Part shown: piece by piece, positions 1 through 55,242 of the stretch
Position numbering within the stretch: the first letter of the stretch is position 1
Layout: the number at the start of each line of letters is the position of its first letter
From: a virus
IMG/VR virus record: IMGVR_UViG_3300047160_036265
DNA length: 55,242 nucleotides
Direction: 5' to 3' (one strand)
Program-made: the position numbers and the translations under genes
Notes under the pieces: generated by a model
The model's database searches: none
What the model was told of the DNA's origin: nothing
The model's input: only the letters and a program-made list of their open reading frames with translations

Positions 1-237
1 TCAGCCGTCTGTAGGCGGCGCAGGCACTTCATGGTTGTCCGCATGGGCCTTCTTCTTATTTTTTCGCTTGCCGCCCCGAACGATTTTGATGTAGTTCTTC
101 AGGTGGCGGCGAACGTCCTTATAGAACTGGACGGTTTCCTTGGGGTCCAGCCCTTCGTGCTTGTCCTGAAGGTAGTGGAGGACTTCCACCACTACCTCCG
201 TCACTTTGGCGCTCCTGGTCTTCTTCTTTTTTGGCAT
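1..237 (-). CDS. hypothetical small basic protein (78 aa)
   Basis: Complete ORF with stop at 1-3. Lys-rich N- and C-termini. No recognisable domain. Confidence 0.45.
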   Translation of the reverse strand: MPKKKKTRSAKVTEVVVEVLHYLQDKHEGLDPKETVQFYKDVRRHLKNYIKIVRGGKRKNKKKAHADNHEVPAPPTDG

Positions 238-1343
238 CAGTCAAACCTTCCTCCCACGGTCCACGAGGCGACTTCGGTGTTGAGGCATACCCTATGCCAC
301 TGGTCGCCCAACTTCAAGGTACGATGCTCGTTGGTCACTCGGTCGTTCCAGCCGTTCCGGTGGTAAACGGAACCGAAGGTGTAGATGCCTTCGTCCACCA
401 CAAAGAACTGCCGGCAACAGTGCTTGTTGCGGGTTCGCGTGTCCACGTCGATGTTGGCACGCTGGCGCTGGGGTAGCGGGGCGATCTTCGCCAGTTCCAG
501 CACCTTGGTTTTGGTCAGGCCGACCTTCTGCGCGAACCCGGCGTGATCCAGCCCGGTGGGAATGAAGAACCACTCCCCTTGGCGCACCACCGCCAGGCCC
601 GCCCGCTCGGCCCGCCGCACTAGCTGGGGCTTCAGGGCGTTGAACGCCTGGTCGATATTGCGGACGGTGTGTGGAAGCTGAGCCACGAAATACTGGCCCT
701 CGTCCAGCGAACACAGGAAGTCCTGGTCCGCCCGGCGAATGAGGGCAGCCCCCAGGATGTGCCAGCAGCCCGACTTGTAGCGGTCGTCATCCTCCTGACC
801 GCCATAAGGCACGAACATGCCCTGGCGTGGTGGCACGAAGGGATTACTGAAGTTGGGCCGCTTGCTCTTGAGGGTCTTGTAGTCCAAGTCCCTCCAATAG
901 CCACCTTCCTTGTCCCGGTAGATATGCTCCCGGAAGTCCGGGCGGTAGGCGATGACGAAGGCGGGAAGACGGTTGTTATACGTCTGGTCGCTGTCGGACT
1001 CGTAGCGGCGTTCCTTCTGTTCCACGACTGGCGGCAAGGCCAGGTTGTAGAAGTTGATGCCGGCGGCGCGAAGGGCGCTGACGGACACCGTGGGGCCTTT
1101 GCAGGCCCCCTGGGTGATAGACTGGTGGCCGCTGGTGCTGCTGCTGTAGCGGTCGCCGTTCTTGATGAAGACGGACTCCCCAGCCTTCTCACCCAGGAAG
1201 CGGGCCAGGGGGAAATGGGAGCCGTAGGAATAGAGGGTGTCGCCGGAGGCGTACATCCGGCTGCCGGACCAACTGCAATCGCCGGTGCGGCGGTTCAACT
1301 TCCTGGCGGCAAACTTCTTGGCAATCTCGGAGTGCGCAACCAC
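237..1343 (-). CDS. hypothetical protein (368 aa)
   Basis: Long ORF. ATG at 1343 preceded by AGGAGA Shine-Dalgarno. No motif recognised. Confidence 0.6.
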   Translation of the reverse strand: MVAHSEIAKKFAARKLNRRTGDCSWSGSRMYASGDTLYSYGSHFPLARFLGEKAGESVFIKNGDRYSSSTSGHQSITQGACKGPTVSVSALRAAGINFYNLALPPVVEQKERRYESDSDQTYNNRLPAFVIAYRPDFREHIYRDKEGGYWRDLDYKTLKSKRPNFSNPFVPPRQGMFVPYGGQEDDDRYKSGCWHILGAALIRRADQDFLCSLDEGQYFVAQLPHTVRNIDQAFNALKPQLVRRAERAGLAVVRQGEWFFIPTGLDHAGFAQKVGLTKTKVLELAKIAPLPQRQRANIDVDTRTRNKHCCRQFFVVDEGIYTFGSVYHRNGWNDRVTNEHRTLKLGDQWHRVCLNTEVASWTVGGRFD

Positions 1344-1391
1344 TTGATTTCTCCTGTGTGGCTTGTTGTGCGCATATATTTCGGGTGTTCC

Positions 1392-1646
1392 TTATTCGTC
1401 GTCAATGCTGCGATGTTGCTGCTTGGGCTTGGCCGGCTTCACCGGCGGCTTGGGCTGGGCCAACTGCCAACGGCCATTGGCGTCACGCTCGATCTTGTTG
1501 TCCTTGCGCAAGGCGTTGAGGGCCTGGAGGACCATCTTGCCGTGCGTGGAGGCGTCGGCGCTATTGGTCAGGCGGATTATCTCCGATAGCGACAGACCAC
1601 TCGATACCCGCAGGGCTGCCTCAACCTGTTCTTGCAGAGAATTCAC
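1392..1646 (-). CDS. hypothetical protein (84 aa), Pro/Lys-rich C-terminus
   Basis: ATG with AGGAG Shine-Dalgarno. Confidence 0.5.
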   Translation of the reverse strand: MNSLQEQVEAALRVSSGLSLSEIIRLTNSADASTHGKMVLQALNALRKDNKIERDANGRWQLAQPKPPVKPAKPKQQHRSIDDE

Positions 1647-1656
1647 CGGGGAACTC

Positions 1657-2178
1657 CTAGTTCAAACTGAAGCCGGGAATGCTGGTGATAACGGGGCAGA
1701 TATTGTCCCACAGTTCGTCGGGATCGCCGTCGAGGACAAGCTCCGGGGTGGCATCGACTACATGCCAGGCCCCGTGCGCGATCTCGCTTTCAAGCTGCCC
1801 AGGTGCCCAGCCGGCGTAGCCAGTGACCATCTTGAAGCGGTGGTCGTCCATCGGGATGGTGTTGATGATCTTGTTGAGGATTTTGGGCGTGCCGTGCCAC
1901 AGTCCAGGCACGATCTTGTACTTTTCCTTGCCGAGACGTTCGATTCCGTGAAGCATCGTGATCCGGCTGTTGATGTCGCAGGGTCCGCCGACATACATCG
2001 GGAACGGGTTCTTGGGGCATTGCCCACAGGTGCATTCCACTTCCTCGGCCTTGCGGTTGACTGTCACCCCGTAGGCCCCCTGCTCTTCGTCATGCTCCAG
2101 CATGTAGATCACCGCACGGGCGAATGGGGTGTCCATCATGCGGATCGAGGCGACCAGGAACTTGTTCTTCAGGTTCAT
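1657..2178 (-). CDS. YqgE/AlgH family (UPF0301) protein with a Cys-rich insertion
   Basis: N-terminal FLVAS...ARAVIYMLEHDEEGAYGVTVNR matches the YqgE/AlgH signature. Strong GGAGG Shine-Dalgarno. Own TTTACA-N17-TATAAT promoter. Confidence 0.7.
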   Translation of the reverse strand: MNLKNKFLVASIRMMDTPFARAVIYMLEHDEEQGAYGVTVNRKAEEVECTCGQCPKNPFPMYVGGPCDINSRITMLHGIERLGKEKYKIVPGLWHGTPKILNKIINTIPMDDHRFKMVTGYAGWAPGQLESEIAHGAWHVVDATPELVLDGDPDELWDNICPVITSIPGFSLN

Positions 2179-2212
2179 CTCTTCCTCCTTTGACTTCCCC
2201 TATTATAGTTAG

Positions 2213-2230
2213 GCGTCTTGTGGTTGTAAA
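2213..2230 (-). promoter_or_regulatory. sigma-70-like promoter P1 (TTTACAACC-N-TATAAT)
   Basis: Minus strand reads TTTACA + 17 nt + TATAAT, about 30 nt upstream of the ATG at 2178. Confidence 0.65.
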
Positions 2231-2264
2231 CCACAAACAATAACGGGGCCGACGTGAAGAGAAG

Positions 2265-2337
2265 CGCCCCCAGGGGGAATCGAACCCCCGTAGTCACAGT
2301 TTTAGAGACTGCCGCTACACCACTCAGCTATGGGGGC
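2265..2337 (-). tRNA. amber suppressor tRNA, anticodon CUA, tRNA-Trp-like body
   Basis: 73-nt cloverleaf read by eye. Acceptor stem GCCCCCA/TGGGGGC, discriminator G. T-arm GGGGG-TTCGATT-CCCCC. Anticodon stem GCAGT/ACTGT with loop CUCUAAA, so anticodon CUA with U33 and A37. This is one base away from the tRNA-Trp loop CUCCAAA. CCA is not encoded. Has its own promoter. Confidence 0.7.
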
Positions 2338-2349
2338 ATCGTATACTGT

Positions 2350-2379
2350 ATTGTACGGCAGCAGGCGACTGGTTGTAAA
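2350..2379 (-). promoter_or_regulatory. promoter P2 driving the tRNA
   Basis: TTTACAACC + 18 nt + TACAAT. The -10 ends about 12 nt before the mature tRNA 5' end. Confidence 0.65.
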
Positions 2380-2383
2380 CCAA

Positions 2384-2668
2384 CTATTTCCGGCGCTTGC
2401 CGGGCCACTTGTTGTGCAGGTCGTGGGCGATCTTGCCCTCGCCCACGGTGATCGGCGGGATTAGGCCCTGAGCCGCAAGGTCTTTGGCAATCGCGTCTTC
2501 CGTCTCCCCAAAGAAGAGGAGGATTTCACCGTCCCAGGGCAGGCCAAGCTCGGAGAACTTGACATGGATCGGCTTGCCCTGCTTGAGCAGTTCGACGTTG
2601 GCGGCGGTGATGCCAAGTCCGATCAGCTTGCTGCCGCTGTTAGGGTTGGTGGCAGTGAATTTTATCAT
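2384..2668 (-). CDS. hypothetical protein (about 94 aa)
   Basis: Internal ATG (MIKFTATNPN...) with GAGGA Shine-Dalgarno. The upstream part of the track ORF is low-complexity other-frame sequence. Confidence 0.4.
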   Translation of the reverse strand: MIKFTATNPNSGSKLIGLGITAANVELLKQGKPIHVKFSELGLPWDGEILLFFGETEDAIAKDLAAQGLIPPITVGEGKIAHDLHNKWPGKRRK

Positions 2669-3236
2669 GATCTGGTCCTCGGTAGGGATACAGCTTGGAG
2701 GATGCCGGCACTTCCGTCCACCCCATGTTATCGAGGATTTCCTTGAGGGGTTTTGTTTCCTGCCAGCCCATTCGCAAAATAAAAGCCGGGTCTTCTTTGC
2801 TCCACTTGTGCCACTGGTCGATGGACATTCCCGCAACCGGCGATTCGTAGGCGGCGTAAAAGCTGCTGGCCCAGAACCAGCCGACAATATAGTTGAGCCA
2901 GCCGCCCACCGTCAGGTGCGGGATATTTTTGAAATTCCCGTGGCAGAAGGAGCTAAAGTGCTGACCCATTGGCAGCCCGCAGCCTGCCAATGGGTCGGTA
3001 AGTTGCTTGAGGGGCGATTTGCGCCAGGCCAGCCGAATGTCCAGCAGCCACATGGGGAAGAACAACCATCCCGGACCTGGGCGACGGTAGCTCAGCAGCA
3101 TATATTGGTACGGCAGAGCCAGGTACGTCCACTTGTTTCCCATGAATATGTGCCGGGCGCTAGGCGGATATTCAAGGATGATGATGCCGGCGGTTTTCTC
3201 CTTGTAATGGAAACGCATGGCTTCCCTGACGTTCAT
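2640..3236 (-). CDS. hypothetical Trp/aromatic-rich protein (198 aa)
   Basis: ATG with AAGGA Shine-Dalgarno. Protein-like composition. Confidence 0.5.
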   Translation of the reverse strand: MNVREAMRFHYKEKTAGIIILEYPPSARHIFMGNKWTYLALPYQYMLLSYRRPGPGWLFFPMWLLDIRLAWRKSPLKQLTDPLAGCGLPMGQHFSSFCHGNFKNIPHLTVGGWLNYIVGWFWASSFYAAYESPVAGMSIDQWHKWSKEDPAFILRMGWQETKPLKEILDNMGWTEVPASSKLYPYRGPDHDKIHCHQP

Positions 3237-3251
3237 GATGCCATCCTTGAA

Positions 3252-4196
3252 TCAGGCCACCTTCTCCACCTTGACCGGACGGGCGGCGGGTCGGCCAAGC
3301 ACCACGCCACCTTTCAGTTCTTTGAAAATCTCCGAGAGGGGCCGCTGATCGCGTTCCTGAGCCGTCTGGCGGCGCTGGTAGCCCTCGACACCGTGTTTGA
3401 CGGCGAAGCCACGGAACTGCTGCTCGTTGTTCAGGATCATGATATAGCGCATGATGAGGCTGTCGGTCGGCGGGAAGTTCCCCGTCAGCACCACGCACAG
3501 CCGCTCCACCAGCTTTTCCCCTTCGTAGACACAGGTGATGCCGTGGCCGGGGAATATCTGGTACATGCGCCCGCTCTTGGCTTTGACTGAGACGAAGCCG
3601 CACTTGATGAAGTTGCGGAACTTGGCCTCGCCCAGCACCCGGCGCAGCGTATCGCGTGCCCGCTGTTCACGCTCGTCGGGAGACATTTGCAGCGACTTGC
3701 GGGTGCCAATGACCATCGGGGCCTGACGAGCCTGGAGGATTTCCTTGAGGCGTTCTTCGGGGGTCTTGGCGGCGAACGGGTAAACCACGCCTGGGCAGTC
3801 GATCCAGCCCTCGCCCACCCGATAAAGGACTTTCATCGTGTGGCGGCATGTCGTAGCGTTGGTTCCTTGCCAAGCCCACTCCTGCTCATGCTCGGCAAGC
3901 GTGACACAGTTGGTGGCGCTCGTCCCCCGGTCCCAGGCGACCTGGACCCAACGGTTATCGTTGGCAGCGCGCACCACCCACCCGGCAGTGCCATCACAGC
4001 CGGTGCCCTGGATGGTATGGGGCCACACGTCGTATTCGACTTGCACAGTAGCACCCCCGGTCATGCTGTGGTTCATGGTGGCCCGCCGCACGCTGCCTGG
4101 GAACTCGACAGTATTATTGCCAGTGGCGTTGGCAACTTTGAAATAAACGGTTGGACCATTTCCGATGGTGCCAACCGCAGTATTGGTGAAGATCAT
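3252..4196 (-). CDS. hypothetical protein (about 314 aa), beta-rich N-terminal domain
   Basis: Internal ATG (MIFTNTAVG...) with GGAAGGA Shine-Dalgarno. The track start is TTG with no ribosome-binding site. Confidence 0.5.
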   Translation of the reverse strand: MIFTNTAVGTIGNGPTVYFKVANATGNNTVEFPGSVRRATMNHSMTGGATVQVEYDVWPHTIQGTGCDGTAGWVVRAANDNRWVQVAWDRGTSATNCVTLAEHEQEWAWQGTNATTCRHTMKVLYRVGEGWIDCPGVVYPFAAKTPEERLKEILQARQAPMVIGTRKSLQMSPDEREQRARDTLRRVLGEAKFRNFIKCGFVSVKAKSGRMYQIFPGHGITCVYEGEKLVERLCVVLTGNFPPTDSLIMRYIMILNNEQQFRGFAVKHGVEGYQRRQTAQERDQRPLSEIFKELKGGVVLGRPAARPVKVEKVA

Positions 4197-4200
4197 GACC

Positions 4201-4425
4201 CTATCCTTCCAGCGCCCCGGCTTGGCGGTAACAGTCCTTGATAAAGGCGGTCGTCTCGACAATCGCCTGAATCTGAGGAGTTACCACCCCGTCCGGGCGG
4301 GTGTAAATCTTCGTATGGTAGCTGAACTTGGCGGTTTCGGGGTTGGACACGACGAGGAAATAGCTGAGGCCCCGCTTCTCAGCTTCCTGGGCCATGAAGT
4401 TGGCGAACTCCCGTTCCGGTGTCAT
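4201..4425 (-). CDS. hypothetical protein (74 aa)
   Basis: Internal ATG (MTPEREF...) with AGGGGG Shine-Dalgarno. Lies 1 nt after the upstream stop. Confidence 0.45.
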   Translation of the reverse strand: MTPEREFANFMAQEAEKRGLSYFLVVSNPETAKFSYHTKIYTRPDGVVTPQIQAIVETTAFIKDCYRQAGALEG

Positions 4426-4426
4426 A

Positions 4427-4768
4427 TTAGCCCCCTGCGACCATCGCCACCGGGACGAAGATGATTTCCTCAGCCAGCGGATCGAATTCGACCATGATCT
4501 CAGCGCTGGCCCGCCCGTCCACGCCAACCCGGTGCGGAACCAGGCCCTCGGCCACGCACTTGTCGAAGAAGGCTTTGGCCTCCTGAATCTGGGCGAAGTC
4601 GTGACGGTCCCAGGAGTAGCGCTTGTCGCCGTCCTTTTCCGTCATGACCCGGAAACAGCCGAAACCTGCGGGAGCATGGTTCGCGCCAAGCTCCGGCAGG
4701 CCGGTTTTAATTTGCACAGTGCCCTTGCCGCCCTTGAACACCGGCAGTTCGAGGACATTCTCAGTCAT
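4427..4768 (-). CDS. hypothetical protein (113 aa)
   Basis: Internal ATG (MTENVLELPV...) with GGAGGAGG Shine-Dalgarno. Confidence 0.5.
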   Translation of the reverse strand: MTENVLELPVFKGGKGTVQIKTGLPELGANHAPAGFGCFRVMTEKDGDKRYSWDRHDFAQIQEAKAFFDKCVAEGLVPHRVGVDGRASAEIMVEFDPLAEEIIFVPVAMVAGG

Positions 4769-5126
4769 CGCCTTGACCTCCTCCGAAGTGTTCAAACCAG
4801 AGTTCGCGCATCCGCACGTCACGGATGTAATCGGCAGAGTCTATCACGGCCCCGTCGCGTGCGTTGGCTTTGATCCGGTTGGTGAAAGGTTCCTTGGAGT
4901 ACGCCGACTTGGGAACGTGGACTTCCTCCTCATACGACCCACTCACGGCGTCGTTGTATTCCACGATATGGCCGTCCTTGGTGGCGCGAGGATGGGGGTG
5001 GTGGCAGTTGGGGCAGCACATTTTGATGCGAATGTTCAGGCCCATGTCCAGCTTGACCCGGAAATAGCCCTGGCAGTCGTTGCAGTAGAACTCTTGCCAA
5101 ATCTTAGCCACGGGAACCCCCTTCAT
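4761..5126 (-). CDS. zinc-ribbon protein (about 121 aa)
   Basis: CNDC...CPNC four-Cys ribbon. Start is uncertain: ATG at 5126 with a weak Shine-Dalgarno. Confidence 0.4.
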   Translation of the reverse strand: MKGVPVAKIWQEFYCNDCQGYFRVKLDMGLNIRIKMCCPNCHHPHPRATKDGHIVEYNDAVSGSYEEEVHVPKSAYSKEPFTNRIKANARDGAVIDSADYIRDVRMRELWFEHFGGGQGDD

Positions 5127-5406
5127 ACATGATGCGGTAGTACAGTATCCTGAAGTATTCCTGGGCCATGCGATGATGCTTGCGGTCGATATAACGCGCA
5201 CGCAGCAGGATCAAATCCAGCGGCTCGTAGTCGGTGAAGCCAAAGAACCGGCGGGCGTTGATCTCCTCCGGCGCATCCGCATCATATCCCTCGACCACAG
5301 GGGCGGGCGGCTGGGGTGCCAGGAGCCGGGGACGACTCCTGGCACCGTAGTAGAAAACGCCATCCTCGTAGACGCCATCTTCTCGCCCAACGCCTGAAGG
5401 CGTCAT
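5104..5406 (-). CDS. hypothetical protein (100 aa)
   Basis: ATG at 5406 with GAGAGG Shine-Dalgarno. Confidence 0.45.
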   Translation of the reverse strand: MTPSGVGREDGVYEDGVFYYGARSRPRLLAPQPPAPVVEGYDADAPEEINARRFFGFTDYEPLDLILLRARYIDRKHHRMAQEYFRILYYRIMYEGGSRG

Positions 5407-5436
5407 ATACTGCCTGCCTCTCTGCCCAAAACGGCG

Positions 5437-5874
5437 TCAGCCCTTTTTGATGTTCAACATGCCCGTCAGCATCCGCCCCACCTGAATGAGCCGGAGTTGA
5501 GCATAGCATTCCACCACGTTGCCGTCAACGTAGGGTGTGAAGGTAATGATGGTGCCGAACTTGTGGTCCAGGTAGTTGCACGCCTGCATCATCTGGACCT
5601 GGCGAAGCATCAGGTAGTAGTCGGCCACCGGGATCGCCGCCTTGAGGCGGTTGGCGTCGTCGTGGAAGTGAACCTCCGCACCGCTCAGGTGGAAGCGGAG
5701 CGTCTGGGCAGCGCCGCCCTTGGGCGGGGCCGGCGGCGGCTCCACCGTGGCCCCGGCAACCGGCGGCGAGGCCGTGGCCTGGGGCTGAGCGCCCGGCGGC
5801 TGCTGGATGATGGTTTCGCCGCCCTTGTCGCCGGGCTGCTGCTGCGGAACCGTGGACTCATACTGACCGCCCAT
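5437..5874 (-). CDS. hypothetical protein with Pro/Ala-rich linker (about 145 aa)
   Basis: Internal ATG (MGGQYEST...) with AAGGAGA Shine-Dalgarno. Confidence 0.5.
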   Translation of the reverse strand: MGGQYESTVPQQQPGDKGGETIIQQPPGAQPQATASPPVAGATVEPPPAPPKGGAAQTLRFHLSGAEVHFHDDANRLKAAIPVADYYLMLRQVQMMQACNYLDHKFGTIITFTPYVDGNVVECYAQLRLIQVGRMLTGMLNIKKG

Positions 5875-5927
5875 CTTGCTTCTCCTTCTCTTTAGGAGTG
5901 TCAGGAGTTTCTTTAGCCACTGTGGGA

Positions 5928-6167
5928 TCACTCTTCGATTTCCTCAAAGTCCCCTTCTTCCTCCAAGCCGTGTTTGCGGGCTACGTCCTCGTCCTCCGTG
6001 ACGAGCATGGCATAATCGTCGTCCGCTCCCCCTTCCAGTCGGACCTTGCCGGTCTGCTGGATTTCCACCAGTTCGGCGGTGGCCGCTTTCAAAGCGACCA
6101 CCATTTCGTCCAGGGTCTTGGCGTCCACGGTGAGGAACTTATTGCGCCAGGTCCGTGTGTACCTCAT
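5928..6167 (-). CDS. small acidic protein (79 aa)
   Basis: ATG at 6167. Very acidic C-terminus. Confidence 0.4.
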   Translation of the reverse strand: MRYTRTWRNKFLTVDAKTLDEMVVALKAATAELVEIQQTGKVRLEGGADDDYAMLVTEDEDVARKHGLEEEGDFEEIEE

Positions 6168-6538
6168 AACGACTCCGGGTAAGGGGGAGGAATGGGCGGA
6201 ATCTGCACCGGCACCTGCGTGCGGGCGAACGTGACGCCCTCGATCTTCCTGACCTGCTCCAGCAGTTCCATGCTGGGGATGGAGCAGGTGATGGTGTTGA
6301 GCGGTTCTTGGATGTTGATGTTAGTGGCACCGAGTTCGAGCAGTTGCGCCTCCACCAGCGCCGGTTCCATCTGGTCGTGGATGGTCAGGACGATGCCAAC
6401 GGGGTCTTCTTGGATCACAGGAACGCCCTCCATAAATAGTAGCCAGCGATCACCAGGGCGACGAGGCCGAATATAAGCCCGTGATATACCGCCACCACGA
6501 TGAGCAGTGAATACGAGCTTAACAGTGTCCTCTTCCAT
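6164..6538 (-). CDS. hypothetical protein (124 aa; start ambiguous)
   Basis: The ATG at 6538 has an AAGGAG Shine-Dalgarno but overlaps the 6415-6624 ORF by 124 nt. Alternative start at 6433. Confidence 0.35.
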   Translation of the reverse strand: MEEDTVKLVFTAHRGGGISRAYIRPRRPGDRWLLFMEGVPVIQEDPVGIVLTIHDQMEPALVEAQLLELGATNINIQEPLNTITCSIPSMELLEQVRKIEGVTFARTQVPVQIPPIPPPYPESL

Positions 6539-6624
6539 GACTCCTTAAAAGGGGCGTTGTAGTCTCTGGGTGGCCACAACGCCCGTTGAATGTGAAACCA
6601 GTACCAGGCCCAAAACCTCTTCAT
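6415..6624 (-). CDS. small membrane protein (69 aa)
   Basis: ATGA overlap with the HNH gene stop (translational coupling). Hydrophobic C-terminal helix. Confidence 0.45.
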   Translation of the reverse strand: MKRFWAWYWFHIQRALWPPRDYNAPFKESWKRTLLSSYSLLIVVAVYHGLIFGLVALVIAGYYLWRAFL

Positions 6625-6983
6625 GGCAGAAATTCTTCCGGGATCGTCCTGATCCCGTCCTCCACTTCACCGTGACAATTTGCACATAACAGCACGCACT
6701 TCCTGGCTTCTTGCAAGAGCTTGGGTATCGAAGTCACTGTCCTATTCATAACCCCGAAGCACTTGCCGTCCTTGTCAACATGGTGAAAATGAAGGTTCCT
6801 TTTGCACTTCCCGTAGCCGCAGAGGACGCACGCCTCGCCAAATTCGGATAGCAGGGCGTCCTTGATTTTTTTGCGATGGGCGGCGGTGTGTTCCCGATTG
6901 CACTTTATGCACCTTCGCCACTTGCCCCTCCTGGTAAACTCGGTTAGTCCATGTTTCCGACATTGATCTTTATACGACTGCAT
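6621..6983 (-). CDS. HNH endonuclease
   Basis: Cys pairs CxxC...CxxC flank HFHH and a C-terminal CANCH (HNH bba-Me motif). Confidence 0.75.
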   Translation of the reverse strand: MQSYKDQCRKHGLTEFTRRGKWRRCIKCNREHTAAHRKKIKDALLSEFGEACVLCGYGKCKRNLHFHHVDKDGKCFGVMNRTVTSIPKLLQEARKCVLLCANCHGEVEDGIRTIPEEFLP

Positions 6984-7558
6984 ACCTTATTGTAGTGCGC
7001 AGTCGTGATAATATCGGCCCGAAAACCATCCTTCATTTAAGCGTCGGCGCATTCAGCAATGGAAAACCACACGCATTGAACCTGGGCGAACCGACACGAA
7101 ACGCAGGGTGAATTCCAGGGCGGGTTCGTTTATCGCCAAACCAGGGCTACCCATTAACGTGTGAGGAACGGCGAGTTTTCACCCGAATCTGCTAAAACGG
7201 GGACCAGTACGGTGGTCGGCGGCGGTTTTTTATCGTGAACCTGCTGAAAGTCACTAGGTCGTTGAGACTGACTCCCGCCGGCTCTATGCGTCGAGCGCCC
7301 ACGGATTGTTTTACCTGTACGTCTAACAGGGTGGTTTTCGACATCACCAGTCGCCCTTATATTCCCCAAAGGGCCGGGCCTAGTTGCGTATAGGTACGGG
7401 CCTTACGCTCGCCAACGGCTGCGATTTTTCGACTCGTAGCTGCCGTCTAGGTTGGCTTCCTTACGGCACGGGGGCGCGATTCAGAAGCACTACGCCACCA
7501 ACTCCAGGCGGGAATACCATGCCGAATACTAATTCGACACCTGCGCATTCCAGGCAGG

Positions 7559-7789
7559 TCACACTTTGGCAGTGACACGCCCGTTGCAACGACGCTGCCG
7601 GCAGACCGCACAATATTTGCTGATCTGACGGTATTTCTGCTTGTCCGAGTCCCACTCCCGCAGGGCGTAGCAGCACCCGCAACCCTTGCAGACCTTGGGA
7701 GGCTCGTTGGCCCCCGGCGGCAGGGGCGGAAAGAGTTGACGGTACAGGTCGCTTTGCCAGAAGTCGGGTCCGATGACAGGACGGTTCAT
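7559..7789 (-). CDS. Cys-rich small protein (76 aa)
   Basis: ATGA-coupled to the upstream gene. Cys cluster CKGCGCCYA...CAVCRQRRC. Confidence 0.5.
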   Translation of the reverse strand: MNRPVIGPDFWQSDLYRQLFPPLPPGANEPPKVCKGCGCCYALREWDSDKQKYRQISKYCAVCRQRRCNGRVTAKV

Positions 7790-8067
7790 GGTTCCCTCGG
7801 TGTTAGTGCCACGCGAATCAGGCGATTGACTTCCTCGGCTGCCCGCTGGCGTTCCTGGGGGTCGTTATTGTAGCGATCAAGCGCTTCCTGGGCTTCGCGT
7901 TCCTCTTCCGGCGTCGGGGTCAGCAGCGAGGCCAAGAGAACGGCCTTGAAGTTGATCCAGTGTTCCAGCGGAATCTTCACATGGTCGCCGTCCACGACTC
8001 CCAGGCCCAGCAAGTATACAGCGGCGCGAGCGACGTTGACAACATGCAATTCGTGTTCCTCAGTCAT
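7786..8067 (-). CDS. hypothetical protein (93 aa)
   Basis: ATG with GGAAGGAG Shine-Dalgarno. Confidence 0.5.
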   Translation of the reverse strand: MTEEHELHVVNVARAAVYLLGLGVVDGDHVKIPLEHWINFKAVLLASLLTPTPEEEREAQEALDRYNNDPQERQRAAEEVNRLIRVALTPREP

Positions 8068-8809
8068 CGAAGCGTTCTCCGTACTCCTTCCATGCTTTCT
8101 CCTCCTGCGGAGACAGCTTGAATCCCAACTCCTTGACGACGCACTCGCGCAGGGCCTCGAAGCCCAGCTTGCACTTGGAAAAGGTCTTCACCCGTATGGG
8201 CAAAAAGTCGAGAAGGTACTGGTAATAGCGATGGTCCTTGAGGCGAATATATTTCGCCATCTCCCCTAGCGTTTTGAAATGGGGCAGTTCAATCGGCCTG
8301 GTGCTGAAACCCGGATCGAGGGCATATTTCACCCGCCCGGCCTTGTGGAAATCCAGAAAACGCTTGCAGTCGTTGTCAATATCATCGGGGGTCTTGAACG
8401 CCTTGGTCCCCAGCTTCTTGCCCGCCCCCAGCGTGGTTGCCGATCCGGTAATGCTGGTGGCCTCAAGCTCGTTGACGAGGCAAACACCCGACATCTGGCC
8501 CATGCGGTGGTAGTCATTCATGTCCAGAATCCAGTTCTGCTGCAAGTCTACCACCACGAGGCCGTATTCGACGGGTCGCAGGCCAGCGTAAGGACAATAG
8601 CACCAGGCCATCGGAGACTTCTGCTTGCGGCCCTTCTTGTAGTCCTCCAGCATCTCGTACCAGCCACGCACAACGTCGTGGACGTGGATGGGGTCTTTAA
8701 GGGCGATGCCAATATGATCGACCGCCCAGGGCATCATATTGGTCCACCGGCACATGCGATGTTCCTTACCGTTCTCCTCCCTGAGTGTGAAACCGATAGC
8801 ACCGCCCAT
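8060..8809 (-). CDS. hypothetical protein (about 249 aa)
   Basis: Internal ATG (MGGAIGF...) with GAAGGGAG Shine-Dalgarno. The track start is GTG inside the upstream gene. Confidence 0.5.
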   Translation of the reverse strand: MGGAIGFTLREENGKEHRMCRWTNMMPWAVDHIGIALKDPIHVHDVVRGWYEMLEDYKKGRKQKSPMAWCYCPYAGLRPVEYGLVVVDLQQNWILDMNDYHRMGQMSGVCLVNELEATSITGSATTLGAGKKLGTKAFKTPDDIDNDCKRFLDFHKAGRVKYALDPGFSTRPIELPHFKTLGEMAKYIRLKDHRYYQYLLDFLPIRVKTFSKCKLGFEALRECVVKELGFKLSPQEEKAWKEYGERFDD

Positions 8810-8820
8810 TGTGTCTCCCT

Positions 8821-9492
8821 TCAGATCGTCTCGCCTGGTCGTGGGTCCGTCCAGGGCTTGCACTCATACCAATCGCCGGGCGGCAACGAGCGGGTGCCCA
8901 GCGGATATTTCTCCATGATCTGACACTGATATTTGTTGGGCTTCCAGTCGGATTCGACTTTTTGAATGCCGAACAGCGACTCGGCCTCAAAGGCATAGCC
9001 TCGGTGAAGCGTGCCGGCGTCGATGCGGTTGTTGAAATAATCCCTGGCCTGGCTCCCGGTGCAGACCACGCCACCGAATTGCATGATGGGGTCTTTCTTG
9101 ATTTGCTCCAGCCAGTCTTCAGGGACCATGATGCAGGCGAAGCGGCCCTCAATGCCCCGGCCCGGCTCATGACGACCCTCTCCACAAAATCCGATGGTGC
9201 CGCTGGGGGTGGGGCCGATGGTGGACGGGATGACGCGATTGCCGACCAGATACCAGATCAACTTGCCCAGGTCGGTGACACGCTGGCCCAGGAATTTGGA
9301 GCGGCGCATCAAATCGACATAATGCGTGAAGGTGTTGCCGATGACGATGCACTTCTCACGAAAGTTCGCCATCTGGGGAGTAGTTTCGGTCGCCGGCATG
9401 TCCTCGACGGCAAGCGGCTGGCCGAAGATTTGGCCGAAGATGGTGCCTGCGGTGGACACCTTGGGCTGACGTGGCAGGTCTTTCGGGAACAT
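8821..9492 (-). CDS. hypothetical protein (223 aa; start uncertain)
   Basis: Protein-like ORF. No clear Shine-Dalgarno at 9492; alternative ATGs at 9399 and 9372. Confidence 0.45.
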   Translation of the reverse strand: MFPKDLPRQPKVSTAGTIFGQIFGQPLAVEDMPATETTPQMANFREKCIVIGNTFTHYVDLMRRSKFLGQRVTDLGKLIWYLVGNRVIPSTIGPTPSGTIGFCGEGRHEPGRGIEGRFACIMVPEDWLEQIKKDPIMQFGGVVCTGSQARDYFNNRIDAGTLHRGYAFEAESLFGIQKVESDWKPNKYQCQIMEKYPLGTRSLPPGDWYECKPWTDPRPGETI

Positions 9493-9557
9493 GGTTTTTA
9501 TTCCGCAAATGGAGAAAGAGCCGGGGGCCGAAAGAACCCCCGGCTCTGTGGTGCGGT

Positions 9558-11597
9558 TTACTGCCGGTCTTCGACGTTATCGCCCTCGACCCAACTGACG
9601 CTGAGGGCCTTGAGGGCTTCGGTCAGGGCGTCCTCGGCGGCTTTGACGGCCTTGGTGAGCGCCGGAACCTTCTCGCGTTCCTGCTTCTTCAACTCCGTCT
9701 CGTTCGCCGCCAACTCCTGCCGCCAGGTATCGACCTGAGTGCCGCTGCCACCGGACTTGGACACCAGTTCCAGCTTGCGGGCCTGCTCCCGGCTGAGAAC
9801 CTGGACTTCCTGCTGCCCCTCCTGCAACTCCTCCTGGGTCTTGAGCAGCTTCTCGTACAGGTCGATCACGGCGATGATCTTCTTGGACTTGAGCAGCTTC
9901 TCCGGCGGGTTATCGACCTCGATGACGGTGCGCAGGAACCACTGGAAGTTGTTGACCGTGTTGTGGTAGAGAACCACGGTCTGGCTGACGGGCTGGGTTT
10001 CCCGGACGCGAACCTCCAACTGGCCCGCCCCACCAGCGCCCTTGGCCGGCAGCTTGCAGGGGATACGCAGGCCGTTGTCCAGGGCCGTGGTGTTGCCGGT
10101 GTTGCCACGAACCTCGAAGGTGGTGCGGGCATCACCGATGACCCGGTTATGCTCGATCTCCAGGTTGAAACCTTCGGGCTTGTTGTTGACGAAGCGATAC
10201 ACCTTCTCGTGGGTGTTCACGTTGTCGATCACCACCGTGCCCTTGGTGATCTCGATGCGGGCGCGACGGCTCGCCGTGGTGCCGGCGTTGGAGCCGGGCG
10301 GGTTGATGAACACCGTCACGCCGTTCTCCGTGGCGTGCGGCAGCACGCGATCCTGGCCGGGCTTCGTGGCCTCCAGCACCACCTGCCCCTGGTAGCAGTC
10401 GTCCAGGTACACCGTGCAACTGCCTTTGCCCAGGGAATACTCGGTGGTGTTGGTGAACTTCACCGCACGGAACGGACGCTTCGGGTTGTCCGGCTCCTTA
10501 TAGAGCAGCAGCGCCTCCCCCTTGGCCTTGGACTGGAACAGGGGCAGGACCGCCGAACGCTTGCGCCCGATATTGACGGGGTTCTTGCTGGTGTAGATGG
10601 CGAAGTCCCCCACATCCGTCGCCGTGGCCCCGGCCTGGGCCGCACGGGGCTGGGCGGGAGCCGGAGCGGCAGCCGGCATGACACCACCAGCGAACTGACG
10701 CTTGGCGACCGCCCCACGGCCACGCAGGGCTTCCGGCGCACCACCGGAATCATCCAAGGACGCGACCGCCGCCTCGGCGTTCCACTGCGGGATGTCTTCC
10801 TGCGCACCGACAGCGCCGGTAGCGGTATCGCTGATGATATTGACCCGCTGACGCCGGGGCTTGCGCACGTCGGCCAGGTCCGTCTCGAAGGTGTTGGGAT
10901 CGCCGGTGGCCACCGACACGATGTAGTCGTTCAGGTCTTCGTCGGTCGGGTTGTCCACCTTGGCGCTGCACTCGATCTCGCACTCGCCCTTCTTGAGCCG
11001 CAACTGGTAGACCGGCTGCCAGGCCGAGAACGGGATTGTCAACTGGTAGATGACTTCGCCCTCGGCCTTGCCCTCCGGGGCGATGCCGATGCTGACGTTG
11101 GTGCTTTCCGGGTTGATGGCCGAGAAGTTGCGCTCCAGCGCCTTCTTGATCTCCTGCTGCACCGTGGCGTCGAGGAACTTGATGCTCACTTCGTCATTGA
11201 AGGAACGGTAGGCGTTGGCCTCGTCGTAGATGGCCACACGGAACCGCTCCACCACGGCATCGCCAACCCGTTCCTCGTAGGGCTGGATGCCCAGCAGGTT
11301 GCCCTTGGTGGTGGGGCCATCACGCTCGATGATCTCAACCTTGGACCCGCTCAGCTTCGTCGCCAGGTCTTGGGTGACGTTGCGGGGGTCGATGGTCAGC
11401 ACCTTGTCGGCGTCGGTGACGGGGTAGGAGGCCGGCTCGGTGATCTGGACGTTGCCGAAAAAGGCGAGGGTGGCGAGGGCGTCGGCCAGGCTGGTGCGCT
11501 TGACCGGAATCTGCACGGTGGTCTTCTCCTTCACCGGCGGCAGGTGCCGGGTGAAGTGGGCCATGCCGTTGGAGAAAATCGTCAGGTAATTGCTCAT
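9558..11597 (-). CDS. large protein (about 680 aa) with C-terminal coiled coil; possibly DUF4139/TIGR02231-like
   Basis: ATG (MSNYLT...) with GGAG Shine-Dalgarno. The N-terminal pattern LTIFSNGMAHFTR resembles the DUF4140/4139 family. Family assignment is weak. Confidence 0.5.
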   Translation of the reverse strand: MSNYLTIFSNGMAHFTRHLPPVKEKTTVQIPVKRTSLADALATLAFFGNVQITEPASYPVTDADKVLTIDPRNVTQDLATKLSGSKVEIIERDGPTTKGNLLGIQPYEERVGDAVVERFRVAIYDEANAYRSFNDEVSIKFLDATVQQEIKKALERNFSAINPESTNVSIGIAPEGKAEGEVIYQLTIPFSAWQPVYQLRLKKGECEIECSAKVDNPTDEDLNDYIVSVATGDPNTFETDLADVRKPRRQRVNIISDTATGAVGAQEDIPQWNAEAAVASLDDSGGAPEALRGRGAVAKRQFAGGVMPAAAPAPAQPRAAQAGATATDVGDFAIYTSKNPVNIGRKRSAVLPLFQSKAKGEALLLYKEPDNPKRPFRAVKFTNTTEYSLGKGSCTVYLDDCYQGQVVLEATKPGQDRVLPHATENGVTVFINPPGSNAGTTASRRARIEITKGTVVIDNVNTHEKVYRFVNNKPEGFNLEIEHNRVIGDARTTFEVRGNTGNTTALDNGLRIPCKLPAKGAGGAGQLEVRVRETQPVSQTVVLYHNTVNNFQWFLRTVIEVDNPPEKLLKSKKIIAVIDLYEKLLKTQEELQEGQQEVQVLSREQARKLELVSKSGGSGTQVDTWRQELAANETELKKQEREKVPALTKAVKAAEDALTEALKALSVSWVEGDNVEDRQ

Positions 11598-11622
11598 TCT
11601 CTTTTCACTCCATGCGAGGGGG

Positions 11623-12231
11623 TTAGAAACTTCCATCATGCAGGACTACGGCCTGGGGAGTATGAATGTCCAACTCATCCAGGTCGTACCGCTTCTCTTC
11701 TCCGCTCATGATGCCCTGCTTCTCCAGAGCGGCGTCCACCAGCGTGCGTGCCTCCTTCCTGTTATTGGCCACGACGACGGCAGACACGCCTACCGGCCAG
11801 CGACCAGTGAAATTGGTGACAGTGAAGACTTTCAAAGGTTCTCGCTTGTAGTTGGGTGGGAATAGCTCCAAGCCGTCGTGCAAGGGTTTGCCAATCGGGT
11901 GGAAGCTATACCAGTAACGCTTCTGTTTGTTAGGAACCAAAACTTCAACATGCACCATATCCAAGATGATGATGTTGAAGCGGCTGTTTTCGTCGTCAAA
12001 CCGGACTTGCAACTCGCCGGTCGTCCCACGAGTGATGATATTGTTGTTGAACCACACGTCAACCTGCAATTCGCCGGTGGCCCGAACGCCATCATCATAA
12101 ACCTGGCCGTCCGCTTGTTCGGCCCATTCGTCATCTTCTTCGGTGAGGACTTCGAGGGAAACCTTCGTTTCGATGACCCGATGCTTCCCTACGGTCAACC
12201 CGCCTTTCTCGAACGTGTAAAAATCCCTCAC
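11623..12231 (-). CDS. hypothetical protein (202 aa), GTG start
   Basis: GTG with AAGGA Shine-Dalgarno, directly downstream of promoter P3. Confidence 0.5.
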   Translation of the reverse strand: MRDFYTFEKGGLTVGKHRVIETKVSLEVLTEEDDEWAEQADGQVYDDGVRATGELQVDVWFNNNIITRGTTGELQVRFDDENSRFNIIILDMVHVEVLVPNKQKRYWYSFHPIGKPLHDGLELFPPNYKREPLKVFTVTNFTGRWPVGVSAVVVANNRKEARTLVDAALEKQGIMSGEEKRYDLDELDIHTPQAVVLHDGSF

Positions 12232-12261
12232 GGCAGTGTCCTTGTTGGTTCGGTTACTGCC

Positions 12262-12290
12262 ATTCTACTGGCGGGTTTTGGGATTGTAAA
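12262..12290 (-). promoter_or_regulatory. promoter P3
   Basis: TTTACAATC + 17 nt + TAGAAT. Confidence 0.6.
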
Positions 12291-12291
12291 C

Positions 12292-12702
12292 TCAGATTAC
12301 CCGCTTGTCAACGATCAACGCGACGTGGGTGCGCTTGCTCCAGAGGAAGCTCTGGTACAGATAGACACGATCCCGCTCCGGCTCCTGGCAGGCCACGATG
12401 TCACCGTGGTAACTGCGGGGGTCGATCCGCACCAGCCGCACCGGACCCTCCGGGTACATGAGTACAGCCAGCCGCCACAGGCCGGTCTTGCTCTTGTCGT
12501 AGCCCAGGACCGTGCCCTTCTTGCAGCGGTTGCGGATCACCAGGCCGACCACGTTGCCCGGACGGAAGATGCGCAAGACCTTCTCGACCTCGCATAACTC
12601 GCTGAAGCGGCTGGTGTTGCAGTTGACCAGGGTATCGTCCACGTCGCGCTCAAGCTCCCGGCGGGCCTGCTTGTGGGACAGGAATTGGGTAAGCGTCTGC
12701 AT
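12292..12702 (-). CDS. hypothetical protein (136 aa) with DVDDT motif (possible HAD-like)
   Basis: Internal ATG (MQTLTQF...) with AGGAGGA Shine-Dalgarno. The DxDxT motif is suggestive only. Confidence 0.45.
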   Translation of the reverse strand: MQTLTQFLSHKQARRELERDVDDTLVNCNTSRFSELCEVEKVLRIFRPGNVVGLVIRNRCKKGTVLGYDKSKTGLWRLAVLMYPEGPVRLVRIDPRSYHGDIVACQEPERDRVYLYQSFLWSKRTHVALIVDKRVI

Positions 12703-12907
12703 TCTCGTGTTCCTCCTACCCTTATAAGGGACTGAAATGCCCCGTTCGGTGCAAGAAAAACGATTTTCGGGCAAGTTTTTGGACACCCCTGCTAATGACG
12801 AAACGCCGCAGAGGCCCGTTACATGACATTGCACTGAAGATGATTTTCCTGACCGAATTTTTTCTTCCACATAATAGTACGGTCGAGAAGGCCCGTATTT
12901 CCTCCCT

Positions 12908-13189
12908 TCATTTCGTCGGATTTCCGTCATCGTCTCGGTAGGTATCCCAGGGCGGCGGCTCGCCACGCTGCCACCACTTGTCCTTGTCGTTCTCCGGCTT
13001 GTCCGGGATTTTCGGAACGACGATTTTTACAAAAATGACCATCACCAGGAAACAGAGGCCAAAACCCAGCCCAAAAGCCAGAAGCAGGTGAGATGCGTCT
13101 GCTGGTGTGCCGGCGGCGGAAAGTAGGCAGCCCAGGATAGCGCCAAGTATAAACCCGATCCAAGCCTTAAATACGACATGAGTTTCCAT
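12908..13189 (-). CDS. membrane protein (93 aa, 2 TM)
   Basis: Hydrophobic segments. Confidence 0.5.
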   Translation of the reverse strand: METHVVFKAWIGFILGAILGCLLSAAGTPADASHLLLAFGLGFGLCFLVMVIFVKIVVPKIPDKPENDKDKWWQRGEPPPWDTYRDDDGNPTK

Positions 13190-13200
13190 ACTGTAGATAG

Positions 13201-13233
13201 TAAAACCCCGGCAAGTTGCGCACCTTGCCGGGG
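13201..13233 (-). terminator. candidate intrinsic terminator or 5'-UTR hairpin
   Basis: 10-bp perfect GC stem CCCCGGCAAG/CTTGCCGGGG followed by TTTTA on the minus strand. It ends only about 12 nt before the ATG at 13189. Confidence 0.4.
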
Positions 13234-13385
13234 TTCGGACATCGGCTTACGTCGGCAGTCCACGTTGGGACTTCAAAGCCTCACTCGGTCAACAGACCTT
13301 GCAATAGGGGTTGTTCCCGAAGGCCGTCACCACCTATAGCTCCATCCCGCCGCTTCACTCCGCTTTCTTGGGCCGGTGTCCCATC

Positions 13386-13676
13386 CTACTCATCGTCTTC
13401 AAGGGACCAGTTGTTTTCCTGGGCTACCTTCTTCCAAACCTCGTCCAGCTTTAATTTCAAAAGCCCGCACTCGCAGTTGGCCTCGATGAAAGGGAATTCC
13501 TTGCCCTGGTTCTTCCCCCACATCCAGCCAAAGGCGATGAGCAGAAACTCCCGGCCATGTTGCGGGGAATATTTGTACTCCTCGCATATTTTCCGGGCGA
13601 TGGCGTCGAAACCCTGCTCCGGCCAGTCCAGGTACTCTGCGTAAGCCGTCAAGAACTCAAGGAGTAGCTGGCTCAT
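13386..13676 (-). CDS. hypothetical protein (97 aa)
   Basis: Internal ATG (MSQLLLEF...) 1 nt after the upstream stop. The track's N-terminal extension is Arg/Pro-rich other-frame sequence. Confidence 0.5.
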   Translation of the reverse strand: MSQLLLEFLTAYAEYLDWPEQGFDAIARKICEEYKYSPQHGREFLLIAFGWMWGKNQGKEFPFIEANCECGLLKLKLDEVWKKVAQENNWSLEDDE

Positions 13677-13677
13677 T

Positions 13678-14262
13678 TCACACCCGGTCAGCGACGGTGA
13701 TCCAGTCCCGCCCGTAGGCGACGATCTCCTTGGCCTGGTCGATGGCCTTGGCCAGCGCCTTGGCCAGCGTGTAGCCGTTCTCCGGCTTGAACTCGTTATT
13801 GCCGCCCGCCAGGTTATGGACAAAGCGGTAGGCCGACAGGGGCGGCTCCGGGCCGGCGCTGGCGAGGACGGCGACCACGATATAGTCATAGTCCTTGCAG
13901 CGTTCCACTTCCTGGGGCGTGCAGTCGGGGTCGGCGGCGTAAGCCTTCTGAGTATAGACCACCACCTGCAACCGCTCGGTCTTGGCGGCGTGCTGGCGGT
14001 CAGCGAACAAGCTCGGCCCCTCTCGGTATTCCACGATATGGTAGCCCTCGAAGGGGACATCCCGCCGGTGGGCCACGCCGCAGCTTGCCGTGTGGGTGCC
14101 TTCCGGCACGTTGATCTTCGCCTGGCCGCTGGGCGGGAATGGGAAGGCGGCGATGGCCTGGGCGAGATGGTGCAGGAAGGCACCATGCTGGTCGGTGAAG
14201 ATTCTCGAACCCACCGCCTTGTCCTGCGCCGCCGTGCAGATGTTGGAAAAACCGATGTTCAT
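13678..14262 (-). CDS. hypothetical protein (194 aa)
   Basis: ATG with GAGGGGAGGA Shine-Dalgarno. Confidence 0.55.
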   Translation of the reverse strand: MNIGFSNICTAAQDKAVGSRIFTDQHGAFLHHLAQAIAAFPFPPSGQAKINVPEGTHTASCGVAHRRDVPFEGYHIVEYREGPSLFADRQHAAKTERLQVVVYTQKAYAADPDCTPQEVERCKDYDYIVVAVLASAGPEPPLSAYRFVHNLAGGNNEFKPENGYTLAKALAKAIDQAKEIVAYGRDWITVADRV

Positions 14263-14405
14263 TCGTCGTCCTCCCCTCGGTACGGTCGGTAGTCTTCCGG
14301 TTGCTCGAACGCTGGAGTCGTCATTGCGCCGAATTTGGCATGTTCCTGGGAGGCTTTATTGGCGTCTTCCGCCGTTTGATAAGGCCCCATGTCGATCTCT
14401 TCCAT
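14259..14405 (-). CDS. possible small ORF (48 aa)
   Basis: Below the track's length cutoff. Its stop overlaps the downstream ATG (ATGA coupling). No clear Shine-Dalgarno. Confidence 0.25.
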   Translation of the reverse strand: MEEIDMGPYQTAEDANKASQEHAKFGAMTTPAFEQPEDYRPYRGEDDE

Positions 14406-14453
14406 GTCCGCCCGTAAATATTTGTACCACCAGGCCACGGCTCCCTCCTTCGC

Positions 14454-14978
14454 TTAGGTGTCGGTAGCCCTCCGTCCTTGATCGCCCAGATGCTCAGGCT
14501 GACGCGAGGGCCACTGGTTCAGGACACTGGCAACGGCGTGCGTCACTCCCAACTGGCGGTCGGTGAACTTGGGGGCGCTATTCACCAACTCAGAGGTAAT
14601 CCACACGTTGTTGGTCCCATCGTATTTGTAATAGTCGCTGTCTTCGGCGTCCGGGTCGCCCTCATGGGAGGACTCCGGGTAGGTGTCCTCATAATTACGC
14701 AGGGTCATTACCACGACGCCACGAGGGAAGGGCGTAAACTCCACCGTGTAGGTCTTTTTGCCGACCAACCCAAACGGCAAGAAGGAACAGTCAAGGCCCT
14801 CCTCTTTATACCTGCCGGTGCGGACGGCCTCGATGTTTTTGTCCCATTGATCCACCGTCAGGCGCTCGACGGCACCCCGGATTATGTGGATCAGGTGATC
14901 GGCGTCACAGCCCAACCGGCGAATGAAATTCTTGGTGAACAGGACTTTGTACGCCACTTCTGCAATCTTCTGGGCCAT
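14454..14978 (-). CDS. hypothetical protein (174 aa)
   Basis: ATG 3 nt after the upstream stop. Confidence 0.5.
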   Translation of the reverse strand: MAQKIAEVAYKVLFTKNFIRRLGCDADHLIHIIRGAVERLTVDQWDKNIEAVRTGRYKEEGLDCSFLPFGLVGKKTYTVEFTPFPRGVVVMTLRNYEDTYPESSHEGDPDAEDSDYYKYDGTNNVWITSELVNSAPKFTDRQLGVTHAVASVLNQWPSRQPEHLGDQGRRATDT

Positions 14979-14981
14979 AGC

Positions 14982-15509
14982 TCACCCCAAGAGTTCACCT
15001 TCGATGTTGTTCACGTCTTGAAGACGTGCCCAAAAACGCCGCACCACCGCTTTGCCTCCTGCCGGTTTCCGCAAGTCATCGCACTTTTCGATTTTGAACG
15101 TCAGCGAGTCGAATGCCTCGGCCCCCTGGCGGATGTAGTAGCGGTCGAAGGCCAGGACCGTGCCTGGCGGGAGTGAGGCGTCGATATATGGCAATGGTAT
15201 CTGCGTCAGGAAGGATTTGTAAACCTCAGTTGCCGGCTCCTGGGGTTTTTCTGACCGCCGAATGGTAAAGCCGGCGTCCTTGAAGCGGGCAAACAGCACC
15301 GACCAGTCTTCGCGCTGCTTGGTGTGCCAGATCGGCTCGGCCCCCACCCCGGTCCACGGCTTGAACTTCCCCGCTGGCACGACGATCTTCTTGCTGCCAT
15401 CCAGCAGGGCGGCGAGCAGGGTGGCGTTACGGTCCTCGAAGTAGAGGCGGAAGCCCCACTCTTCGCTCAGACGAATCAGCGCCCCCAGGGGCGGAATGCA
15501 GAGTTTCAA
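14982..15509 (-). CDS. hypothetical protein (175 aa), TTG start
   Basis: TTG with GGAGGT Shine-Dalgarno and a TTGA overlap with the upstream stop. Confidence 0.45.
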   Translation of the reverse strand: MKLCIPPLGALIRLSEEWGFRLYFEDRNATLLAALLDGSKKIVVPAGKFKPWTGVGAEPIWHTKQREDWSVLFARFKDAGFTIRRSEKPQEPATEVYKSFLTQIPLPYIDASLPPGTVLAFDRYYIRQGAEAFDSLTFKIEKCDDLRKPAGGKAVVRRFWARLQDVNNIEGELLG

Positions 15510-15973
15510 ATTCCCAAACCTCCACTCAGGCCCATTTGACGTTCAAGTTCATGGGGGCATACACCCGACGCACCCCTTCCAAGATTGCAGTTGGAACAAA
15601 GCACCTGAACCCCAACGTCGGGCCAGTTATTCTTCCTCAACCAGAGATAGAACGCATAACCAGCCTTGCATTTTAATTGCCTTCGGTGCTTCGCTCCATC
15701 TTGGTTAATATGGTCCAAAGTTAAAAACTCCAGCCGTGGCTCCCCGCAGCACCGGCAGTTTATGCCGTAGTGGTCCATTACCTCCCGTTTGATTTTCCAA
15801 TAAGCCGCCGAGTTTCTTTGCTTTTCAACCTGCTTGTTCTCTTGGTATCTTTTGCCCCTTCGGCCTATCAGACAGACCTTACAATACTGACACTTGCCAT
15901 CGTGTCGGGTCTTATCGGCGTGAAAAGCCTCCGGTTTCTTCCAGCCACATCCAGGCGTTGCGCATTTCTTCAT
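15506..15973 (-). CDS. HNH endonuclease
   Basis: CxxC...CxxC pairs and LDHINQDG...H (HNH motif). Confidence 0.7.
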   Translation of the reverse strand: MKKCATPGCGWKKPEAFHADKTRHDGKCQYCKVCLIGRRGKRYQENKQVEKQRNSAAYWKIKREVMDHYGINCRCCGEPRLEFLTLDHINQDGAKHRRQLKCKAGYAFYLWLRKNNWPDVGVQVLCSNCNLGRGASGVCPHELERQMGLSGGLGI

Positions 15974-16008
15974 GCGCTATGTATGGCATTGGGAACATTA
16001 TTTCCGTA

Positions 16009-16671
16009 TCATTCCCCATATTGTTCCCATTCTTGGCCCCAGCGCTTTTTCAATTCTGCGATGTAGGCGTCGGTTTTTATTTTCCGCATCCACAGCTTGT
16101 GGCCGGTGCCGCCCTTGCACACCACGCCCTCGAACACCGGGTAGCGGCCTTCGCGCACATCACGAATAAACTTCTCGGTGAGCGTCCCTTCATAAATAAC
16201 CGACGAAACGGGCAGGTGTCCGAAAGATTTCAGAAATTCCCAGGCATCCACCAGGCCCTTGCGGTGCAGGTTGACATCAATAAGCACCACGTCCTTCGGG
16301 TCATTATGCTCGGCCTGGATGACCATGTGCTTGGGATCATGCTGACCGCTGAAGGAGTTGGGGCCGAAGAATTCACAATAGGCGATGCCGTCCGTGATCT
16401 TAGGGTACTTGTCCCGGAGGACTTTCGCAACCTGTTCCCCATATTTTTCTTGGAAGAGGCCCACGGCGCAGCCATATTCCGGGTCAGCGGCGTCAAAGGT
16501 ACGGCGGCGGGTGCCGCAGAGCCACCAGCCCTTCTTCTTATTCCACTCGAAGCGCAGGTTGGACCCGTCGTATTTGTAAAAAGCAATACAGGGCTGCCCC
16601 AGGGGCGGCTTGACCCTCGCTCCGTCGATACTCCAGTATTCCTTCATGTGCAACCACCACTCGGCCTTCAC
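16009..16671 (-). CDS. Rnl2-family RNA ligase-like nucleotidyltransferase (220 aa)
   Basis: Motif I KYDGSN (KxDG), motif III CEFFG, motif IV EGVVCKG, motif V KIK. ATGA-coupled to the upstream small ORF. Confidence 0.65.
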   Translation of the reverse strand: MKAEWWLHMKEYWSIDGARVKPPLGQPCIAFYKYDGSNLRFEWNKKKGWWLCGTRRRTFDAADPEYGCAVGLFQEKYGEQVAKVLRDKYPKITDGIAYCEFFGPNSFSGQHDPKHMVIQAEHNDPKDVVLIDVNLHRKGLVDAWEFLKSFGHLPVSSVIYEGTLTEKFIRDVREGRYPVFEGVVCKGGTGHKLWMRKIKTDAYIAELKKRWGQEWEQYGE

Positions 16672-16841
16672 TTCGGCACCTTAGTTATCATCACGTCGTT
16701 CGTGACGTGGCCCAGCTTTTCCGTGGTCAGGGTAGTCTCTGGCACCAGGGCCTTTACTGCCTCCAGAGCCTTCTCCCAGGTGTCGAACTTCTCCACCGTG
16801 TATTCCCTTGGCCCGGTCCTTCTCCAAACGACGTAAAGCAT
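16668..16841 (-). CDS. small protein (57 aa)
   Basis: ATG with GAGGA Shine-Dalgarno. Completely overlaps the ORF at 16681-17034, so one of the two is spurious. Confidence 0.35.
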   Translation of the reverse strand: MLYVVWRRTGPREYTVEKFDTWEKALEAVKALVPETTLTTEKLGHVTNDVMITKVPK

Positions 16842-17034
16842 TCTTCTCGTCCTCACGCTTCTGAATCTTATTGGAGAGGATCACCATATGCGTAATGCCG
16901 CCCCCAAAACCGATGACGGTGAATATGACGGTGAACCACGGTATTGTTCCCAACCAATGGTCGATTAAAACGCCCAAGATGATCGGGGCGACCATCTCCA
17001 GGCCGCACTGAGAGAGGGCCAAATACATGCCCAT
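16681..17034 (-). CDS. small 2-TM membrane protein, AtpZ/AtpI-like (PF09527-like)
   Basis: LALSQCGLEM...LIDHWLGTIPWFTVIFTVIGF pattern. ATG with GAAGGG Shine-Dalgarno. The Gly/Arg-rich C-terminal tail is probably read-through. Confidence 0.35.
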   Translation of the reverse strand: MGMYLALSQCGLEMVAPIILGVLIDHWLGTIPWFTVIFTVIGFGGGITHMVILSNKIQKREDEKNALRRLEKDRAKGIHGGEVRHLGEGSGGSKGPGARDYPDHGKAGPRHERRDDN

Positions 17035-17044
17035 CCCCTTCGGA

Positions 17045-17410
17045 TCATCGTCTGAGGTAATCTTCATATCGCTCGCACGCCTTGCGGCCCTCCTCGGTGA
17101 TCGACCAGCCGGTGTCCTGCCGTACCACCCAGCCGTAGCGCTCCATGTGGCTCATGTAATATCGCTTGAGCTTGGGGTAGCCGCAATCCATCGTGTCAAA
17201 ACCCTGTGGATTCAACCGGGTGACAAGTTCCGGCACCTTGAACCGCCAGAATATGCGTTCCTGGTTGCTGTACTTCCTCACCCCAGGATCAGGATGATGC
17301 GACATATCGCACCACTTGCCGATAATAAGCTCCCGGCCCTCTGCGAGCCACTTGAGGGTCTGGTTCTGCCAGCAAGTGGGGATGCGAGGCTTACTTTTTC
17401 TTTTTGCCAT
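17045..17410 (-). CDS. putative winged-helix protein (121 aa)
   Basis: Internal ATG (MAKRKSKP...) with AAGGAG Shine-Dalgarno. The GWVVRQDTGWSITEEGR region suggests a winged helix. Confidence 0.45.
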   Translation of the reverse strand: MAKRKSKPRIPTCWQNQTLKWLAEGRELIIGKWCDMSHHPDPGVRKYSNQERIFWRFKVPELVTRLNPQGFDTMDCGYPKLKRYYMSHMERYGWVVRQDTGWSITEEGRKACERYEDYLRR

Positions 17411-17921
17411 CGGCCCACTGCTCCTTGAGGAAAGTGGCAACTACTTCCCTCGCACGACTGGAAGTGCCAAAATACAAATCGTGGCCGCACTCCAGTTTGT
17501 CCCAGGGATGGGGTTCCTTGCACAACTTCTCGTAGAAGCCCACGCCCAGCCAGTACAGATATTCCGGCGGGTGGAACTCCATAATGGAGCAACCGTGTTC
17601 CCACGTCCAGAGGGTCACGCAGCGGCCCATGTGGTCTTCGAGGCCGTCGTAGTCCCAATCCTCCGGGTCGGTCCCTTCGGGGCACGGCGGCTTGAAGTGC
17701 ATCCAGTTGTCCCACTCCTGGCGGCTGTTTATATCGCCGGTGTGCTGGACTTTGGCCAGCGGGTAGCCGTCCGAGTCAATGGGATAGGCTTCCAAGCATT
17801 CCCAGCAGTGGTGGAGACGGGCCGCACGAGAGCGTTCGTCCGGCGGCGGCGTGTATTGCCAATAGCAGATAACGCCGTGGGGAATCCGTTCGTCCACTTT
17901 GATGCGGCCCGCCTTGCTCAT
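17391..17921 (-). CDS. hypothetical Cys/His/Trp-rich protein (176 aa)
   Basis: ATGA-coupled to the upstream gene. Confidence 0.5.
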   Translation of the reverse strand: MSKAGRIKVDERIPHGVICYWQYTPPPDERSRAARLHHCWECLEAYPIDSDGYPLAKVQHTGDINSRQEWDNWMHFKPPCPEGTDPEDWDYDGLEDHMGRCVTLWTWEHGCSIMEFHPPEYLYWLGVGFYEKLCKEPHPWDKLECGHDLYFGTSSRAREVVATFLKEQWADGKKKK

Positions 17922-18478
17922 AGCTCCACGTTCACCTTTCCCTTTTGGAGCGCCACGGAGTCCTCCACCACCTTGACGGTTCGCTCGCGCTCGCTTTCCA
18001 TCTTCTCCTGGTAGTTTGCCGGCGTCCAGCCCTCGATATTTTCGAGGTTATAGACGTTGGGACCGTCCATCGGGAAGAACTCATGCTTGCCCTGGGAGAG
18101 CATACAGGGAACGCCATCGGCAAAGCGAAGCCCGCATTCTTTCGCCAGGGCCTCAGCGGTGTGGCGGTCCTCAATGGGAAAGCCGACGACGTACCAGTGA
18201 ATTTTCCACTCATCCAGGGGCCAGTTGACGATCACCAGGCGATACTTGCAGTTCTTCCCCGACCCTGGGCGGTAGTGTTCGTGTTCCAGTCGGGTGGCAA
18301 ATACTACGACACCGGGGCGGAAGCACGCCCCGATGACGTAGAACACGTTACGGTCGCCGGCCAGCACTTCCAGCGGGATATAGCTGTCGCATGGCTCGGC
18401 GTAGACGCTCCCATCCCGCTCTTCCATCATGACGACGGGCGAGTTGTGGAAGATGGGATCAACCTCTTTCTCTGACAT
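17918..18478 (-). CDS. hypothetical protein (186 aa)
   Basis: ATG at 18478. A GCGGGCAACTGCCCGC palindrome lies just upstream. Confidence 0.5.
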   Translation of the reverse strand: MSEKEVDPIFHNSPVVMMEERDGSVYAEPCDSYIPLEVLAGDRNVFYVIGACFRPGVVVFATRLEHEHYRPGSGKNCKYRLVIVNWPLDEWKIHWYVVGFPIEDRHTAEALAKECGLRFADGVPCMLSQGKHEFFPMDGPNVYNLENIEGWTPANYQEKMESERERTVKVVEDSVALQKGKVNVEL

Positions 18479-18511
18479 GGCTGTGCGGGCAACTGCCCGC
18501 TCCTGTTACCC

Positions 18512-18745
18512 TCACCCACTCGGCCCGCAGCGACCCAGGGCCGCACCCAGCGAATGCGATTGCAAGTCCTTGAGGATCGCCTGCGCCTTGTCACTGATCT
18601 TCGGCGGTTCGACAGGAGGCATCGGGACCGGCAAAATATCGGTCTTGGGAGGGTCCATGACCTTGATCGCCGGCTTCTTGCGGGCCTTCTTGACAGCCTT
18701 CTTACGCTCCTTGTCCACCTTCTTTTTCGTCTTTTTCTTCGCCAT
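18512..18745 (-). CDS. Lys-rich small basic protein (77 aa), possibly nucleic-acid binding
   Basis: N-terminal MAKKKTKKKVDKERKK... ATG with GGAGGGA Shine-Dalgarno. Confidence 0.45.
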   Translation of the reverse strand: MAKKKTKKKVDKERKKAVKKARKKPAIKVMDPPKTDILPVPMPPVEPPKISDKAQAILKDLQSHSLGAALGRCGPSG

Positions 18746-19097
18746 TGATATTTCCCTCCGTCAGCCCCCGGACGCCGCCCGGCCCCAGGATGCTGCCACC
18801 CTGGAAACTAAGCCTGCTGCCGTCCACCTTCTGACCCCTGACCATGACCAGGGGAAGTTTATTCATGTCCCGACAGTTCTCCATGATGTCGATGAGGTAC
18901 GGTTTCCAGTGAGGATTGGCCTTCAGAATCTCCATCAGGTCCATGCCCAGGTGGAAACTTTCAGTGCCGCCAGGACGAATGGCCGAATCCTCCAGCCGGG
19001 TCCATATCAGGTCGCTCAGTTCCCTGGGAACGGCCCGGTCGTAGATGATGGCGTGGAGCTTGTCGGTATCCACCAGGAATCCTTCCAGTTGCCTCAT
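18702..19097 (-). CDS. hypothetical protein (about 131 aa)
   Basis: Internal ATG (MRQLEGF...) with GGAGA Shine-Dalgarno. Lies directly downstream of a terminator. Confidence 0.45.
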   Translation of the reverse strand: MRQLEGFLVDTDKLHAIIYDRAVPRELSDLIWTRLEDSAIRPGGTESFHLGMDLMEILKANPHWKPYLIDIMENCRDMNKLPLVMVRGQKVDGSRLSFQGGSILGPGGVRGLTEGNINGEEKDEKEGGQGA

Positions 19098-19107
19098 GCT
19101 TTTCTCC

Positions 19108-19144
19108 AAATAAAACTGGCCAGGTGCAAGGGCCACCTGGCCAG
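19108..19144 (-). terminator. intrinsic terminator
   Basis: 11-bp stem CTGGCCAGGTG/CACCTGGCCAG with a 7-nt loop, followed by TTTTATTT on the minus strand. Confidence 0.7.
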
Positions 19145-19168
19145 TGTCCCAGGAGTACCCGCAGGGAC

Positions 19169-19621
19169 TTAGTTGAGCAGCGGTTCCTCCACTTTCTTAC
19201 GGTACTTGGGCCGGGCCACGATGCCACCGACCACACTCTCACGGGAGGGGATGCAAGTCGGGACGATCTTCTTGCCCTCCTTGAGCAGTACCACGAACAG
19301 TACGTCGCCGTCTACCAGGAACGAGAATCGCTCGTAACCATAGCGCCGGTGAATGCGCTGCATGAACTCCGAGTTGTTGATGTAGGAGCATTCCTCATGG
19401 GCATTACGCAACCGGGCGGCAAGGGTGCAGTCGAGTTGATAGCGCCTCGACTTCACTTCTTCGTGCAGGTCAAAGGCCAGGTCGATGCAGGTTTCGCAAC
19501 GCTCATGGGGAGACTTCCGACAGGAACGAAAATGGTCGTAGTGTTTCTTGTGGGCGAACCGCTCGACGTACCGCTCACGCAGATGATTGGTCAGGATGTA
19601 CTCAGGCTGTTTACCCTCCAT
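19169..19621 (-). CDS. hypothetical Cys/His-containing protein (about 150 aa)
   Basis: Internal ATG (MEGKQPEY...) with GGGAGGAAGG Shine-Dalgarno. Confidence 0.5.
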   Translation of the reverse strand: MEGKQPEYILTNHLRERYVERFAHKKHYDHFRSCRKSPHERCETCIDLAFDLHEEVKSRRYQLDCTLAARLRNAHEECSYINNSEFMQRIHRRYGYERFSFLVDGDVLFVVLLKEGKKIVPTCIPSRESVVGGIVARPKYRKKVEEPLLN

Positions 19622-19649
19622 AACAATGGCCTTCCTCCCTGTTGGGGCC

Positions 19650-19686
19650 AAGAAAAAAGGCCCGCCCAGGACAGCCTGGGCGGGCC
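19650..19686 (-). terminator. intrinsic terminator
   Basis: 12-bp perfect stem GGCCCGCCCAGG/CCTGGGCGGGCC with loop ACAG, followed by TTTTTTCTT on the minus strand. Confidence 0.75.
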
Positions 19687-19695
19687 GACACGCGA

Positions 19696-20622
19696 TCACA
19701 CTTCGCTGTTGCCGATGATGTCGCCGGCAATGCCCTTCAGCCGCTCGACCTTCTCGGCGGGGGTGTCATTCAAGCCCAGCTTCGCCTTCCCGACGAAGTG
19801 GACCGGGCTGAACACCCGAAAGAACGCCCGGACGTGATCCAGGGCCTTGGCGTAGACCGGGACGCGCCCGATGACGCCCTTCTTGACCGTGACCTGCGGG
19901 GTCGTCACCAGGACCAGCTTGCGCTCTTCCGGCGTCAACTCGTTCTGGACGAACCCCATGATCTTCTTGGCGACCGCCTTCTCCTCGTCGGTCGCTTCCT
20001 TGAAGTCCTTGCCTTCCTGGTGGCCGAACAGCAACTCGTTGAAGGCCCGCAGGCTCTTCACCGGGCGCATCTCGACCTCGTTCGCCAGGAACGCCTCGGC
20101 CTGGTCCTGCGGCACGCCCATCTCCACCAGCAGCCGGACGGTCGCCGTCTGGAGGGTTTCGCCTTCAGCGGGTTCGGGCAGGTGGATGTTGTTCTTGGTG
20201 AAGCGGTCCTGCACCTGGAACAGCGCCTCCATGTCGCGCTGGCCGGGCGCACCGTCCTTGTCCAGCTTCAGGGCCGGGTTCGTGGGCTGGGCCTTGTACT
20301 TCCACAGGCTTTCCTCCCACAGTGCGAACACCACACGGTCAACCTCGTCCTCGCTGTTCTCGGCGCGCTTCTGGACGATCTCGGACAGCACCTTGGCCCC
20401 GACGAAGCGCTTGAACGCCTCGATGACGTGCGGGGGCAGGGGGACTTCGGGCCGGTCGGCCTTCTTGCCCTTCTCCTTCACCGTGGCGGAACCGTCGTCG
20501 CCCAGGGCGTCGAACAGGTCGTCACCAGCGGGGGCAGCGCCGCCACGGACAGCGCCGGGAATAGAGTGGGTGGGCTGGGAGCCAGTGGCCGGGGTGGCGG
20601 GGGTGGAACGGGAACGAGCCAT
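19696..20622 (-). CDS. hypothetical protein (308 aa), monocistronic unit
   Basis: ATG with GGAGG Shine-Dalgarno. Its own P4 promoter lies upstream and a strong terminator downstream. The N-terminus is disordered, rich in Ala/Pro/Gly. Confidence 0.6.
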   Translation of the reverse strand: MARSRSTPATPATGSQPTHSIPGAVRGGAAPAGDDLFDALGDDGSATVKEKGKKADRPEVPLPPHVIEAFKRFVGAKVLSEIVQKRAENSEDEVDRVVFALWEESLWKYKAQPTNPALKLDKDGAPGQRDMEALFQVQDRFTKNNIHLPEPAEGETLQTATVRLLVEMGVPQDQAEAFLANEVEMRPVKSLRAFNELLFGHQEGKDFKEATDEEKAVAKKIMGFVQNELTPEERKLVLVTTPQVTVKKGVIGRVPVYAKALDHVRAFFRVFSPVHFVGKAKLGLNDTPAEKVERLKGIAGDIIGNSEV

Positions 20623-20711
20623 TGCGGGAACCTCCTCCGAAGAAGGTGACTGTATGCCCCCAGCACTCGCAGGCTGGTCCAGGGCTTAGGGCACCTACTC
20701 GGTACTTTTTC

Positions 20712-20740
20712 ATCTTACTGCTGCGGCTACCCGTTGTAAA
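20712..20740 (-). promoter_or_regulatory. promoter P4
   Basis: TTTACAACG + 17 nt + TAAGAT. Confidence 0.6.
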
Positions 20741-20770
20741 GCCGCTTCTGCCGATAAAGGTACGCCAGCG

Positions 20771-21100
20771 TCAGGGGTGGTCAGAATTTTTCTCGGATTC
20801 TTCCGGGTCAGGGTCGCCCAGCCGGTCGATGGCCCGCTCCTGCTGGAGCATGATGATCTTGGCCTTGAGCAGTGTGATCTTCTCTCGACGTATCTTCTTT
20901 TCCTGTTTGAGTTTCTTCTCCTGCTTGGCCATGTCCTTGCGGAATTCTCCGTAGGCCCGGTGAAGCTCCGGGTCGCTGGGTTCGGGGAGAATCTTCAGCA
21001 ACTTCTCGATACTCGGCAGGTACTCGGCGTCCTTGCGCTCCATCTCATCGAGGGCATCGAGGATGGTGTCCAGGTCCGAGTCGGTGAAATCGACGGCCAT
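20771..21100 (-). CDS. coiled-coil protein (109 aa)
   Basis: ATG with GAGGAG Shine-Dalgarno. Confidence 0.5.
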   Translation of the reverse strand: MAVDFTDSDLDTILDALDEMERKDAEYLPSIEKLLKILPEPSDPELHRAYGEFRKDMAKQEKKLKQEKKIRREKITLLKAKIIMLQQERAIDRLGDPDPEESEKNSDHP

Positions 21101-21110
21101 AAATCGCTCC

Positions 21111-22127
21111 TCAGTTCACGTTGAGTTTGTCGCAAAAACGCTCGGCCACGTCAAATACCACGTCAAACTCTTTGAGTCCGTCCACGAGGTTGCGGGGAAA
21201 TATCGAGCTTCCGTGCAGAGCGCCCAGAAGACCCGCCAGCATCGACCCGTTACTGTCCGTGTCGCCGCCCGCCGATACCACGTCGTACAGCGACTCGATG
21301 CTAAGCGGGTTTCGCACGAAGAACATATAGGTGAAGGGCAGGGAGTCGTAGATGTAGCAACTGCCCTTCAAGTCGGTGACGATCTTGCCGGCGTCGTATT
21401 CCTCGTACTGGTAGAGCAACTTCATGCGGGCGTGCAGGTCGTCGTCGCCCTCATCGGCGCTTTTCTTGAATCGCTTGTCCTTGCCCATCAGGGCGGCACC
21501 GACCACGCAGTTGATAAAGGAGTCCACCCGAAAGTCGGCGGGGTCGCTGGTCAGGCATTTGAAAATTGCGAATGCCTGGCACAACCCACTTTGGACTGCC
21601 ATGCGGGCGTTATGGGTCATGCGGGTGTAGTTTTCAATGTCCTGCACGCTCTGACCCCAGGCCGGCTCCTCGCACTGCGGGTTGGTGATCGCCATGTATG
21701 CGCCTAGGGGCGCAATCTTCATGGGGATACCGTTGCCGGTGCCACGTTTGGGTTCCTTGGTCTTGCCGGAAGTGGTCCAGGGTACGCCTTGGGCCAGGCG
21801 AGCCACGGCCTCCTTGGTGGTCTTGCCCCAGCCCCGGACGCTCTTCTTATATTCCTCGACGTGCCAGGCAGCGATGGCATTCAGGTCCAGGCAGCCTGTC
21901 TGAATGATACCCTCGGCGGTAGCCTTGGTCAACTGCCAGTCATCGGTGGTGGTGCCCCGATGGTCGTCATCGAAATACTTGTGGCTGGAGCAGTCGAGGT
22001 AGTCGGTGATGCGCCCGTAGCGCTTCTGAATGCCCTCCAGGGTGTTGCTCTCGGTGGGCTTGCCCAGAGCATCGCCAATAGCAATGCCCAGGAACATGCC
22101 AGTAATACGGTCACGAGTAATCGTCAT
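21111..22127 (-). CDS. ADP-ribosylglycohydrolase (ARH/DraG family)
   Basis: N-terminal RDRITGMFLGIAIGDALGKPTE and C-terminal GGDTDSNGSMLAGLLGALHG, the ARH family Mg-binding signatures. Confidence 0.8.
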   Translation of the reverse strand: MTITRDRITGMFLGIAIGDALGKPTESNTLEGIQKRYGRITDYLDCSSHKYFDDDHRGTTTDDWQLTKATAEGIIQTGCLDLNAIAAWHVEEYKKSVRGWGKTTKEAVARLAQGVPWTTSGKTKEPKRGTGNGIPMKIAPLGAYMAITNPQCEEPAWGQSVQDIENYTRMTHNARMAVQSGLCQAFAIFKCLTSDPADFRVDSFINCVVGAALMGKDKRFKKSADEGDDDLHARMKLLYQYEEYDAGKIVTDLKGSCYIYDSLPFTYMFFVRNPLSIESLYDVVSAGGDTDSNGSMLAGLLGALHGSSIFPRNLVDGLKEFDVVFDVAERFCDKLNVN

Positions 22128-22617
22128 GCGGTTCTCCGGCCTTCAATTTGCGGACGGTTTCTTCCAGTTTGGCGATCTGGACACTTTGCCGCATCGTCTT
22201 GGCTTCCAATTGCCGGCGGCTTACCTGCGCACACCTATCTTCTGTCGTTTCGAGGGAGATGTCAACCATATCACGGGCGGAAAGCGTCTTCCGCCAGCCA
22301 TCCAGTTTGGCGGCGTATTCCTCCTGGCCCGCCTCGCACAACTTCTTCCACTCGAAGTCAAGAAAGGCATCCACCTTGTCAATGATGTATTCCCGGCAGT
22401 CCTTGAGCTTCTTGTCGTATTCCTCGTACAGATCAACTTCCAGTTGCTCTGTCTTTTTCCGTTCGGCCAGAAGCATCTGGTATGCTTCCTCGTAGCCCTC
22501 TTCGAGCGCCTGCTCCATTTCCTTTTTGACGGCCTCCAGCTTGCCCTTGTACTCTTCCTCCAACTCGGCCCGGACCTCGGCCTTTAATTCGGCCCGGCCT
22601 ATCCAGAAGTTTTCCAT
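22111..22617 (-). CDS. coiled-coil protein (about 168 aa)
   Basis: Internal ATG (MENFWIG...) with AAAGGA Shine-Dalgarno. Confidence 0.5.
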   Translation of the reverse strand: MENFWIGRAELKAEVRAELEEEYKGKLEAVKKEMEQALEEGYEEAYQMLLAERKKTEQLEVDLYEEYDKKLKDCREYIIDKVDAFLDFEWKKLCEAGQEEYAAKLDGWRKTLSARDMVDISLETTEDRCAQVSRRQLEAKTMRQSVQIAKLEETVRKLKAGEPHDDYS

Positions 22618-22657
22618 TGCGAAATCCTTTCTTAAATTGCGGGCGTCCTGCCATATT

Positions 22658-24073
22658 CTAACCAGTTTTCTCCGGCAACGGAAGGGTGACAATAAATTCG
22701 CTGCCCTCCCCCAACTTGCTGGTGACGGTAATGGTGCCGCTATGGGCCTCCACAATAGAGCGGACCAAGCTCAGACCGATACCCATACCGCTACCATTTT
22801 GGGTATCAACGATTTTGTGAGCCTGCACGAACAAGTCAAAAATATGGGGCAGGATGTCTTCGGGGATGCCGGGGCCGTTGTCTGTGACCTTGATCTCAAT
22901 GATGGCCTTGATGACCTGGACGGTAAGGCTTATAAGACTGCCGCTAGGTGCAAATTTAAGGGCGTTGCCGATCAAGTTAAAAAACACCTGCTGCCAGCGG
23001 GTGGGGTCGGCATAGATGAGCAAGGGTTCTGCCGGGATGCGCACCTTGAGAATTTGATTTTTCTTTTCGGCGGTAATATAAAGCGTTTCCAGCGCGTTGC
23101 GAACGGCGTGTTGCAGGATCATATCCTGCTTGTGAATCGGCAAGCGGCCCGTGGTGATCCGGGATACGTCGAGCAGGTCATCTACCAGGCGGGTGAGATG
23201 GACGGCTTGCCGCTCAATAATATCCAGGTGCCTCTGAGTGTCGATACCTTTTCGCAGAACCGGCAGCGAAGTGAAAATCGGCGCAAGCGGGTTCCGCAGT
23301 TCGTGGCTCAGCATGGCGATGTACTCGTCCTTGCGATTGTCCTCTGTGCGCAGTTTTTCTTCGGCCTGCTTGCGCTTGGTGATCTCCTCGGAGAACATGA
23401 TGATGCCGCCGATCTCGTCCACCGAACAGTACCAGGGACGCTTTTCCCAGCGCAGCCAGTGGACCATGCCGTTGGGGCGCTCAATATAGTCCTCGTCGCT
23501 GGAGACAGTTTCACCGCCCAGCGCCTTATAAATCGCCGTCTTCCAGCGTTCGGGGATTTCCGGGAATACGTCAAAGTGCCGTCTGCCGATAAGCGAGCGG
23601 CCAGCCTCGCGCTCGGCTGGAAAGAAGTCAACGAGCCAGCGGCGACTAACCGCCACATAGCGCAACTCAGTATCCAAGATGGCGATGGCGGACGGCGAGT
23701 GTTCGATGAGGAGGTTCAGAGTAGTGCGCAGGCGGTTGTAGTCAGTGATGTCATTGTTGACTTCGACAACTTGTACGGACTCGCCCTTGGTGTAAAGGGC
23801 CTGATGGCTGGCAACGGTGAGCCGGCGTCCGTCCTTGCGGGTGTGGATAAGTTCCCCGCTCCACCTGCCGTCGCGCAGAATAGTGGCGGCAATATCCTCG
23901 GCGGGAAGGGCGTGGAAGATCGTTTTGAGGAGTGAATGACTGATCTGGCCAACCGCCTCCTCCTTGGTGAAGCCGTACAGCAGGGCCGCTCCGGCGGACC
24001 AAAACTGGATACGACCGTCGATGTCTCGAATTAACACGTTAGCCACATCGAGAACATCACTCACCGATTTCAT
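22658..24073 (-). CDS. PAS-domain sensor histidine kinase (471 aa)
   Basis: Two PAS-like segments, the HisKA H-box SHELRNPL, and HATPase N/G boxes (NLIGNALKF, DNGPGI, GSGMGIGL). Confidence 0.8.
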   Translation of the reverse strand: MKSVSDVLDVANVLIRDIDGRIQFWSAGAALLYGFTKEEAVGQISHSLLKTIFHALPAEDIAATILRDGRWSGELIHTRKDGRRLTVASHQALYTKGESVQVVEVNNDITDYNRLRTTLNLLIEHSPSAIAILDTELRYVAVSRRWLVDFFPAEREAGRSLIGRRHFDVFPEIPERWKTAIYKALGGETVSSDEDYIERPNGMVHWLRWEKRPWYCSVDEIGGIIMFSEEITKRKQAEEKLRTEDNRKDEYIAMLSHELRNPLAPIFTSLPVLRKGIDTQRHLDIIERQAVHLTRLVDDLLDVSRITTGRLPIHKQDMILQHAVRNALETLYITAEKKNQILKVRIPAEPLLIYADPTRWQQVFFNLIGNALKFAPSGSLISLTVQVIKAIIEIKVTDNGPGIPEDILPHIFDLFVQAHKIVDTQNGSGMGIGLSLVRSIVEAHSGTITVTSKLGEGSEFIVTLPLPEKTG

Positions 24074-24134
24074 AATGCCCTCGATTCAGGCGCATTAGGG
24101 TGCTTCGGCCACTATGCCTCCCACGTTCCGTTCC

Positions 24135-24704
24135 TCAGATCGCGCCAAGACACTTGTACATGAACAGCACGGGCCAGGTCTTGGCGGAAAACTTGTTGCG
24201 GCTCTCGCACAGGGAACAAACCCCGGCGTAATCCAGCAGGTGGACTTCGATTTCCTCCGTAGCCTCGTTGCCGTCATGGTTGACGGTGCCTTCGCACTCG
24301 CAGAATACCAATACTACAGACTCGTCGGAAAGTCCAGCAGAAGATATGAGAGATGGACTGATTTTGATAATTCCGGTGAGGGTCAGGCCCGTTTCTTCCT
24401 TCAGTTCGCGCTTGGCATCCTGCACAGCATCGGCCTCGCACAGCCCGGCAGGGAAAGCGTACTCATAGTCGTTGAGGGGAATGCGAAACTCACGGAGGAC
24501 CACAAGGCGGCGTTGGCCCTGCTCGTTGACGTGGATGGGTACGATGATAACGGCATCGGGCTTGAGTTGCCCAGAGCCGTTGGCGGGTTCTTTTTTGCGC
24601 GAGGCGAAAATCCAGTCGCCTTCTTTATTGCGGTTCTTCCAGTGGACGGAGAACAAATTGAGCCAGCGGAAGTCGGTGAGCTTCTTAGGGGGAGTCACGT
24701 CCAT
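24135..24704 (-). CDS. Nudix hydrolase (ADP-ribose pyrophosphatase-like; 189 aa)
   Basis: Nudix box ...GLCEADAVQDAKRELKEETGL (REx2EExGL). AGGAGG Shine-Dalgarno. Confidence 0.75.
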   Translation of the reverse strand: MDVTPPKKLTDFRWLNLFSVHWKNRNKEGDWIFASRKKEPANGSGQLKPDAVIIVPIHVNEQGQRRLVVLREFRIPLNDYEYAFPAGLCEADAVQDAKRELKEETGLTLTGIIKISPSLISSAGLSDESVVLVFCECEGTVNHDGNEATEEIEVHLLDYAGVCSLCESRNKFSAKTWPVLFMYKCLGAI

Positions 24705-24933
24705 CGCCGCCTCCTACGAATTTGAAATTGATGCCGTTCTCTTCCATCAGGACGATGGTGGAGAGATAAATGAAGTCATCAGAATCAACGCCGCAGACAC
24801 CCACCATGAGGCCCAGGTGAATGTCTTCGTCGCTTGTTTTCAGAAGACCGATGGCATCAAGCGCCGCCCGGCGAGCGGATCGACGCTTGATGCGGACGTT
24901 GAAATCGCCGCTGGAGACTATAAATTCGGGCAT
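24685..24933 (-). CDS. hypothetical protein (82 aa)
   Basis: Internal ATG (MPEFIVSS...) with GGGAGGGGG Shine-Dalgarno. Confidence 0.45.
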   Translation of the reverse strand: MPEFIVSSGDFNVRIKRRSARRAALDAIGLLKTSDEDIHLGLMVGVCGVDSDDFIYLSTIVLMEENGINFKFVGGGDGRDSP

Positions 24934-24964
24934 CGCCCCCTCCCTGAAAATAAGACTTCCGGTG

Positions 24965-26050
24965 TCAGCCGTCCACATCCATGTCGGCAAATAGCCGGTT
25001 GGGGTACTTGACCTTGTACCCCTCCAGCAGACGGGCCTTGATCCCCTCGGTTACGTCCTTCTTGTCGAAGGCCGTCATGAGCGACCCGAAAATCTGGGGA
25101 TATTCGGCCTTGGCAAGCCAGGCATAATCCTTGCGCAGTTTTTCGGGGCCTGGATCGCCTACGGACGCTACCTCCATTATAGCAGCAGCCACCTTTAACA
25201 CACGGCTGGTTTCGTGCAGAAGGTCAAGCTGCGCCTCGGTATAGATTTCCTTCAGTTTCGCCTGGTGACGATCTGGTGCCTTGGCGATCAGGTCGTCCAT
25301 CAACCCGTCAAAGACGACTTCATAAAGCCGGTAGGCCGGACGCATGAGCGCATCAACAGCCTTGTGTCGCTCCAGATACCAGTTGCACTTCGCCTTGACC
25401 CACAGGCCATTTTCCAGAACGACGACGTAGCCTTCAAATTCCTCCCGCTCCAGGTGATCGAAGAGATCAGCGAACGCGAAGTCATAGCGGATCGCGCTGT
25501 CGGGGTAGGTTGGGCAGTGGTCGTAGTCTCCGGTGGCACGGCAACGGGAATGCAGGTACACCAGACGAGAGCGTGGGTATTCTACGACAATTTGGTTGTG
25601 GGGGGCCACAAACTCAAAGATCGGAGTATAACCTCGCCGTACCTCCTTAACAATGTCGTCCACCATACCCAATTTCCGTGCCAAACGCAACGCCTCCTGG
25701 GCCTGTGGCGTGTCGCAAGACATCCTGGTGGACGCACGCAGGTCGCCCTTCCATTCAAAGAAATGGATCATCGACCCGTCCAGCTTCTCGTACACCTTTC
25801 CATTCAGGTGGCAGAGCTTGTGGTACTGCGTCTCGTCCGTCTGGCCGACGTTGAAAAACTTGTGCAGGGGCAGGGAGACAATTTGCTCGGTGGCCTCGTC
25901 AAAGGTGATGCCCCGGAATTCCCGCCGAATGCCGTCGAACGACCCAGGAATCTGGATGAGGTAGTTTACGCAAACCAGGCCGTCGTACCGCTTTACGAGG
26001 AATTCCTCACGGCCTTCGAGGGCGACCAGGGCTTCGGAGAGGGTGAACAT
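24965..26050 (-). CDS. T4 RnlA-like RNA ligase 1 (about 361 aa)
   Basis: FRGITFDE...PLHKFFN, VYEKLDGSM (KxDG motif I) and TPIFEFVAPHNQIVVEY, collinear with T4 Rnl1. Starts at MFTLSE immediately downstream of P5. The -10 lies 6 nt from the ATG, so the mRNA looks leaderless. Confidence 0.8.
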   Translation of the reverse strand: MFTLSEALVALEGREEFLVKRYDGLVCVNYLIQIPGSFDGIRREFRGITFDEATEQIVSLPLHKFFNVGQTDETQYHKLCHLNGKVYEKLDGSMIHFFEWKGDLRASTRMSCDTPQAQEALRLARKLGMVDDIVKEVRRGYTPIFEFVAPHNQIVVEYPRSRLVYLHSRCRATGDYDHCPTYPDSAIRYDFAFADLFDHLEREEFEGYVVVLENGLWVKAKCNWYLERHKAVDALMRPAYRLYEVVFDGLMDDLIAKAPDRHQAKLKEIYTEAQLDLLHETSRVLKVAAAIMEVASVGDPGPEKLRKDYAWLAKAEYPQIFGSLMTAFDKKDVTEGIKARLLEGYKVKYPNRLFADMDVDG

Positions 26051-26056
26051 TTTGGT

Positions 26057-26086
26057 ATTGTACAGCCGGAACGAGGCGGTTGTAAA
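26057..26086 (-). promoter_or_regulatory. promoter P5 (leaderless rnlA-like transcript)
   Basis: TTTACAACC + 18 nt + TACAAT. The predicted start site coincides with the A of the ATG. Confidence 0.6.
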
Positions 26087-26283
26087 ACTGTGCGGTGCCG
26101 GATTCCCGATTCTCCACCGGCATCTCCGGGTGCCGGGACCGTGCATCCCGGCCCATTGTGGCTTTGCTCCCCGGCGTGTTAATTTGTGGATCGTGTCTAG
26201 CAGCCGAGTGGTCAAGTCGGCCTCTTTTTACACCAACCGCACAATTTTTGTTTTACAACCCATATATAGGAGAGGAGGGATTC

Positions 26284-26376
26284 ATGCACCCGCAAAGGAT
26301 TTGCAACCACAACATTATCGCATCGGAGGCGGTAAATATCAAGGCCATGTCACAGTTTGGCAGCCTGTTCTTCTAA
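26284..26376 (+). CDS. possible small ORF (30 aa) on the plus strand
   Basis: Near-perfect Shine-Dalgarno AGGAGAGGAGGG 5 nt before the ATG. Preceded by a plus-oriented TTTACAAC. Convergently overlaps the 3' end of the gene at 26350-27237 by 27 nt. Confidence 0.25.
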   Translation: MHPQRICNHNIIASEAVNIKAMSQFGSLFF

Positions 26377-27237
26377 TGCGGCTCTCACTCGTGTGGCGTC
26401 GGCCTTTCCTCCTAGCTCTCTTAAAACCGGGCCGATGAGCGAGTTGAGAGCCTGCTTTTTACCCTTCTTGTAGTCTTCAACCACCTTGGGTGATGCCGCC
26501 AGGTACTTCGCCACGGTGGTCGCAACTACGTCCTCCTGGGCAACACTAAGGATGTCCAACGCAAAGATTGCTGTCAAGGCATCAACGCCGTCCCAGCAAT
26601 AAGGAAACACATCCTTTACCTGCTTGGCGGACAGCACCCCCTTCAGTCGCAGGAACAGCAAGCTAGTTATATCATCAGCCAGCCACGGCAGATAGTCCAG
26701 CACGTCGGCTAATGTGAATTTGGTCTGCTCCAGCTTGGCCTGCAACTCGTTAGTCAGGAAATTAAAAACGAGCTTGCACCAGTCGGTCCACTCGGAAGGT
26801 GGCGCAGGCGGCGGTTTGTACCGGGGCATGTAGCCTTCATTCGGTATTTCCACCCACTCAATATCAGGCCAGTTCCGCTTTTTCTTGAGGCGAAGCCACC
26901 TTTCCAAACTCCCCTGCCCCAACAACCGCCAGCTAAAGCGGCGACTTTGTGGGGGATGTTGAAGCGTTTGCCGCCCCTCAACCTTTTTGCGCTCCGGGGC
27001 TTGGAGATCGGGCACAGTGATAAACATATGCCAATCTGGCACGCTTGCCTCTGCTGGCTTTCCCTGCATCTCGTAATACGGGAACTTCATCAGCCAGTAG
27101 ACTGCCTGACCCAGCTTATCGGTGGACCGCTCCCAATATTCCCGCTCGGCCTCCAGCCAAAAAGAAACGCCGTCTCCCGGTGGGGAGCCGGCGTTTTGCC
27201 ATTTGAAGTAGGCCCGCAGCCTAATGTCGTCAAGCAT
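26350..27237 (-). CDS. DUF2934-like N-terminus fused to a GatB/YqeY-domain C-terminus (about 295 aa)
   Basis: N-terminal IRLRAYFKW...WLEAEREYW. C-terminal VAKYLAASPKVVEDYKKGKKQALNSLIGPVLRELGGKADATRVRAALEEQ resembles the GatB C-terminal/YqeY domain. ATG with GAGGAAGG Shine-Dalgarno. Confidence 0.55.
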   Translation of the reverse strand: MLDDIRLRAYFKWQNAGSPPGDGVSFWLEAEREYWERSTDKLGQAVYWLMKFPYYEMQGKPAEASVPDWHMFITVPDLQAPERKKVEGRQTLQHPPQSRRFSWRLLGQGSLERWLRLKKKRNWPDIEWVEIPNEGYMPRYKPPPAPPSEWTDWCKLVFNFLTNELQAKLEQTKFTLADVLDYLPWLADDITSLLFLRLKGVLSAKQVKDVFPYCWDGVDALTAIFALDILSVAQEDVVATTVAKYLAASPKVVEDYKKGKKQALNSLIGPVLRELGGKADATRVRAALEEQAAKL

Positions 27238-27430
27238 CGGCCTTCCTCGTAATTTCAAATTTCAGCGTGGTGAGATCATAGCCCCGTGCCTGAAGCTCTT
27301 GGCATTGCGCTTCGCTCAAGATGTCGGCCAGGAGCCGGCGATCTGGACCATTGGGGCCGTCGAATAGCAACTGCTTGCCCTTGTGGCGCTCGCCCCGCAG
27401 GTAGCCGTAATAGGCACGGAGCTTCTTCAC
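27230..27430 (-). CDS. hypothetical protein (66 aa)
   Basis: ATGA-coupled to the upstream gene. Confidence 0.45.
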   Translation of the reverse strand: MKKLRAYYGYLRGERHKGKQLLFDGPNGPDRRLLADILSEAQCQELQARGYDLTTLKFEITRKADA

Positions 27431-28422
27431 AGGATCACCAGGCCCCTTTCCAGGCTCACGATGACCTTCTTGACCGTGAAGGTGTGGCGGAACTCCTTCT
27501 TCTTGTGGCTGGTGCGCTCGACCTTATTCCAGCGGTCGCATACTTCCTGTGCGAAAGCTTCATTGTGGTACACCGCCAAGCCGCTATTGGAGTATCCAAT
27601 CTCCCCCTTCTCGTCCACCAGGCCAAAACCTGGAACCGGCAGGGACAGTTCAGAAAGCCTGTGGTAGAGAGTGCGTACCACCGGCCACAAGTCGATGAGG
27701 GCCTTCTCCCGGTTGGCGCAGTCCTGCACCCGCCGGTCCATGATGGGGTGGTCCGGGTCGCCCGTTCGCAAGTTAAAACAGGCCCAGGTGTAGGCGTTGG
27801 CGTAGGAGGCCAACGCTTCCAACACCTTATGAGGGTTGTCCAGGTCCACGGTATCGTGGTGCGTGCCCAGGCCGTAGCGCAGGTGCTTCTTGGTTTTCTC
27901 GTAGAGGGCCACCAGGCGACTCAGCGGGTGTTCCGGGGGGTATTGCTCGCAGCCGTGGCCCTTGACCAATTCGGCGGCTTCGGCCAGGTGATCGGAGGAA
28001 ATCTCGTGATCCTCCCGAATCACATCCATGAGAATATCACGGATGCGACTGATATTTGCACAGCAGATAGTCAGATATTCCCCCTCCTTGTTGAGCAGAT
28101 CGGCCCACTCCTCGGCGGTGAAGTCCAGCTTGAGGGAGGAAAGCTTCTTGGGCTGGTTGTGGTCGGCAGTGACGGTGACGCCTTTCTTGCGCCACTTCCA
28201 CTCGGTTTCCTCGCCTTCGTCATCCCGCTGGCGCAGCTTGATGAGCCGCTGAATGTTGGCCTCGCGTTCCTCGCCCTTGAGACGTTTCATATGGGGCGGG
28301 CCGTTGGCATAGGCCATGACCCCATTGATAAGCTCCTGGCGATAGTTCTCCGGGAGAACGCCATCACGCTTGAGTTTGCGGGCACACAACTCATCGGCCC
28401 AGGTATGGTCGCGCTGCTTCAT
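27427..28422 (-). CDS. hypothetical protein (331 aa)
   Basis: ATG with GAGGAA Shine-Dalgarno. ATGA-coupled. Confidence 0.55.
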   Translation of the reverse strand: MKQRDHTWADELCARKLKRDGVLPENYRQELINGVMAYANGPPHMKRLKGEEREANIQRLIKLRQRDDEGEETEWKWRKKGVTVTADHNQPKKLSSLKLDFTAEEWADLLNKEGEYLTICCANISRIRDILMDVIREDHEISSDHLAEAAELVKGHGCEQYPPEHPLSRLVALYEKTKKHLRYGLGTHHDTVDLDNPHKVLEALASYANAYTWACFNLRTGDPDHPIMDRRVQDCANREKALIDLWPVVRTLYHRLSELSLPVPGFGLVDEKGEIGYSNSGLAVYHNEAFAQEVCDRWNKVERTSHKKKEFRHTFTVKKVIVSLERGLVIL

Positions 28423-28664
28423 GGCAGTTCCTCGATGGTGATGCGGATGCGCTTTCCTTCGATCTGGCGGGCTTCCACATGCTGGCCCGTCTCGTCCCAG
28501 CTTTGGACACGGACGAACATGCCGGCCTGGGCGTCGGCGGGCGGGGGCGGCACTTCATCGTAGATGGTGGCGATAAGGGCCTTGCCCCCGTCCTCGGACT
28601 TGAAGGTTTTGTTGTCATCCGGGAAGTCGTGGGCGCAGATACCTTCAAAAACCTTCCTGAACAT
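28419..28664 (-). CDS. hypothetical protein (81 aa)
   Basis: Internal ATG (MFRKVFEG...) with AAAGGAG Shine-Dalgarno, directly after a terminator. Confidence 0.45.
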   Translation of the reverse strand: MFRKVFEGICAHDFPDDNKTFKSEDGGKALIATIYDEVPPPPADAQAGMFVRVQSWDETGQHVEARQIEGKRIRITIEELP

Positions 28665-28679
28665 GGCCAACTCCTTTGG

Positions 28680-28723
28680 AAAACAAAAAGGGCTGCCGGG
28701 CGGCAGAACCACACCGGCAGCCC
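28680..28723 (-). terminator. intrinsic terminator
   Basis: 10-bp stem GGGCTGCCGG/CCGGCAGCCC with a 14-nt loop, followed by TTTTTGTTTT on the minus strand. Downstream of the Mpa/ARC gene. Confidence 0.65.
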
Positions 28724-28750
28724 ATCGGGGGATGGTGCATCCAAGGACTG

Positions 28751-30424
28751 TCAGGCCGCAGTCGGGCGCAGCTTCTCGACCTTCACGCCGCACTTCTCGA
28801 TGCCCTTGGCATCCATGAAGTCTTCGATGTCGAAATCAGCGTTCTTGGCGATGTTGTGCAGATAGGTCGTCTGCACCGCAGCCCGGAAGTCATCGACACG
28901 GACGAAGGTGCCTTTGCCGGACTTCGAGGCCATGTCGCGCTTCATGGCGGCGGACGTGGCGATGTCAATGATGCCGGCGATCATGGCCCCGGTGAGGCAA
29001 TCGCCCAGCGTCAAGTAATGTTCCTTGCCGCCGCCGTCCACGAGCTTGTACAGCACGCGCTCCTGGGAGAAAATCTCGGCGGTAGTGTGGGCAGCGATCT
29101 CGGCCAAATCCGCCGGGCCGGTCGGAATGCCCCGCAGGTGAATGCGGAAATATTCAATGGCCGTGCGGGTCGTGGGCCGACCGATGCGCACCATGCGGTC
29201 GATCCGGCCTTCCCGAACCACGGCGGGGTCGATGCGCTGTTGCTGGTTGGTGGCGAGCATCACCATGACCTTGGAGGTTTCCAGGCCGTCCATTTCCGAC
29301 AGGAACATCGGAACGATGGTGTTCTCCACGTCGCTCGACTTGCCGGTGCCCCGTTTCGGCAGGATGGCATCGGCCTCGTCCACAAAGAGGAGGGCGGGGT
29401 ATCCGTGTTTGCCGTGGTGTTCACGGCCACGCTCGAACAACTCCCGGATCATCTGCTCCGACTGGCCGACCCACTTGCTCAGCAACTCCGGCCCCTTGAC
29501 GTAGATGAAGCCGGACTGCATCTGCGGCTTCTCGTGAATCTTGGCGATGCTGTTCGCCGCCGCCTTGGCGCAGAGGGTTTTGCCGCAGCCCGGAGGGCCA
29601 TACAACAGGACGCCCTTGGGCGGCTTCTTGTTGTAGTGCTTGTAGAGTTCCGGGAACTGGTAGGGCCGTTCGATAGCCTCCACCAACTGCTCCTTGGCCT
29701 CGCGCAACCCGGCGATTTCATCCCAGGTCGTCTGGGACTCCTCGACCAGATTGAAGCGGTCCTGGCCGTCGCGCTCCAACAGGCGGACCACCACGGTATC
29801 GGAGGGGTCCAGCACCACCCGGTCGCCCGGCTTGAGCGTTGTGTTGGGCAGGCCGTGCAAGACCTGGCGGGGCCGACCATCCACGTCCACTTCGGCGTGG
29901 TCCTTGTCGATGAGGCGGGCAACGGCGCAGATCGTACCACCGCCGCTCGTCTCGGACTTCTCGTGGATTTGATAGGTCTGCAAATCGACCTTCACCACGT
30001 CGGACGGGAAGAACTTCTTGCCCGGAACGCCGTGAACTTCGTAGCGCTGGCCGTTGAAGACGATCACGCAGTTGGTGCCGTCGTCCTTGCCCAGCAGTTT
30101 GACCTGAACCGGCGCGTCCTTCAGGCCGATGGAAAACTTCTGGATGGCTCCGTTCGGCAGGCCCAGGGTGACGTTGCCCTCCTTATCGACGCCCTTGGAA
30201 GCGATCTTGCCGTAGCGTGGGCGTTTCTCTTGCTTGCGCCACTCCCTGTCAATAATGAGCATCAAGTCGCCTTGCTCAAAGGCGTCCAACTTGAACTCGT
30301 TATTGGCGCTGACCACGGTGGCATAGACCAGCGGGGCAGACAGGAGGCGGGCGACGAAGCACTCGTACTCCAGAATGGTGCCTTTGGCCTCTTCCAGCAA
30401 CGCCATCAATTCTTCTTCGTTCAT
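28751..30424 (-). CDS. Mpa/ARC-type proteasome-associated AAA+ ATPase homologue (557 aa)
   Basis: PKGVLLYGPPGCGKTLCAKAAANSIAK, VKGPELLSKWVGQSE, RGTGKSSDVENTIVP and IDPAVVREGRID are near-identical to mycobacterial Mpa blocks. Coiled-coil plus OB-like N-terminus. The C-terminus ends ...LRPTAA and lacks the GQYL docking motif. Confidence 0.8.
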   Translation of the reverse strand: MNEEELMALLEEAKGTILEYECFVARLLSAPLVYATVVSANNEFKLDAFEQGDLMLIIDREWRKQEKRPRYGKIASKGVDKEGNVTLGLPNGAIQKFSIGLKDAPVQVKLLGKDDGTNCVIVFNGQRYEVHGVPGKKFFPSDVVKVDLQTYQIHEKSETSGGGTICAVARLIDKDHAEVDVDGRPRQVLHGLPNTTLKPGDRVVLDPSDTVVVRLLERDGQDRFNLVEESQTTWDEIAGLREAKEQLVEAIERPYQFPELYKHYNKKPPKGVLLYGPPGCGKTLCAKAAANSIAKIHEKPQMQSGFIYVKGPELLSKWVGQSEQMIRELFERGREHHGKHGYPALLFVDEADAILPKRGTGKSSDVENTIVPMFLSEMDGLETSKVMVMLATNQQQRIDPAVVREGRIDRMVRIGRPTTRTAIEYFRIHLRGIPTGPADLAEIAAHTTAEIFSQERVLYKLVDGGGKEHYLTLGDCLTGAMIAGIIDIATSAAMKRDMASKSGKGTFVRVDDFRAAVQTTYLHNIAKNADFDIEDFMDAKGIEKCGVKVEKLRPTAA

Positions 30425-30483
30425 GGAAAGTCCTCGCGTCCGTTCAGGGGTTAGGGGATGCCTCTCGTCCTGCTCGTTCCGGT

Positions 30484-31212
30484 TCAGTCAGCCTGGACCA
30501 GCACTTCGCCAGCCGAGTCAGCGAAAGTATAGCCGCTGCTGGGCGAGGCGATGGTGCCAAGCGGTGTCTTGGTGATACGGACGTTGTTGTTCTCGTCCAC
30601 CGTGTATTTGGCGAGGGGCTTGCCGCCCCCGCTGGTGGGCTTCTGGACCGCCAGGGTCTTGCCGTCCTTGGTCCAGACGAACACGGTGTCCTTGGGCTTG
30701 AAGCCACAGGCCCGCAGATGCTTGGCCGGGATGCAGACCGTGCCACGGGCGTCGGGCTTGCGGCAGCCATTCGGCTTGCCCGTCCCGACCGCCAGTTGCG
30801 GCAGGCTGGAGGGCGGGGCCAGGCTGGCGCTGCTGGTGCCGTCGTCATCGTCCACGTTGGGGTCGGCCTTCCCCTGGGCGTAGAAGCTCCCCACGGCCTT
30901 GCCAACCGCCGCCGGGTTCGACACGGCGGGTCTGGGCTGCGAGGGGTTGTAACTCGTCGGATCGTCGGTGTAGCGGTGGTACAAGAAGGCCGGAACCGGC
31001 GCACCCTGAATCGGGATCAAGGTGCGGGTATAATCCGACCCCATGAGGCCACGACCATAGTAGTCATGGACCACCTGCTTCATGTTGTTGTGCCGCTCCC
31101 GGTGGCCCCGGTTGCGGACTTCCTTGGTCACGTCGTAGGCCGTGAACATCTCCCCGGCCTGAACCTTGTCGTTGACCACTGCTTCGATTACAGTCTGAAG
31201 GGCTGCGTCCAT
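30484..31212 (-). CDS. hypothetical protein with two AbrB/SpoVT-like swapped-hairpin segments (242 aa)
   Basis: RGTVCIPAKHLRACGFKPKDTVFVWTKDGKTLAV and a second, similar repeat. ATG with AAAGGAA Shine-Dalgarno, downstream of P7. Confidence 0.45.
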   Translation of the reverse strand: MDAALQTVIEAVVNDKVQAGEMFTAYDVTKEVRNRGHRERHNNMKQVVHDYYGRGLMGSDYTRTLIPIQGAPVPAFLYHRYTDDPTSYNPSQPRPAVSNPAAVGKAVGSFYAQGKADPNVDDDDGTSSASLAPPSSLPQLAVGTGKPNGCRKPDARGTVCIPAKHLRACGFKPKDTVFVWTKDGKTLAVQKPTSGGGKPLAKYTVDENNNVRITKTPLGTIASPSSGYTFADSAGEVLVQAD

Positions 31213-31241
31213 CGTTGTTCCTTTCCAGTCGTTGATGTTTC

Positions 31242-31270
31242 ACTGTACCGCCGCTGACCCCGGTTGTAAA
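31242..31270 (-). promoter_or_regulatory. promoter P7
   Basis: TTTACAACC + 17 nt + TACAGT. Confidence 0.55.
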
Positions 31271-31276
31271 GCACAT

Positions 31277-31570
31277 TTATTCGTCCAGGCTCCGGTATCT
31301 CGGAACCCCCTGGGGGTATTTCTCCTTTAGCTGCCGTTCAAATATCACCTGCTCAATGGCGTTCTGCACGTCCTGCCGCCACTCGCAATTACACTCCTCC
31401 GGGAAATGGATAGTGTGTAATATGCGAGAGCCATAAAATTCGCCACCATCGGCGTGTCGTTTGCACAAGTGCTGAACTGCCCAGAACAATATATCCTGGG
31501 CATCGTCAGTGGACCGGGCCGGTACATCATACGGCCCGGTCCACCGGAAGCTTTTCTCCATTGTCGCCAT
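31277..31570 (-). CDS. hypothetical protein (about 97 aa)
   Basis: Internal ATG (MATMEKSF...). No clear Shine-Dalgarno. Confidence 0.4.
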   Translation of the reverse strand: MATMEKSFRWTGPYDVPARSTDDAQDILFWAVQHLCKRHADGGEFYGSRILHTIHFPEECNCEWRQDVQNAIEQVIFERQLKEKYPQGVPRYRSLDE

Positions 31571-31599
31571 TTCATAGGCGACATAGCAGAAGCGCACGA

Positions 31600-33225
31600 T
31601 CACGCCGCAAATTCCACGAGGTAGCGAAGCTCGAACTGCTCCCGGCTGAAGATGATCCACTCGTTGTTCATGACCTGGGAGTGACCGCCCTTGCCGAAGA
31701 CGCAGTGATGCCCAGCCGGCGGCGAGGTATAACCCCGTGGGCCGGGGGCGACGTGCGGACGGCCCAGGGCCACGTCACCAGCGAACATGAAAGCTTCACG
31801 GCCCCGAACGGAACCACCGCCGGACGACCAGTAGCTTCCACGCAGGGACGTGTAGCCGGCGGACTTTTTCCAGTCGTCCGCCCAATACAATCCCGGCCCG
31901 AACATGGCCCCGGTGATGACCACGCCGACCAACTGGTGCGGCAGGCGCAGGTTTTCACGGAGGATGCCGGTGACGTTCACGGAACGGGTTCCGTGGAACA
32001 AGAGGCCGGTGTTGCTCTCCCGGAAGCGGCGGATGTCGTTGTTATCTTGCAAATCCGCCCGCTCGGCAGGCTGGAACAGGGGCCGCTCGTGAATCGTGGG
32101 CCGGCTGGCGACGATCTTTTCCTGGCTGCCGACCAGCTTGGCCCGGTCGCCGGTGCGCTCGACTCGCCACGCATTCTTGATGCGCATGGCACCGACGCCT
32201 CCGTGACGGTTGGCGGTGGCACGAGGCCACCAGCCATAGAGCCACTTGCCCAGGTCGGTCTTCGGGTCGATCCACTCCATCCACACCGGCATCCCGCCGA
32301 AGGGGTCGTGCTGGTGGGACACGTCATCGACGGCAGCGGCAACACCCAGAGCCGCCTCGAACGCATCCAGGTCGGCCTGCCACAGCAGAATATTGCTGGT
32401 ATTGAGAATCCACTCCTGGGGCGGGCAGTGGAGCCGCTTTTTCTTCGGGATGCGACCGTACATGAGCGCCGTCAGGTGGTTCAAGTCGGCATCGGCCACC
32501 TGATCGTCCACGTTGTCACCCACGACGATGAGGCGCTTCTGGGCTTCGGTGAGGAAGTCACGGGCCTCATCAATCGCCGCCTGAGTGGGGATCGAGTCGT
32601 CGGCCATGCTGCCACGGGTATATTGCACCGTGGCCACGTTCAGGTCACGCAGCAGAGAATGGGTCTGGCTGTCCACCGGACGGCCCGCCGCCTTGATGAC
32701 CTTCTTCTTGGCGCTCTTCTTGTCGTCGGGCTTATCATCCGGTTTGGAATCGGGCTTCTTGGGAGCGCCTTCGCTGTGTTTGATGGTACGGGCATCCGGC
32801 AGGCCGGTGCTACGGGTGGCCATGCTGCGGACGAGGTAGCAGTCCTTGCCGGCACGGGCACGCAACACCCGCTTGCTGGCGACCGTAACCCACTCGCCCC
32901 GCTTGTCGTTCTTGTCGTGCAACTGGCTGGCGAACTCCCGCTGGGCGTCCGACTCACTGGAGCAAACCACGAACTGGAAGTTGGGGTTCTTGGCCCCGGT
33001 GCGCCCCCACTCGAAGTACACAGCCCACTGGCCGCTCGTCTTATGCTTGACGATGGCCCCGTGGTAATACTTGTTGGAGTCCTTGCCGTCCTGCGTGAAG
33101 CAGCCCATGTCTGCGATCTTGCAGTTGTCGAAATCGCCGTCCGTAGTGGCGGGCGGGCCGAAGCACTGCCAGTCGTTCGGGCCGGACCCGTTAGGGTAGG
33201 TGTTCTTTTCGATCTTCGATCCCAT
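31600..33225 (-). CDS. PARP-like ADP-ribosyltransferase (WGR domain plus H-Y-E catalytic domain; about 541 aa)
   Basis: N-terminal WAVYFEWGRTG (WGR). C-terminal LLFHGTRSVNVTGIL, GPGLYWADDWKKSAGY and NEWIIFSREQFELRYLVEF, matching the PARP H-G-S/T, Y and catalytic-E blocks. ATG with GGAGA Shine-Dalgarno, downstream of P8. Confidence 0.8.
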   Translation of the reverse strand: MGSKIEKNTYPNGSGPNDWQCFGPPATTDGDFDNCKIADMGCFTQDGKDSNKYYHGAIVKHKTSGQWAVYFEWGRTGAKNPNFQFVVCSSESDAQREFASQLHDKNDKRGEWVTVASKRVLRARAGKDCYLVRSMATRSTGLPDARTIKHSEGAPKKPDSKPDDKPDDKKSAKKKVIKAAGRPVDSQTHSLLRDLNVATVQYTRGSMADDSIPTQAAIDEARDFLTEAQKRLIVVGDNVDDQVADADLNHLTALMYGRIPKKKRLHCPPQEWILNTSNILLWQADLDAFEAALGVAAAVDDVSHQHDPFGGMPVWMEWIDPKTDLGKWLYGWWPRATANRHGGVGAMRIKNAWRVERTGDRAKLVGSQEKIVASRPTIHERPLFQPAERADLQDNNDIRRFRESNTGLLFHGTRSVNVTGILRENLRLPHQLVGVVITGAMFGPGLYWADDWKKSAGYTSLRGSYWSSGGGSVRGREAFMFAGDVALGRPHVAPGPRGYTSPPAGHHCVFGKGGHSQVMNNEWIIFSREQFELRYLVEFAA

Positions 33226-33261
33226 GACTTTCTCCAAGGGGTGTTGAGGATTCTGGTTATG

Positions 33262-33290
33262 ATATTACATCGGCAACGGGCAGTTGTAAA
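33262..33290 (-). promoter_or_regulatory. promoter P8 (PARP-like gene)
   Basis: TTTACAACT + 17 nt + TAATAT. Confidence 0.6.
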
Positions 33291-33299
33291 TTAAGTTTC

Positions 33300-33809
33300 C
33301 TACCAGTCCCACAATTCGTCTATCGAGCGGTGGGCCGGTGGTTTTTCGACGTGGGGCAGCCGTCGCAGGATCGCCAGCAGGCAGTCGCCCACCGCCTTTT
33401 CAGTGGACTTGGAGGCGGCAACCGGATCGCCAGTGCCGTCGCCCGGATCGTCTTCGTCCCAAAAGCCCACGCCGGGATAACATTGGTATGGATCAGGGTT
33501 CAGGCACTCAGGCCGTTCGATATACCAACGCTGATCTTCGTCAGACCAGTAGGCGTGGAAATAACATCTGACATGACCCCGTTGGCTGTATTTGGATTTC
33601 CTGAAGGTCATATAAAGTCGGGGGCAATCATCGGGCCAATTTTCTTCCGGTCCCAAGCAGTAGTCCCGCTCCCCTAAATCCACGCTCACTGCCGCCCAGG
33701 GGTCATGGCCCTCCGCATGGTGGAAAATAACATCTGCGGAGATCAGTGTCTTCCCTACCAGAATGTCGTAGTGGCCCCGCTGGTGGTTGGTAATTGGTGG
33801 CAAAGTCAT
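33300..33809 (-). CDS. hypothetical protein (about 169 aa)
   Basis: Internal ATG (MTLPPITN...). ATGA-coupled. Confidence 0.5.
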   Translation of the reverse strand: MTLPPITNHQRGHYDILVGKTLISADVIFHHAEGHDPWAAVSVDLGERDYCLGPEENWPDDCPRLYMTFRKSKYSQRGHVRCYFHAYWSDEDQRWYIERPECLNPDPYQCYPGVGFWDEDDPGDGTGDPVAASKSTEKAVGDCLLAILRRLPHVEKPPAHRSIDELWDW

Positions 33810-34078
33810 TCTAAACCCGCCTTTTGACGCAGGTGACGCAGACAGTGGATGCACACGGGCCGCAGAAACTCGATCATCTTGTCGTAGCTGCCCAGCCGCT
33901 CCCGCCGTTTCTCGCACTGCGGGCAGATGTAGTCGAAGTCCACTTCCCGATCATCGTGGTTCTCGATGGGCAGCCATTCGGTGGTGTCGGGCCGCTCCAT
34001 GAGATGAATGCAGATGATGGCCCACGGTGCCCAGGTGTGGTCGCTGCATTGGATGAGGTTGGGAACCTTCTCACTCAT
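33806..34078 (-). CDS. zinc-binding protein (about 90 aa)
   Basis: Internal ATG (MSEKVPNL...) with AAGGAGGA Shine-Dalgarno. CPQC...CIHC motif. Confidence 0.5.
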   Translation of the reverse strand: MSEKVPNLIQCSDHTWAPWAIICIHLMERPDTTEWLPIENHDDREVDFDYICPQCEKRRERLGSYDKMIEFLRPVCIHCLRHLRQKAGLE

Positions 34079-34319
34079 CGGTTTCCTCCTTGGCTTCGGG
34101 CAACGTATGGCAGGGAACGCCTTCGGGCAGTTCCGTCTTGGTCTGGATTTTGAATCCGGTGAGGGTGATCTTGTTGAAGAATATCTCACCGCAATGGCCA
34201 CACTTGTGCGCCATCCAGCCCTGGTTGATATAAGCATCGCTCCAGGGATAGCCCCACCGACAATGGGGGCATTCGATGCGGAGCGGGATGCTCGTCAGCT
34301 TGTGGTTGGTCTTTTTCAT
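34071..34319 (-). CDS. zinc-ribbon protein (about 82 aa)
   Basis: Internal ATG (MKKTNHK...). CPHC...CGHC motif. ATGA-coupled. Confidence 0.5.
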   Translation of the reverse strand: MKKTNHKLTSIPLRIECPHCRWGYPWSDAYINQGWMAHKCGHCGEIFFNKITLTGFKIQTKTELPEGVPCHTLPEAKEETDE

Positions 34320-34471
34320 TTTCTCGAAAGTGCCAGGACAGCCAGAAGGATAAAAGCGATGCCAAGAAATCCAAACGCAAAACGCCAGCCCAGGGCCAGA
34401 CCTGTGAGGATGAAACCAGCAGCTAAGAGAAAGCATCCAACCTCATCGCCGTCATCGCGTTTGGAAGCCAT
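34316..34471 (-). CDS. small membrane protein (about 51 aa)
   Basis: Internal ATG (MASKRDD...) with GGAGAT Shine-Dalgarno. Two hydrophobic helices. Confidence 0.4.
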   Translation of the reverse strand: MASKRDDGDEVGCFLLAAGFILTGLALGWRFAFGFLGIAFILLAVLALSRK

Positions 34472-34472
34472 T

Positions 34473-34853
34473 TTATATCTCCAGGTCCACCCTTGCACGG
34501 TAGAGTCCGGCGGCTTTCCAGATGATCTTGTTGTTAGTATTGTCCAGTTCGTCGTTCATACCCTGACTCGGCGGCACATCAGGAAATTCATTCCACGCCT
34601 TCCTCGCCAGCTTTGCTGCTCTCTGTACGGCTTCCGGTATTTTGCTCAGGTCGTTCGTGTGGGCGTGATAGCACACCTTGTCGCATCGCTGGCCGTGCCA
34701 GTCCCAACGCTCGAACCAGATGGAATAGCCGAACCGGGGTCGTCGCTTAGTGCCCTCATCGCCCCAGCCCATGTAGGTGAGGCGGTCTTCACTGATCCAG
34801 CCCCTCTTGGTCATCGCCAGGCGTATTTTCATCGGGTCGGGTTTCTTCGGCAT
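34473..34853 (-). CDS. hypothetical protein (start uncertain; about 126 aa)
   Basis: Protein-like C-terminal two-thirds. Candidate ATGs at 34853, 34832 and 34772 all lack a good Shine-Dalgarno. Confidence 0.35.
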   Translation of the reverse strand: MPKKPDPMKIRLAMTKRGWISEDRLTYMGWGDEGTKRRPRFGYSIWFERWDWHGQRCDKVCYHAHTNDLSKIPEAVQRAAKLARKAWNEFPDVPPSQGMNDELDNTNNKIIWKAAGLYRARVDLEI

Positions 34854-35274
34854 GGTCGGGGTCCGTGGAAAATAAAAGCGGCCAGCACTCCCGACGACGC
34901 TTGCCGGTCTTACTGTGCTGGCGGTTGCATTCGGGGGCGGCTTCGTGAATGATCCGCATGGTGTCCCGGAACAGGCCCACCACACAGCAGCGGGCAAAGC
35001 TGTATATTTCAGGGGACAACCCCTCCTTGCCGCCCTCCAACTTCGCCAGTTTTTGGTCCCGCACCAGCGTAAGACAGTACATCAGCAAGGACGGGTCCGC
35101 CGCCAATTGCTTTCGCAGGCGGGGAATCACGTCCTTGCATTCAGCCCAGATTTTCATGACGAAGTGCGTAGTTCTGGCGTCCTTCGTCTCCATCAGGAGT
35201 TTGTTGAGGGTGACGTGGCTGGGACGGCTCCCGATAGTACCCACGTCAATATGTCGGCCCCGGCGAGTGGTCAT
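34789..35274 (-). CDS. hypothetical protein (161 aa)
   Basis: ATGA-coupled to the upstream 62-aa gene. Confidence 0.45.
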   Translation of the reverse strand: MTTRRGRHIDVGTIGSRPSHVTLNKLLMETKDARTTHFVMKIWAECKDVIPRLRKQLAADPSLLMYCLTLVRDQKLAKLEGGKEGLSPEIYSFARCCVVGLFRDTMRIIHEAAPECNRQHSKTGKRRRECWPLLFSTDPDHAEETRPDENTPGDDQEGLDQ

Positions 35275-35459
35275 ATATCACCAGTAATACCGAGAAGCCG
35301 GGCCACCTGTTCTTTGCCGCCGTTCATCGGCAACCCAGCGGCATCGGTGACAAGTTCAACCAGCGCCCGGTCGTATTCGCTGTTTTCCCCATGCTCGGAC
35401 TTGAGATCACGAGCCAGTTTGATGAGCCGTTCCACGGTGACAGTCTTGTTCTGGTCCAC
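35271..35459 (-). CDS. small helix-rich protein (62 aa), GTG start
   Basis: GTG with GGGGAG Shine-Dalgarno. Preceded by a roughly 285-nt leader transcribed from P9. Confidence 0.4.
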   Translation of the reverse strand: MDQNKTVTVERLIKLARDLKSEHGENSEYDRALVELVTDAAGLPMNGGKEQVARLLGITGDI

Positions 35460-35709
35460 AAGTCTCCCCAGCCAACGTGAGCCAGCCGGGGCTGCTCCTT
35501 TCTGAGTTTAAGAGTGCGGCGTCCTTGGCGGTTTTGACCACTTGCCCGATAGTTAAGCGAGCATCCCGTGGCTGGCTTGCGGGCCAATACCCCAGGTACT
35601 CGTCGGGAGCCAAAGAGCAAACGAACCGCAACTCGCTCGCTCCCGGTGGCAGTGCTGCTACGCTAGGCTTCTTCACCCCAGCCGCTTCTGTAGCCGCCGC
35701 TCTTGGGGC

Positions 35710-35922
35710 CTAGTTGACATTCCCCGATTCTACGTCGGGATTCTTCGGTTGTAAAGCATCATTGACGTGCGGCTCACACCAACAGCCGTGGATGCGGATG
35801 CCTCCGCAGTTACAACAATATTGGTTGAGGAAGCCCCGGATGAATTCGAGTCGGTCTTCGGGGCGGAAGTGCTTCTGCCGTTCCAGAAACTCATCGTAAA
35901 GCTGCTTGGCTGACTCCAGCAT
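35710..35922 (-). CDS. Cys-rich small protein (70 aa)
   Basis: CCNCGGIRIHGCWCEPH motif. ATG with GGAGGGG Shine-Dalgarno. Confidence 0.5.
   Translation of the reverse strand: MLESAKQLYDEFLERQKHFRPEDRLEFIRGFLNQYCCNCGGIRIHGCWCEPHVNDALQPKNPDVESGNVN
35727..35755 (-). promoter_or_regulatory. promoter P9 (inside the 3' end of the upstream gene)
   Basis: TTTACAACC + 17 nt + TAGAAT. Confidence 0.55.
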
Positions 35923-36562
35923 GATCCCCTCCGATCTGGTTCGGGACTATGGCCTGTTCCATCCAGTGAACGGAAGTCTGGACGTGGTTGGGGCGAACAT
36001 ATTTGGCGACGTGACGGGCGAAATCTCCATAAGCGAAGCCCTGGCAGGTCCGCACCACATAACCCTCGCAGGTATCGCCAAAGCAAGACCGGCGGGGCCA
36101 GAGCGATTTGATGGCCTTTTCGTCCCAGATGCCTCGGTACAGTACAGGAACGGTAGGAATGTCAAAAAGTCCAGCCCACTCCACCGTCTCATCCCAGGCC
36201 AGGCAGCCGTTGCTGCCATCATATACGCCGATCAGGTAAAAATACGCTGTGAGCCGGTCGTAGAAAATGCTGTGCTTGGCGTAGACGTTTTCGCCGCAAA
36301 GCCGCCAGCCCTCCGGGATGTTGTGTCGGATCGAGGCGTGGAACTGCTTGAGGAGATTGCGAGACGGGTGGTTCTTGGAGTTGAGGGACCGGGCGTGGTA
36401 GTGGATGCAATACATGGACGTGCATTCACCGTCCATTTTTTCCGTCACCACAACCTCTTGGCCTGCAAAATGATCCACGTCGGCCAGAACCTTGTCGTCC
36501 CGGTCGGATTTCTCGCTCCAGGGCAGGTGCGGTGTTCGGGGATATTTGTACAGGCCGTTCAT
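35891..36562 (-). CDS. RNA ligase family protein (PF09414-like; 223 aa)
   Basis: N-terminal YKYPRTPHL, motif I EKMDGE (KxDG), motif III GENVYAKH, motif IV EGYVVR, motif V KYVRP. Confidence 0.7.
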   Translation of the reverse strand: MNGLYKYPRTPHLPWSEKSDRDDKVLADVDHFAGQEVVVTEKMDGECTSMYCIHYHARSLNSKNHPSRNLLKQFHASIRHNIPEGWRLCGENVYAKHSIFYDRLTAYFYLIGVYDGSNGCLAWDETVEWAGLFDIPTVPVLYRGIWDEKAIKSLWPRRSCFGDTCEGYVVRTCQGFAYGDFARHVAKYVRPNHVQTSVHWMEQAIVPNQIGGDHAGVSQAALR

Positions 36563-36583
36563 GACCGTTCTCCTCAGCCTAGT

Positions 36584-37396
36584 TTACTGTCCGGCGGGCT
36601 GAGTTGTTAAGTCCCGTTCACGCACGATGGGCCGGTCAACGCTCCAGTGTTCCGGCAGGAATTGGGGGTCCATCGTCTCGATGAAGTGCGCCCGCCACAT
36701 TTTCACAAACGCATCCATGCTGCCGTAAGTTTCGCTGATTTTACCAACCACCGTGGGGCCATGCTCGGCATAGTCCTCGGTATAAACAACGGATTCCAGC
36801 GAATCGGCACGCTCAATATCCTCCAGGGTGATGTCGTGCTTCTGATAGAAGTCGCGCAAGGTCTGAAGCAGTTCCTCGCGCCGACCAGGAGGAATACGGT
36901 CCCAATGTTTTGCCAGGGCGCAGGCGTGCTTTTTCAATTTAACAATGGCTTTATCGCAATACCAGCCGGTGCCGGTCAGGGGAATCTGATGCTCAACGGC
37001 CAACTTTTCCTTCACCCTGGTAGCTACTTCCTCATAACGGTCGTGACAGGCCACACACATGAGGAGAACGTCATGATAGTTGTGGTCCTTGAGGACCGCC
37101 GGGAAGTAACGACGGTAGCAATAGGGGATGATATGATGCCGGGTGAGTTCCACCATCGACCCGCAGACGACACATTCGTTGCGCTTGCTGGTCAGATAAT
37201 ACTGATCGCCACTATGGCCAGGGCCGTTTGGCTGGAAGCGCAGTTGAATTGTCGGCGGGCTGTCCTTCAGCTTGTCGGCAAGGCCCCGCTCCAAGTACCA
37301 GTCGATCTTGTCCTGGTTGCAGTGGAACATGATTTCGCCCTCCGGGCTAAGGACGTGGCAGTTCCCGTATAATTTGCCCTTCAGTGGCCGTGTCAC
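36584..37396 (-). CDS. HNH-motif protein (270 aa), GTG start
   Basis: CVVCGS...LTRHHIIPY...CVACH (HNH-like). GTG immediately after the upstream TAG stop. Confidence 0.5.
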   Translation of the reverse strand: MTRPLKGKLYGNCHVLSPEGEIMFHCNQDKIDWYLERGLADKLKDSPPTIQLRFQPNGPGHSGDQYYLTSKRNECVVCGSMVELTRHHIIPYCYRRYFPAVLKDHNYHDVLLMCVACHDRYEEVATRVKEKLAVEHQIPLTGTGWYCDKAIVKLKKHACALAKHWDRIPPGRREELLQTLRDFYQKHDITLEDIERADSLESVVYTEDYAEHGPTVVGKISETYGSMDAFVKMWRAHFIETMDPQFLPEHWSVDRPIVRERDLTTQPAGQ

Positions 37397-38395
37397 CTAT
37401 ATACTCCGTTTCCTCGCCGCATTCAGCCAGGACAGGTAGAACTTCTCCATGTGAATGTCAATGAAGGCGTCGTCCCGGCCCCCTTCGACCTTACGGTAAG
37501 GGGCAAAAACCTCGTCCCAAAGGGCCTGGCTCTCCTCACAATATAAGGCCAGGAAGTCCTTCTCTTGGCAGGGTTCCATGTCGCGCAGATTGCACGAACG
37601 GTCGAAGAACTTGATGACCTTGGCTTCCCACGAGACGGACTGCAAATGCTCCCGGTCCATCTTCTTGCGTTCGGCCCGGCGCAACTTCGACCCCTTGCTG
37701 GGGTTGGTCAGTTCCAGCACCAGCTTCAAAACGTCCTCGCCCGCTGTACTGATAATGGCCGAGTGCGGAACGCCGGGGCAGTCCTCCACAACATCATGGA
37801 GCCACGCCGCCTTGCCCATGCGGAGCCACTGGTCCAGAGGGAGATCACGCCGCCACCAGTTGATGCGATCAAATACCTGCGACGGGTGCAGGATGAAATC
37901 GCCCCCACCATATTTCCGCTTCTGGCCTTCATGGGCGCAATAAGCCAGGAGAATGGTATTTCGCAGGCTCTTGTCCATGAACATGCCATGAACGAACATA
38001 TGACAGTTGACGCAGGTGCCGTCGCCGCTGAGGTTCCAACAAGTGTTGCGCCAATCGTGGTTGCACGCCAGCATCTCGGTGAGACGGGTGTGGGCCATCC
38101 GTTCGGCGGCGATCCAGCCCCCGGCCTTGTCGCCGGAGCTTCCGCCCATCACGCTGAAGCGGGCGCGATGGATGGCCTTGTTGTGCCAAAAATCGAGGGC
38201 GGTGATATGTTCTGGGACCGGCACGAACACGGTAATGCCGCAGTTGGGATCGTTGGGGTTCTCGCTCAGAACGTATTCCAGCCCCAGCTTGCGGTTATAG
38301 GAGCAGCGGATGTCAGCATCCTCCGGCCAATCGAGTTGGCACTGGTATTTACCGCCTGGGGGTGGACTGTTGATGATGGGAACGAGGGGTTTCAT
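37397..38395 (-). CDS. RelA/SpoT-type HD-domain protein (small alarmone hydrolase-like) with N-terminal Cys-rich domain (about 332 aa)
   Basis: AHEGQKR...FILHP, AAWLHDVVEDC and FDRSCNLRDM, matching the (p)ppGpp hydrolase HD motifs. ATG (MKPLVP...) overlaps the upstream TAA (TAATG). Confidence 0.7.
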   Translation of the reverse strand: MKPLVPIINSPPPGGKYQCQLDWPEDADIRCSYNRKLGLEYVLSENPNDPNCGITVFVPVPEHITALDFWHNKAIHRARFSVMGGSSGDKAGGWIAAERMAHTRLTEMLACNHDWRNTCWNLSGDGTCVNCHMFVHGMFMDKSLRNTILLAYCAHEGQKRKYGGGDFILHPSQVFDRINWWRRDLPLDQWLRMGKAAWLHDVVEDCPGVPHSAIISTAGEDVLKLVLELTNPSKGSKLRRAERKKMDREHLQSVSWEAKVIKFFDRSCNLRDMEPCQEKDFLALYCEESQALWDEVFAPYRKVEGGRDDAFIDIHMEKFYLSWLNAARKRSI

Positions 38396-38787
38396 TAGTT
38401 GCTCCATGAGGCGAAGATACGTTTGACCGCCAAGACACAGTTGCCTGGGGCTAGGACGGTCAGGACAGGTACGTTGGACGGCATCCGCAGGGTTGAGTGA
38501 ATATCGACCTGATAATCCGCCACAGAAGCGAATACCGGGCAGGCGATGACGATATGAGGGGTATTGGCGGCAACCATGCCGGATAAAGCGTTTGACCGCC
38601 CAGCAACCGTGACGAAGACCACCTGATCCTCATTTTCAAATCTGCCGAGAATTTCGAGTAGTTCCCTGGGGCTTTTATGGGCGGAACAGTAATGGATGGA
38701 AACAGGGAAAGATTCCCGAAAGGGGTTGGCGATTTGTTCAACGTGGTCCTTGTCCTTCTCGGAACCAGCGATAATAACGAGTATCAT
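38395..38787 (-). CDS. PurE-like (AIR carboxylase family) protein (130 aa)
   Basis: IIAGSEKD...SAHKSP...AGRSNALSGMVAANT...IACPV, matching PurE signature blocks. ATGA-coupled. Confidence 0.65.
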   Translation of the reverse strand: MILVIIAGSEKDKDHVEQIANPFRESFPVSIHYCSAHKSPRELLEILGRFENEDQVVFVTVAGRSNALSGMVAANTPHIVIACPVFASVADYQVDIHSTLRMPSNVPVLTVLAPGNCVLAVKRIFASWSN

Positions 38788-39017
38788 TTGATAAGGTCCA
38801 ATAGAAATTCGGGGCTGTAGAGGGAAACCTCAAACCCCTTGCCTGTCAGTTCCATGAGCAGAATGCGGAGGTTCTGCGCCCGCTGCGGGCTGTCCTTCAT
38901 GATTTGCCGCACAAGCACCTTGGCTTCCTCGTCTACTTCTTGTTCCGAGAAGTAGGGGCCGTGCTTGGTGCAGGCGAAGGTTTCGACCAGGACGATCCAG
39001 TATTCTTTGAGTTTCAT
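38784..39017 (-). CDS. hypothetical protein (77 aa)
   Basis: ATGA-coupled. Confidence 0.45.
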   Translation of the reverse strand: MKLKEYWIVLVETFACTKHGPYFSEQEVDEEAKVLVRQIMKDSPQRAQNLRILLMELTGKGFEVSLYSPEFLLDLIK

Positions 39018-39511
39018 CCTTGGAACCTCCGCAGGTCCGCAGGAACATCCTCGTAATTGACAACCACACCCTTTTCCTTCTGGATGGCACGAATGGTTTC
39101 GTGGGTATATTGCTGCCGCTTACCCATGCCGCTGAGATCGACGCCGGCTGCGAGGAAGCGCCCGACCGCATATTGTTCCACCGCCTTCTGCCACCGCCAA
39201 TAATAGCGAATGGCTTGGTGGACGCTGGCGTAGCGGCAGCGGTCGTAGAAGTCGTCCTCACGGTGGCTGGGCATGGACTCGTGTTCCCACTCTCCCAGCT
39301 TGTTAAGACAGCCGAAGGTGCCCTTGATGGCCCAAAGCTCCGGCTTGTCCTTATCGCGCCGGCCCATGTTGCGAACATGGACGCCGTGCATTTTCTGGTC
39401 GTCGGAAAAGAACTCCCACCAGAACGGAACGCCGCCCAGCAGAGGCTCAGGGCCGAGATAAAACTCGCTGGCCAACTCCAGCAGGATGCTATCAGAAACT
39501 TTGTCCGCCAT
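39014..39511 (-). CDS. hypothetical protein (165 aa)
   Basis: Protein-like ORF that overlaps the upstream gene. Confidence 0.5.
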   Translation of the reverse strand: MADKVSDSILLELASEFYLGPEPLLGGVPFWWEFFSDDQKMHGVHVRNMGRRDKDKPELWAIKGTFGCLNKLGEWEHESMPSHREDDFYDRCRYASVHQAIRYYWRWQKAVEQYAVGRFLAAGVDLSGMGKRQQYTHETIRAIQKEKGVVVNYEDVPADLRRFQG

Positions 39512-40142
39512 TCTGGTTCTCCAGGGCCAGAATCAGCCGGTCCACGCCAATGGCCCAGCCAATCCCGCAGTCATAGCGCCCGCCGCCCGCCACCTGCTTT
39601 TGGGCACCCAAGCTAGGCACTTCTACCTCGAAGCCGTCTTCAACATAATAGGACAAGCCACGCTTGACGCTCGCGTTGAGGACGTAATTCTCCAGCCCGA
39701 TTGTACGGAGAAACAGGTCCAGAAGTTTAGTCATTTCCTCCTTACTGGCGGTTCCGCCCAGGTTCTCCACCCCGAATTGCCAGAATTCCCGGTAACGACC
39801 GGCCTGGGGACGGTCATAACGGTAACACCGGCTGAGGTAGAAGACCTTGACGGGTTTGGGCAGGACTTTGCTCCAGTCGTTCTTAAATTCCGCCTGGACG
39901 ATGGCGGTGACTTCCGGGATGAGGCAGATTTCCCTGCCGCCCAGGTCGTCAAAGACGTACATCTGGCCCAGGATTTCAGGCCCGGCCTTGTCGGTGAAGA
40001 CTTCCGAAGAGGCCAACAGCGAGGGGAAGAACTCCTGATAGCCTTCAGCAATGGCGGTGTAGCGCAGGGTGTCGGTCGCGTCCCGAAACGCCTTGGCCTT
40101 GGCCCCGAACAGGTGGCGGGTGCCTCTAATCGAGTTTGACAT
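39492..40142 (-). CDS. HisRS-like class II aminoacyl-tRNA synthetase catalytic-core protein (216 aa; no anticodon-binding domain)
   Basis: GTRHLFG...MYVFDDLGGREICLIPEVTA (motif 1 region), CYRYDRPQAGRYREFWQFG (motif 2), GGGRYD (motif 3). Confidence 0.7.
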   Translation of the reverse strand: MSNSIRGTRHLFGAKAKAFRDATDTLRYTAIAEGYQEFFPSLLASSEVFTDKAGPEILGQMYVFDDLGGREICLIPEVTAIVQAEFKNDWSKVLPKPVKVFYLSRCYRYDRPQAGRYREFWQFGVENLGGTASKEEMTKLLDLFLRTIGLENYVLNASVKRGLSYYVEDGFEVEVPSLGAQKQVAGGGRYDCGIGWAIGVDRLILALENQNGGQSF

Positions 40143-41091
40143 CTCCGCTCATCAACCCTTCTCGAATGCGTTCCAGCCCCCGCTCCCGCAGTTGCCGGAC
40201 TCGTTCCTTGGTCAAGCCCAAGTCCTTGCTAATCTCCTTCAAGGTACGCTTTGTGCCGCCATTCTTCAAGCCAAACCACTGTTCGATGACGTATCGCTTG
40301 CGGTCGTCTTCATCGCCCAAGGTCTTCATCAGGCGGGCCACGTTCTTCTTGACAAGCTCCTTCCCCTCCTCATAGTCCCGCAGGTCTTCGTCGCTGGTGT
40401 CCAGGCGGGTGTCATAAATCCCGTCATCAAAACCAGTCACAAACCGCTCATTAAAGGTTCGCTCACCGGCCAGATCACGGGTGAAGTTGTTAAGCAGAAC
40501 CCAGGTGGCGTAGGTGGAGAATTTGAAACCACGGGTCCAATCGAAGCAGTCCACGGCCTTAACGATGTTCATATAAGCATCGGCAAGCAAGTCGTGCATG
40601 AGGCTGTGGGAGCGGTAAAAGTCCGTCCGCTTCCGCAACACCTGAGCGGCGAGGCGGGTGTTGGAACACACGAGTTGGTGCTTCACAACCTCGGCTTGTT
40701 TCAGACATAACTCAACCCGCTCAATAGATTTCAGCGCCCGCTCGTGTTGCTCCGGGGTCGGGGCCTTGGAGCGCCGCAAGGTCCGGGTCAGACGACGGGC
40801 TTTGTACTTGAGGAAGTTATATTTGCGAAACAAATGCCGCTCCTGGTCTTTATCCAGCAGCGGCTCCTGGTATAATGGCATCAGTTCGCTAGGAATATTC
40901 TGGTGCTTGAGCTTGGCGACTTCCTGGCGCTTCTCGTTGAATTCATCCATCCGGGGCATCTCAGCCAGGATTTCCGCCTGCATAGAGCGGAGATCGAAGT
41001 CCGGCGACTTGAATATCTTGAACTTCGGGCTGCTCACATAACTCACCAATTCTTTCGCGCGCTGCGCAATGTCATCCTTTACTGCCAACAT
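40126..41091 (-). CDS. sigma-70 family sigma factor (321 aa)
   Basis: Region 2 DLLADAYMNIVKAVDCFDWTRGFKFSTYATWVL. Region 4 TLKEISKDLGLTKERVRQLRERGLERIR. AAAGGAGG Shine-Dalgarno. Own P10 promoter. Confidence 0.85.
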   Translation of the reverse strand: MLAVKDDIAQRAKELVSYVSSPKFKIFKSPDFDLRSMQAEILAEMPRMDEFNEKRQEVAKLKHQNIPSELMPLYQEPLLDKDQERHLFRKYNFLKYKARRLTRTLRRSKAPTPEQHERALKSIERVELCLKQAEVVKHQLVCSNTRLAAQVLRKRTDFYRSHSLMHDLLADAYMNIVKAVDCFDWTRGFKFSTYATWVLLNNFTRDLAGERTFNERFVTGFDDGIYDTRLDTSDEDLRDYEEGKELVKKNVARLMKTLGDEDDRKRYVIEQWFGLKNGGTKRTLKEISKDLGLTKERVRQLRERGLERIREGLMSGDVKLD

Positions 41092-41122
41092 GGTGCCTCC
41101 TTTCGGCAGTTACGCAGAACGA

Positions 41123-41152
41123 ATTATATGCTAAATCGAGATGGTTGTAAAG
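41123..41152 (-). promoter_or_regulatory. promoter P10 (sigma factor gene)
   Basis: TTTACAACC + 17 nt + TATAAT. Confidence 0.65.
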
Positions 41153-41168
41153 TGCGAAATATAAGGAT

Positions 41169-41576
41169 TTACGGAACGGGCACCAAGAAAGAGTTGAGCG
41201 CCCGGACGATATTCCGCACCTTATATCCCTTGGGGTGGTCCACGACCACCGTTATTTCCTGATCGGCCACGGCCCAGGGCTTGCCGGCGGCGTTGCTTTC
41301 GATGATGACGTAGACCATAGAGTTGTGGGTATAGCGGCGGCTATAACCCAGGCGGTCCCACAGTTCCTTGGCCTGCGGGGATTGGAAAATAAAAAACTCG
41401 TTGCGATCCAGCCTGGAGCGACCCCGCAAGCTAGGTGCGCCGTTAGGCGGGTCGTCATACTCCACCACCATTTCCGGCCAGTGGGCTTTGCACAGACCGA
41501 GAATGCCCTTCTCGATCTGTGCATATTTCTTGCCTTCCGGCCAGGTGTAGAGCAGATCGTAACCGCCGATTTCCAT
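41169..41576 (-). CDS. hypothetical protein (135 aa)
   Basis: ATG overlaps the upstream stop. Confidence 0.5.
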   Translation of the reverse strand: MEIGGYDLLYTWPEGKKYAQIEKGILGLCKAHWPEMVVEYDDPPNGAPSLRGRSRLDRNEFFIFQSPQAKELWDRLGYSRRYTHNSMVYVIIESNAAGKPWAVADQEITVVVDHPKGYKVRNIVRALNSFLVPVP

Positions 41577-43138
41577 TATTTACCGCAGGTTGGGTCGTAT
41601 TTGTGCATCATCTGATTGATGGTAGCCAGGTCCAGCGGTTTGACCAGGAAATCATGGAATCCGGCGTCCTGGGCACGCTGGCGGTCCTTCTCCTGGCCGA
41701 AGCCGGTGACGGCGATGACTTTTGTTTCCGGCACGAGGCGGATCAACTCCTGGCAGACCTTGTAGCCGTCCATGTAGGGCAGGCCAATGTCCAGCAGCAC
41801 GATATTGGGTACGAACTCGGTCGCGCTCTTCAGGGCCGCTGGGCCATCGTTGGCCACCCACACGTCGTAGCCCTGCATCCGCAGCATGGCCACCATGCTG
41901 TCCGCCGCATCCACATTGTCATCCACGACGAGGATGCGGCAGTCCTTGGTAGGGGCGATGGGGAATGACGCAGGTTCCCCGGTATCCTCCTTGCGTGGTG
42001 AACCGCCCTCGATGGATTCCGGTACGGGAACCTCGTCGCCCACATCGCTTACGGGGAATTCGATGCTGAAGGTGGACCCCAGGTTGAGGCCCGGCGAATG
42101 AGCGGCAACGGTTCCTCCCTGAAGCTCCGTCAACTGCTTGACGAGGCTCAGACCTACTCCCAGACCGCCGTGGGTCTGGTATTCGCCCCGGCGCTCGGCC
42201 TGCACGAACAGGTCGAAAATACGGGGCAGCATGGTTTCGGAGATGCCGATGCCGGTATCCACGACTTCGATTTTTACCTTCTTCTGGTCATCCGAGAGGA
42301 GGCAGTTGAGACGGATTTTTCCACCCGGTTCCGTATATTTGGCAGCGTTGTTGAGCAAATTGGAAATCGCCTGCTCGACACGGGGCGCATCGCCCACCAT
42401 CCAGATCGCCTCGGACGGGATGGAAATGTATAAGGAGTGATAGCGGGTGTCGATGGCGGGCCGTGACTGGTCGATGGCGTTGGAAATGGCCCGCTGAAGC
42501 TGGACTGGCTCCTGCTTGATATTGATTTTGCCCCGGCTGATGCGGGCCATGTCCAGCAAGTCATCCAGCAACCGGCCCATATGCTTGACCTGGCGCTCGA
42601 TGATATTACGGTGGTCGCGCAGTACGGCGTCCTGGTTGCCGTCGCGCATCCGGGACACCTGGAGCGACGACAGGATTGGGGCCAGCGGGTTGCGCAGTTC
42701 GTGGGACAGAACGGCCAGGAACTCATCCTTGCGGCGGTCGGCCTCGGCCAGTTCGTCAATCCACTTCTTGCGTTCGCTGATGTCCCGAATAACGGCGACA
42801 ATCCCCTCCTGGTCGCCGTGGTTGAACTTGGACAGGGACATCTCGACGGCGAATTCCTCACCGTTACGACGCCGGCCCACCGTCTCGACCAGTGAGCCGA
42901 TCATGGGGCCTTCCCCGGTGGCCTTATAGTGGACGATACCCCGTGCCATCTCCTCCTGCATACGCAGCGGCACGAAGTCCGCACAGGCAACAACCTTGTT
43001 GACCATCTCCTCCTGCCGATAGCCGAACATCCGTTCCGCCGCCGGGTTGAAATGGGTGATGAGCAAGTCCTGGTTGGCGATGATGATGGCATCCTGGGCG
43101 CTGTCGAGGATGGCTTGCAACATGGCTATATCCTCCAT
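41576..43138 (-). CDS. hybrid sensor histidine kinase (PAS-HisKA-HATPase-REC; about 520 aa)
   Basis: H-box SHELRNPL, N/G boxes LLNNAAKY, DTGIGI, GGLGVGL. C-terminal receiver ILVVDDN...LLDIGLPYMDG...KPLD. TGATG coupling. Confidence 0.8.
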   Translation of the reverse strand: MEDIAMLQAILDSAQDAIIIANQDLLITHFNPAAERMFGYRQEEMVNKVVACADFVPLRMQEEMARGIVHYKATGEGPMIGSLVETVGRRRNGEEFAVEMSLSKFNHGDQEGIVAVIRDISERKKWIDELAEADRRKDEFLAVLSHELRNPLAPILSSLQVSRMRDGNQDAVLRDHRNIIERQVKHMGRLLDDLLDMARISRGKINIKQEPVQLQRAISNAIDQSRPAIDTRYHSLYISIPSEAIWMVGDAPRVEQAISNLLNNAAKYTEPGGKIRLNCLLSDDQKKVKIEVVDTGIGISETMLPRIFDLFVQAERRGEYQTHGGLGVGLSLVKQLTELQGGTVAAHSPGLNLGSTFSIEFPVSDVGDEVPVPESIEGGSPRKEDTGEPASFPIAPTKDCRILVVDDNVDAADSMVAMLRMQGYDVWVANDGPAALKSATEFVPNIVLLDIGLPYMDGYKVCQELIRLVPETKVIAVTGFGQEKDRQRAQDAGFHDFLVKPLDLATINQMMHKYDPTCGK

Positions 43139-43539
43139 CACCCCTGGTCAGGGGGCAGTTCCGTAAAGAAGTCCTCGGATTGCTCGACAACCTCTTGCCC
43201 CCCTTGTCGTGCAGCGAGTTTGTGACCCAGACGGAGCAGACCTAGCGCGATATGCGGAGGAAGGTTATGAACCTCCATTTGCAGGTCAATGCCCATAAGC
43301 TCGAACCTGGGCAGCAAGAGAACGAATTGCGGTTGCGGCCTCTTGCGCAACTCGGCCAGCAGTTGATCGGTTGTAGCCAACTCCAGGTCGAGTTGCAAGG
43401 GGTCTTTTCCCACAAGGACGTTCAGACGTTGCTGCAAGTCATGTGCCCGAACTTTGTAGCGGTACAAACGAAAAACCAGATAACCCCCCATCGCCGTGAG
43501 CAGCAGCGCCGTGAGGCTGGCAACTACGAGGTTGAACAT
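43138..43539 (-). CDS. membrane-anchored protein (about 133 aa)
   Basis: Internal ATG (MFNLVVAS...) with AAGGAGAGGG Shine-Dalgarno. N-terminal TM helix. Immediately upstream of the hybrid kinase. Confidence 0.5.
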   Translation of the reverse strand: MFNLVVASLTALLLTAMGGYLVFRLYRYKVRAHDLQQRLNVLVGKDPLQLDLELATTDQLLAELRKRPQPQFVLLLPRFELMGIDLQMEVHNLPPHIALGLLRLGHKLAARQGGQEVVEQSEDFFTELPPDQG

Positions 43540-43760
43540 GGTCCCTCTCCTTGGTAAATCATGCACTTATCGTAACGGGTGCCGTCCAGGCACCAAAGTT
43601 GCAAGGATGCAGTGTCGCAGACCATCCGCCGCCAATCCTCCAGCGGTTCGGCTGGCTGGCCCTTGGTGCAATAACAGCCCTTCCGGTCTGCGGCAATGTG
43701 AGGGCAGACTTTCTTGCCCTGGCTCTCCAGCCACAGTTCTTCCCAAAGTTGCACGGCCAC
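43524..43760 (-). CDS. Cys-rich small protein (78 aa; GTG start, uncertain)
   Basis: No Shine-Dalgarno. Eight Cys. Confidence 0.3.
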   Translation of the reverse strand: MAVQLWEELWLESQGKKVCPHIAADRKGCYCTKGQPAEPLEDWRRMVCDTASLQLWCLDGTRYDKCMIYQGEGPCSTS

Positions 43761-43765
43761 AGCCC

Positions 43766-44314
43766 TTAGAGGCGACGGATCACTTGGTTGACCAGCCTCT
43801 CACGCCACGAGAAATTGGTCCAATCCGGTGCCTTCTCGAATGAGAAGTCGTGAGGAAAAGCAGTGTATTTTACCACGCTGCCATCTCGTGTCAATAATAA
43901 TGGTTGCACGCCCTTCACAAATTCTTCATCCACGCTCACAACCCACGGCTCGACATATATGCCGTGCTGAGGCCGACAAGCCTGGCCGATGGTCAGATCG
44001 AGCATTTCATTTTGCGAAACCACGACCAAATGGCCGGACCACTTCCCTTCAGTATAACCATATCCCAGGCCAACGCTATAGGAACCGTCCGTCTGGAAAG
44101 CTTCTTCCAGAGCGGCGGTAGTGCGTGGTGCGCGTCCTTCGCTCATGCGCCTGACCAGCGGCTCATTATAAATAAGGGCCTTCACCGACAGCGGTTGAGC
44201 GGGGATTTTGAAAAAATGCAGCACGTCGAGGGCGACCCGACTGGCAAGAATGCAGCAATCGGGCCGGTGGTTGCATAGTACCTCCGGGATCAACGTCCGA
44301 AGCCGCTCCAACAT
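43766..44314 (-). CDS. hypothetical protein (about 182 aa)
   Basis: Internal ATG (MLERLRTL...) with AAGGGG Shine-Dalgarno. Confidence 0.5.
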   Translation of the reverse strand: MLERLRTLIPEVLCNHRPDCCILASRVALDVLHFFKIPAQPLSVKALIYNEPLVRRMSEGRAPRTTAALEEAFQTDGSYSVGLGYGYTEGKWSGHLVVVSQNEMLDLTIGQACRPQHGIYVEPWVVSVDEEFVKGVQPLLLTRDGSVVKYTAFPHDFSFEKAPDWTNFSWRERLVNQVIRRL

Positions 44315-44318
44315 GGGA

Positions 44319-44738
44319 TTACCCCTTACACCAGAACGCCCCGCAATCCCGTGAACCATCCACGTTGCGCTTGTAGAGATACCCTTCCGCCTGTTTGCTA
44401 TTGTAGTCCTCAAACACCTTGGTGTCAGTAGGCAAAAAGGCCAAGTTCATCTCCTTGAACTCCAGGTATTTACGCTCATACAGACCGTGGGCAACGGCCT
44501 CCACCACGTCCAGTTGCTTGAGGCATTCCTCATCAATTTCGTACAGTTCTCCGTAGATCGGACTGCCGGCCCCCTGCTCGGCGTCCACCATCGCAGGATG
44601 CCCGGCCAACTGGTGGATGCGGTAGTTGGGCTTGGTAATACCGATGCCCAGGTAACGCTGGCCCTGCAAGTAGCGGTAGCGCGTGTGGCCCTGCTTCAAA
44701 GTCCCATATACGAACATGATATGCTTTCTCGTTGTCAT
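44319..44738 (-). CDS. gamma-glutamyl cyclotransferase-like (AIG2/GGCT family) protein
   Basis: MFVYGTLKQG...GELYEI, the family signature. AGGAGAAA Shine-Dalgarno. Confidence 0.7.
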   Translation of the reverse strand: MTTRKHIMFVYGTLKQGHTRYRYLQGQRYLGIGITKPNYRIHQLAGHPAMVDAEQGAGSPIYGELYEIDEECLKQLDVVEAVAHGLYERKYLEFKEMNLAFLPTDTKVFEDYNSKQAEGYLYKRNVDGSRDCGAFWCKG

Positions 44739-44789
44739 TTTTCTCCTAAGCCAATGTAATCAAGGCGGCAGCCAACCCTCCAAGGTAAC

Positions 44790-44951
44790 TCACTTGGCAT
44801 TAAGAACCAGTGAGAAGCCCAGGGCGAAAGCCCCCGCAATACAACCGAGTAAAAAGGCCACCAAAATCCAACTCACCAGCTTGCTGAGTGGGTTGGTTTC
44901 GGTGGCCTTTTGTTGCCGCACCAGGCGGCTGGTATCCCATCTCGGCTTCAT
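44790..44951 (-). CDS. small membrane protein (about 53 aa)
   Basis: Internal ATG 4 nt after the upstream stop. Hydrophobic C-terminus. Confidence 0.35.
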   Translation of the reverse strand: MKPRWDTSRLVRQQKATETNPLSKLVSWILVAFLLGCIAGAFALGFSLVLNAK

Positions 44952-44955
44952 GCCA

Positions 44956-45231
44956 TTATGTAGCACAGCAGCGCACGAAGAAATCGTGCATCTCGAACAA
45001 CTTCTTGGCCTTGGCGTCACCGGGTTGAGGCTTGCGGCCCCGACCTCCGCTGCCGTACAGGGCGTCCATCCGCAGCAGTGCCTCAGCCATGTCGGCCTCC
45101 CCCGCCATGCCGTACTGCGCGAGGGTCGTATGCAACGCCGTCAAGCGCCGGTGCGCCCTACCATCCCGGTCGGCGGCTACCTTCAGCTTGTCGTAGAAGC
45201 TGGAGCCGGACGGCAGCAGTTGCAGGTTCAT
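44956..45231 (-). CDS. hypothetical protein (about 91 aa)
   Basis: ATG (MNLQLL...) with GAAGGGGA Shine-Dalgarno. Confidence 0.4.
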   Translation of the reverse strand: MNLQLLPSGSSFYDKLKVAADRDGRAHRRLTALHTTLAQYGMAGEADMAEALLRMDALYGSGGRGRKPQPGDAKAKKLFEMHDFFVRCCAT

Positions 45232-45277
45232 TAACACAGTCGTTCCCCTTCTTGTGAAAGCCAGTTTCTCCCGTGCC

Positions 45278-45889
45278 CTATATTACTTCCGTAGTGCCGT
45301 CAAACGAAACCGCAAACAGGTTGAGCAGCAAGTTTTCCAGTCCAACTGCCTGCCGCTCCACCAGACCGGCACCCAGGCAATATATACAGAAGCCAATGAA
45401 GGTTTCCCACAACGCAGAGGGTCCGCACAGCCATGATGCGCTGAGGGGATGGCCGTATTTCTTGACGACCCCCTCCTCGATCAAGCTGCTGGCCTTCACC
45501 CGGTTTTCAATCGTTACGACCGGGAAGACCATGTTGAAGGTTTGCTGGGGCTGAGCCTGGCAGACGAGCCTGTTGCCGGCCAGCGCAGACACTTTCCTGA
45601 TGTCGGTAAGCGGATGATTGGGCGGGCAAAACAGCCAAGGCCCTGAAGGTAGGTCGCTAACCAGGAGACTGGCGTAACGATCAATCGCCCGGTTGTCCAG
45701 ATCGGTCTGCCCAGGGACGCAGACCACTCCCAACTCCTTTAGTTTTTCTTTGCCATCCGGCGGTATTCCATAGTCCACTGCCGCTCCGGGCAGGCTCAAA
45801 GTCTTCAGCGACCTGGCCCAATTAACACCGCTGACTCTCCACGAAGTTTCATCGAACTCGGTGATGACGGTCGGGTTTATTTCATTCAT
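45278..45889 (-). CDS. hypothetical protein (about 203 aa)
   Basis: Internal ATG (MNEINPT...) with AAGGAGA Shine-Dalgarno. Confidence 0.5.
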   Translation of the reverse strand: MNEINPTVITEFDETSWRVSGVNWARSLKTLSLPGAAVDYGIPPDGKEKLKELGVVCVPGQTDLDNRAIDRYASLLVSDLPSGPWLFCPPNHPLTDIRKVSALAGNRLVCQAQPQQTFNMVFPVVTIENRVKASSLIEEGVVKKYGHPLSASWLCGPSALWETFIGFCIYCLGAGLVERQAVGLENLLLNLFAVSFDGTTEVI

Positions 45890-46592
45890 TATTCTCCTTA
45901 TTTCTGGCAAAATCAACGTATGAGAGTTCCGCAAGGCACTGGAACAGCGTGCCGTGGATGTCCATGATCTTGTCCTGGGGGTGATGCCCAAATATCCAGC
46001 GCTTGGGCTTGTGATACTCCCAGGAGAACATCTGGTCGAGCGCTTCCGCCGTGCGGCTGGGACTGAGGCCCTTGCGGTCGAAACTGCCGTTGGTCTGGAA
46101 ATGCGAGATTACCGACTTCGGGCATTCGTGGGTGATGACGAATTCGGGCTTGATACGCTGATAAAGCTCGATAGCCTCCCGAAGCGTGGCGTAGTCAAGC
46201 TGCTCCTTATCCCACCAGTTGACACCGCTGACCCGCACCACCTTATCAATGCTATCGCCGCCCCGCACGAAGAAGATATTGCCGAAGCCGGGAACCGCAT
46301 AAGTCCCGTAATCCCCAAGGAAATGGGCCGGTTGCAGGGCGAATTTACCGGCGGCGTCCTCGGTGTAGTTGTCGTGGTTGCCAGCCACAATACGGTGCCG
46401 CTTGGCGTCGAGGTTGTGGACCAGATAGCTGTAGGCGTCACCAGCGCCCGTGGTGTAACAATCCCCCACCTGGATGCTGTATTCGGCGTCCTTGGCCAGT
46501 TCGACATATTTGCCCAGCTTGCCGTGAACATCTCCGATCACGCGCAGGAATGGCTTGATGGTGAAATCGTCACGCTTTTTCTTCGTCTTCAT
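45882..46592 (-). CDS. calcineurin-like metallophosphoesterase (236 aa)
   Basis: GDVHG, GDxxxxG, GNHD and GHH motifs of the PPP/lambda-phosphatase fold. Confidence 0.75.
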   Translation of the reverse strand: MKTKKKRDDFTIKPFLRVIGDVHGKLGKYVELAKDAEYSIQVGDCYTTGAGDAYSYLVHNLDAKRHRIVAGNHDNYTEDAAGKFALQPAHFLGDYGTYAVPGFGNIFFVRGGDSIDKVVRVSGVNWWDKEQLDYATLREAIELYQRIKPEFVITHECPKSVISHFQTNGSFDRKGLSPSRTAEALDQMFSWEYHKPKRWIFGHHPQDKIMDIHGTLFQCLAELSYVDFARNKENNE

Positions 46593-47022
46593 CGTGGCTC
46601 CGCACCTTCAAGAAGGCCAATTCAAAGTACCGAATGACTTCCTCCTGCATTAAATGAGTCCAATATTCGTTGTTCCAGTCGATCTCCCGCCAGACACGGG
46701 GATCATAGCAGTATTGCAAAATCCCGAAGTGCCAGCCGTTGTGGTCGAAGTGGAACACGCTCACCAAGTCGTTCGTCTCGACGCCCTGCGATTCCTTGTT
46801 CCGCACAAAGCGGTCCAGGCCGAATACGATCTCCTTCGCCCCTTTGCACAGGAGGCAGTTCATGGCGAACTTTATCACGTCCTGCGGAGGGATGTCGAGG
46901 ATGCCGACGTTGACTTTATCGCCGGCCTCCCCTTCCCACACGCAGCGGTTGGGAACGCCTCGTTCCTCCAGGCCACGCTCACAGCACTCCACGAACACGT
47001 CCACGATGTTTTCATCGCTCAT
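46570..47022 (-). CDS. hypothetical protein (150 aa)
   Basis: ATG with GAGGAC Shine-Dalgarno. Confidence 0.5.
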   Translation of the reverse strand: MSDENIVDVFVECCERGLEERGVPNRCVWEGEAGDKVNVGILDIPPQDVIKFAMNCLLCKGAKEIVFGLDRFVRNKESQGVETNDLVSVFHFDHNGWHFGILQYCYDPRVWREIDWNNEYWTHLMQEEVIRYFELAFLKVRSHDEDEEKA

Positions 47023-47031
47023 CTTGCGTCC

Positions 47032-48024
47032 TCATCGCCACCCGCACCCGCCATATCCGCCGTACACAACGGGGGGCGGCGGAAAGTAGGTCGGCCCTGG
47101 GGCCGGGTAGTAATATCGTGGTTGCTGGTAACGGGTGTCCGCCTGGATATTGATGATGTAGTTCCCTCCAGGCACACAATCGGTCGTTATAACCTCGGTG
47201 GTTCCGAGAATGTAGCTGCGCACCTTGCCAGCAGGCACTTCGATTTTGACGGTCTGGCCCGCCTGCACAACGTACTGCTTCTTGTTGACCACCACGGTGG
47301 TGGAACGGGACAGCTTGTTCACCAGGGACAGCGTGCCGGTATCTTTGTCACTCGGAGCGGGCGGTGCCGGCGTGTCTTCCTTCTCCTTCTCCTTGGGGGC
47401 AGGCTCCGTCGAACGGACGATGATGCTGAACTTCTCGCCCGCCTTGACCGTCCTTTTTATTTTGTCAGTCACCCCCTCGATCTGGTAGGTGAAGTCACCC
47501 GGTTCCACCTGTACGGTCTTGGAATCCTTGCCGGCGACCTTGTACTTCTTGTCGTTAAGAATGACCGTAACCTCGTTGCTCCAGTTGTTCTTAACTTCCA
47601 CGACCGCCTCCTTCTTGGCCGGAGCGGGGGCCGGTCCTGGCCCCTGCTCCTTGCCCTGGGCTACCAGCAGGTCGTCAATGCTCTCGTCCACCCGGCCCTT
47701 GCCGCCGAAGACCACAAAACTACTGAACTCCCGCACCTGGGGCGGGCGCATAGGCTTGGGAGCAGCTTCCTTGCCACCCACAGCAGGGACAACCCCCGGC
47801 TGCTTTTTCAACTTTTCAACTTCCTGTTCCAGCCGGTTCATGCGCTCCTTCAGGTTGCCCACGTCCTTGCCCATCGCCTTCGCGTCCCGCCGCATCTCTT
47901 CCAGAATCTTGATGATCTGGTCGATCTTGTCGGCCTTGCCCTTGTCCTCCTGGGAGAACGAATCGCTACACATGAGGGCCAGGGGCAGAACCAACGCCAG
48001 GGCGAGGATTCCCATATATCGCAT
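47032..48024 (-). CDS. secreted/lipoprotein-like protein with coiled coil, repeats and a Tyr/Pro-rich C-terminus (about 330 aa)
   Basis: Internal ATG (MRYMGILALALVLPLALMCSDS...) with AAAGGAG Shine-Dalgarno. Signal peptide with a Cys near the cleavage site. Confidence 0.5.
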   Translation of the reverse strand: MRYMGILALALVLPLALMCSDSFSQEDKGKADKIDQIIKILEEMRRDAKAMGKDVGNLKERMNRLEQEVEKLKKQPGVVPAVGGKEAAPKPMRPPQVREFSSFVVFGGKGRVDESIDDLLVAQGKEQGPGPAPAPAKKEAVVEVKNNWSNEVTVILNDKKYKVAGKDSKTVQVEPGDFTYQIEGVTDKIKRTVKAGEKFSIIVRSTEPAPKEKEKEDTPAPPAPSDKDTGTLSLVNKLSRSTTVVVNKKQYVVQAGQTVKIEVPAGKVRSYILGTTEVITTDCVPGGNYIINIQADTRYQQPRYYYPAPGPTYFPPPPVVYGGYGGCGWR

Positions 48025-48037
48025 TATCAAACTCCTT

Positions 48038-49333
48038 TTATGCGGCCTTGACCGGCAGCAGTTTGACTTCGCCCCGCACAACTTCGGGGGTCACGACCCA
48101 CTTGCCGCCCTTGTGGTCAGGCAGTTCGTACATGATGTCGAGCATGATCTCCTCAACCACGCCCCGCAAAGCACGCGCACCCGTATCCCGTTCGATGGCG
48201 AGCTTGGCGATTTCCTTGACAGCACCGGGCGTAAACTCCAGGTCGGCCCCGTCCATGCGGAAAATCTTCATGTATTGCTTGAGCAGGGCGTCCTTGGGGT
48301 CGGTCAGAATCTTGCAGAGGAATTCCTCGTTCAGTTCGCAAAGCGTGGTGATGACCGGGAGCCGCCCGACGAATTCGGGGATCATGCCGAACTCGATCAG
48401 GTCGTCGCTTGTCACCTTGCCCATGATGGCATCGTTCTGTTCCTGCTCTGTGCCCTCCTCGTGTTTGACGCCGAAGCCGATGCTCCGCTTGCCGGTGCGG
48501 CGGGCGATGATGTCCTTGAGGCCGGTGAACGTGCCGCCGCAGATGAACAGAATGTTGGTGGTGTCCACCTGGATATATTGTTGCTCCGGGTGCTTGCGCC
48601 CGCCCTGTGGGGGGACGTTCGCCAACGTGCCTTCCAACATCTTCAGAAGGGCCTGCTGGACCCCTTCGCCCGACACGTCACGGGTGATGGAAATGTTCTG
48701 GTTGGTTTTGCCGATCTTGTCAACCTCATCGAGATAAATGATGCCGCACTGAGCGGCCTCGATGTTAAAATCTGCCGACCGAAGCAGCCGCAGCAGCAGG
48801 TTCTCAACGTCTTCGCCAACGTAGCCCGCCTCTGTCAACGTGGTAGCGTCCCCGATGGCGAATGGCACGTCCAGCTTCTTGGCCAGGGTCCGTGCCAGGA
48901 GGGTCTTGCCAGAACCAGTAGGGCCGATCAACAAGATGTTGCTCTTGTCGATGTTGACCTCGGCCAAGGGGTCCGCCTCACCATCCTTTCTGGTAAGCGT
49001 GTGGTCCTTCAACCGCTTGTAGTGGTTGGCGACGGCCACGGCCAGAATCTTCTTGGCCCGGTCCTGGCCGATAACGTACTGGTCCATGTGCGCGACCAGT
49101 TCCTTCGGAGAAGGGATGCGCTGCGGAAGGTACTGGTCGGACAATTCGCGCTTGAGATTTTGCTTCCTGACAATCTCCTCGCAGATGCCGACGCAGCCGG
49201 CGCAGATGAACACCTTATCCTCGTCGGGTGTTCGTCCGTTGGCCAGCGCCCCTGGACCTTCGATCAGCGGTCCCACTACCTTGTGGGACTGCTTGCAAAA
49301 GTCACAATGCTGATCCCTCTTCTTCCTCGTCAT
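48038..49333 (-). CDS. clpX: ClpX ATP-dependent protease ATPase subunit
   Basis: N-terminal C4 zinc finger (CDFC...CAGC), Walker A GPTGSGKT, and ClpX-typical blocks. ATG (MTRKKRDQH...) with AAGAGG Shine-Dalgarno. Confidence 0.85.
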
Positions 49334-49374
49334 GCTTGCCTCTTTCGGGTTGTGGGTAGTTGATTGCACATCTC

Positions 49375-49403
49375 AGTATACTCGCCAGCGAAGACGCTGT
49401 AAA
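49375..49403 (-). promoter_or_regulatory. promoter P14 (clpX)
   Basis: TTTACAGC + 17 nt + TATACT. Confidence 0.5.
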
Positions 49404-49413
49404 GCAGTGAGCG

Positions 49414-50481
49414 TCAAGACTTTGCTCGCCGCCTGACCTCTTCCAAGGTCCGCTTACAGTGAGCCTTAAAGTCTTCGTCGGCCAAGGTTTCCACGATTTT
49501 CTCAACCTCTTCCAGCGGCTTTCGCTCCTCCAGGGCCGTCAGGATCAGGTCCAGGTCTTTGTTCTGCTTGCGGTAACAGGCCACTTCCAGTTCGGAAAGG
49601 GCATTGCTGACACGCTCCGGGTTGGGGTAGGGCTGGTCCAGGGCCTCCATCACTTCCTCGAAGTCGGGATCGCCGGTCAATTTGCAAATTGTCAGGGTCT
49701 TCAACACGGCCTTGCGCCCGGACTCAAGCTCCAGAAAATTGGTCGCCGCCTCCGCTTCCTCGTACTTCCCGGCAGCAGCCAGCAGAAACACCTGGCGCAA
49801 CCGGCGGAATTCGGCATGGAGCTTAACGACGTTCAACTCGTTCTGCGCCATCAAGGCAATCAGAGGCATGATGAGGGCCATCAGCCACATCCGAGTTGCC
49901 AGGGCAAAGAGAAACAGGAGTATACAGGTCAACTGGCCAACCCGTACCGCCCACCATGTTGCCCGGCGGTAATCCATGAAATGACCCAGGAACGACCGCA
50001 GGATGCGGCCACCGTCCATCGGATAGGCCGGTGCCAGGTTGAAAACGATCAGGATGAAGTTGATATAGGCGAGGGTGTAGGCGAAGGAAACCGCCTGCGC
50101 CCAGCCCAAGGACGCGAACACCAGCACCAGCACCCCGAACAGGCCGCACAGGACGACATTCACCATCGGCCCCATCAGTGTGACGAAGAACTCTTTTTTC
50201 GGCTCGTCCGGCCCCATCTGGATGGAAGCAATGCCGCCGATGGGGTAAATAGTGATCCTTTCCACCGGAACATCAAAGTATTTGGCAGTGAGGACGTGGC
50301 CGAATTCATGCAGGATGACGCAGGCATATACTGCCAGCATCAATACTAACACCAAGGGGTTGGGCAGCAACAACAGGAACATGAGAGTCCATGTCCAATG
50401 CGCATACAAGGGAACTCCGAAATAAGTACCCAGATGCGGATTCAGAACCTTGCTCACTCCGTTCCAGAAGGTAGTATTCAT
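49414..50481 (-). CDS. M50 family site-2 protease-like membrane metalloprotease
   Basis: HEFGH in a TM helix and NLAPAYPMDGGRIL (LDG motif). AAGGA Shine-Dalgarno. Confidence 0.75.
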   Translation of the reverse strand: MNTTFWNGVSKVLNPHLGTYFGVPLYAHWTWTLMFLLLLPNPLVLVLMLAVYACVILHEFGHVLTAKYFDVPVERITIYPIGGIASIQMGPDEPKKEFFVTLMGPMVNVVLCGLFGVLVLVFASLGWAQAVSFAYTLAYINFILIVFNLAPAYPMDGGRILRSFLGHFMDYRRATWWAVRVGQLTCILLFLFALATRMWLMALIMPLIALMAQNELNVVKLHAEFRRLRQVFLLAAAGKYEEAEAATNFLELESGRKAVLKTLTICKLTGDPDFEEVMEALDQPYPNPERVSNALSELEVACYRKQNKDLDLILTALEERKPLEEVEKIVETLADEDFKAHCKRTLEEVRRRAKS

Positions 50482-50564
50482 CCGTGATTCCTTGGGGCAG
50501 AGACACCTACTATTATAGGGGAGTTAGTCCAAGACTCGATTTTAGCATGTTCTGATGTGGGAGA

Positions 50565-50858
50565 CTAGCTCGGCTTGTCGTCGGGCGTGATCTTAAATTC
50601 CAAGCCGGCCTTGAAACCTTCCAGGTACTCGACAGTGGTTTCCAACTCCCTGGCAACGTCGAAAAGCCAGTCGCCGGTGCAGTTTTCCGCACCCAGGAGC
50701 GGGGTTTCCAGCAAGCAGCACTGGTTTTTGGAGGGGGAGAGGCGATAGCACGAGTTGAGCGGGTCGAATGTCATCAAGGGGCGCTGGTGGCTCATGCTTA
50801 CTTTGCAGCCCAGCTTAAAGGCTACGGCGTAAGAGTCGATGAGCTTTTGGCGATTCAT
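50565..50858 (-). CDS. hypothetical protein (97 aa)
   Basis: ATGA-coupled. Confidence 0.45.
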   Translation of the reverse strand: MNRQKLIDSYAVAFKLGCKVSMSHQRPLMTFDPLNSCYRLSPSKNQCCLLETPLLGAENCTGDWLFDVARELETTVEYLEGFKAGLEFKITPDDKPS

Positions 50859-51805
50859 GCTGCACTTCCTTCTACCAACCTGAGCCAGCGAGCGAACCCA
50901 GCCAGGGTCACTTCGCCGTAGTCAAAAGGGTCCGGCATCCCAAGTTCCTTTGCCTTCAACCTCCAGTGGCCTCGTTTCCACGGGTACTTCGCTATTTCCT
51001 CTGGTGACATTTTGGACGTATCGGGGTAGTCGAGGGTTCCACCGCCGCCAAAGCCATATTTTTGCTTGAGGGCTTCCTTTTCCGCACCGATGGCGGTGTG
51101 GTAGCGGGCCAATGCCCGGATACGCTCCATGTCCTGGTCAACGGTCAATTTTTTTTTTGAGGCGAGTGCTTCGCCCAGCGTTTCCTTGAACTTCCAGACC
51201 GGCCCAAGCTCCTCGTTGCCGTTGGCAATCCGGGCGTCCTTGCCAACTTGCAACTCGTCAATGGCACCATTGACCATCTGCCAGCCGCCTTCGGGCGGGA
51301 TGCCCCAGAACATGACGACTTCTACGCCGCTGATATATCCGTGGCGACCGATGAGATTCTGGCGCAGGGCAAGCTCCCGAACCTTCCAGTGGTCGATGTC
51401 CTGCTTTTGGCCAATTTCCCGGTAGCCGCCCGTATCGGGGTCGCGTTCGCTGCTGTATATGGTGCGGGTATAGCTGATGTCAGGCAGCACCTTCTCCAGA
51501 TCGGGACCGAAGAAGCCCTTGAGTACGTCGGGGTCGCCAATATGTTGTTCGTGGCCTGTGCCGGCTGAAAAGGCATGGAGCCTGCGGCCCTGGTCGTCGG
51601 GATAGCGTGTGTAAAAGAAGGCGGTTTGGCCACGACCGTAGCGGGCGTTGACGGAGCTAGGCCGCAATACGTCCGGTCCACGGGTCAGGGCTTGCGGGGG
51701 TATGAGTTTCTGGCCGTCGCTGAAGTCCATGTGGTATTTATCCTGTGGGGTGTTTTTATACCAAGAAAGCCCTGGCGGAAACCAGGGCTTTCTTGGTGAC
51801 TTCAT
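50855..51805 (-). CDS. hypothetical protein (about 316 aa)
   Basis: Internal ATG (MKSPRKPW...) overlapping the upstream TGA (TGATG). The track's N-terminal 90 aa are Gly/Pro-rich other-frame sequence. Confidence 0.45.
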   Translation of the reverse strand: MKSPRKPWFPPGLSWYKNTPQDKYHMDFSDGQKLIPPQALTRGPDVLRPSSVNARYGRGQTAFFYTRYPDDQGRRLHAFSAGTGHEQHIGDPDVLKGFFGPDLEKVLPDISYTRTIYSSERDPDTGGYREIGQKQDIDHWKVRELALRQNLIGRHGYISGVEVVMFWGIPPEGGWQMVNGAIDELQVGKDARIANGNEELGPVWKFKETLGEALASKKKLTVDQDMERIRALARYHTAIGAEKEALKQKYGFGGGGTLDYPDTSKMSPEEIAKYPWKRGHWRLKAKELGMPDPFDYGEVTLAGFARWLRLVEGSAA

Positions 51806-52191
51806 CACTTGGTCAGGCCCCGTAGGAATTCCGCCAGGGTGATGAGGTTGTCGTAACCGCCAACCTCCTCGGCAAACTCCTTCACCCTCTTGGCCTTGGC
51901 CGTGAAGCCCTGAAGGTCGGTCGGTGGCGGGGCCGCAGGCGGCGGGGGCGAAACGGCGGAAGGGACCACCGGAGAGGCCGTGGCCTGGACCGGCTGGGGA
52001 CGTTGCTTTCGGCGGGCCTCGGCCTGCTCTTCCCGGAACCTCTTGCGCTCGGCGTAGACCAGGGACGAGTGGCAAGTCTGCTTGTAGCGCTTCTGCATCT
52101 CGTCAATGATGTCCTGGGCGTCCGTCTCGGTGCCCAGGTCCAGTAAGATCGCCCGCACCATCTGGGTCCGGCTTTGCGTCTGCTGAGCCAT
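51805..52191 (-). CDS. hypothetical protein (128 aa)
   Basis: ATG with AGGAGA Shine-Dalgarno. Confidence 0.5.
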   Translation of the reverse strand: MAQQTQSRTQMVRAILLDLGTETDAQDIIDEMQKRYKQTCHSSLVYAERKRFREEQAEARRKQRPQPVQATASPVVPSAVSPPPPAAPPPTDLQGFTAKAKRVKEFAEEVGGYDNLITLAEFLRGLTK

Positions 52192-52230
52192 CTGTTCTCC
52201 TGTTGGAATTAGGGTACACAGCCTTACTTC

Positions 52231-52259
52231 AAGGGTACTTTGAATCCTCGGAATTGTAA
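52231..52259 (-). promoter_or_regulatory. promoter P11 (weak -10)
   Basis: TTTACAATT + 17 nt + TACCCT. Confidence 0.4.
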
Positions 52260-52266
52260 AGCGGCT

Positions 52267-52296
52267 ATAAAAAACGCCCGGCAGCCATGCCGGGCG
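52267..52296 (-). terminator. intrinsic terminator
   Basis: 8-bp stem CGCCCGGC/GCCGGGCG followed by TTTTTTAT on the minus strand. Downstream of the AT-hook gene. Confidence 0.6.
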
Positions 52297-52327
52297 TATT
52301 GATATGCCGCCGCCGTGCAGAACGTGG

Positions 52328-52846
52328 TTAGGCGGCGTCCTTCTTGAAGTACCGCATGGAGTCGTTGTCCCGCACCAGAACCTTCTTCTTCATCATGCGG
52401 CCCACGGCCTGCTGGACCATGTTGTGGAAGTTCTTGCTCGTGGAGACGTAGCCGGCCTTGAGCGCCAACTCCACCATCTCGGCCAGGCTCAATCCATGCT
52501 TGGCCTTCTCGACCAGTTCAAGGAGCAGTTCTTCCAGGGGCGGCTGCTTGTCCACCCCGGACTCGGCCTTGGACGGACGGCCCCTGCCCCGCTTGTCGGC
52601 ATCGCTCGCCGCCGCCGGCTTGCTGCGAGGAGCGCGAGGGGCAGAGGGCTTGGTCTTGGCCTCGGTCGCCTTGCCCACGGTAACGGTCGGTGCCGGCTTG
52701 GTCGGGGCACCACTGACGGGGGTGCTGTTGCCGCCGGGGAGGATGACACCAAGCTCTGCGATCTTGCTGTCGATCTCGTCCAGTTCCTTTTGCTTCGCCA
52801 CCTTTTGCTGAATTAGCTCGATGGCCTGTTCCAAATCAGTAGCCAC
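52328..52846 (-). CDS. AT-hook DNA-binding protein with N-terminal coiled coil (about 172 aa), GTG start
   Basis: KRGRGRPSK AT-hook. GTG (V8 of the track ORF) with AGGAGA Shine-Dalgarno. Confidence 0.45.
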   Translation of the reverse strand: MATDLEQAIELIQQKVAKQKELDEIDSKIAELGVILPGGNSTPVSGAPTKPAPTVTVGKATEAKTKPSAPRAPRSKPAAASDADKRGRGRPSKAESGVDKQPPLEELLLELVEKAKHGLSLAEMVELALKAGYVSTSKNFHNMVQQAVGRMMKKKVLVRDNDSMRYFKKDAA

Positions 52847-52935
52847 TGGCAGGTTCTCCTGTCCCACGTTTTATTTTCCAATCACCTGCTCCGGTGGGAC
52901 TTGCCGGCAGCCGGCGAACAACCGCCCTCTATCTC

Positions 52936-52964
52936 ACTATACGCCAATACTTGTGGGTGTAAAG
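52936..52964 (-). promoter_or_regulatory. promoter P12
   Basis: TTTACACCC + 16 nt + TATAGT. Confidence 0.55.
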
Positions 52965-53045
52965 CACAGACGGAGAGCTTTTTCAAAAATAGTGATCCGA
53001 TACTCGGTTATTTCCAGCACAGGGATTATCAGAAAGGAAACAACT

Positions 53046-53252
53046 ATGCTCGTGCTATCGAGAAAGAAGGACGAAACGATCATCCTCAAAGGCCCCGACA
53101 TGAAGGAAATAAAAATCACCGTGGTGCGCATCGACAACCGCAACAAGGTGAGGCTGGGGATCGAGGCCGATAAGGAAGTCACGGTCCTCCGCTCCGAACT
53201 CAACGGCATCGGTCACGGCAATGGCAACGGCAATCATGCCGGCGAAGCCTAA
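53046..53252 (+). CDS. csrA: CsrA/RsmA family RNA-binding regulator (68 aa)
   Basis: MLVLSRKKDETIILKGPDMKEIKITVVRIDNRNKVRLGIEADKEVTVLRSEL aligns to the CsrA consensus (MLILTRK.GE...VRIGI.AP..V.V.R.E). AAAGGA Shine-Dalgarno. The only well-supported plus-strand gene. Confidence 0.7.
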   Translation: MLVLSRKKDETIILKGPDMKEIKITVVRIDNRNKVRLGIEADKEVTVLRSELNGIGHGNGNGNHAGEA

Positions 53253-53737
53253 AGCGACAAAGCCTTGGTGATGACTTCTCGAACCCGCCGGTACTCCGGG
53301 CCATTGATGTCCCAGAAATAACGGGCAAAATAACACACCGCTTCAGCGGAGTATTCGGTGCCCTTCGTCCAGCCTGCCGCACGGACTTCCTCGGCCCAGC
53401 GAACAATCTGGTCGTCAGTGGCCTGGCTGCCTTCCCACGGGTGGCCTTCGGGCTTGCAGGGTGGCTTGCCCGCCGGGACATGGACAACCGCACGGCCATC
53501 ACCCCCACTCCGGGCCTGGCGGGTTTCCACGGCTGGCGGGGTTTCGACAGGCGGGGTATCGACGGCTGGGGACTGTTCCGCATCTGAAGGTGGGGACGAG
53601 CCGGGCAGGATACCCCCGGCGGTGGCCGCAGTGTCGGCCAACTTGGTAGGATAAAAATTGTGACCGCACTCACACCGCTGGGTCCGTAACCCGACCGACT
53701 TCTTGCACTTCGGGCATTCCTTATGACCACGGGGCAT
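53249..53737 (-). CDS. zinc-ribbon protein (162 aa)
   Basis: CPKC...CECGH. GGAGGAAGG Shine-Dalgarno. Downstream of P13. Its 3' end overlaps the csrA stop convergently. Confidence 0.55.
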   Translation of the reverse strand: MPRGHKECPKCKKSVGLRTQRCECGHNFYPTKLADTAATAGGILPGSSPPSDAEQSPAVDTPPVETPPAVETRQARSGGDGRAVVHVPAGKPPCKPEGHPWEGSQATDDQIVRWAEEVRAAGWTKGTEYSAEAVCYFARYFWDINGPEYRRVREVITKALSL

Positions 53738-53781
53738 GGCTTTCTGCCTTCCTCCAGGGTGCCACGGGCGACTACGAGGCT

Positions 53782-53810
53782 ATTGTAGAACGGGACTTCA
53801 TCGTTGTAAA
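53782..53810 (-). promoter_or_regulatory. promoter P13
   Basis: TTTACAACG + 17 nt + TACAAT. Confidence 0.65.
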
Positions 53811-53820
53811 GCCCGAAATA

Positions 53821-54798
53821 TCAGGTCAGCAGGTCGCTGATGGAGTCCTCATCGTGAATACGGCGGATCGCCTGGGCGAAAAGGCGGGTGGTGTTGATAA
53901 TCTTGACGTTTTTCATGACATCCTCGCTCAAGCGAAAGGGATGGATCGAGTCGGTAATGACGATGCGTTCGATACCGGCCAGATGTTCATTGGCCTTGCC
54001 CACGCACAGGGCATGAGCGGCGCAGACGCCCCATACCTGCCCGCCGTCCCGCTCCACAGCCCGCCTGGCCTCGAACATAGTCTTGGCACTGGCAATCATG
54101 TCGTCATATATAACTACGAGTTTATCCTTGACCTCGCCGCTGATCCGGTGGCCCCGGATAGTACGCCCGGCATGTTCTTTGTCCAACACGGCAACCTCTA
54201 TTTCCACGTCGAGGTACTGGCTGAGTTTATTGCGGAAATAGCGGCAACGAGGAGCGCTACCGCTGTCCGGGCCAAGGACGCAGAGCCGCTTGGGTTCGGC
54301 GCAGTTGTCCGCTACATAACGGGCAATCAGATTTTTGGCCTCAAGATGGTCGGTGGGAACGTCGAAGGAACACTGGAACGCCGCCAGGTTATGCACGTCC
54401 ATCGTCAGGATGCGGTCCACCCCGACACTCTGGAACAGGTACTTGATGTACTTCAGCGTGATCGGGGCACGGCTCTCCGTCTTGCGGTCTTGCCGTCCGT
54501 AGCAAAGGTAGGGAATGACCGCCGTGACCCGGCGGGCAGAGGCGTCCTTGAGACTGCCGATAAAAAACAGCAACTTGAGCAGTTTATCGGAAACGGACTC
54601 CTGGTTGCAAGAGTAAAGGGACTGAATTACGAACACGTCCGCCCCACGGACGTTGACGTTGGACCGGACGTAATACTCCGAGTCATCGAAGCAGGTTTCC
54701 TCGTGTTTGGCAAGGGAACCGTCAGGTCCAAGGTGCGTGGCGACCTGCTCGGCGTAAGCTGCCGTGCCGTGAAGTCCGAATAAACGTAATCCGTTCAC
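53821..54798 (-). CDS. prs: ribose-phosphate pyrophosphokinase (PRPP synthetase), GTG start
   Basis: LRLFGLHG..., RVTAVIPYLCYGRQDRK and VGVDRILTMDVH blocks. GTG with AAGGAG Shine-Dalgarno, overlapping the folD stop (GTGA). Confidence 0.8.
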   Translation of the reverse strand: MNGLRLFGLHGTAAYAEQVATHLGPDGSLAKHEETCFDDSEYYVRSNVNVRGADVFVIQSLYSCNQESVSDKLLKLLFFIGSLKDASARRVTAVIPYLCYGRQDRKTESRAPITLKYIKYLFQSVGVDRILTMDVHNLAAFQCSFDVPTDHLEAKNLIARYVADNCAEPKRLCVLGPDSGSAPRCRYFRNKLSQYLDVEIEVAVLDKEHAGRTIRGHRISGEVKDKLVVIYDDMIASAKTMFEARRAVERDGGQVWGVCAAHALCVGKANEHLAGIERIVITDSIHPFRLSEDVMKNVKIINTTRLFAQAIRRIHDEDSISDLLT

Positions 54799-55242
54799 TG
54801 TTGCTCCTTGGCTGCGTCCAGGGTGTTGCGAAGCAGCATCGTCACCGTCATGGGACCGACGCCACCGGGAACCGGGCTGATGGCCTCCACGATCTTCGAT
54901 ACCGCCGGGAAATCGACATCCCCCACCAGCTTCTTCCCCTCCAGACGGTTCACCCCCACATCTATCACCACCTGACCAGGCCGCACCATATCGGCGGTCA
55001 GAAAACCGGGTATGCCCACCGCCACCACAACAATGTCCGCCCCCAAGACGATCTCCCGCAGCAAGGGCGACGGCGTGCGATTGTGGCACACCGTCACCGT
55101 GGCGTTGGCATACTCATCATTATCTTGAATGAGCATACTGGACAAGGGCTTGCCCACCACGTTGCTGCGGTTGATGACCACCACCTTTTTCCCCGCAATG
55201 CCGATGCCGCTCCGGCGTAACATCTCTTGGATGCCGTGCGGA
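54795..55242 (-). CDS. folD: FolD methylenetetrahydrofolate dehydrogenase/cyclohydrolase (C-terminal part; N-terminus beyond the window)
   Basis: GKKVVVINRSNVVGKPL...ATVTVCH...ADIVVVAVG...VVIDVGVNR...PVPGGVGPMT, FolD blocks. The ORF runs off the window edge. Confidence 0.75.
   Translation of the reverse strand, partial: PHGIQEMLRRSGIGIAGKKVVVINRSNVVGKPLSSMLIQDNDEYANATVTVCHNRTPSPLLREIVLGADIVVVAVGIPGFLTADMVRPGQVVIDVGVNRLEGKKLVGDVDFPAVSKIVEAISPVPGGVGPMTVTMLLRNTLDAAKEQQ

Follow-up and report, generated by a model that had tools for sequence, protein, structure and literature searches.

The early promoters of T4 are transcribed by the unmodified host sigma-70 holoenzyme, with no phage protein (PMC2988021). 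Their -35 element is GTTTAC (-36 to -31), its T at -33 is believed to contact Alt-ADP-ribosylated alpha, and they are found also 5' of tRNA genes and novel ORFs (PMC1524935). T4-like phages carry, within their hyperplastic accessory regions, composite terminator/early-promoter motifs termed PeSLs, which mediate modular gene shuffling (PMC4122927). The coding strand of T4 bases 1-50000 contains 13 TTTACN-N16-18-TAnnAT sites versus 1 TTGACN site, the former including one TTTACAAC and several with tGGTAtAAT.

Phage-encoded sigma factors offer a second point of comparison. The promoters of phiEco32 gp36, SPO1 gp28 and T4 gp55 differ clearly from the sigma-70 consensus, and the phiEco32 sigma gene itself has a host-type promoter. 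Host-type promoters are likewise reported for the phage sigma genes of SPO1 and 7-11. The T4 gp55 promoter, TATAAATA, is clearly unlike sigma-70 sites (PMC1524935). RpoD-like sigmas are also described in 'group 2' jumbo phages (Iyer et al. 2021, PMC7824862).

The window, the whole 55,242-nt stretch of DNA analysed here, derives from an uncultivated huge phage and covers a co-directional accessory or host-takeover region, most of whose transcription units are headed by a shared promoter motif. The initial annotation placed 13 such sites in intergenic, minus-strand positions, and all 13 are present there on the coding strand. Each is named by its higher coordinate, the first T of TTTACA on the minus strand.

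53782-53810, minus: promoter TTTACA-N17-TACAAT, 5' of the 162-aa gene 53249-53737, directly after the PRPP-synthetase gene
52936-52963, minus: promoter variant TTTACAcc, N16 spacer, TATAGT, 5' of gene 52328-52867
52232-52260, minus: promoter variant TTTACAat-N17-TACCCT (weak -10), 5' of gene 51805-52191
49375-49403, minus: promoter variant TTTACAgc-N17-TATACT, 5' of clpX (48038-49333)
41123-41151, minus: promoter TTTACAAC, N17 spacer, TATAAT, 5' of the phage sigma gene
35727-35755, minus: promoter TTTACAAC, N17 spacer, TAGAAT, followed by a conserved non-coding leader
33262-33290, minus: promoter TTTACAAC, N17 spacer, TAATAT, 5' of the WGR-PARP gene (31600-33225)
31242-31270, minus: promoter TTTACAAC, N17 spacer, TACAGT, 5' of a 242-aa gene (30484-31212) and an AAA/proteasomal-ATPase-like gene (28751-30424)
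26057-26086, minus: promoter TTTACAAC, N18 spacer, TACAAT, 5' of an RNA ligase gene (24965-26050)
20712-20740, minus: promoter TTTACAAC, N17 spacer, TAAGAT, 5' of gene 19696-20622
12262-12290, minus: promoter variant TTTACAat-N17-TAGAAT, 5' of gene 11623-12231
2350-2379, minus: promoter TTTACAAC, N18 spacer, TACAAT, about 12 nt 5' of the tRNA
2264-2337, minus: tRNA of the amber suppressor type (anticodon CUA), driven by promoter 2379
2202-2230, minus: promoter TTTACAAC, N17 spacer, TATAAT, 5' of the DUF179/AlgH (YqgE-like) gene 1657-2178

The tRNA, DUF179/YqgE-like, PARP, AAA-ATPase, clpX and sigma units are thus headed by the family, as annotated. The gene after 26086, described earlier as RnlA-like, is instead a T4 Rnl1-type RNA ligase, and the RnlA identity was rejected.

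The family is genuine, co-oriented, intergenic and non-random. Exact TTTACAAC occurs 10 times in the 55-kb window (0.72 expected from shuffles), nine of the copies being intergenic and on the minus strand; the remaining one, at 26252 on the plus strand, is intergenic and has no -10. With at most one mismatch, TTTACAAC-N15-TAnAAT gives 8 matches versus 0.00 expected. The relaxed pattern TTTACA-N16-19-TAnnnT matches 14 times, always on the minus strand and in 13 cases between genes (P ~4e-12 for at least 13 of 14, given a window that is ~11% non-coding); the sole intragenic match (15223-15194) has a poor -10, TACCAT. No TTGACA-type promoters were found in the intergenic parts of the window.

The sites are less uniform than first described. 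TTTACA is present in all 13, but the extended 8-mer is exact in only nine (TTTACAAC), the others being TTTACAAT (two), TTTACACC (one) and TTTACAGC (one). Similarly, the -10 fits TAnnnT throughout but the proposed TAnAAT at only 7 of 13, site 52260 being weak, and the spacing between hexamers is 17 nt at 10 sites, 18 nt at two and 16 nt at one. The family retains the sigma-70 features of a 5/6 match at -35, a 17-bp spacer, T-12, A-11 and T-7, together with G at -13. Its -35 has T rather than G at -33, is unusually invariant and is extended to (G)(C)TTTACAAC in the window's clade; upstream lies a UP-like A/T-rich patch (~-46 to -41; 92% A/T at -42).

By their sequence, the sites are probably sigma-70-class -35/-10 promoters of the T4 early type. 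Shared with T4 are the (G)TTTAC(A/T) -35 with T at -33, the A/T-rich UP-like tract at ~-42, the 17-bp spacer and the TAnAAT -10, as well as the occurrence, in T4 and T4-like phages, of many near-identical coding-strand copies 5' of accessory ORFs and tRNA genes. Position -36, in contrast, is mostly C here (with G at -37), where T4 has G, and in the window's clade TGn is missing and a conserved AC follows the hexamer. The tGG extended -10 is common to T4 and distant relatives of the window phage, and the G/T variation at -33 documented between T4-related phages recurs between clades here. The likeness concerns promoter architecture: T4 core genes are absent from the window, the genome has a GC content of 58%, and the likely host is a planctomycete rather than an enterobacterium.

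Syntenic relatives carry the sites at conserved positions. Across five sites with orthologues in relative L001, identity is 59/60 in the hexamers and 47/85 in the spacers (Fisher p = 5e-10), which indicates selection on the hexamers. Positional orthologues of the clpX promoter 49403 are found in L001, L003, L008 and L009, and of the PARP promoter 33290 in L001, L005, L006, L008 and L009. The motif is found again 5' of the clpX, sigma, PARP, AAA-ATPase and Rnl1 genes of phages with a sigma just 40-42% identical (contigs up to ~590 kb, GC 34-59%). In relatives at this level of sigma identity, the genes carry it at 45-53% GC. Distant relatives conserve T-15 G-14 (tGGTAaAAT). In 432 kb of IMG/VR relatives, TTTACA is the commonest coding-strand hexamer 17 nt 5' of TAnnAT. 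At site 26086 only 6 nt separate the end of the -10 from the RNA ligase ATG, and at four sites in L008/L009 an independently called ATG follows the end of the -10 by 5-6 nt. Such spacing implies leaderless mRNAs, probably including that of the RNA ligase, and this geometry fits a predicted transcription start ~7 nt after the -10.

The phage sigma is encoded within the same region:

40126-41091, minus: phage sigma-70-family gene, 321 aa, with a region 1.2-like stretch, region 2 and region 4

As in the 'group 2' jumbo phages (PMC7824862), no RNA polymerase genes occur in the region seen, and the sigma is close to cellular sigma-70-family proteins and was probably acquired from cells. It differs from their sigmas in lacking the sigma-3 domain (domain 3), including region 3.0, and in failing all RpoD/SigA model cut-offs; the sigma-70 superfamily model alone passes. 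Also different are its closest cellular relatives, 559-aa proteins with an N-terminal HTH extension from sampled Planctomycetota MAGs, alongside an Acidobacteriales fragment. Other Planctomycetota come next, and the cellular members of its clade are mainly from this phylum. The host is probably a Planctomycetota bacterium, as judged solely from these nearest sigma homologues. Most -35-contacting residues (E, R and Q of the region 4.2 helix TKERVRQ) and the region 2.3 aromatics are kept, so the phage sigma could read a -35/-10 promoter of the TTTACA type.

We consider the host holoenzyme, possibly phage-modified, the likeliest reader of these promoters (probability about 0.6). The initial annotation took the invariance of the -35 to suggest a phage sigma and an autoregulatory loop. 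The T4 early architecture is, however, host-read, and the 5/6 -35 match, 17-bp spacer and -10 count against that argument. Moreover, TKERVRQ is invariant across relatives, whereas the sigma-gene promoter is TTGCGT/TTGCTT-N18 in the L005-L007 clade and TTTACA, TTTACC or TTTATC in other relatives, which means that the -35 does not vary with the phage sigma. An extended -10 (T-15 G-14) is read by sigma region 3.0. Its conservation in distant relatives, together with the absence of this region from the phage sigma, also counts for host reading. That a promoter of the TTTACA class precedes the sigma gene in every relative speaks for a first expression driven by the host, which must not depend on the phage sigma. 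In this respect the region resembles the phage-sigma programmes (phiEco32/7-11 gp36, SPO1 gp28 with gp33/34, T4 gp55), in which, for phiEco32, 7-11 and SPO1, the sigma-family gene is itself under a host-type promoter; the sigmas of these programmes, however, read promoters clearly unlike sigma-70 sites, and no second promoter class for the phage sigma was found in the window, which holds none of the structural genes at which such a class would be expected. On this analysis, the phage sigma is not needed to explain the sites.

Upon infection, the host primary-sigma holoenzyme would bind the sites and initiate ~7 nt after the -10 with no prior phage protein required, switching on the tRNA, ClpX, histidine kinases, ADP-ribosylation enzymes, RNA ligases and the phage sigma gene. 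Unlike in T4, host-sigma reading is assumed here. The units would be delimited by intrinsic terminators. The four strong ones annotated previously are real, and two further structures are listed with them:

52274-52297, minus: intrinsic terminator, 10-bp GC stem then U6
51797-51760: further hairpin, without U-tract
28690-28723, minus: intrinsic terminator, long GC stem then U-rich tract
19659-19686, minus: intrinsic terminator, 12-bp stem (11 GC pairs) then U6
19115-19145, minus: intrinsic terminator, 12-bp stem then UUUUAUUU
9517-9547, minus: additional intrinsic terminator-like hairpin, 3' of a 679-aa gene

The predicted structures support closure of several units by strong intrinsic terminators. 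The phage sigma might then most plausibly act on another promoter class outside the window, or share these sites. A phage-modified host holoenzyme, the other reader named at the outset, fits the T4 Alt precedent. Genes for a PARP-like ADP-ribosyltransferase and an ADP-ribosylglycohydrolase are present in the window, and a phage-modified polymerase may be favoured by T at -33 and the invariant flanks.

Strict T at -33 is also what counts against host reading. In ~150 kb of Planctomycetota DNA, the good promoter-like sites have TTGACN in place of TTTACN. A strict T in every phage promoter is unlike the prediction from selection for the strongest host-sigma site, and something phage-specific may be involved. 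The -35 and region 2.3 residues kept by the phage sigma and the absence of TGn in the window's clade were also counted on this side, as was the lack of a second promoter class in the window. Phage-sigma reading with autoregulation nevertheless appears rather unlikely from the sequence. A hand-over, in which the host holoenzyme acts first and the phage sigma then replaces the host primary sigma on core at the same TTTACA-N17-TAnAAT sites, would give the sigma gene positive feedback and make phage transcription independent of host sigma. The compatible region 2 and region 4 residues, the motif upstream of every relative's sigma gene and the invariant -33 T (G in host-phylum promoters) agree with it, as does one huge phage reported to encode its own sigma-70 and a CRISPR spacer targeting the host's sigma-70 gene (PMC7162821). 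Such dual recognition is nonetheless unlikely, given that helix and -35 variant do not covary across clades, that TGn is kept in distant relatives while the phage sigma lacks region 3.0, and that T4 uses promoters of this type with no such sigma involved. Were TTTACAAC-N15-TAnAAT recognised by the phage-sigma holoenzyme exclusively, the extended, invariant -35 and its difference from host-phylum promoters at -33 would be explained, but the first sigma would have to come from the virion or from read-through. Only a TTTACA-class promoter lies upstream of the sigma gene, creating a bootstrapping problem, and the 52297-52274 terminator and 51797-51760 hairpin separate it from upstream units. The motif, a 5/6 sigma-70 -35 with a canonical -10, is also unlike known phage-sigma promoters, and the T4 precedent favours host reading; exclusive recognition is highly improbable.

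The uniformity of the sites might be due in part to recombination or concerted evolution and not to polymerase contacts, were they to double as PeSL-like cassettes, a role that would add to promoter function and not replace it. As in the T4-like cassettes, early-type promoters punctuate an accessory region whose gene content varies between relatives. Promoter 52260 lies directly 3' of terminator 52297-52274, forming one clear composite (52297-52232), and relative L003 has a similar terminator-then-promoter arrangement at 32-155. An adjacent stem-loop, however, occurs at only one, at most two, of the 13 sites, most being without such a partner, and the copies resemble each other over no more than the hexamers plus 2-3 flanking bases, a length insufficient for homologous recombination. 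We regard this role as quite unlikely.

Promoter 35755 is not directly 5' of a gene, being separated from the next by ~270 nt of conserved non-coding sequence:

35460-35722, minus: conserved non-coding transcript or leader, 3' of promoter 35755

This stretch has no Rfam match. It is 88% identical to L001, in an alignment that also takes in promoter 35755 and the first part of the next gene, and its indels relative to L001 have lengths that are not multiples of three.

All 13 promoters proposed in the initial annotation are present in the sequence, and a motif search bears out both their enrichment and their confinement to intergenic positions on the minus strand. The 8-mer TTTACAAC occurs 10 times in the window against 0.72 expected, and TTTACAAC-N15-TAnAAT, allowing up to one mismatch, 8 times against 0.00 expected. 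The broader pattern TTTACA-N16-19-TAnnnT gives 14 matches, all 14 on the minus strand, and the 13 that are intergenic are exactly the proposed sites; with ~11% of the window non-coding, the chance of such an intergenic bias is ~4e-12. The initial description needs minor correction: the exact 8-mer is found at only 9 of the 13 sites and TAnAAT at only 7; TAnnnT (T-12, A-11 and T-7) is common to all. The -35 element is TTTACA throughout, a five-of-six match to sigma-70-class TTGACA, and no intergenic promoter of the TTGACA type was found in the window. Hexamers are separated by 17 nt at 10 sites, 18 nt at two and 16 nt at one. Preferred flanking bases are G at -37 (10/13), C at -36 (8/13), A and C after the -35 (11/13 each) and G at -13 (10/13); the extended -10 element TGn (T-15 G-14) is absent from the window sites. 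Upstream lies an A/T patch at -46 to -41, with -42 reaching 92% A/T and the interval -48 to -40 averaging 60% against a background of 42%. Every site directly follows the stop codon of the preceding gene. The codon-position GC profile places all real genes of the window (~58% GC) on the minus strand and identifies the long plus-strand ORFs as antisense shadows.

Features of the window, with positions in loci of syntenic relatives (L numbers) where these apply
40126-41091, minus: sigma-70-family gene, 321 aa (promoter 41151 in front)
31600-33225: WGR-PARP gene
21111-22127: ADP-ribosylglycohydrolase gene
24135-24704: NUDIX hydrolase gene
41576-43123 and 22658-24073: PAS histidine kinase genes
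6621-6983 and 15506-15973, minus: HNH-type endonuclease ORFs
2264-2337, minus: tRNA, anticodon CUA, amber suppressor type (ARAGORN label Pyl), the sole tRNA in the window
35460-35722, minus (L001 15029-15308): candidate leader or small RNA, ~270 nt long, 3' of promoter 35755, without an ORF
26050-26086 (L008 6160, 11780; L009 7323, 20189): short -10-to-ATG sites, without a Shine-Dalgarno sequence
33262-33275 (L001 17395; L005 12665; L006 12637; L008 ~13800; L009 ~15385): GCCGAT(G/A)TA(A/T)
51760-51797, minus: perfect 17-bp hairpin
22618-22657, minus: single sigma-54-like match TGGCAGGACGCCCGCA, 5' of gene 22111-22617
50482-50564, minus: -10-like elements TGCTAAAAT and TATAAT without a -35, 5' of the M50 peptidase gene

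The promoter family is genuine, under strong selection and conserved over deep divergences. In the closest relatives (L001 and L002, sigma proteins 73% identical), all five window promoters of the shared span, those of clpX, sigma, the leader, PARP and a 242-aa gene, have positional orthologues. Across these five, 59 of 60 hexamer positions are identical versus 47 of 85 spacer positions, a pattern that points to stronger purifying selection on hexamers than on spacers. In L008 and L009, where sigma identity falls to 42% and 40% and GC content is 45% and 53%, TTTACA-N17-tGGTAaAAT precedes the clpX, PARP, AAA ATPase and RNA ligase genes, and the sigma promoter has TTTATC or TTTACC as its -35. 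A separate clade (L005-L007) places TTGCGT or TTGCTT-N18-TATAAT before sigma. TTTACA ranks first among hexamers lying 17 nt 5' of TAnnAT on the coding strand, as counted over 432 kb of IMG/VR relatives. Geometry offers a further line of evidence: at the Rnl1 gene of the window and at four genes of L008 and L009, the -10 ends 5-6 nt from an ATG taken from independent public gene calls. Transcription starting ~7 nt past the -10 would produce exactly this arrangement, which implies leaderless mRNAs at these five genes, conserved for the Rnl1-type ligase across relatives. Phylogenetic footprint, deep conservation and geometry thus form three independent lines that argue for functional promoters; in hexamers, spacer and -10, in location and orientation, and in hexamer selection, the sites conform to the sigma-70 class. 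All relatives share a separate element, GCCGAT(G/A)TA(A/T), conserved 5' of the PARP gene. In the clade of the window this element overlaps the -10; it lies ~45 nt 5' of the ATG in L008 and L009, sits within a palindrome in L005 and L006, and may be an operator or 5'-UTR element.

Pfam annotation describes the region as an accessory or host-takeover repertoire, with no structural or core genes in the window. Matches comprise a FolD C-terminal domain, PRPP synthetase, M50 peptidase, ClpX, a metallophosphatase and a GGACT-family protein; a PAS-HisKA-HATPase-REC hybrid kinase and a second PAS histidine kinase; the sigma-70-family protein, a HisRS-like protein, PurE and an HD-domain protein; two RNA ligases (one PF09414-type, one T4 Rnl1-type), a GatB/YqeY-DUF2934 protein and a DUF179/AlgH protein; WGR-PARP, ADP-ribosylglycohydrolase and NUDIX hydrolase; and an AAA ATPase that has a weak match to the proteasomal-ATPase OB domain. 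The gene previously called RnlA-like is a T4 Rnl1-type ligase. T4-flavoured genes of the window are accessory only (Rnl1, Rnl2-type ligase, NUDIX, HNH). The two PAS histidine kinases, one a hybrid with a receiver domain, are unusual phage cargo, with conservation of the first in both L001 and L003; the two HNH-type ORFs, with CxxC...HH...CxxC motifs and atypical codon usage, are likely homing endonucleases. A PHROGs search with ten unannotated window proteins added essentially no information. A near-identity search with 20 kb of the window returned no close GenBank phage at the DNA level, and an IMG/VR scan with the single sigma protein as query gave no match; an alignment query retrieved the IMG/VR homologues. 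The contigs that carry sigma homologues, reaching 586 kb among metagenomic ones and spanning 60-533 kb among IMG/VR viral ones, show the conserved order FolD - PRPP synthetase - ClpX - metallophosphatase - GGACT - sigma - HD - PARP - AAA - Rnl1 - NUDIX - ARH, which places the window phage in a widespread huge-phage lineage.

The phage sigma belongs to a distinct sigma-70-family clade without domain 3, sampled here as the window protein, entries P0099 and P0116, and L011-L026. Only regions 2 (~aa 123-210) and 4 (~aa 254-312) align to solved SigA/RpoD structures, and the intervening linker of 43 aa, versus ~98 aa in SigA, is too short for a sigma-3 domain. RpoD models give 70-87 bits where their cut-offs are 354-572; among NCBIfam models, RpoD, SigA and RpoS all fall far under cut-off and only the superfamily model TIGR02937 passes. 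A primary (group 1) assignment is therefore rejected. Region 2.4 reads FSTYATWVLLNNFTR, with differences that we take to correspond to W434V and Q437N in E. coli numbering, and the region 4.2 helix TKERVRQ is found in all phage and cellular members of the clade. The short linker and the motif PLLxxxQEQHLFRKMN are shared with an Acidobacteriales fragment and with two Planctomycetota MAG proteins of 559 aa (labels Planctomycetia and Gemmatales), both of which carry an N-terminal HTH-rich extension. In GTDB genomes the top full-length matches come mostly from Planctomycetota, with Gemmataceae, Pirellulales and Planctomycetales among them. Because the cellular relatives are mostly of this phylum, the host is probably a Planctomycetota bacterium. 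A literature search on Planctomycetes promoter consensus and Planctomycetota jumbo phages found nothing usable.

Judged by its elements, the promoter design is best filed in the sigma-70 class and, more specifically, under the T4 early type, here in an uncultivated huge-phage lineage. Bases 1-50000 of T4, scanned on the coding strand, contain 13 TTTACN-N16-18-TAnnAT sites versus one with TTGACN; 8 of the 13 lie in intergenic gaps immediately 5' of early genes, one is TTTACAAC and several have tGGTAtAAT. The T4 early -35 is GTTTAC at -36 to -31, with the T at -33 believed to contact the Alt-ADP-ribosylated alpha subunit; G versus T at -33 varies between related phages, and tRNA genes and novel ORFs are also preceded by early promoters (Nolan et al. 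2006, PMC1524935). Host sigma-70 holoenzyme transcribes these promoters at once, even when no phage protein is made, and they carry extra conserved positions and UP elements (reviewed in Hinton 2010, PMC2988021). The window family resembles them in its invariant T at -33 and in the A/T-rich, UP-like tract 5' of the -35, and the G/T alternation at -33 recurs here through the L005-L007 clade. It differs in having mostly C where T4 has G at -36 and in lacking the TGn extended -10 that L008 and L009 possess. The T4 late promoter TATAAATA has a single plus-strand match in the window, which is not meaningful. The PARP, ADP-ribosylglycohydrolase and NUDIX genes, whose synteny is conserved across relatives, recall Alt, ModA and ModB, the T4 enzymes that modify RNA polymerase and affect early promoter use. 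The T4 early design (TTTACA, T at -33, upstream A/T patch) is therefore shared by phages remote from the T4-like phages of enterobacteria, their hosts probably being Planctomycetota. Its recurrence there sharpens the old question of why T rather than G occupies -33, and whether ADP-ribosylated polymerase is involved. With a T at -33, a domain-3-less sigma and an ADP-ribosylation toolkit, the question becomes testable in a second system, for which the phage sigma and promoter 41151 offer a concrete in vitro pair.

The initiating reader of these promoters is probably (roughly 0.6) the host holoenzyme, possibly modified by phage enzymes. The architecture is near-consensus and has the T4 precedent; the sigma gene is preceded by a promoter of the same class in every relative, and terminators separate it from upstream units in the window. 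From this architecture and the promoter 5' of sigma, we infer that unmodified host primary-sigma holoenzyme would read the sites right after infection. Nor does the -35 co-vary with the recognition helix of the phage sigma: TKERVRQ is fixed, while some clades have TTTACA, TTTACC or TTTATC as the sigma-promoter -35 and another has TTGCGT or TTGCTT. In addition, T-15 G-14, an element read by sigma region 3.0, is conserved in distant relatives, and the phage sigma has no region 3.0. With a host-type consensus and no helix/-35 covariation, the family is not evidence for the autoregulatory sigma circuit suggested initially. Nor does the family fit a phage-sigma-dependent class, its consensus being sigma-70-like, present before sigma in all relatives and uncoupled from the DNA-reading residues of the phage sigma; exclusive reading by the phage sigma is very improbable.

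Some observations do favor a phage component. Good promoter-like sites in ~150 kb of Planctomycetota DNA are TTGACN-N17/18-TAnnnT, including ones directly 5' of cellular sigma homologues, yet not one of the window promoters has G at -33. The phage sigma retains residues compatible with -35/-10 reading, and an alternative promoter class was not found in the window. Hand-over to the phage sigma, or dual reading with it, is conceivable though unlikely. Similarly doubtful is a fuller reading in which the family would be the dedicated regulon of this domain-3-less, Planctomycetota-type sigma: host polymerase would supply only the first spark, after which the phage sigma would displace host sigma and, in a loop that sustains itself, drive its own gene together with the entire accessory region. 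The T at -33 would then act as a discriminator, barring host sigma from these sites and the phage sigma from the TTGACA promoters of the host. Were this true family-wide (contigs of 60-590 kb, 34-59% GC), huge phages would share a conserved sigma/promoter pair that is both portable and orthogonal.

Initiation by the host holoenzyme remains the preferred reading, and the promoters together with the terminators, one tRNA and one non-coding leader provide a ready-made transcription map of 13 units for this uncultivated lineage. The terminators noted initially are genuine strong hairpins with U-tracts, and two further structures are present. The hairpin at 51760-51797, between genes 51805-52191 and 50855-51730, lacks a downstream U-tract; it could act in RNA stability or as a terminator, either bidirectional or factor-dependent. 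The sites could also have a recombination role, additional to promoter function, like that of PeSLs, the composite terminator/early-promoter motifs of T4-like phages, but a clear terminator-promoter composite exists only at 52297-52232, with a weak one after the tRNA at 2230. A cassette fusing stem-loop to early promoter at most sites is accordingly rejected.

The tRNA has its own T4-type promoter 12 nt 5'. Its CUA anticodon raised the prospect of amber recoding, which was dismissed when apparent gene-free gaps proved to be ordinary ORFs missed by crude gene calling. Called genes within the window show no sign of in-frame TAG recoding, and TAG ends 12 of 85 (TGA 51, TAA 22). Late genes outside the window may make use of the suppressor.

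Other intergenic regions hold isolated -10-like or sigma-54-like matches only, and TGGCAGGACGCCCGCA, TGCTAAAAT and the TATAAT upstream of the M50 gene are probably chance or weak promoters. The gene-free 299-nt spacer 26051-26349, between the GatB/YqeY-DUF2934 and Rnl1 genes, contains a canonical-looking TTGATA-N17-(TGc)GATAAT (26342-26314, minus) and the only plus-strand TTTACAAC of the window (26252). A second promoter class based on the L005 motif ATTTTCCGAGAC was discarded as locus-specific, the motif being absent from the window and other relatives. gtgATTTTCCGAGAC-N3-5-AAAA has three intergenic copies in that one distant relative (L005 14605, 15297 and 17067) and none in the window or other loci; it may serve that locus alone, as a regulatory or promoter motif.

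What comes next after promoter 35755 is non-coding sequence. Promoter, leader and the start of the next gene are 88% identical to L001, versus 73% for the sigma proteins, and the leader is seen in this closest relative only. Its fold energy is indistinguishable from that of shuffled sequences (z = -1.07), and Rfam searches at gathering and E-value thresholds returned only noise for the leader and for spacer 26051-26349. Leader indels relative to L001 measure 8, 4, 1, 1, 11 and 1 nt. A compensatory change is seen in at least one hairpin, making this a candidate novel structured leader or small RNA beside an RNA ligase gene.

What the first reader, a model, noticed from the sequence alone, without database searches (positions are those of the whole stretch)
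2265..2379. Amber-suppressor tRNA(CUA) with a tRNA-Trp-like body and a dedicated consensus promoter
The cloverleaf is canonical except for the anticodon loop CUCUAAA, one substitution from the tRNA-Trp loop CUCCAAA; discriminator G73 also fits Trp. A suppressor tRNA on a strong promoter implies TAG readthrough in some genes or host genes. That could be programmed recoding of late genes, or decoding of TAG-containing host or phage transcripts. Every ORF in this window is intact under the standard code, so any recoding would be elsewhere in the genome, or the tRNA acts as a translation-level switch.
Basis: seen in the sequence. Interest (0 to 1): 0.8.

Follow-up and report, generated by a model that had tools for sequence, protein, structure and literature searches.

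The report
Conserved amber-suppressor tRNA in soil phage
A real tRNA gene that reads the stop codon UAG sits alone behind its own promoter in what looks like a very large soil phage and is kept in all its known relatives, but nothing in about 95 kb of sequence needs it, which is the same unsolved puzzle already reported for cultured giant phages.

Summary
A canonical 73-nt tRNA with anticodon CUA lies at 2265-2337 on the minus strand (Rfam 60.3 bits; ARAGORN). It sits behind a sigma-70-type promoter (TTTACA-18-TACAAT, 2350-2379) that belongs to a five-member promoter family in the window.

The window looks like a non-structural region of a novel, probably jumbo, soil phage: 79 of about 80 genes are on one strand and most are ORFans. 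Ten related soil contigs all carry a CUA tRNA at the same position, upstream of an AlgH-like gene, and two carry tandem pairs. 14 of 21 stem pairs show compensatory changes while CUA is invariant, so the suppressor is under selection.

The body is a mosaic. G73, the T arm and the anticodon arm are Trp-like, but the acceptor stem is Arg/Glu-like: 0 of 121 cellular tRNAs with the same stem are Trp. The inserted amino acid is unresolved.

No TAG recoding is seen in the 55-kb window or in 40 kb of a relative. TAG ends 14-19% of genes, and in-frame junctions are at chance. No virion genes were reached, so late-gene recoding remains untested.

Cultured jumbo phages (XacN1, RsoM2USA) show the same orphan CUA suppressor. 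This is a new member of a known kind.

The parts
2265..2337 (-). tRNA gene with anticodon CUA (amber suppressor type). It is 73 nt, has discriminator G73 and a 6-nt variable loop, and does not encode the 3' CCA.
   Evidence: ARAGORN and Rfam RF00005 at 60.3 bits over the full model. It is 100% identical in four independent soil assemblies. Syntenic orthologues are present in 10 related loci. 14 of 21 stem pairs change on both sides while pairing is kept, and 97.6% of cells are paired.
2350..2379 (-). Dedicated sigma-70-type promoter of the tRNA: -35 TTTACA (2379-2374), an 18-nt spacer and -10 TACAAT (2355-2350). The -10 ends 12 nt before tRNA position 1.
   Evidence: Promoter scan, 10 of 12 positions. 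It belongs to a 5-copy family with 0 expected by chance. It is conserved upstream of the tRNA in relatives L049, L056, L052 and L053.
1657..2178 (-). AlgH/YqgE-like (DUF179) gene immediately downstream of the tRNA. It is the conserved syntenic partner of the tRNA and ends in TAG in this phage.
   Evidence: Pfam PF02622 at 1.9e-31. Phage-clade homologues at 60-83% identity always have a CUA tRNA just upstream. The TAG stop is not conserved: relatives have TGA or TAA, and L057/L059 keep TAG.
2202..2230 (-). Separate promoter of the AlgH-like gene (TTTACA-17-TATAAT, 11 of 12 positions), lying between the tRNA and that gene.
   Evidence: Conserved in 5 of 6 relatives checked.
2384..2668 (-). Upstream 94-aa ORFan gene. 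Its TAG stop (2384-2386) abuts the tRNA promoter. The synteny with this gene is conserved.
   Evidence: Gene model. Orthologues are called in L001-L003, L049 and L059.
26057..26086 (-). Another copy of the same promoter family, upstream of the Rnl1-type RNA ligase gene.
41123..41151 (-). Another copy of the same promoter family, upstream of the phage sigma-70-family factor gene.
53782..53810 (-). Another copy of the same promoter family.
37397..37399 (-). The only in-frame TAG in the window that joins two coding segments (an HD-domain gene and a downstream ORF). It was tested as a readthrough candidate and rejected.
   Evidence: Searches found it. Searches show the downstream ORF is an HNH endonuclease with its own GGAGG-7 nt-ATG start 23 codons after the TAG. 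The junction rate for TAG (1 of 11) equals that for TGA (4 of 49) and TAA (3 of 20).

Best explanation
This is a functional amber-suppressor tRNA gene of a novel, probably jumbo, soil phage lineage.

Shown: the gene is transcribed from its own sigma-70-type promoter, of the same class that drives neighbouring non-structural genes. It has been kept by selection, with CUA unchanged, throughout a clade of related phages.

Inferred: the primary transcript has a leader of roughly 6 nt and no encoded CCA. It would therefore be matured by RNase P and 3' trimming, and CCA would be added by a CCA-adding enzyme, none of which is recognisable in the window. It would be aminoacylated by a synthetase that reads G73 together with the invariant acceptor pairs G1-C72, C2-G71, C4-G69 and C5-G68. 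The candidates are Glu, Gln and Trp by host enzymes, or a phage-encoded synthetase. It would then decode UAG in competition with host release factor 1.

TAG is an ordinary stop codon in all 95 kb examined. The most likely mode of action is therefore partial read-through of UAG at one or a few targets outside the sequence seen (phage or host genes), not wholesale reassignment of TAG. This is the same situation reported for cultured standard-code jumbo phages that carry CUA tRNAs.
For: The tRNA is genuine.

The promoter is real and belongs to a family. It is conserved in relatives.

Selection is evident. Ten related loci all carry a CUA tRNA upstream of the AlgH-like gene, with AlgH-like identity 60-83% and locus GC 41-62%. 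On eight distinct sequences, 97.6% of cells pair. 14 of 21 pairs change on both sides, against 6.5 +/- 1.7 in shuffles and at most 4 in the slid controls. The anticodon is invariant. Two relatives carry two different CUA tRNAs in tandem.

The loop CUCUAAA (A36-A37-A38) is the loop I recall for the efficient E. coli suppressors supF and su7 (from memory, not tested).

The standard code is used. In the window the stops are TGA 49, TAA 20 and TAG 11, and extensions after TAG have negative coding scores and the same length distribution as after TGA or TAA. ORF coverage does not improve when TAG is read as sense. In-frame junctions are at chance in the window and in 40 kb of a relative.

There is precedent. 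XacN1 has two CUA suppressor tRNAs, and in-silico read-through of its 18 amber stops found no targets (PMC5852040). RsoM2USA has one (PMC8504454). Annotated Sup(CTA) tRNAs exist in Sinorhizobium phage Phosso and Stenotrophomonas phage RAS14.
Against: No target of suppression was found, so the 'partial read-through of a few targets' step is inference.

Long-term conservation, the dedicated promoter and tandem duplication would also be expected if many late genes contained in-frame TAG. No capsid, portal, terminase, tail or lysis gene was reached in 95 kb, so those genes could not be checked.

The tRNA is co-expressed (same promoter class) with genes that end in TAG. An efficient suppressor would extend 14-19% of proteins, which looks costly.

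The phage assignment itself rests on gene content and architecture, not on hallmark virion genes.

The aminoacylation identity is unresolved.
Confidence: 0.5

Rival explanations
1. Stage-specific recoding. The suppressor is made from an early or middle promoter. It then allows translation of late genes (virion and lysis), located outside the window, that carry in-frame TAG as a sense codon. This is the arrangement in TAG-recoded crAss-like, Lak and other gut phages.
For: It is the commonest documented role of phage CUA tRNAs, in which the suppressor lies in a standard-code region and recoding is concentrated in structural and lysis genes (10.1101/2021.08.26.457843; PMC13037316). Strong conservation of CUA, the dedicated promoter and tandem suppressors in two relatives fit a real decoding need. 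A relative encodes a TyrRS and a divergent ArgRS-like protein 12 kb from the tRNA, reminiscent of 'code-change modules'. No late genes have been seen yet, so the idea is untested.
Against: TAG is not depleted as a stop (11 of 80 and 11 of 59 genes), unlike the depletion proposed to precede recoding. The genome is 58% GC, whereas recoded phages are low-GC. There are no in-frame TAGs in 95 kb. Complete genomes of cultured jumbo phages with CUA tRNAs show no recoded genes (PMC5852040). No release factor gene is present in the window.
Confidence: 0.3
2. Host-directed or counter-defence role. The tRNA acts on host translation, for example by read-through of host TAG stops as part of takeover. Alternatively it serves as a substitute or decoy in the contest with host tRNA-targeting nucleases, and does not decode phage genes.
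For: The window is rich in RNA-repair and anti-defence-type functions: three RNA-ligase-like proteins, a metallophosphoesterase, HD and NUDIX proteins, PARP, ADP-ribosylglycohydrolase and a PRPP-synthetase-like protein. The tRNA is solitary, not part of a codon-usage-matching array.
Against: There is no direct evidence. A CUA tRNA cannot replace any sense tRNA that a nuclease would deplete. Nothing links the AlgH-like partner gene to defence.
Confidence: 0.12
3. A non-functional or neutral passenger: a tRNA gene whose anticodon mutated to CUA and that persists without a role.
For: No target has been identified here or in the cultured analogues (PMC5852040).
Against: CUA and the cloverleaf are retained across ten diverged loci with abundant compensatory substitutions, and the promoter is conserved. 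A neutral gene would have decayed or its anticodon would have drifted.
Confidence: 0.03

Closest known systems
Orphan CUA suppressor tRNAs of cultured standard-code jumbo phages. These are Xanthomonas phage XacN1 (two copies), Ralstonia phage RsoM2USA, Sinorhizobium phage Phosso and Stenotrophomonas phages RAS14/CM1.
   Same: A canonical class-I tRNA with anticodon CUA, and the identical loop CUCUAAA in Phosso and RAS14. The phages are large and come from soil or plant-associated settings with fairly high GC. The genome uses TAG as a normal stop, and no read-through target has been identified (PMC5852040, PMC8504454).
   Different: In those phages the suppressor sits within or near large tRNA arrays. 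Here it is the only tRNA in 55 kb, and the only tRNA in 40 kb of the relative. It has a dedicated promoter and is locked in synteny with an AlgH-like gene across a clade. Body identity to those tRNAs is only about 70%, so common descent is not shown.
Suppressor tRNAs of TAG-recoded (code 15) phages: crAss-like, Lak and other gut clades (Borges et al.).
   Same: A phage-encoded CUA tRNA located in a standard-code-compatible, non-structural region. A large uncultured gut-phage family in IMG/VR even shares the exact anticodon stem GCAGU/ACUGU, G73, a GCNCCCA acceptor stem and a 6-nt variable loop.
   Different: Those genomes are low-GC, depleted in TAG stops and have in-frame TAG in late genes. 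Here GC is 58%, TAG ends 14% of genes and no in-frame TAG has been found. Whether late genes are recoded is unknown.
Classical E. coli amber suppressors supF (tRNA-Tyr CUA) and su7 (tRNA-Trp CUA).
   Same: The same anticodon loop CUCUAAA (from memory). The anticodon stem GCAG- resembles tRNA-Tyr, and G73 resembles tRNA-Trp.
   Different: Those are single-step laboratory mutants of host tRNAs. This one is a naturally maintained phage gene with a mosaic body and lacks the long variable arm of bacterial tRNA-Tyr.

Membership tests
Canonical elongator tRNA (Rfam RF00005) | Cloverleaf with 7/4/5/5-bp stems that scores above the family threshold | tested here: met
   60.3 bits against a gathering score of 29, over the full model 1-71. 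ARAGORN also calls it.
Canonical elongator tRNA (Rfam RF00005) | Conserved tertiary nucleotides U8, A14, G18G19, U33, T54-Psi55-C56 and A58 | tested here: met
   Read directly from the sequence...CCA-UA-GCUG-AGUGGUG..., loop C-U-CUA-A-A, T loop UUCGAUU.
Canonical elongator tRNA (Rfam RF00005) | Stems supported by covariation among homologues | tested here: met
   14 of 21 pairs have changes on both sides. 0 of 500 shuffles reach the observed value. Slid controls give at most 4.
Amber suppressor tRNA | Anticodon CUA at positions 34-36 in a 7-nt loop with U33 and a purine at position 37 | tested here: met
   CUA is invariant in all 10 related loci.
Amber suppressor tRNA | Aminoacylated and able to insert an amino acid at UAG in vivo | not testable with these tools
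   This needs a reporter assay, mass spectrometry or acylation-sensitive tRNA sequencing.
   G73 is present. 7 of 7 reference tRNA-Trp have G73. G73 also occurs in Arg, Glu and Gln tRNAs.
   The stem here is GCCCCCA. Of 121 cellular tRNAs with this stem and G73, none is Trp: 54 Glu, 66 Arg, 1 Asn. Trp is not among the seven isotypes closest in acceptor stem.
   The T arm is closest to Trp (mean 0.81) and the anticodon stem ranks Trp second. Whole-body identity to Trp is 0.61-0.64, against 0.72 for a tRNA-Lys(CUU) and for other suppressors. The reference sets are small.
tRNA-Pyl (ARAGORN's label) | Atypical structure: 6-bp anticodon stem, 3-nt variable loop, short D loop without G18G19, and no canonical T-loop sequence | tested here: not met
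   The tRNA has a 5-bp anticodon stem, a 6-nt variable loop, G18G19 and the T loop UUCGAUU. The features of tRNA-Pyl are quoted from established knowledge.
tRNA-Pyl (ARAGORN's label) | Accompanying pylS and pylBCD genes | tested here: not met
   None of the 40 largest window proteins matches such families. The small ORFs were not scanned.
TAG-recoded (code 15) phage | In-frame TAG at sense positions in genes, especially structural and lysis genes | tested here: inconclusive
   None was found in the 55-kb window or in 40 kb of a relative. No structural or lysis genes lie in the sequence available.
TAG-recoded (code 15) phage | TAG rare or absent as a true stop, and better gene models when TAG is read as sense | tested here: not met
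   TAG ends 11 of 80 and 11 of 59 genes. Reading TAG as sense lowers the total coding score.
Standard-code jumbo phage with orphan suppressor tRNA (XacN1 type) | A CUA tRNA together with standard-code genes and no identifiable read-through target | tested here: met
   compared with PMC5852040. This holds only for the part of the genome seen.
Standard-code jumbo phage with orphan suppressor tRNA (XacN1 type) | Phage genome larger than 200 kb with virion genes | tested here: inconclusive
   There are no hallmark virion genes in 95 kb. The relative's contigs reach 72-151 kb. Gene content (Rnl1, aaRS, sigma factor, NAD enzymes, HNH endonucleases, ORFans, one-strand arrays) is typical of jumbo phages.

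The most novel reading that the evidence does not exclude
The suppressor is half of a phage-encoded orthogonal pair. The clade's divergent ArgRS-like enzyme lacks most of the N-terminal D-loop-reading domain, and a TyrRS gene lies next to it. One of these would charge this solitary CUA tRNA, whose acceptor stem is Arg/Glu-type and invariant at pairs 2-71, 4-69 and 5-68. TAG would then be read as a sense codon in late genes not yet sequenced. That would be the first TAG reassignment in a high-GC soil phage, and possibly to an amino acid other than Gln.
Probability: 0.07. Interest if true: 0.85.

Novelty: new member of a known kind. Interest (0 to 1): 0.4.

Why it matters
Why standard-code phages carry amber suppressors is an open question. 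It has been noted, and left unresolved, for cultured jumbo phages. This clade offers an unusually clean case. The tRNA is solitary, has its own promoter, is syntenically fixed, and shows clear purifying selection on CUA, in genomes where TAG is still a frequent stop. If complete genomes show recoded late genes, that would extend stop-codon recoding from low-GC gut phages to high-GC soil phages. If they do not, the clade is a good system in which to look for the real function of orphan suppressors. As it stands, the finding is a solid annotation and not a surprise.

Tried and rejected
1. Programmed read-through at the only in-frame TAG junction (37397-37399, HD-domain gene followed by a 270-aa ORF). 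Rejected. The downstream ORF is an HNH endonuclease with its own GGAGG-7 nt-ATG start, and the junction frequency equals that for TGA and TAA.

2. A conserved read-through extension of the AlgH-like gene, which ends in TAG here. Rejected. Most relatives end it with TGA or TAA, and the extension has no coding signal.

3. tRNA-Pyl, ARAGORN's label. Rejected on structure.

4. Searching for the source genome or close relatives. Megablast of 8 kb against GenBank phages found nothing. Exact tRNA scans of IMG/VR, JGI metagenome contigs and GTDB genomes found nothing. IMG/VR protein scans with the AlgH-like and 679-aa proteins found nothing. tblastn of the 679-aa protein against phages found nothing.

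5. Recoding signal around similar suppressors in IMG/VR and GenBank loci. There was no clear signal, and the loci are short and consist of tRNA arrays.

6. An apparent gene truncation in one strain of the relative (152 aa against 319 aa), which I suspected might be an in-frame stop. It is only an upstream indel.

7. Walking along the 72-kb relative contig to reach virion genes. I reached about 41 kb and found only ORFans, glycosyl- and methyl-transferases, two aaRS genes, an AAA ATPase and an ArdC-like protein.

8. Assigning the amino acid from the sequence. The arms point to different isotypes, so it stays unresolved.

9. Bacterial-looking contigs carrying the closest non-phage AlgH homologues (P0005 and P0006, 59-63% identity). 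They have no tRNA nearby. I did not pursue host identity.

Full report
OBSERVATION

The window contains exactly one tRNA gene. ARAGORN places it at 2264-2337 on the minus strand with anticodon cta. The Rfam tRNA model matches 2265-2337 (-) end to end at 60.3 bits, E = 1.3e-10.

Read, the RNA is GCCCCCA-UA-GCUG-AGUGGUG-UAGC-G-GCAGU-CUCUAAA-ACUGU-GACUAC-GGGGG-UUCGAUU-CCCCC-UGGGGGC-G. It has all the usual invariant nucleotides, discriminator G73 and a 6-nt variable loop. That loop length is rare: 3 of 175 class-I reference tRNAs have it. No CCA is encoded.

Twelve nucleotides upstream of position 1 ends a promoter, TTTACA-18 nt-TACAAT (2379-2350), matching 10 of 12 consensus positions. A second promoter, TTTACA-17-TATAAT (2230-2202), lies between the tRNA and the next gene. 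The motif TTTACAAC(C/G)...TA(T/C)AAT occurs five times in the window, always on the gene strand, against zero expected. The tRNA therefore has its own copy of a promoter class used by neighbouring genes.

CONTEXT

The window is 58% GC. A codon-bias gene model gives about 80 genes, 79 of them on the minus strand.

Recognisable products:
- a T4-type RNA ligase 1 and two further RNA-ligase-family proteins
- a metallophosphoesterase, an HD phosphohydrolase and a NUDIX protein
- a PARP/WGR protein, an ADP-ribosylglycohydrolase and a PRPP-synthetase-like protein
- a sigma-70-family factor and two PAS histidine kinases
- ClpX-like and other AAA proteins, an M50 peptidase and an HNH endonuclease

Most other proteins match nothing. 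There is no DNA similarity to GenBank phages, and protein similarity is at most about 35%. No capsid, portal, terminase, tail or lysis gene was recognised.

The same sequence, 100% identical around the tRNA, occurs in four soil metagenome assemblies. I read this as a non-structural region of a novel, probably jumbo, soil phage. That is an inference from gene content and architecture.

IS TAG RECODED?

Stops in the window are TGA 49, TAA 20 and TAG 11. After each of the 11 TAG stops, the in-frame continuation has a negative coding score. The median length to the next stop is 28 codons, the same as after TGA (27) and TAA (34.5). Treating TAG as sense lowers the total coding score.

Two coding segments are joined in frame across TAG once in 11 cases, across TGA 4 times in 49 and across TAA 3 times in 20, which is chance level. 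The single TAG case is at 37397. The downstream ORF there is an HNH endonuclease with its own GGAGG-7 nt-ATG start 23 codons after the TAG, so it is an independent gene.

RELATIVES

The AlgH/YqgE-like gene just downstream of the tRNA has a distinct clade of homologues at 60-83% identity in soil metagenomes. Most bacterial AlgH proteins are at or below 40%.

Every locus of that clade that could be read has a CUA tRNA immediately upstream of the AlgH-like gene. These are L049, L050 and L052-L059, with locus GC from 41 to 62%. L052 and L058 have two different CUA tRNAs in tandem.

On eight distinct sequences the cloverleaf is 97.6% paired. Fourteen of 21 pairs keep pairing through changes on both sides, against 6.5 +/- 1.7 in shuffles (0 of 500 reach the observed value) and at most 4 in the slid controls. 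The anticodon never changes. D and T stems vary freely, whereas acceptor pairs 2-71, 4-69 and 5-68 are invariant, and G1-C72 and G73 nearly so. That is the pattern expected for conserved synthetase identity elements (inference).

The tRNA promoter is recognisable in four of six relatives, and the AlgH-like promoter in five of six. The AlgH-like TAG stop is not conserved. The suppressor is therefore a selected, functional gene and not a decaying relic.

WALKING BEYOND THE WINDOW

One relative lies on a 71.8-kb JGI contig, and the same phage is on a 151-kb contig whose DNA could not be fetched. I read about 40 kb downstream of its tRNA, which corresponds to territory beyond the left edge of the window.

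The CUA tRNA is the only tRNA there. TAG ends 11 of 59 called genes, and in-frame junctions are again at chance. No virion genes appear.

About 12 kb from the tRNA the relative encodes a bona fide bacterial-type TyrRS (TIGR00234, 286 bits against a cutoff of 114; best PDB match 1H3E). It also encodes a short, divergent ArgRS-like protein (TIGR00456, 77 bits against a cutoff of 262). That protein keeps the HVGH and KMKSRTG motifs and a DALR domain, but has only about 70 residues before HIGH, against about 120 in solved ArgRSs. Whether the phage of this window has these genes is unknown.

WHICH AMINO ACID?

Among phage tRNAs, the closest whole bodies are other phage suppressors (Phosso, RAS14, an uncultured 595-kb phage), all with loop CUCUAAA, and a tRNA-Lys(CUU). 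Trp references are no closer than Arg, Val or Ile.

They were Glu(UUC) 34, Glu(CUC) 20, Arg 66 and Asn 1, with no Trp, Lys or Gln. Bacterial Glu(CUC) tRNAs have loop CUCUCAA, one substitution from CUCUAAA.

Arm by arm, against 216 references that were not selected for matching the acceptor stem:
- the acceptor stem is closest to Arg and Glu
- the T arm is closest to Trp
- the anticodon stem is closest to Ser, Trp and Tyr
- the D arm is generic
- G73 fits Trp (7 of 7) and some Arg, Glu and Gln, but not Lys (A73 in 19 of 20) or Tyr

The body is a mosaic, and the charging enzyme cannot be inferred from sequence.

COMPARISON WITH WHAT IS KNOWN

Phage CUA tRNAs are well documented in two settings. 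The first is TAG-recoded gut phages. There the suppressor lies in standard-code early regions and late genes carry in-frame TAG. The genomes are low-GC and depleted in TAG stops (jumbo phages). The second is cultured standard-code jumbo phages of soil or plant Proteobacteria. XacN1 has two CUA tRNAs, and read-through of all 18 amber stops revealed no target. RsoM2USA has one. Phosso and RAS14 carry annotated Sup(CTA) genes.

The present case matches the second setting on everything that could be tested. It fails two defining features of the first, TAG depletion and better gene models when TAG is sense. The decisive feature, in-frame TAG in late genes, remains untested.

What is particular here is that the tRNA is solitary and not part of an array, has a dedicated promoter, is fixed next to an AlgH-like gene across a clade, and is sometimes duplicated in tandem.

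A large uncultured gut-phage family in IMG/VR carries a CUA tRNA with the same anticodon stem, G73, a similar acceptor stem and a 6-nt variable loop. Common descent is possible but not shown.

VERDICT

The tRNA and its promoter are real and under selection (high confidence). My best explanation is a functional amber suppressor giving partial UAG read-through at targets outside the sequenced region, in a genome that otherwise uses the standard code (0.5). Recoding of unseen late genes is the main rival (0.3). A host-directed or counter-defence role (0.12) and a neutral passenger (0.03) follow.

It is a new member of a known kind. Interest is moderate. The case is a clean, conserved example of a recognised but unexplained phenomenon, and it becomes important only if complete genomes reveal recoding or a phage-encoded orthogonal synthetase/tRNA pair.

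Noticed in passing
window 16009-16671, 24965-26050, 35891-36562, 45882-46592, 37397-38395, 24135-24704 (all minus strand): A concentration of RNA-repair-type genes. It comprises an Rnl1-type RNA ligase, a second strong RNA-ligase-family protein (phrog_24030, 9e-68), a weak third one, a metallophosphoesterase, an HD phosphohydrolase and a NUDIX protein. This may be a tRNA-repair or anti-anticodon-nuclease toolkit.
   Followed up: partly
window 31600-33225, 21111-22127, 53821-54798 (minus strand): A PARP catalytic domain with WGR domain, an ADP-ribosylglycohydrolase and a PRPP-synthetase-like protein. It is a set of ADP-ribose/NAD-metabolism genes like those described in jumbo phages. The PRPP-synthetase-like gene might be an NAD-reconstitution (Adps-like) enzyme.
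   Followed up: no
window 22658-24073, 41576-43123, 40126-41091 (minus strand): Two PAS-domain histidine kinases (one a hybrid with a receiver domain) and a sigma-70-family factor lie inside a phage-like one-strand gene array. The sigma gene sits behind one of the TTTACAACC promoters. This is unusual sensory and regulatory content for a phage.
   Followed up: no
window 26048-26086 (minus strand): The -10 hexamer of the promoter upstream of the RNA ligase 1 gene ends only 6 nt before its ATG, and there is no Shine-Dalgarno sequence (ctgTACAATaccaaaATG). The transcript may be leaderless.
   Followed up: partly
window 36584-37330 (minus strand): An HNH endonuclease gene sits directly after, and in frame with, the HD-domain gene. 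It is probably a homing endonuclease. Relatives also carry HNH genes at variable positions.
   Followed up: yes
L182 13170-14597 and 14850-16004 (relative contig Ga0126369_10000040): A relative encodes a short, divergent ArgRS-like protein. It keeps the HVGH and KMKSRTG motifs but has a reduced N-terminal region. Next to it is a full bacterial-type TyrRS, about 12 kb from the suppressor tRNA, and no other tRNA lies in 40 kb.
   Followed up: partly
L052 66-215 and L058 300-450: Two relatives carry two different CUA tRNAs in tandem. The first copy is atypical: G instead of U at position 8, a G1-U72 pair, and A or U as discriminator. The second copy is canonical with G73.
   Followed up: partly
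L014-L047 (IMG/VR), e.g. L014 6212-6246: A large family of uncultured human-gut phage contigs (70-145 kb, 44% GC) carries a CUA tRNA with the same anticodon stem, G73 and a 6-nt variable loop. Its D loop lacks the usual GG.
   Followed up: partly
L048 1605-2111 and L051 2755-3261: The closest non-phage AlgH-like proteins (59-63% identity) lie in bacterial-looking, mixed-strand contigs from one ENA sample (ERZ25039519). They may mark the donor or host lineage of the phage gene.
   Followed up: no
window 9558-11597 and 19696-20622 (minus strand): The two genes with the strongest codon bias (GC3 0.87-0.90), of 679 and 308 aa, match no PHROG and no significant Pfam family. They are candidates for abundant, possibly virion, proteins. 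Structure prediction was not attempted.
   Followed up: no

Follow-up and report, generated by a model that had tools for sequence, protein, structure and literature searches.

Do three ligase-family nucleotidyltransferases encoded on one piece of viral DNA belong to an RNA-repair repertoire directed against host defenses? The question was raised by a first-pass annotation of IMG/VR record IMGVR_UViG_3300047160_036265, which proposed an unusually rich RNA-repair arsenal, and we followed it across the whole 55,242-nt stretch (hereafter the window). The window derives from the very large genome of a bacteriophage (a huge phage), and the count of three stands: it encodes three distinct ATP-dependent ligase-type nucleotidyltransferases, here called ligases A, B, and C (Table 1). 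Our preferred reading, to which we assign a probability of roughly 60%, is that these are three non-orthologous ATP-dependent RNA ligases forming part of the counter-defense and RNA-maintenance repertoire of a huge phage.

Table 1. Positions of the ligases, their neighbors, and other features discussed in the text
Feature	Position	Strand	Evidence
tRNA, anticodon CUA (amber suppressor)	2264..2337	-	ARAGORN; Rfam RF00005, 60.3 bits
HNH endonuclease directly downstream of ligase C	15506..15973	-	phrog_2255 E=2.3e-6
Ligase C, minimal ligase-type nucleotidyltransferase, ~215 aa	16009..16671	-	KYDGSN / EFFG / FD / EGVVCK / RKIKT
NUDIX hydrolase (NudE-like), two genes downstream of Rnl1	24135..24704	-	PF00293 E=1.3e-8
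Ligase A, Rnl1 (T4 RnlA) family RNA ligase with Rnl1-type C-terminal region, 361 aa	24965..26050	-	Pfam, PHROGs, PDB profiles
Promoter-like motif TTTACAACC-N15-TACAAT	26057..26086	-	one of 6 exact matches; ends 6 nt before Rnl1 start codon
DUF2934 + GatB/YqeY-domain protein, immediately upstream of Rnl1	26350..27258	-	PF02637 E=8e-20; PF11154 E=5e-10
Ligase B, stand-alone PF09414 nucleotidyltransferase, 223 aa	35891..36562	-	PF09414 E=8.8e-31
Cys/His-rich HNH-like protein, immediately upstream of ligase B, 270 aa	36584..37396	-	CxxC...HH...CxxCH pattern
HD-domain metal-dependent phosphohydrolase (SpoT/HD_4 type), abuts HNH-like gene, 336 aa	37397..38407	-	phrog_990 E=2.9e-18
Calcineurin-like metallophosphoesterase, 236 aa	45882..46592	-	PF00149 E=4.4e-10; phrog_1649 E=2.9e-18

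Three ligases of separate lineage

Ligase A is a full-length Rnl1-type enzyme, as its earlier description as RnlA-like had implied. It was assigned to the Rnl1 family by Pfam (PF09511, E=2.4e-17), by PHROGs (phrog_562, E=3e-56 over residues 39-349), and by T4 Rnl1 structures (PDB 2c5u/5tt6/9do4, E~1e-21 to 2.5e-21), and it matched TIGR02308 at E=3.6e-29 with 102 bits, below the 242-bit NCBIfam equivalog cut-off. The motifs KLDGS (beginning at K89), FEFVAP, EGYVV, and KAK (beginning at K219) are all present. Counting exact matches to the promoter-like motif TTTACAAC-N14-20-TAnAAT, we found six in the window, all on the coding strand, where none was expected by chance. Because one of them ends just upstream of ligase A, the short start (ATG at 26050) is supported. 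The neighbors of this gene are conserved: the order Rnl1, an ORF of ~80 aa, NUDIX (NF008736 NudE at E=6.6e-10, under the cut-off) is kept in the relatives L006, L008, and L010, and the GatB/YqeY-domain gene (GatB C-terminal models at E~1e-16) adjoins Rnl1 also in L006 and L008.

Ligase B exceeded the PF09414 cut-off by a wide margin (107.8 bits vs. 27), which bears out its earlier assignment, and matched phrog_34045 (E=1e-73) and phrog_24030 (E=9e-68). It has more than 7,900 homologs. Its motifs read YPRTPHL, EKMDGE, CGEN, EGYVVR, and AKYVR, and across 30 homologs no change occurs in K42, D44, G45, and E46 of motif I or in G90, E91, E166, G167, R171, K187, and R190. The protein consists of the nucleotidyltransferase domain only, with no C-terminal or OB domain.

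Ligase C had been called an Rnl2-like minimal nucleotidyltransferase with a KYDGSN motif, and this description was upheld by invariant motifs and by structure prediction. Within its family no variation is seen in motifs I, III, IIIa, IV, and V, and 40 homologs share K33, D35, G36, E100, G103, D132, E181, G182, K186, K197, and K199. Translation starts at 16671 (GTG) or at 16647 (ATG, M9), and M9 may be the true start. Neither the sequence nor the family profile had a significant sequence match in the PDB. RNA ligases were the first matches of its AlphaFold model (pLDDT 92.9), and the predicted fold is closest to the nick-sealing clade of Rnl5, REL1, and Rnl2. Identity to Naegleria gruberi Rnl5 (NgrRnl), Trypanosoma REL1, and T4 Rnl2 is only 15-18%, and ligase C, a nucleotidyltransferase domain only, lacks both the N-terminal OB domain of Rnl5 and the C-terminal domain of Rnl2 and REL1. 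The C-terminal and OB domains missing from B and C are used by Rnl2, Rnl5, and DNA ligases for substrate binding, an observation that counts against our preferred reading.

All three proteins carry the complete covalent nucleotidyltransferase motif set with a conserved motif-I lysine, and none of them groups with DNA ligases or capping enzymes. Their lineages are distinct: A belongs to Rnl1, and a profile comparison of B with C reached only 64% probability over 39 columns. On these profiles, B and C appear only remotely related to each other.

Candidate end-healing enzymes

The proposals made earlier for helper genes fared unevenly. Of the two HNH nucleases, the one beside ligase C is supported, and the one beside ligase B is weakly supported (Pfam HNH E=0.08); the orthologue of the latter in L006 (8985-9959) reached E=3.3e-4, with 21.2 bits against a cut-off of 21.4. 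The gene beside C is missing from the otherwise syntenic relative L008/L009 and is probably a mobile insertion. L001, L002, L006, and L007 likewise place the HNH-like gene just ahead of ligase B, and BLASTP of its product against the HNH domains that B-family ligases carry as fusions gave no significant match.

In bacteria, homologs of B have as their partner an adjoining bifunctional HD-phosphoesterase/5'-kinase gene, with HD and AAA_33 kinase domains. The phage HD protein does not specifically resemble the HD domains of these bacterial kinase-HD partners. It matched TIGR00691 RelA/SpoT at E=3e-8 and PF13328 at E=9.8e-6 (25.8 bits, below the 27.2-bit cut-off), and its SpoT-like character makes an alarmone hydrolase the simpler reading.

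The calcineurin-like phosphoesterase belongs to the family named for it, with invariant metal-binding residues D21, H23, D44, N72, H73, H155, and H203, and the proposed end-healing role is weak given its lack of ligase linkage. From the closest ligase gene it is separated by 9.3 kb and by at least one promoter-like motif (41123-41151). Its family profile matched only Dbr1 in the PDB (E=1.8e-6), and Foldseek placed Dbr1 first (E=8e-8, TM 0.55-0.63) and Rv0805 next (E=3e-6). Dbr1 is the RNA lariat debranching enzyme and Rv0805 a cyclic-nucleotide phosphodiesterase; both are binuclear metallophosphoesterases. Identity to either is 15-19%, and unlike Dbr1 the phage protein retains the canonical GDxHG Asp and has no counterpart of the Dbr1 C-terminal domain. 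A λ-phosphatase/CthPnkp type was ruled out, as neither appeared in the Foldseek top 50 and the nearest matches were Dbr1 and cyclic-nucleotide phosphodiesterases. Judged by sequence and model, the protein is a candidate RNA or nucleotide phosphodiesterase unlinked to any ligase.

The protein at 12292-12702, put forward as a DxDxT end healer, was rejected. Four DxDxT matches occur in the window vs. 3.3 expected by chance, no hydrophobic strand precedes this one, the orthologue reads EIDDT and has lost the first Asp, and the protein matched no family in Pfam, PHROGs, or NCBIfam. The reported lack of a P-loop polynucleotide kinase in the window was confirmed by Walker A, Pfam, and PHROGs scans, with Walker A motifs only in an AAA ATPase and ClpX. 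The search of the 55-kb window for a 5' kinase, HAD, 2H, RtcB, Tpt1/KptA, or RlaP turned up none, so a complete repair pathway is not demonstrated; lacking the 5' kinase, the window alone cannot mend the 2',3'>P / 5'-OH ends that PrrC, RloC, and colicin-type nucleases leave.

Repair repertoire, non-classical chemistry, or accessory genes

If the ligases do serve RNA repair, A, B, and C would each be adenylylated on the motif-I lysine and would pass AMP to a 5'-phosphate RNA end, which would then be joined to a 3'-OH. Ligase A would most likely reseal tRNA anticodon-loop breaks, like T4 Rnl1, and B and C would most likely seal other broken RNAs, such as structured-RNA nicks or chemically unusual ends. 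Cleavage by metal-independent nucleases calls for 5'-kinase and 3'-phosphatase steps, and these would have to be supplied by the host or by genes outside the window. The HD protein, in the apparent transcription unit of B, and the Dbr1-like metallophosphoesterase could at most be 3'-end or 2'-5' phosphodiesterases. The window does encode the tRNA-related features described earlier (the suppressor tRNA, the YqeY/GatB-domain protein, and a HisRS-like protein, here truncated), and a tRNA-centered reading is plausible for Rnl1 only. Counter-defense RNA repair fits published jumbo-phage comparative genomics (PMC7824862). The helper enzymes put forward in the first-pass annotation are mostly unconfirmed.

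It is unlikely, though worth weighing, that only Rnl1 repairs RNA and that B and C put their ligase fold to a non-classical adenylyltransferase use, perhaps joining 2'-phosphate or ADP-ribose/NAD-derived ends or adenylylating RNA 5' ends without sealing. Their partners would be enzymes encoded in the window: a PARP-like transferase with a WGR domain, the NUDIX hydrolase, and an ADP-ribosylglycohydrolase, alongside a PRPP synthetase. The ligase-like protein of Runella slithyformis, arranged with an HD-Pnk gene (Munir and Shuman 2017; Munir et al. 2018, PMC6097658), offers a precedent. It forms enzyme-AMP and sealed none of the 3'-OH/5'-PO4 substrates tested, and its operon includes Tpt1, an NAD-dependent 2'-phosphotransferase (PMC6097658). 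Divergent huge-phage contigs also keep Rnl1, NUDIX, ADP-ribosylglycohydrolase, and ligase C in that order (all four on a 673-kb contig, and from NUDIX onward on a 346-kb contig, where the stretch examined starts at NUDIX). NADAR and NAMPT genes lie near C in 7/80 loci each on other viral contigs, a Lysinibacillus B locus adjoins NMN-transporter, NadR-like, NrtR, and NADAR genes, and part of phage RNA repair has been connected with NAD/ADP-ribose chemistry in published surveys (PMC9503650). However, all of this is association, each linkage occurs in <10% of loci outside close relatives, and the NAD/ADP-ribose genes have well-supported separate roles against NAD-depleting and ADP-ribosylating defenses. 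Moreover, no Tpt1/KptA was found in the window, and the Runella ligase is placed in family B from gene arrangement only.

Somewhat less probable still is that the ligases are unrelated accessory genes gathered independently in a very large genome, with jobs such as RNA processing, DNA/RNA hybrid sealing, or the tail-fiber attachment reported for T4 Rnl1 (a label that PHROGs also gives the Rnl1 family), and that the metallophosphoesterase, HD, and HNH proteins act outside RNA repair. The ligases are indeed dispersed, with 9-10 kb between them; different promoter-like motifs precede A and B, and no such motif was located immediately before C. In favor of the repair reading, contigs of related phages (41-151 kb) share the order metallophosphoesterase; HD/HNH-like/ligase B; YqeY/Rnl1/NUDIX; ligase C. 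Beyond close relatives the ligases show no linkage: of 80 viral loci, Rnl1 came within ±10 kb of C in six and B in one. Neighborhoods of cellular copies of C revealed no conserved repair partner, the HNH gene beside C looks mobile, the HD protein is SpoT-like, and the phosphoesterase family is found in T4-like rhizobiophages too. Yet two or three of these ligase families co-occur in several independent jumbo-phage lineages (B with C in LR745208, LR745206, LR756502, and XacN1; Rnl1 with B in Caulobacter jumbo phages). The HNH-like gene and ligase B form a conserved pair, bacterial relatives of B sit in heal-and-seal pairs, and a Metallophos_2 phosphoesterase, the most recurrent neighbor of C in other viral contigs (8/80 loci), directly abuts it in three independent viral lineages.

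Among GenBank phages, families B (33 records, 143-735 kb) and C (16 records, all 385-642 kb) are confined to large phages. That the window is instead cellular DNA, from Planctomycetota or similar, with the ligases as host RNA-repair genes, is highly improbable: C homologs do occur in records labeled Planctomycetota, Gemmatales, and Pirellulaceae MAGs and in Gemmata sp. IIL30, and the window has many cellular-looking genes (histidine kinases, a sigma factor, ClpX, PRPP synthetase), no virion genes, and a 693-aa DUF4139-like ORF without a GenBank phage match, but its genes are tightly packed, nearly all on one strand, and include many ORFans and a homing-type HNH insertion, B, C, and the phosphoesterase find their best matches in phage databases among huge phages (485-735 kb), relatives of C number 134 on IMG/VR viral contigs vs. 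34/185,579 cellular species genomes, and the closest "MAG" matches lie on phage-sized contigs, such as a 249-kb "Nanoarchaeota" contig.

Comparison with known RNA-repair systems

In T4, Rnl1 (RnlA) and Pnkp together repair tRNA anticodon loops and thereby counteract the PrrC nuclease. Ligase A has motifs I, III, IV, and V placed identically to those of T4 Rnl1, and its profile coverage runs through the Rnl1-specific C-terminal region, with an identity to the T4 enzyme of only about 27-30%. Unlike in T4, no Pnkp or other 5' kinase/3' phosphatase was seen in the window, and the conserved YqeY/GatB-domain and NUDIX neighbors are foreign to the T4 arrangement.

The bacterial homologs of B share the ligase-then-HD-Pnk order of Runella, a tie by gene arrangement only, whereas the phage locus has no kinase and its HD protein is SpoT-like. 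If B is of the Runella type, classical sealing is not assured, since the Runella protein sealed no tested substrate; we found no confirmed, biochemically characterized member of family B or C in the literature.

The closest parallels are the non-redundant multi-ligase sets that Iyer, Anantharaman, Krishnan, Burroughs, and Aravind (2021) described in jumbo phages and proposed to act against RNA-cutting defenses (PMC7824862). The combination here, Rnl1 with B and C, differs from their examples; the HNH-like protein has its own gene and is not part of a fusion, and no PNK-HAD, 2H, cRec, or RlaP partner was seen in the window. Still, as in those phages, several non-orthologous ATP-dependent RNA ligases occur in one very large genome, HNH proteins are associated with Rnl2-type ligases, and end healing could fall to a calcineurin-like or HD enzyme. 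Calling the set unusually rich was an overstatement: phages combining RtcB, Rnl1, and Rnl2, judged non-redundant by those authors, were already published, among them BcepSaruman, as was XacN1 with three Rnl2-family paralogs (PMC7824862). XacN1 itself encodes homologs of B (47.8% identity) and C (31.7%). A multi-ligase repertoire is thus already described for giant phages, and the phage studied here is another member of that sort.

Three lineages of RNA ligase

The three proteins that the first-pass annotation had read as RNA ligases belong to three different lineages: ligase A to the Rnl1 (T4 RnlA) family, ligase B to PF09414, and ligase C to a family of its own. The motif-I lysines are conserved, and no assignment to DNA ligase or capping-enzyme families was obtained. 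Families B and C (the homologues of ligases B and C) are only distant relatives of each other; an hhalign comparison aligned 39 columns near motif IV with a probability of 64%.

Ligase A carries the covalent nucleotidyltransferase motifs I (KxDGS), III, IV, and V and matches PF09511 (E=2.4e-17), phrog_562 (E=3e-56), and TIGR02308 (E=3.6e-29), the last at 102 bits, which does not reach the 242-bit NCBIfam equivalog cut-off. T4 Rnl1 structures match it at E ~1e-21, and the phmmer alignment on 2c5u places EKLDGS/FEFVAP/EGYVV/KAK over TKEDGS/FEFVAP/EGYVA/KIK (motifs I, III, IV, and V). We take the T4 Rnl1 counterparts of these motifs to be K99, E159, E227, K240, and K242. Because the alignments extend to model positions 372 of 377 (phrog_562) and 367 of 373 (TIGR02308), an Rnl1-type C-terminal region is predicted. 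The short start originally chosen for this gene (ATG at 26050) is favored over a longer TTG ORF because a promoter-like motif, TTTACAACC-N15-TACAAT, ends 6 nt ahead of it, which also suggests a near-leaderless transcript.

Ligase B (223 aa) matches PF09414 at E=8.8e-31, with 107.8 bits against a gathering cut-off of 27. Across 30 aligned members, the invariant residues are K42-x-D44-G45-E46 (motif I), G90-E91 (III), E166-G167…R171 (IV), and K187…R190 (V). Since the protein stops 33 residues past R190, it lacks an Rnl2-type C-terminal domain. Family B has more than 7,900 matches, mostly cellular, which databases label either “RNA ligase family protein” or, on doubtful grounds, “2'-5' RNA ligase”; some members carry N-terminal HNH domains.

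Ligase C itself has no Pfam match at E<=0.1, does not reach the PF09414 gathering score, and matches PHROGs weakly (phrog_548, E=2.4e-5). The family to which it belongs has over 530 members, each ~215 aa long, and PF09414 hits are precomputed for many of them; 40 aligned members share invariant K33, D35, and G36; E100 and G103; D132; E181, G182, and K186; and K197 and K199. Direct and profile sequence searches of the PDB returned no significant ligase match for ligase B, ligase C, or their families, so that a comparison of folds was needed for ligase C. Its AlphaFold model (pLDDT 92.9) is a single domain, with ~21 residues following K199, and Foldseek ranks 1–24 are RNA ligases only. With motifs I, III, IIIa, IV, and V and a nucleotidyltransferase fold, ligase C has the defining features of the ATP-dependent polynucleotide ligase superfamily.

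Features of the window and of related loci (L-numbers denote loci on other contigs)
Feature	Coordinates	Strand	Evidence or remark
Ligase A, Rnl1 type	24965-26050	-	
Ligase B, PF09414	35891-36562	-	
Ligase C, minimal ligase	16009-16671, possibly from M9 at 16647	-	220 aa as ORF
HNH endonuclease	15506-15973		directly downstream of ligase C; phrog_2255 E=2.3e-6
HD protein, SpoT/HD_4-like	37397-38407		abuts HNH-like gene 36584-37396, which precedes ligase B
Calcineurin-like metallophosphoesterase	45882-46592	-	PF00149, 40.8 bits (cut-off 21.5)
DraG/Tri1-like ADP-ribosylglycohydrolase	21111-22127		
NudE-like NUDIX	24135-24704		
WGR+PARP-type ADP-ribosyltransferase	31600-33237		
PurE-like protein	38395-38787		
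PRPP synthetase	53821-55089		
PAS-HisKA-HATPase sensor kinases, one of them a receiver-domain hybrid	22658-24073, 41576-43141		
Sigma-70-family factor	40126-41091		
Mpa/ARC-like AAA protein	28751-30424		
ClpX with zinc finger	48038-49369		
M50 site-2-type peptidase	49414-50481		
Truncated HisRS/HisZ-like class II core	39492-40142	-	216 aa; TIGR00442 E=5e-45, below cut-off
tRNA, anticodon CUA (amber suppressor)	2264-2337	-	60 bits against Rfam tRNA model
693-aa ORF	9558-11639	-	weak DUF4139 match
Sigma-70-like promoter motif, TTTACAAC-N14-20-TAnAAT	2202-2230, 2350-2379, 26057-26086, 35727-35755, 41123-41151, 53782-53810	all -	
SmpB	L010:4550-4981 (ERZ12294693 scaffold_68_c1, 673 kb)		between ADP-ribosylglycohydrolase and ligase C; PF01668 E=1e-55
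Metallophos_2 directly flanking ligase C, NADAR/NAMPT nearby	L078:3825-4469, L079:9363-10007, L027:9279-9950, L035:10743-11564; also L062:7442-7996, L096:5402-6835		

End-healing candidates and HNH genes

A T4-type heal-and-seal arrangement, with a 5'-OH polynucleotide kinase encoded alongside the ligase, was not found within the window. Pfam and PHROGs scans of essentially all window ORFs detected no PNK/AAA_33, HAD, 2H, RtcB, Tpt1, or RlaP protein, and the only two Walker A motifs lie in the AAA ATPase and ClpX, which upholds the earlier observation that no P-loop polynucleotide kinase is visible in the window. Two end healers had been proposed. The DxDxT protein (12292-12702), considered as a HAD phosphatase, was rejected as a chance motif: it has no Pfam, PHROGs, or NCBIfam match, the motif occurs at chance frequency (4 seen in the window, 3.3 expected), its context (RELERDVDDT) has no hydrophobic strand before it, and the nucleophile Asp is replaced in an orthologue (EIDDT).

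The metallophosphoesterase is genuine, with invariant metal-binding residues D21, H23, D44, N72, H73, H155, and H203 (motifs GDxHG, GD, GNH[DE], H, and GHH). Its family profile matched only Dbr1 in the PDB (E=1.8e-6), and its structural model (pLDDT 87.8) is closest to Dbr1, followed by Rv0805, PptH, LpxH, and Mre11. It may act as a phosphodiesterase on RNA or nucleotides. An assignment as a λ-phosphatase/CthPnkp-type end healer was rejected, as the protein has VGDCYTTG instead of GDxxDRG and the top 50 Foldseek matches include neither enzyme. The sole tie of this protein to the ligases is co-occurrence in this phage lineage; the nearest ligase lies 9.3 kb away, beyond at least one intervening promoter-like motif (41123-41151), and the same family is also carried by T4-like rhizobiophages. 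End healing in phages usually relies on PNK-HAD, 2H, or cRec enzymes, and calcineurin-like or HD enzymes are rare in this role (PMC7824862).

A further candidate, absent from the first-pass annotation, is the HD protein. The order HD, HNH-like, ligase B is kept in relatives, and promoter-motif positions would place ligase B in a transcription unit that runs from the sigma-factor gene to ligase B itself. In bacterial HD-Pnk, a 5'-OH polynucleotide kinase is joined in one protein to an HD phosphoesterase; the idea that the HD protein of the window is the counterpart of that HD domain found no support, as the protein is SpoT-like and no specific similarity was detected.

The HNH nucleases noted earlier were borne out in one case and less clearly in the other. 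A collinear relative (compared at L008:10665-11198) does not have the HNH gene that directly follows ligase C. This gene is therefore probably a mobile insertion, and its absence there fits a recent homing-endonuclease insertion. ORF 36584-37396 has the pattern CxxC…HH…CxxCH, a weak Pfam HNH match (E=0.08, 13.5 bits; borderline in an orthologue, which scores 21.2 bits at E=3.3e-4 where the cut-off is 21.4), and no PHROGs or NCBIfam match. HNH domains fused to some Rnl2 members have been described (Iyer et al. 2021, PMC7824862, section 3.4.9). That this ORF is the split-off HNH domain of such fused B-family ligases is unproven, as BLASTP between them was not significant and the CxxC…HH core alone aligned (E=1). 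XacN1 ORF261, considered as its orthologue, showed no BLASTP similarity and was set aside.

Genomic setting and NAD/ADP-ribose genes

The 55-kb window has a G+C content of ~58%, codon-position GC in the order GC3 > GC1 > GC2, and almost all genes on the minus strand. It contains many ORFans and no virion genes, together with cellular-type genes, namely those for the sensor kinases, sigma factor, ClpX, M50 peptidase, Mpa/ARC-like AAA protein, PRPP synthetase, PurE-like protein, WGR+PARP, ADP-ribosylglycohydrolase, NUDIX, GatB/YqeY-domain, and HisRS-like proteins, and megablast with 21 kb of it found no match or close relative among GenBank phages. We treat it as part of a huge phage because the best phage-database relatives of several of its genes are huge metagenomic phages of 485–735 kb, Lak phages, XacN1, and other jumbo phages, and because it is syntenic with contigs of 41–151 kb, 346 kb, and 673 kb. 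The 693-aa ORF is conserved and syntenic in three of these related contigs (L008, L010, and L012), with no match among GenBank phages at E<=1e-5.

The sigma-70-like promoter motif has six exact matches, every one on the coding strand, where chance would give 0; near matches occur at 12283, 20733, 31263, and 33283. Together, these motifs split the region into apparent transcription units. The two sensor kinases and the sigma factor suggest that the phage controls transcription and transduces signals by means of its own, although L008, a syntenic relative, does not have the first kinase. Also encoded are proteins for proteolysis and unfolding (ClpX, the M50 peptidase, and the AAA protein); the last most resembles Mpa/ARC, a proteasome ATPase, with a TIGR03689 score of 303 bits that is below cut-off.

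Translation-related genes had been cited earlier as signs of a tRNA-centered conflict. The suppressor tRNA is real, and a separate copy of the promoter motif accompanies it. Because 10 of the 78 ORFs that we called end in TAG, there is no sign that the window is TAG-recoded. The HisRS-like protein is without an anticodon-binding domain, and its gene shares an apparent transcription unit with the PurE-like, HD, HNH-like, and ligase B genes and is missing from two relatives (L006 and L007). A GatB/YqeY-domain protein is encoded as well; an XacN1 “glutamyl-tRNA amidotransferase,” considered as its orthologue, showed no BLASTP similarity.

The window is also densely supplied with NAD/ADP-ribose and nucleotide genes, which encode the ADP-ribosylglycohydrolase, NUDIX, WGR+PARP, PurE-like, and PRPP synthetase proteins. 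The order Rnl1, ~80-aa ORF, NUDIX, ADP-ribosylglycohydrolase is common to the divergent huge-phage contigs L008 and L010 and, from NUDIX onward, L012. In L010, SmpB, the partner protein of tmRNA in ribosome rescue, lies within this neighborhood; it had no match in the window. T4-like tRNA ligase neighborhoods have previously been tied to NAD/ADP-ribose enzymes (Iyer et al. 2022, PMC9503650, section 3.7.3).

Ligase distribution and likely substrates

Families B and C are strongly enriched in huge phages. Among GenBank phages, Rnl1 occurs in 1,668 records, family B in 33 (143–735 kb), and family C in 16, all of 385–642 kb. Families B and C occur together in LR745208, LR745206, LR756502, and XacN1, and Rnl1 and B in Caulobacter jumbo phages. 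Family C also has 134 relatives among IMG/VR contigs, many of 200–570 kb, and was found in 34 of 185,579 species genomes. Its closest cellular-genome matches are MAG contigs of phage-like size, with more distant ones in Gemmata, Plesiocystis, and cyanobacteria; no conserved partner was found in cellular genomes, where its neighbors are unrelated (GST, DUF819, SecA, and RidA).

The three ligases and the phosphoesterase keep their order in close relatives. Beyond these, the linkage is absent, with Rnl1 within 10 kb of ligase C in 6 of 80 viral loci and B in 1 of 80. When the neighbors of ligase C in these 80 more distant loci were clustered de novo, the recurrent families were a Metallophos_2 phosphoesterase (8/80), NADAR (7/80), and NAMPT (7/80). 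The Metallophos_2 gene directly abuts ligase C in three independent cases and is of a different family from the phosphoesterase of the window.

We favor, at a probability of roughly 0.6, a reading in which all three RNA ligases act by the standard lysyl-AMP and AppRNA pathway. Ligase A would act on anticodon-loop breaks in tRNA and ligases B and C on RNA breaks of other kinds, and the kinase and phosphatase steps would have another source. Motifs and folds, like the family assignments and gene contexts, are established here; substrates and a counter-defense role are inferred. RNA ligases of phages are a classic answer to host defenses that cut tRNA, as well as the source of some of the main tools of molecular biology, and the ligases of the window may likewise serve in counter-defense. 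The first-pass observation is confirmed in part. Its interpretation, several classes of RNA breaks or counter-defense, is partly supported and is essentially the published view (PMC7824862; PMC9503650).

The main alternative is that the substrates of B and C are non-classical and tied to NAD/ADP-ribose chemistry. This is suggested by the recurrent NAD-related neighbors and by a ligase-like protein of Runella slithyformis, encoded beside an HD-Pnk, which is reported to form enzyme-AMP and yet to leave every 3'-OH/5'-PO4 substrate offered to it unsealed (PMC6097658). Judging from gene order, the Runella protein would belong to family B: an HD + AAA_33 kinase gene directly adjoins the ligase B homologue in a Deltaproteobacteria MAG and in Lysinibacillus (L013, L015, and L016). 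We consider this alternative unlikely. Its fuller form, in which B and C are minimal single-domain adenylyltransferases acting on RNA ends with 2'-phosphate, ADP-ribosylated, or NAD-derived groups in a repair circuit that includes the products of conserved neighbors (NUDIX, ADP-ribosylglycohydrolase, and WGR-PARP), seems to us somewhat more doubtful still. If B and C were indeed non-classical, the phage lineage would offer a handle on what the ligase paired with HD-Pnk in bacteria acts on.

The C-terminal domain of T4 Rnl2, appended to its nucleotidyltransferase domain, is needed for nick recognition and step 2; T4 Rnl2 and REL1 both have such an appended domain, whereas ligases B and C do not. 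The HD-Pnk partner gene lies beside bacterial homologues of ligase B but not beside ligase B in the window, where the neighbors are the HNH-like protein and a SpoT-type HD protein without a Walker A motif. Two uncharacterized minimal ligase families are brought to notice, one (C) nearly confined to huge phages and the other (B) with bacterial relatives paired with an HD-kinase end-healing gene. The window adds a well-supported instance in which a single huge phage has three ligase lineages, and it is a fresh example that combines Rnl1, B, and C. As the stacking of non-redundant RNA ligases by giant phages has already been published, the finding corroborates and broadens that picture but does not alter it.
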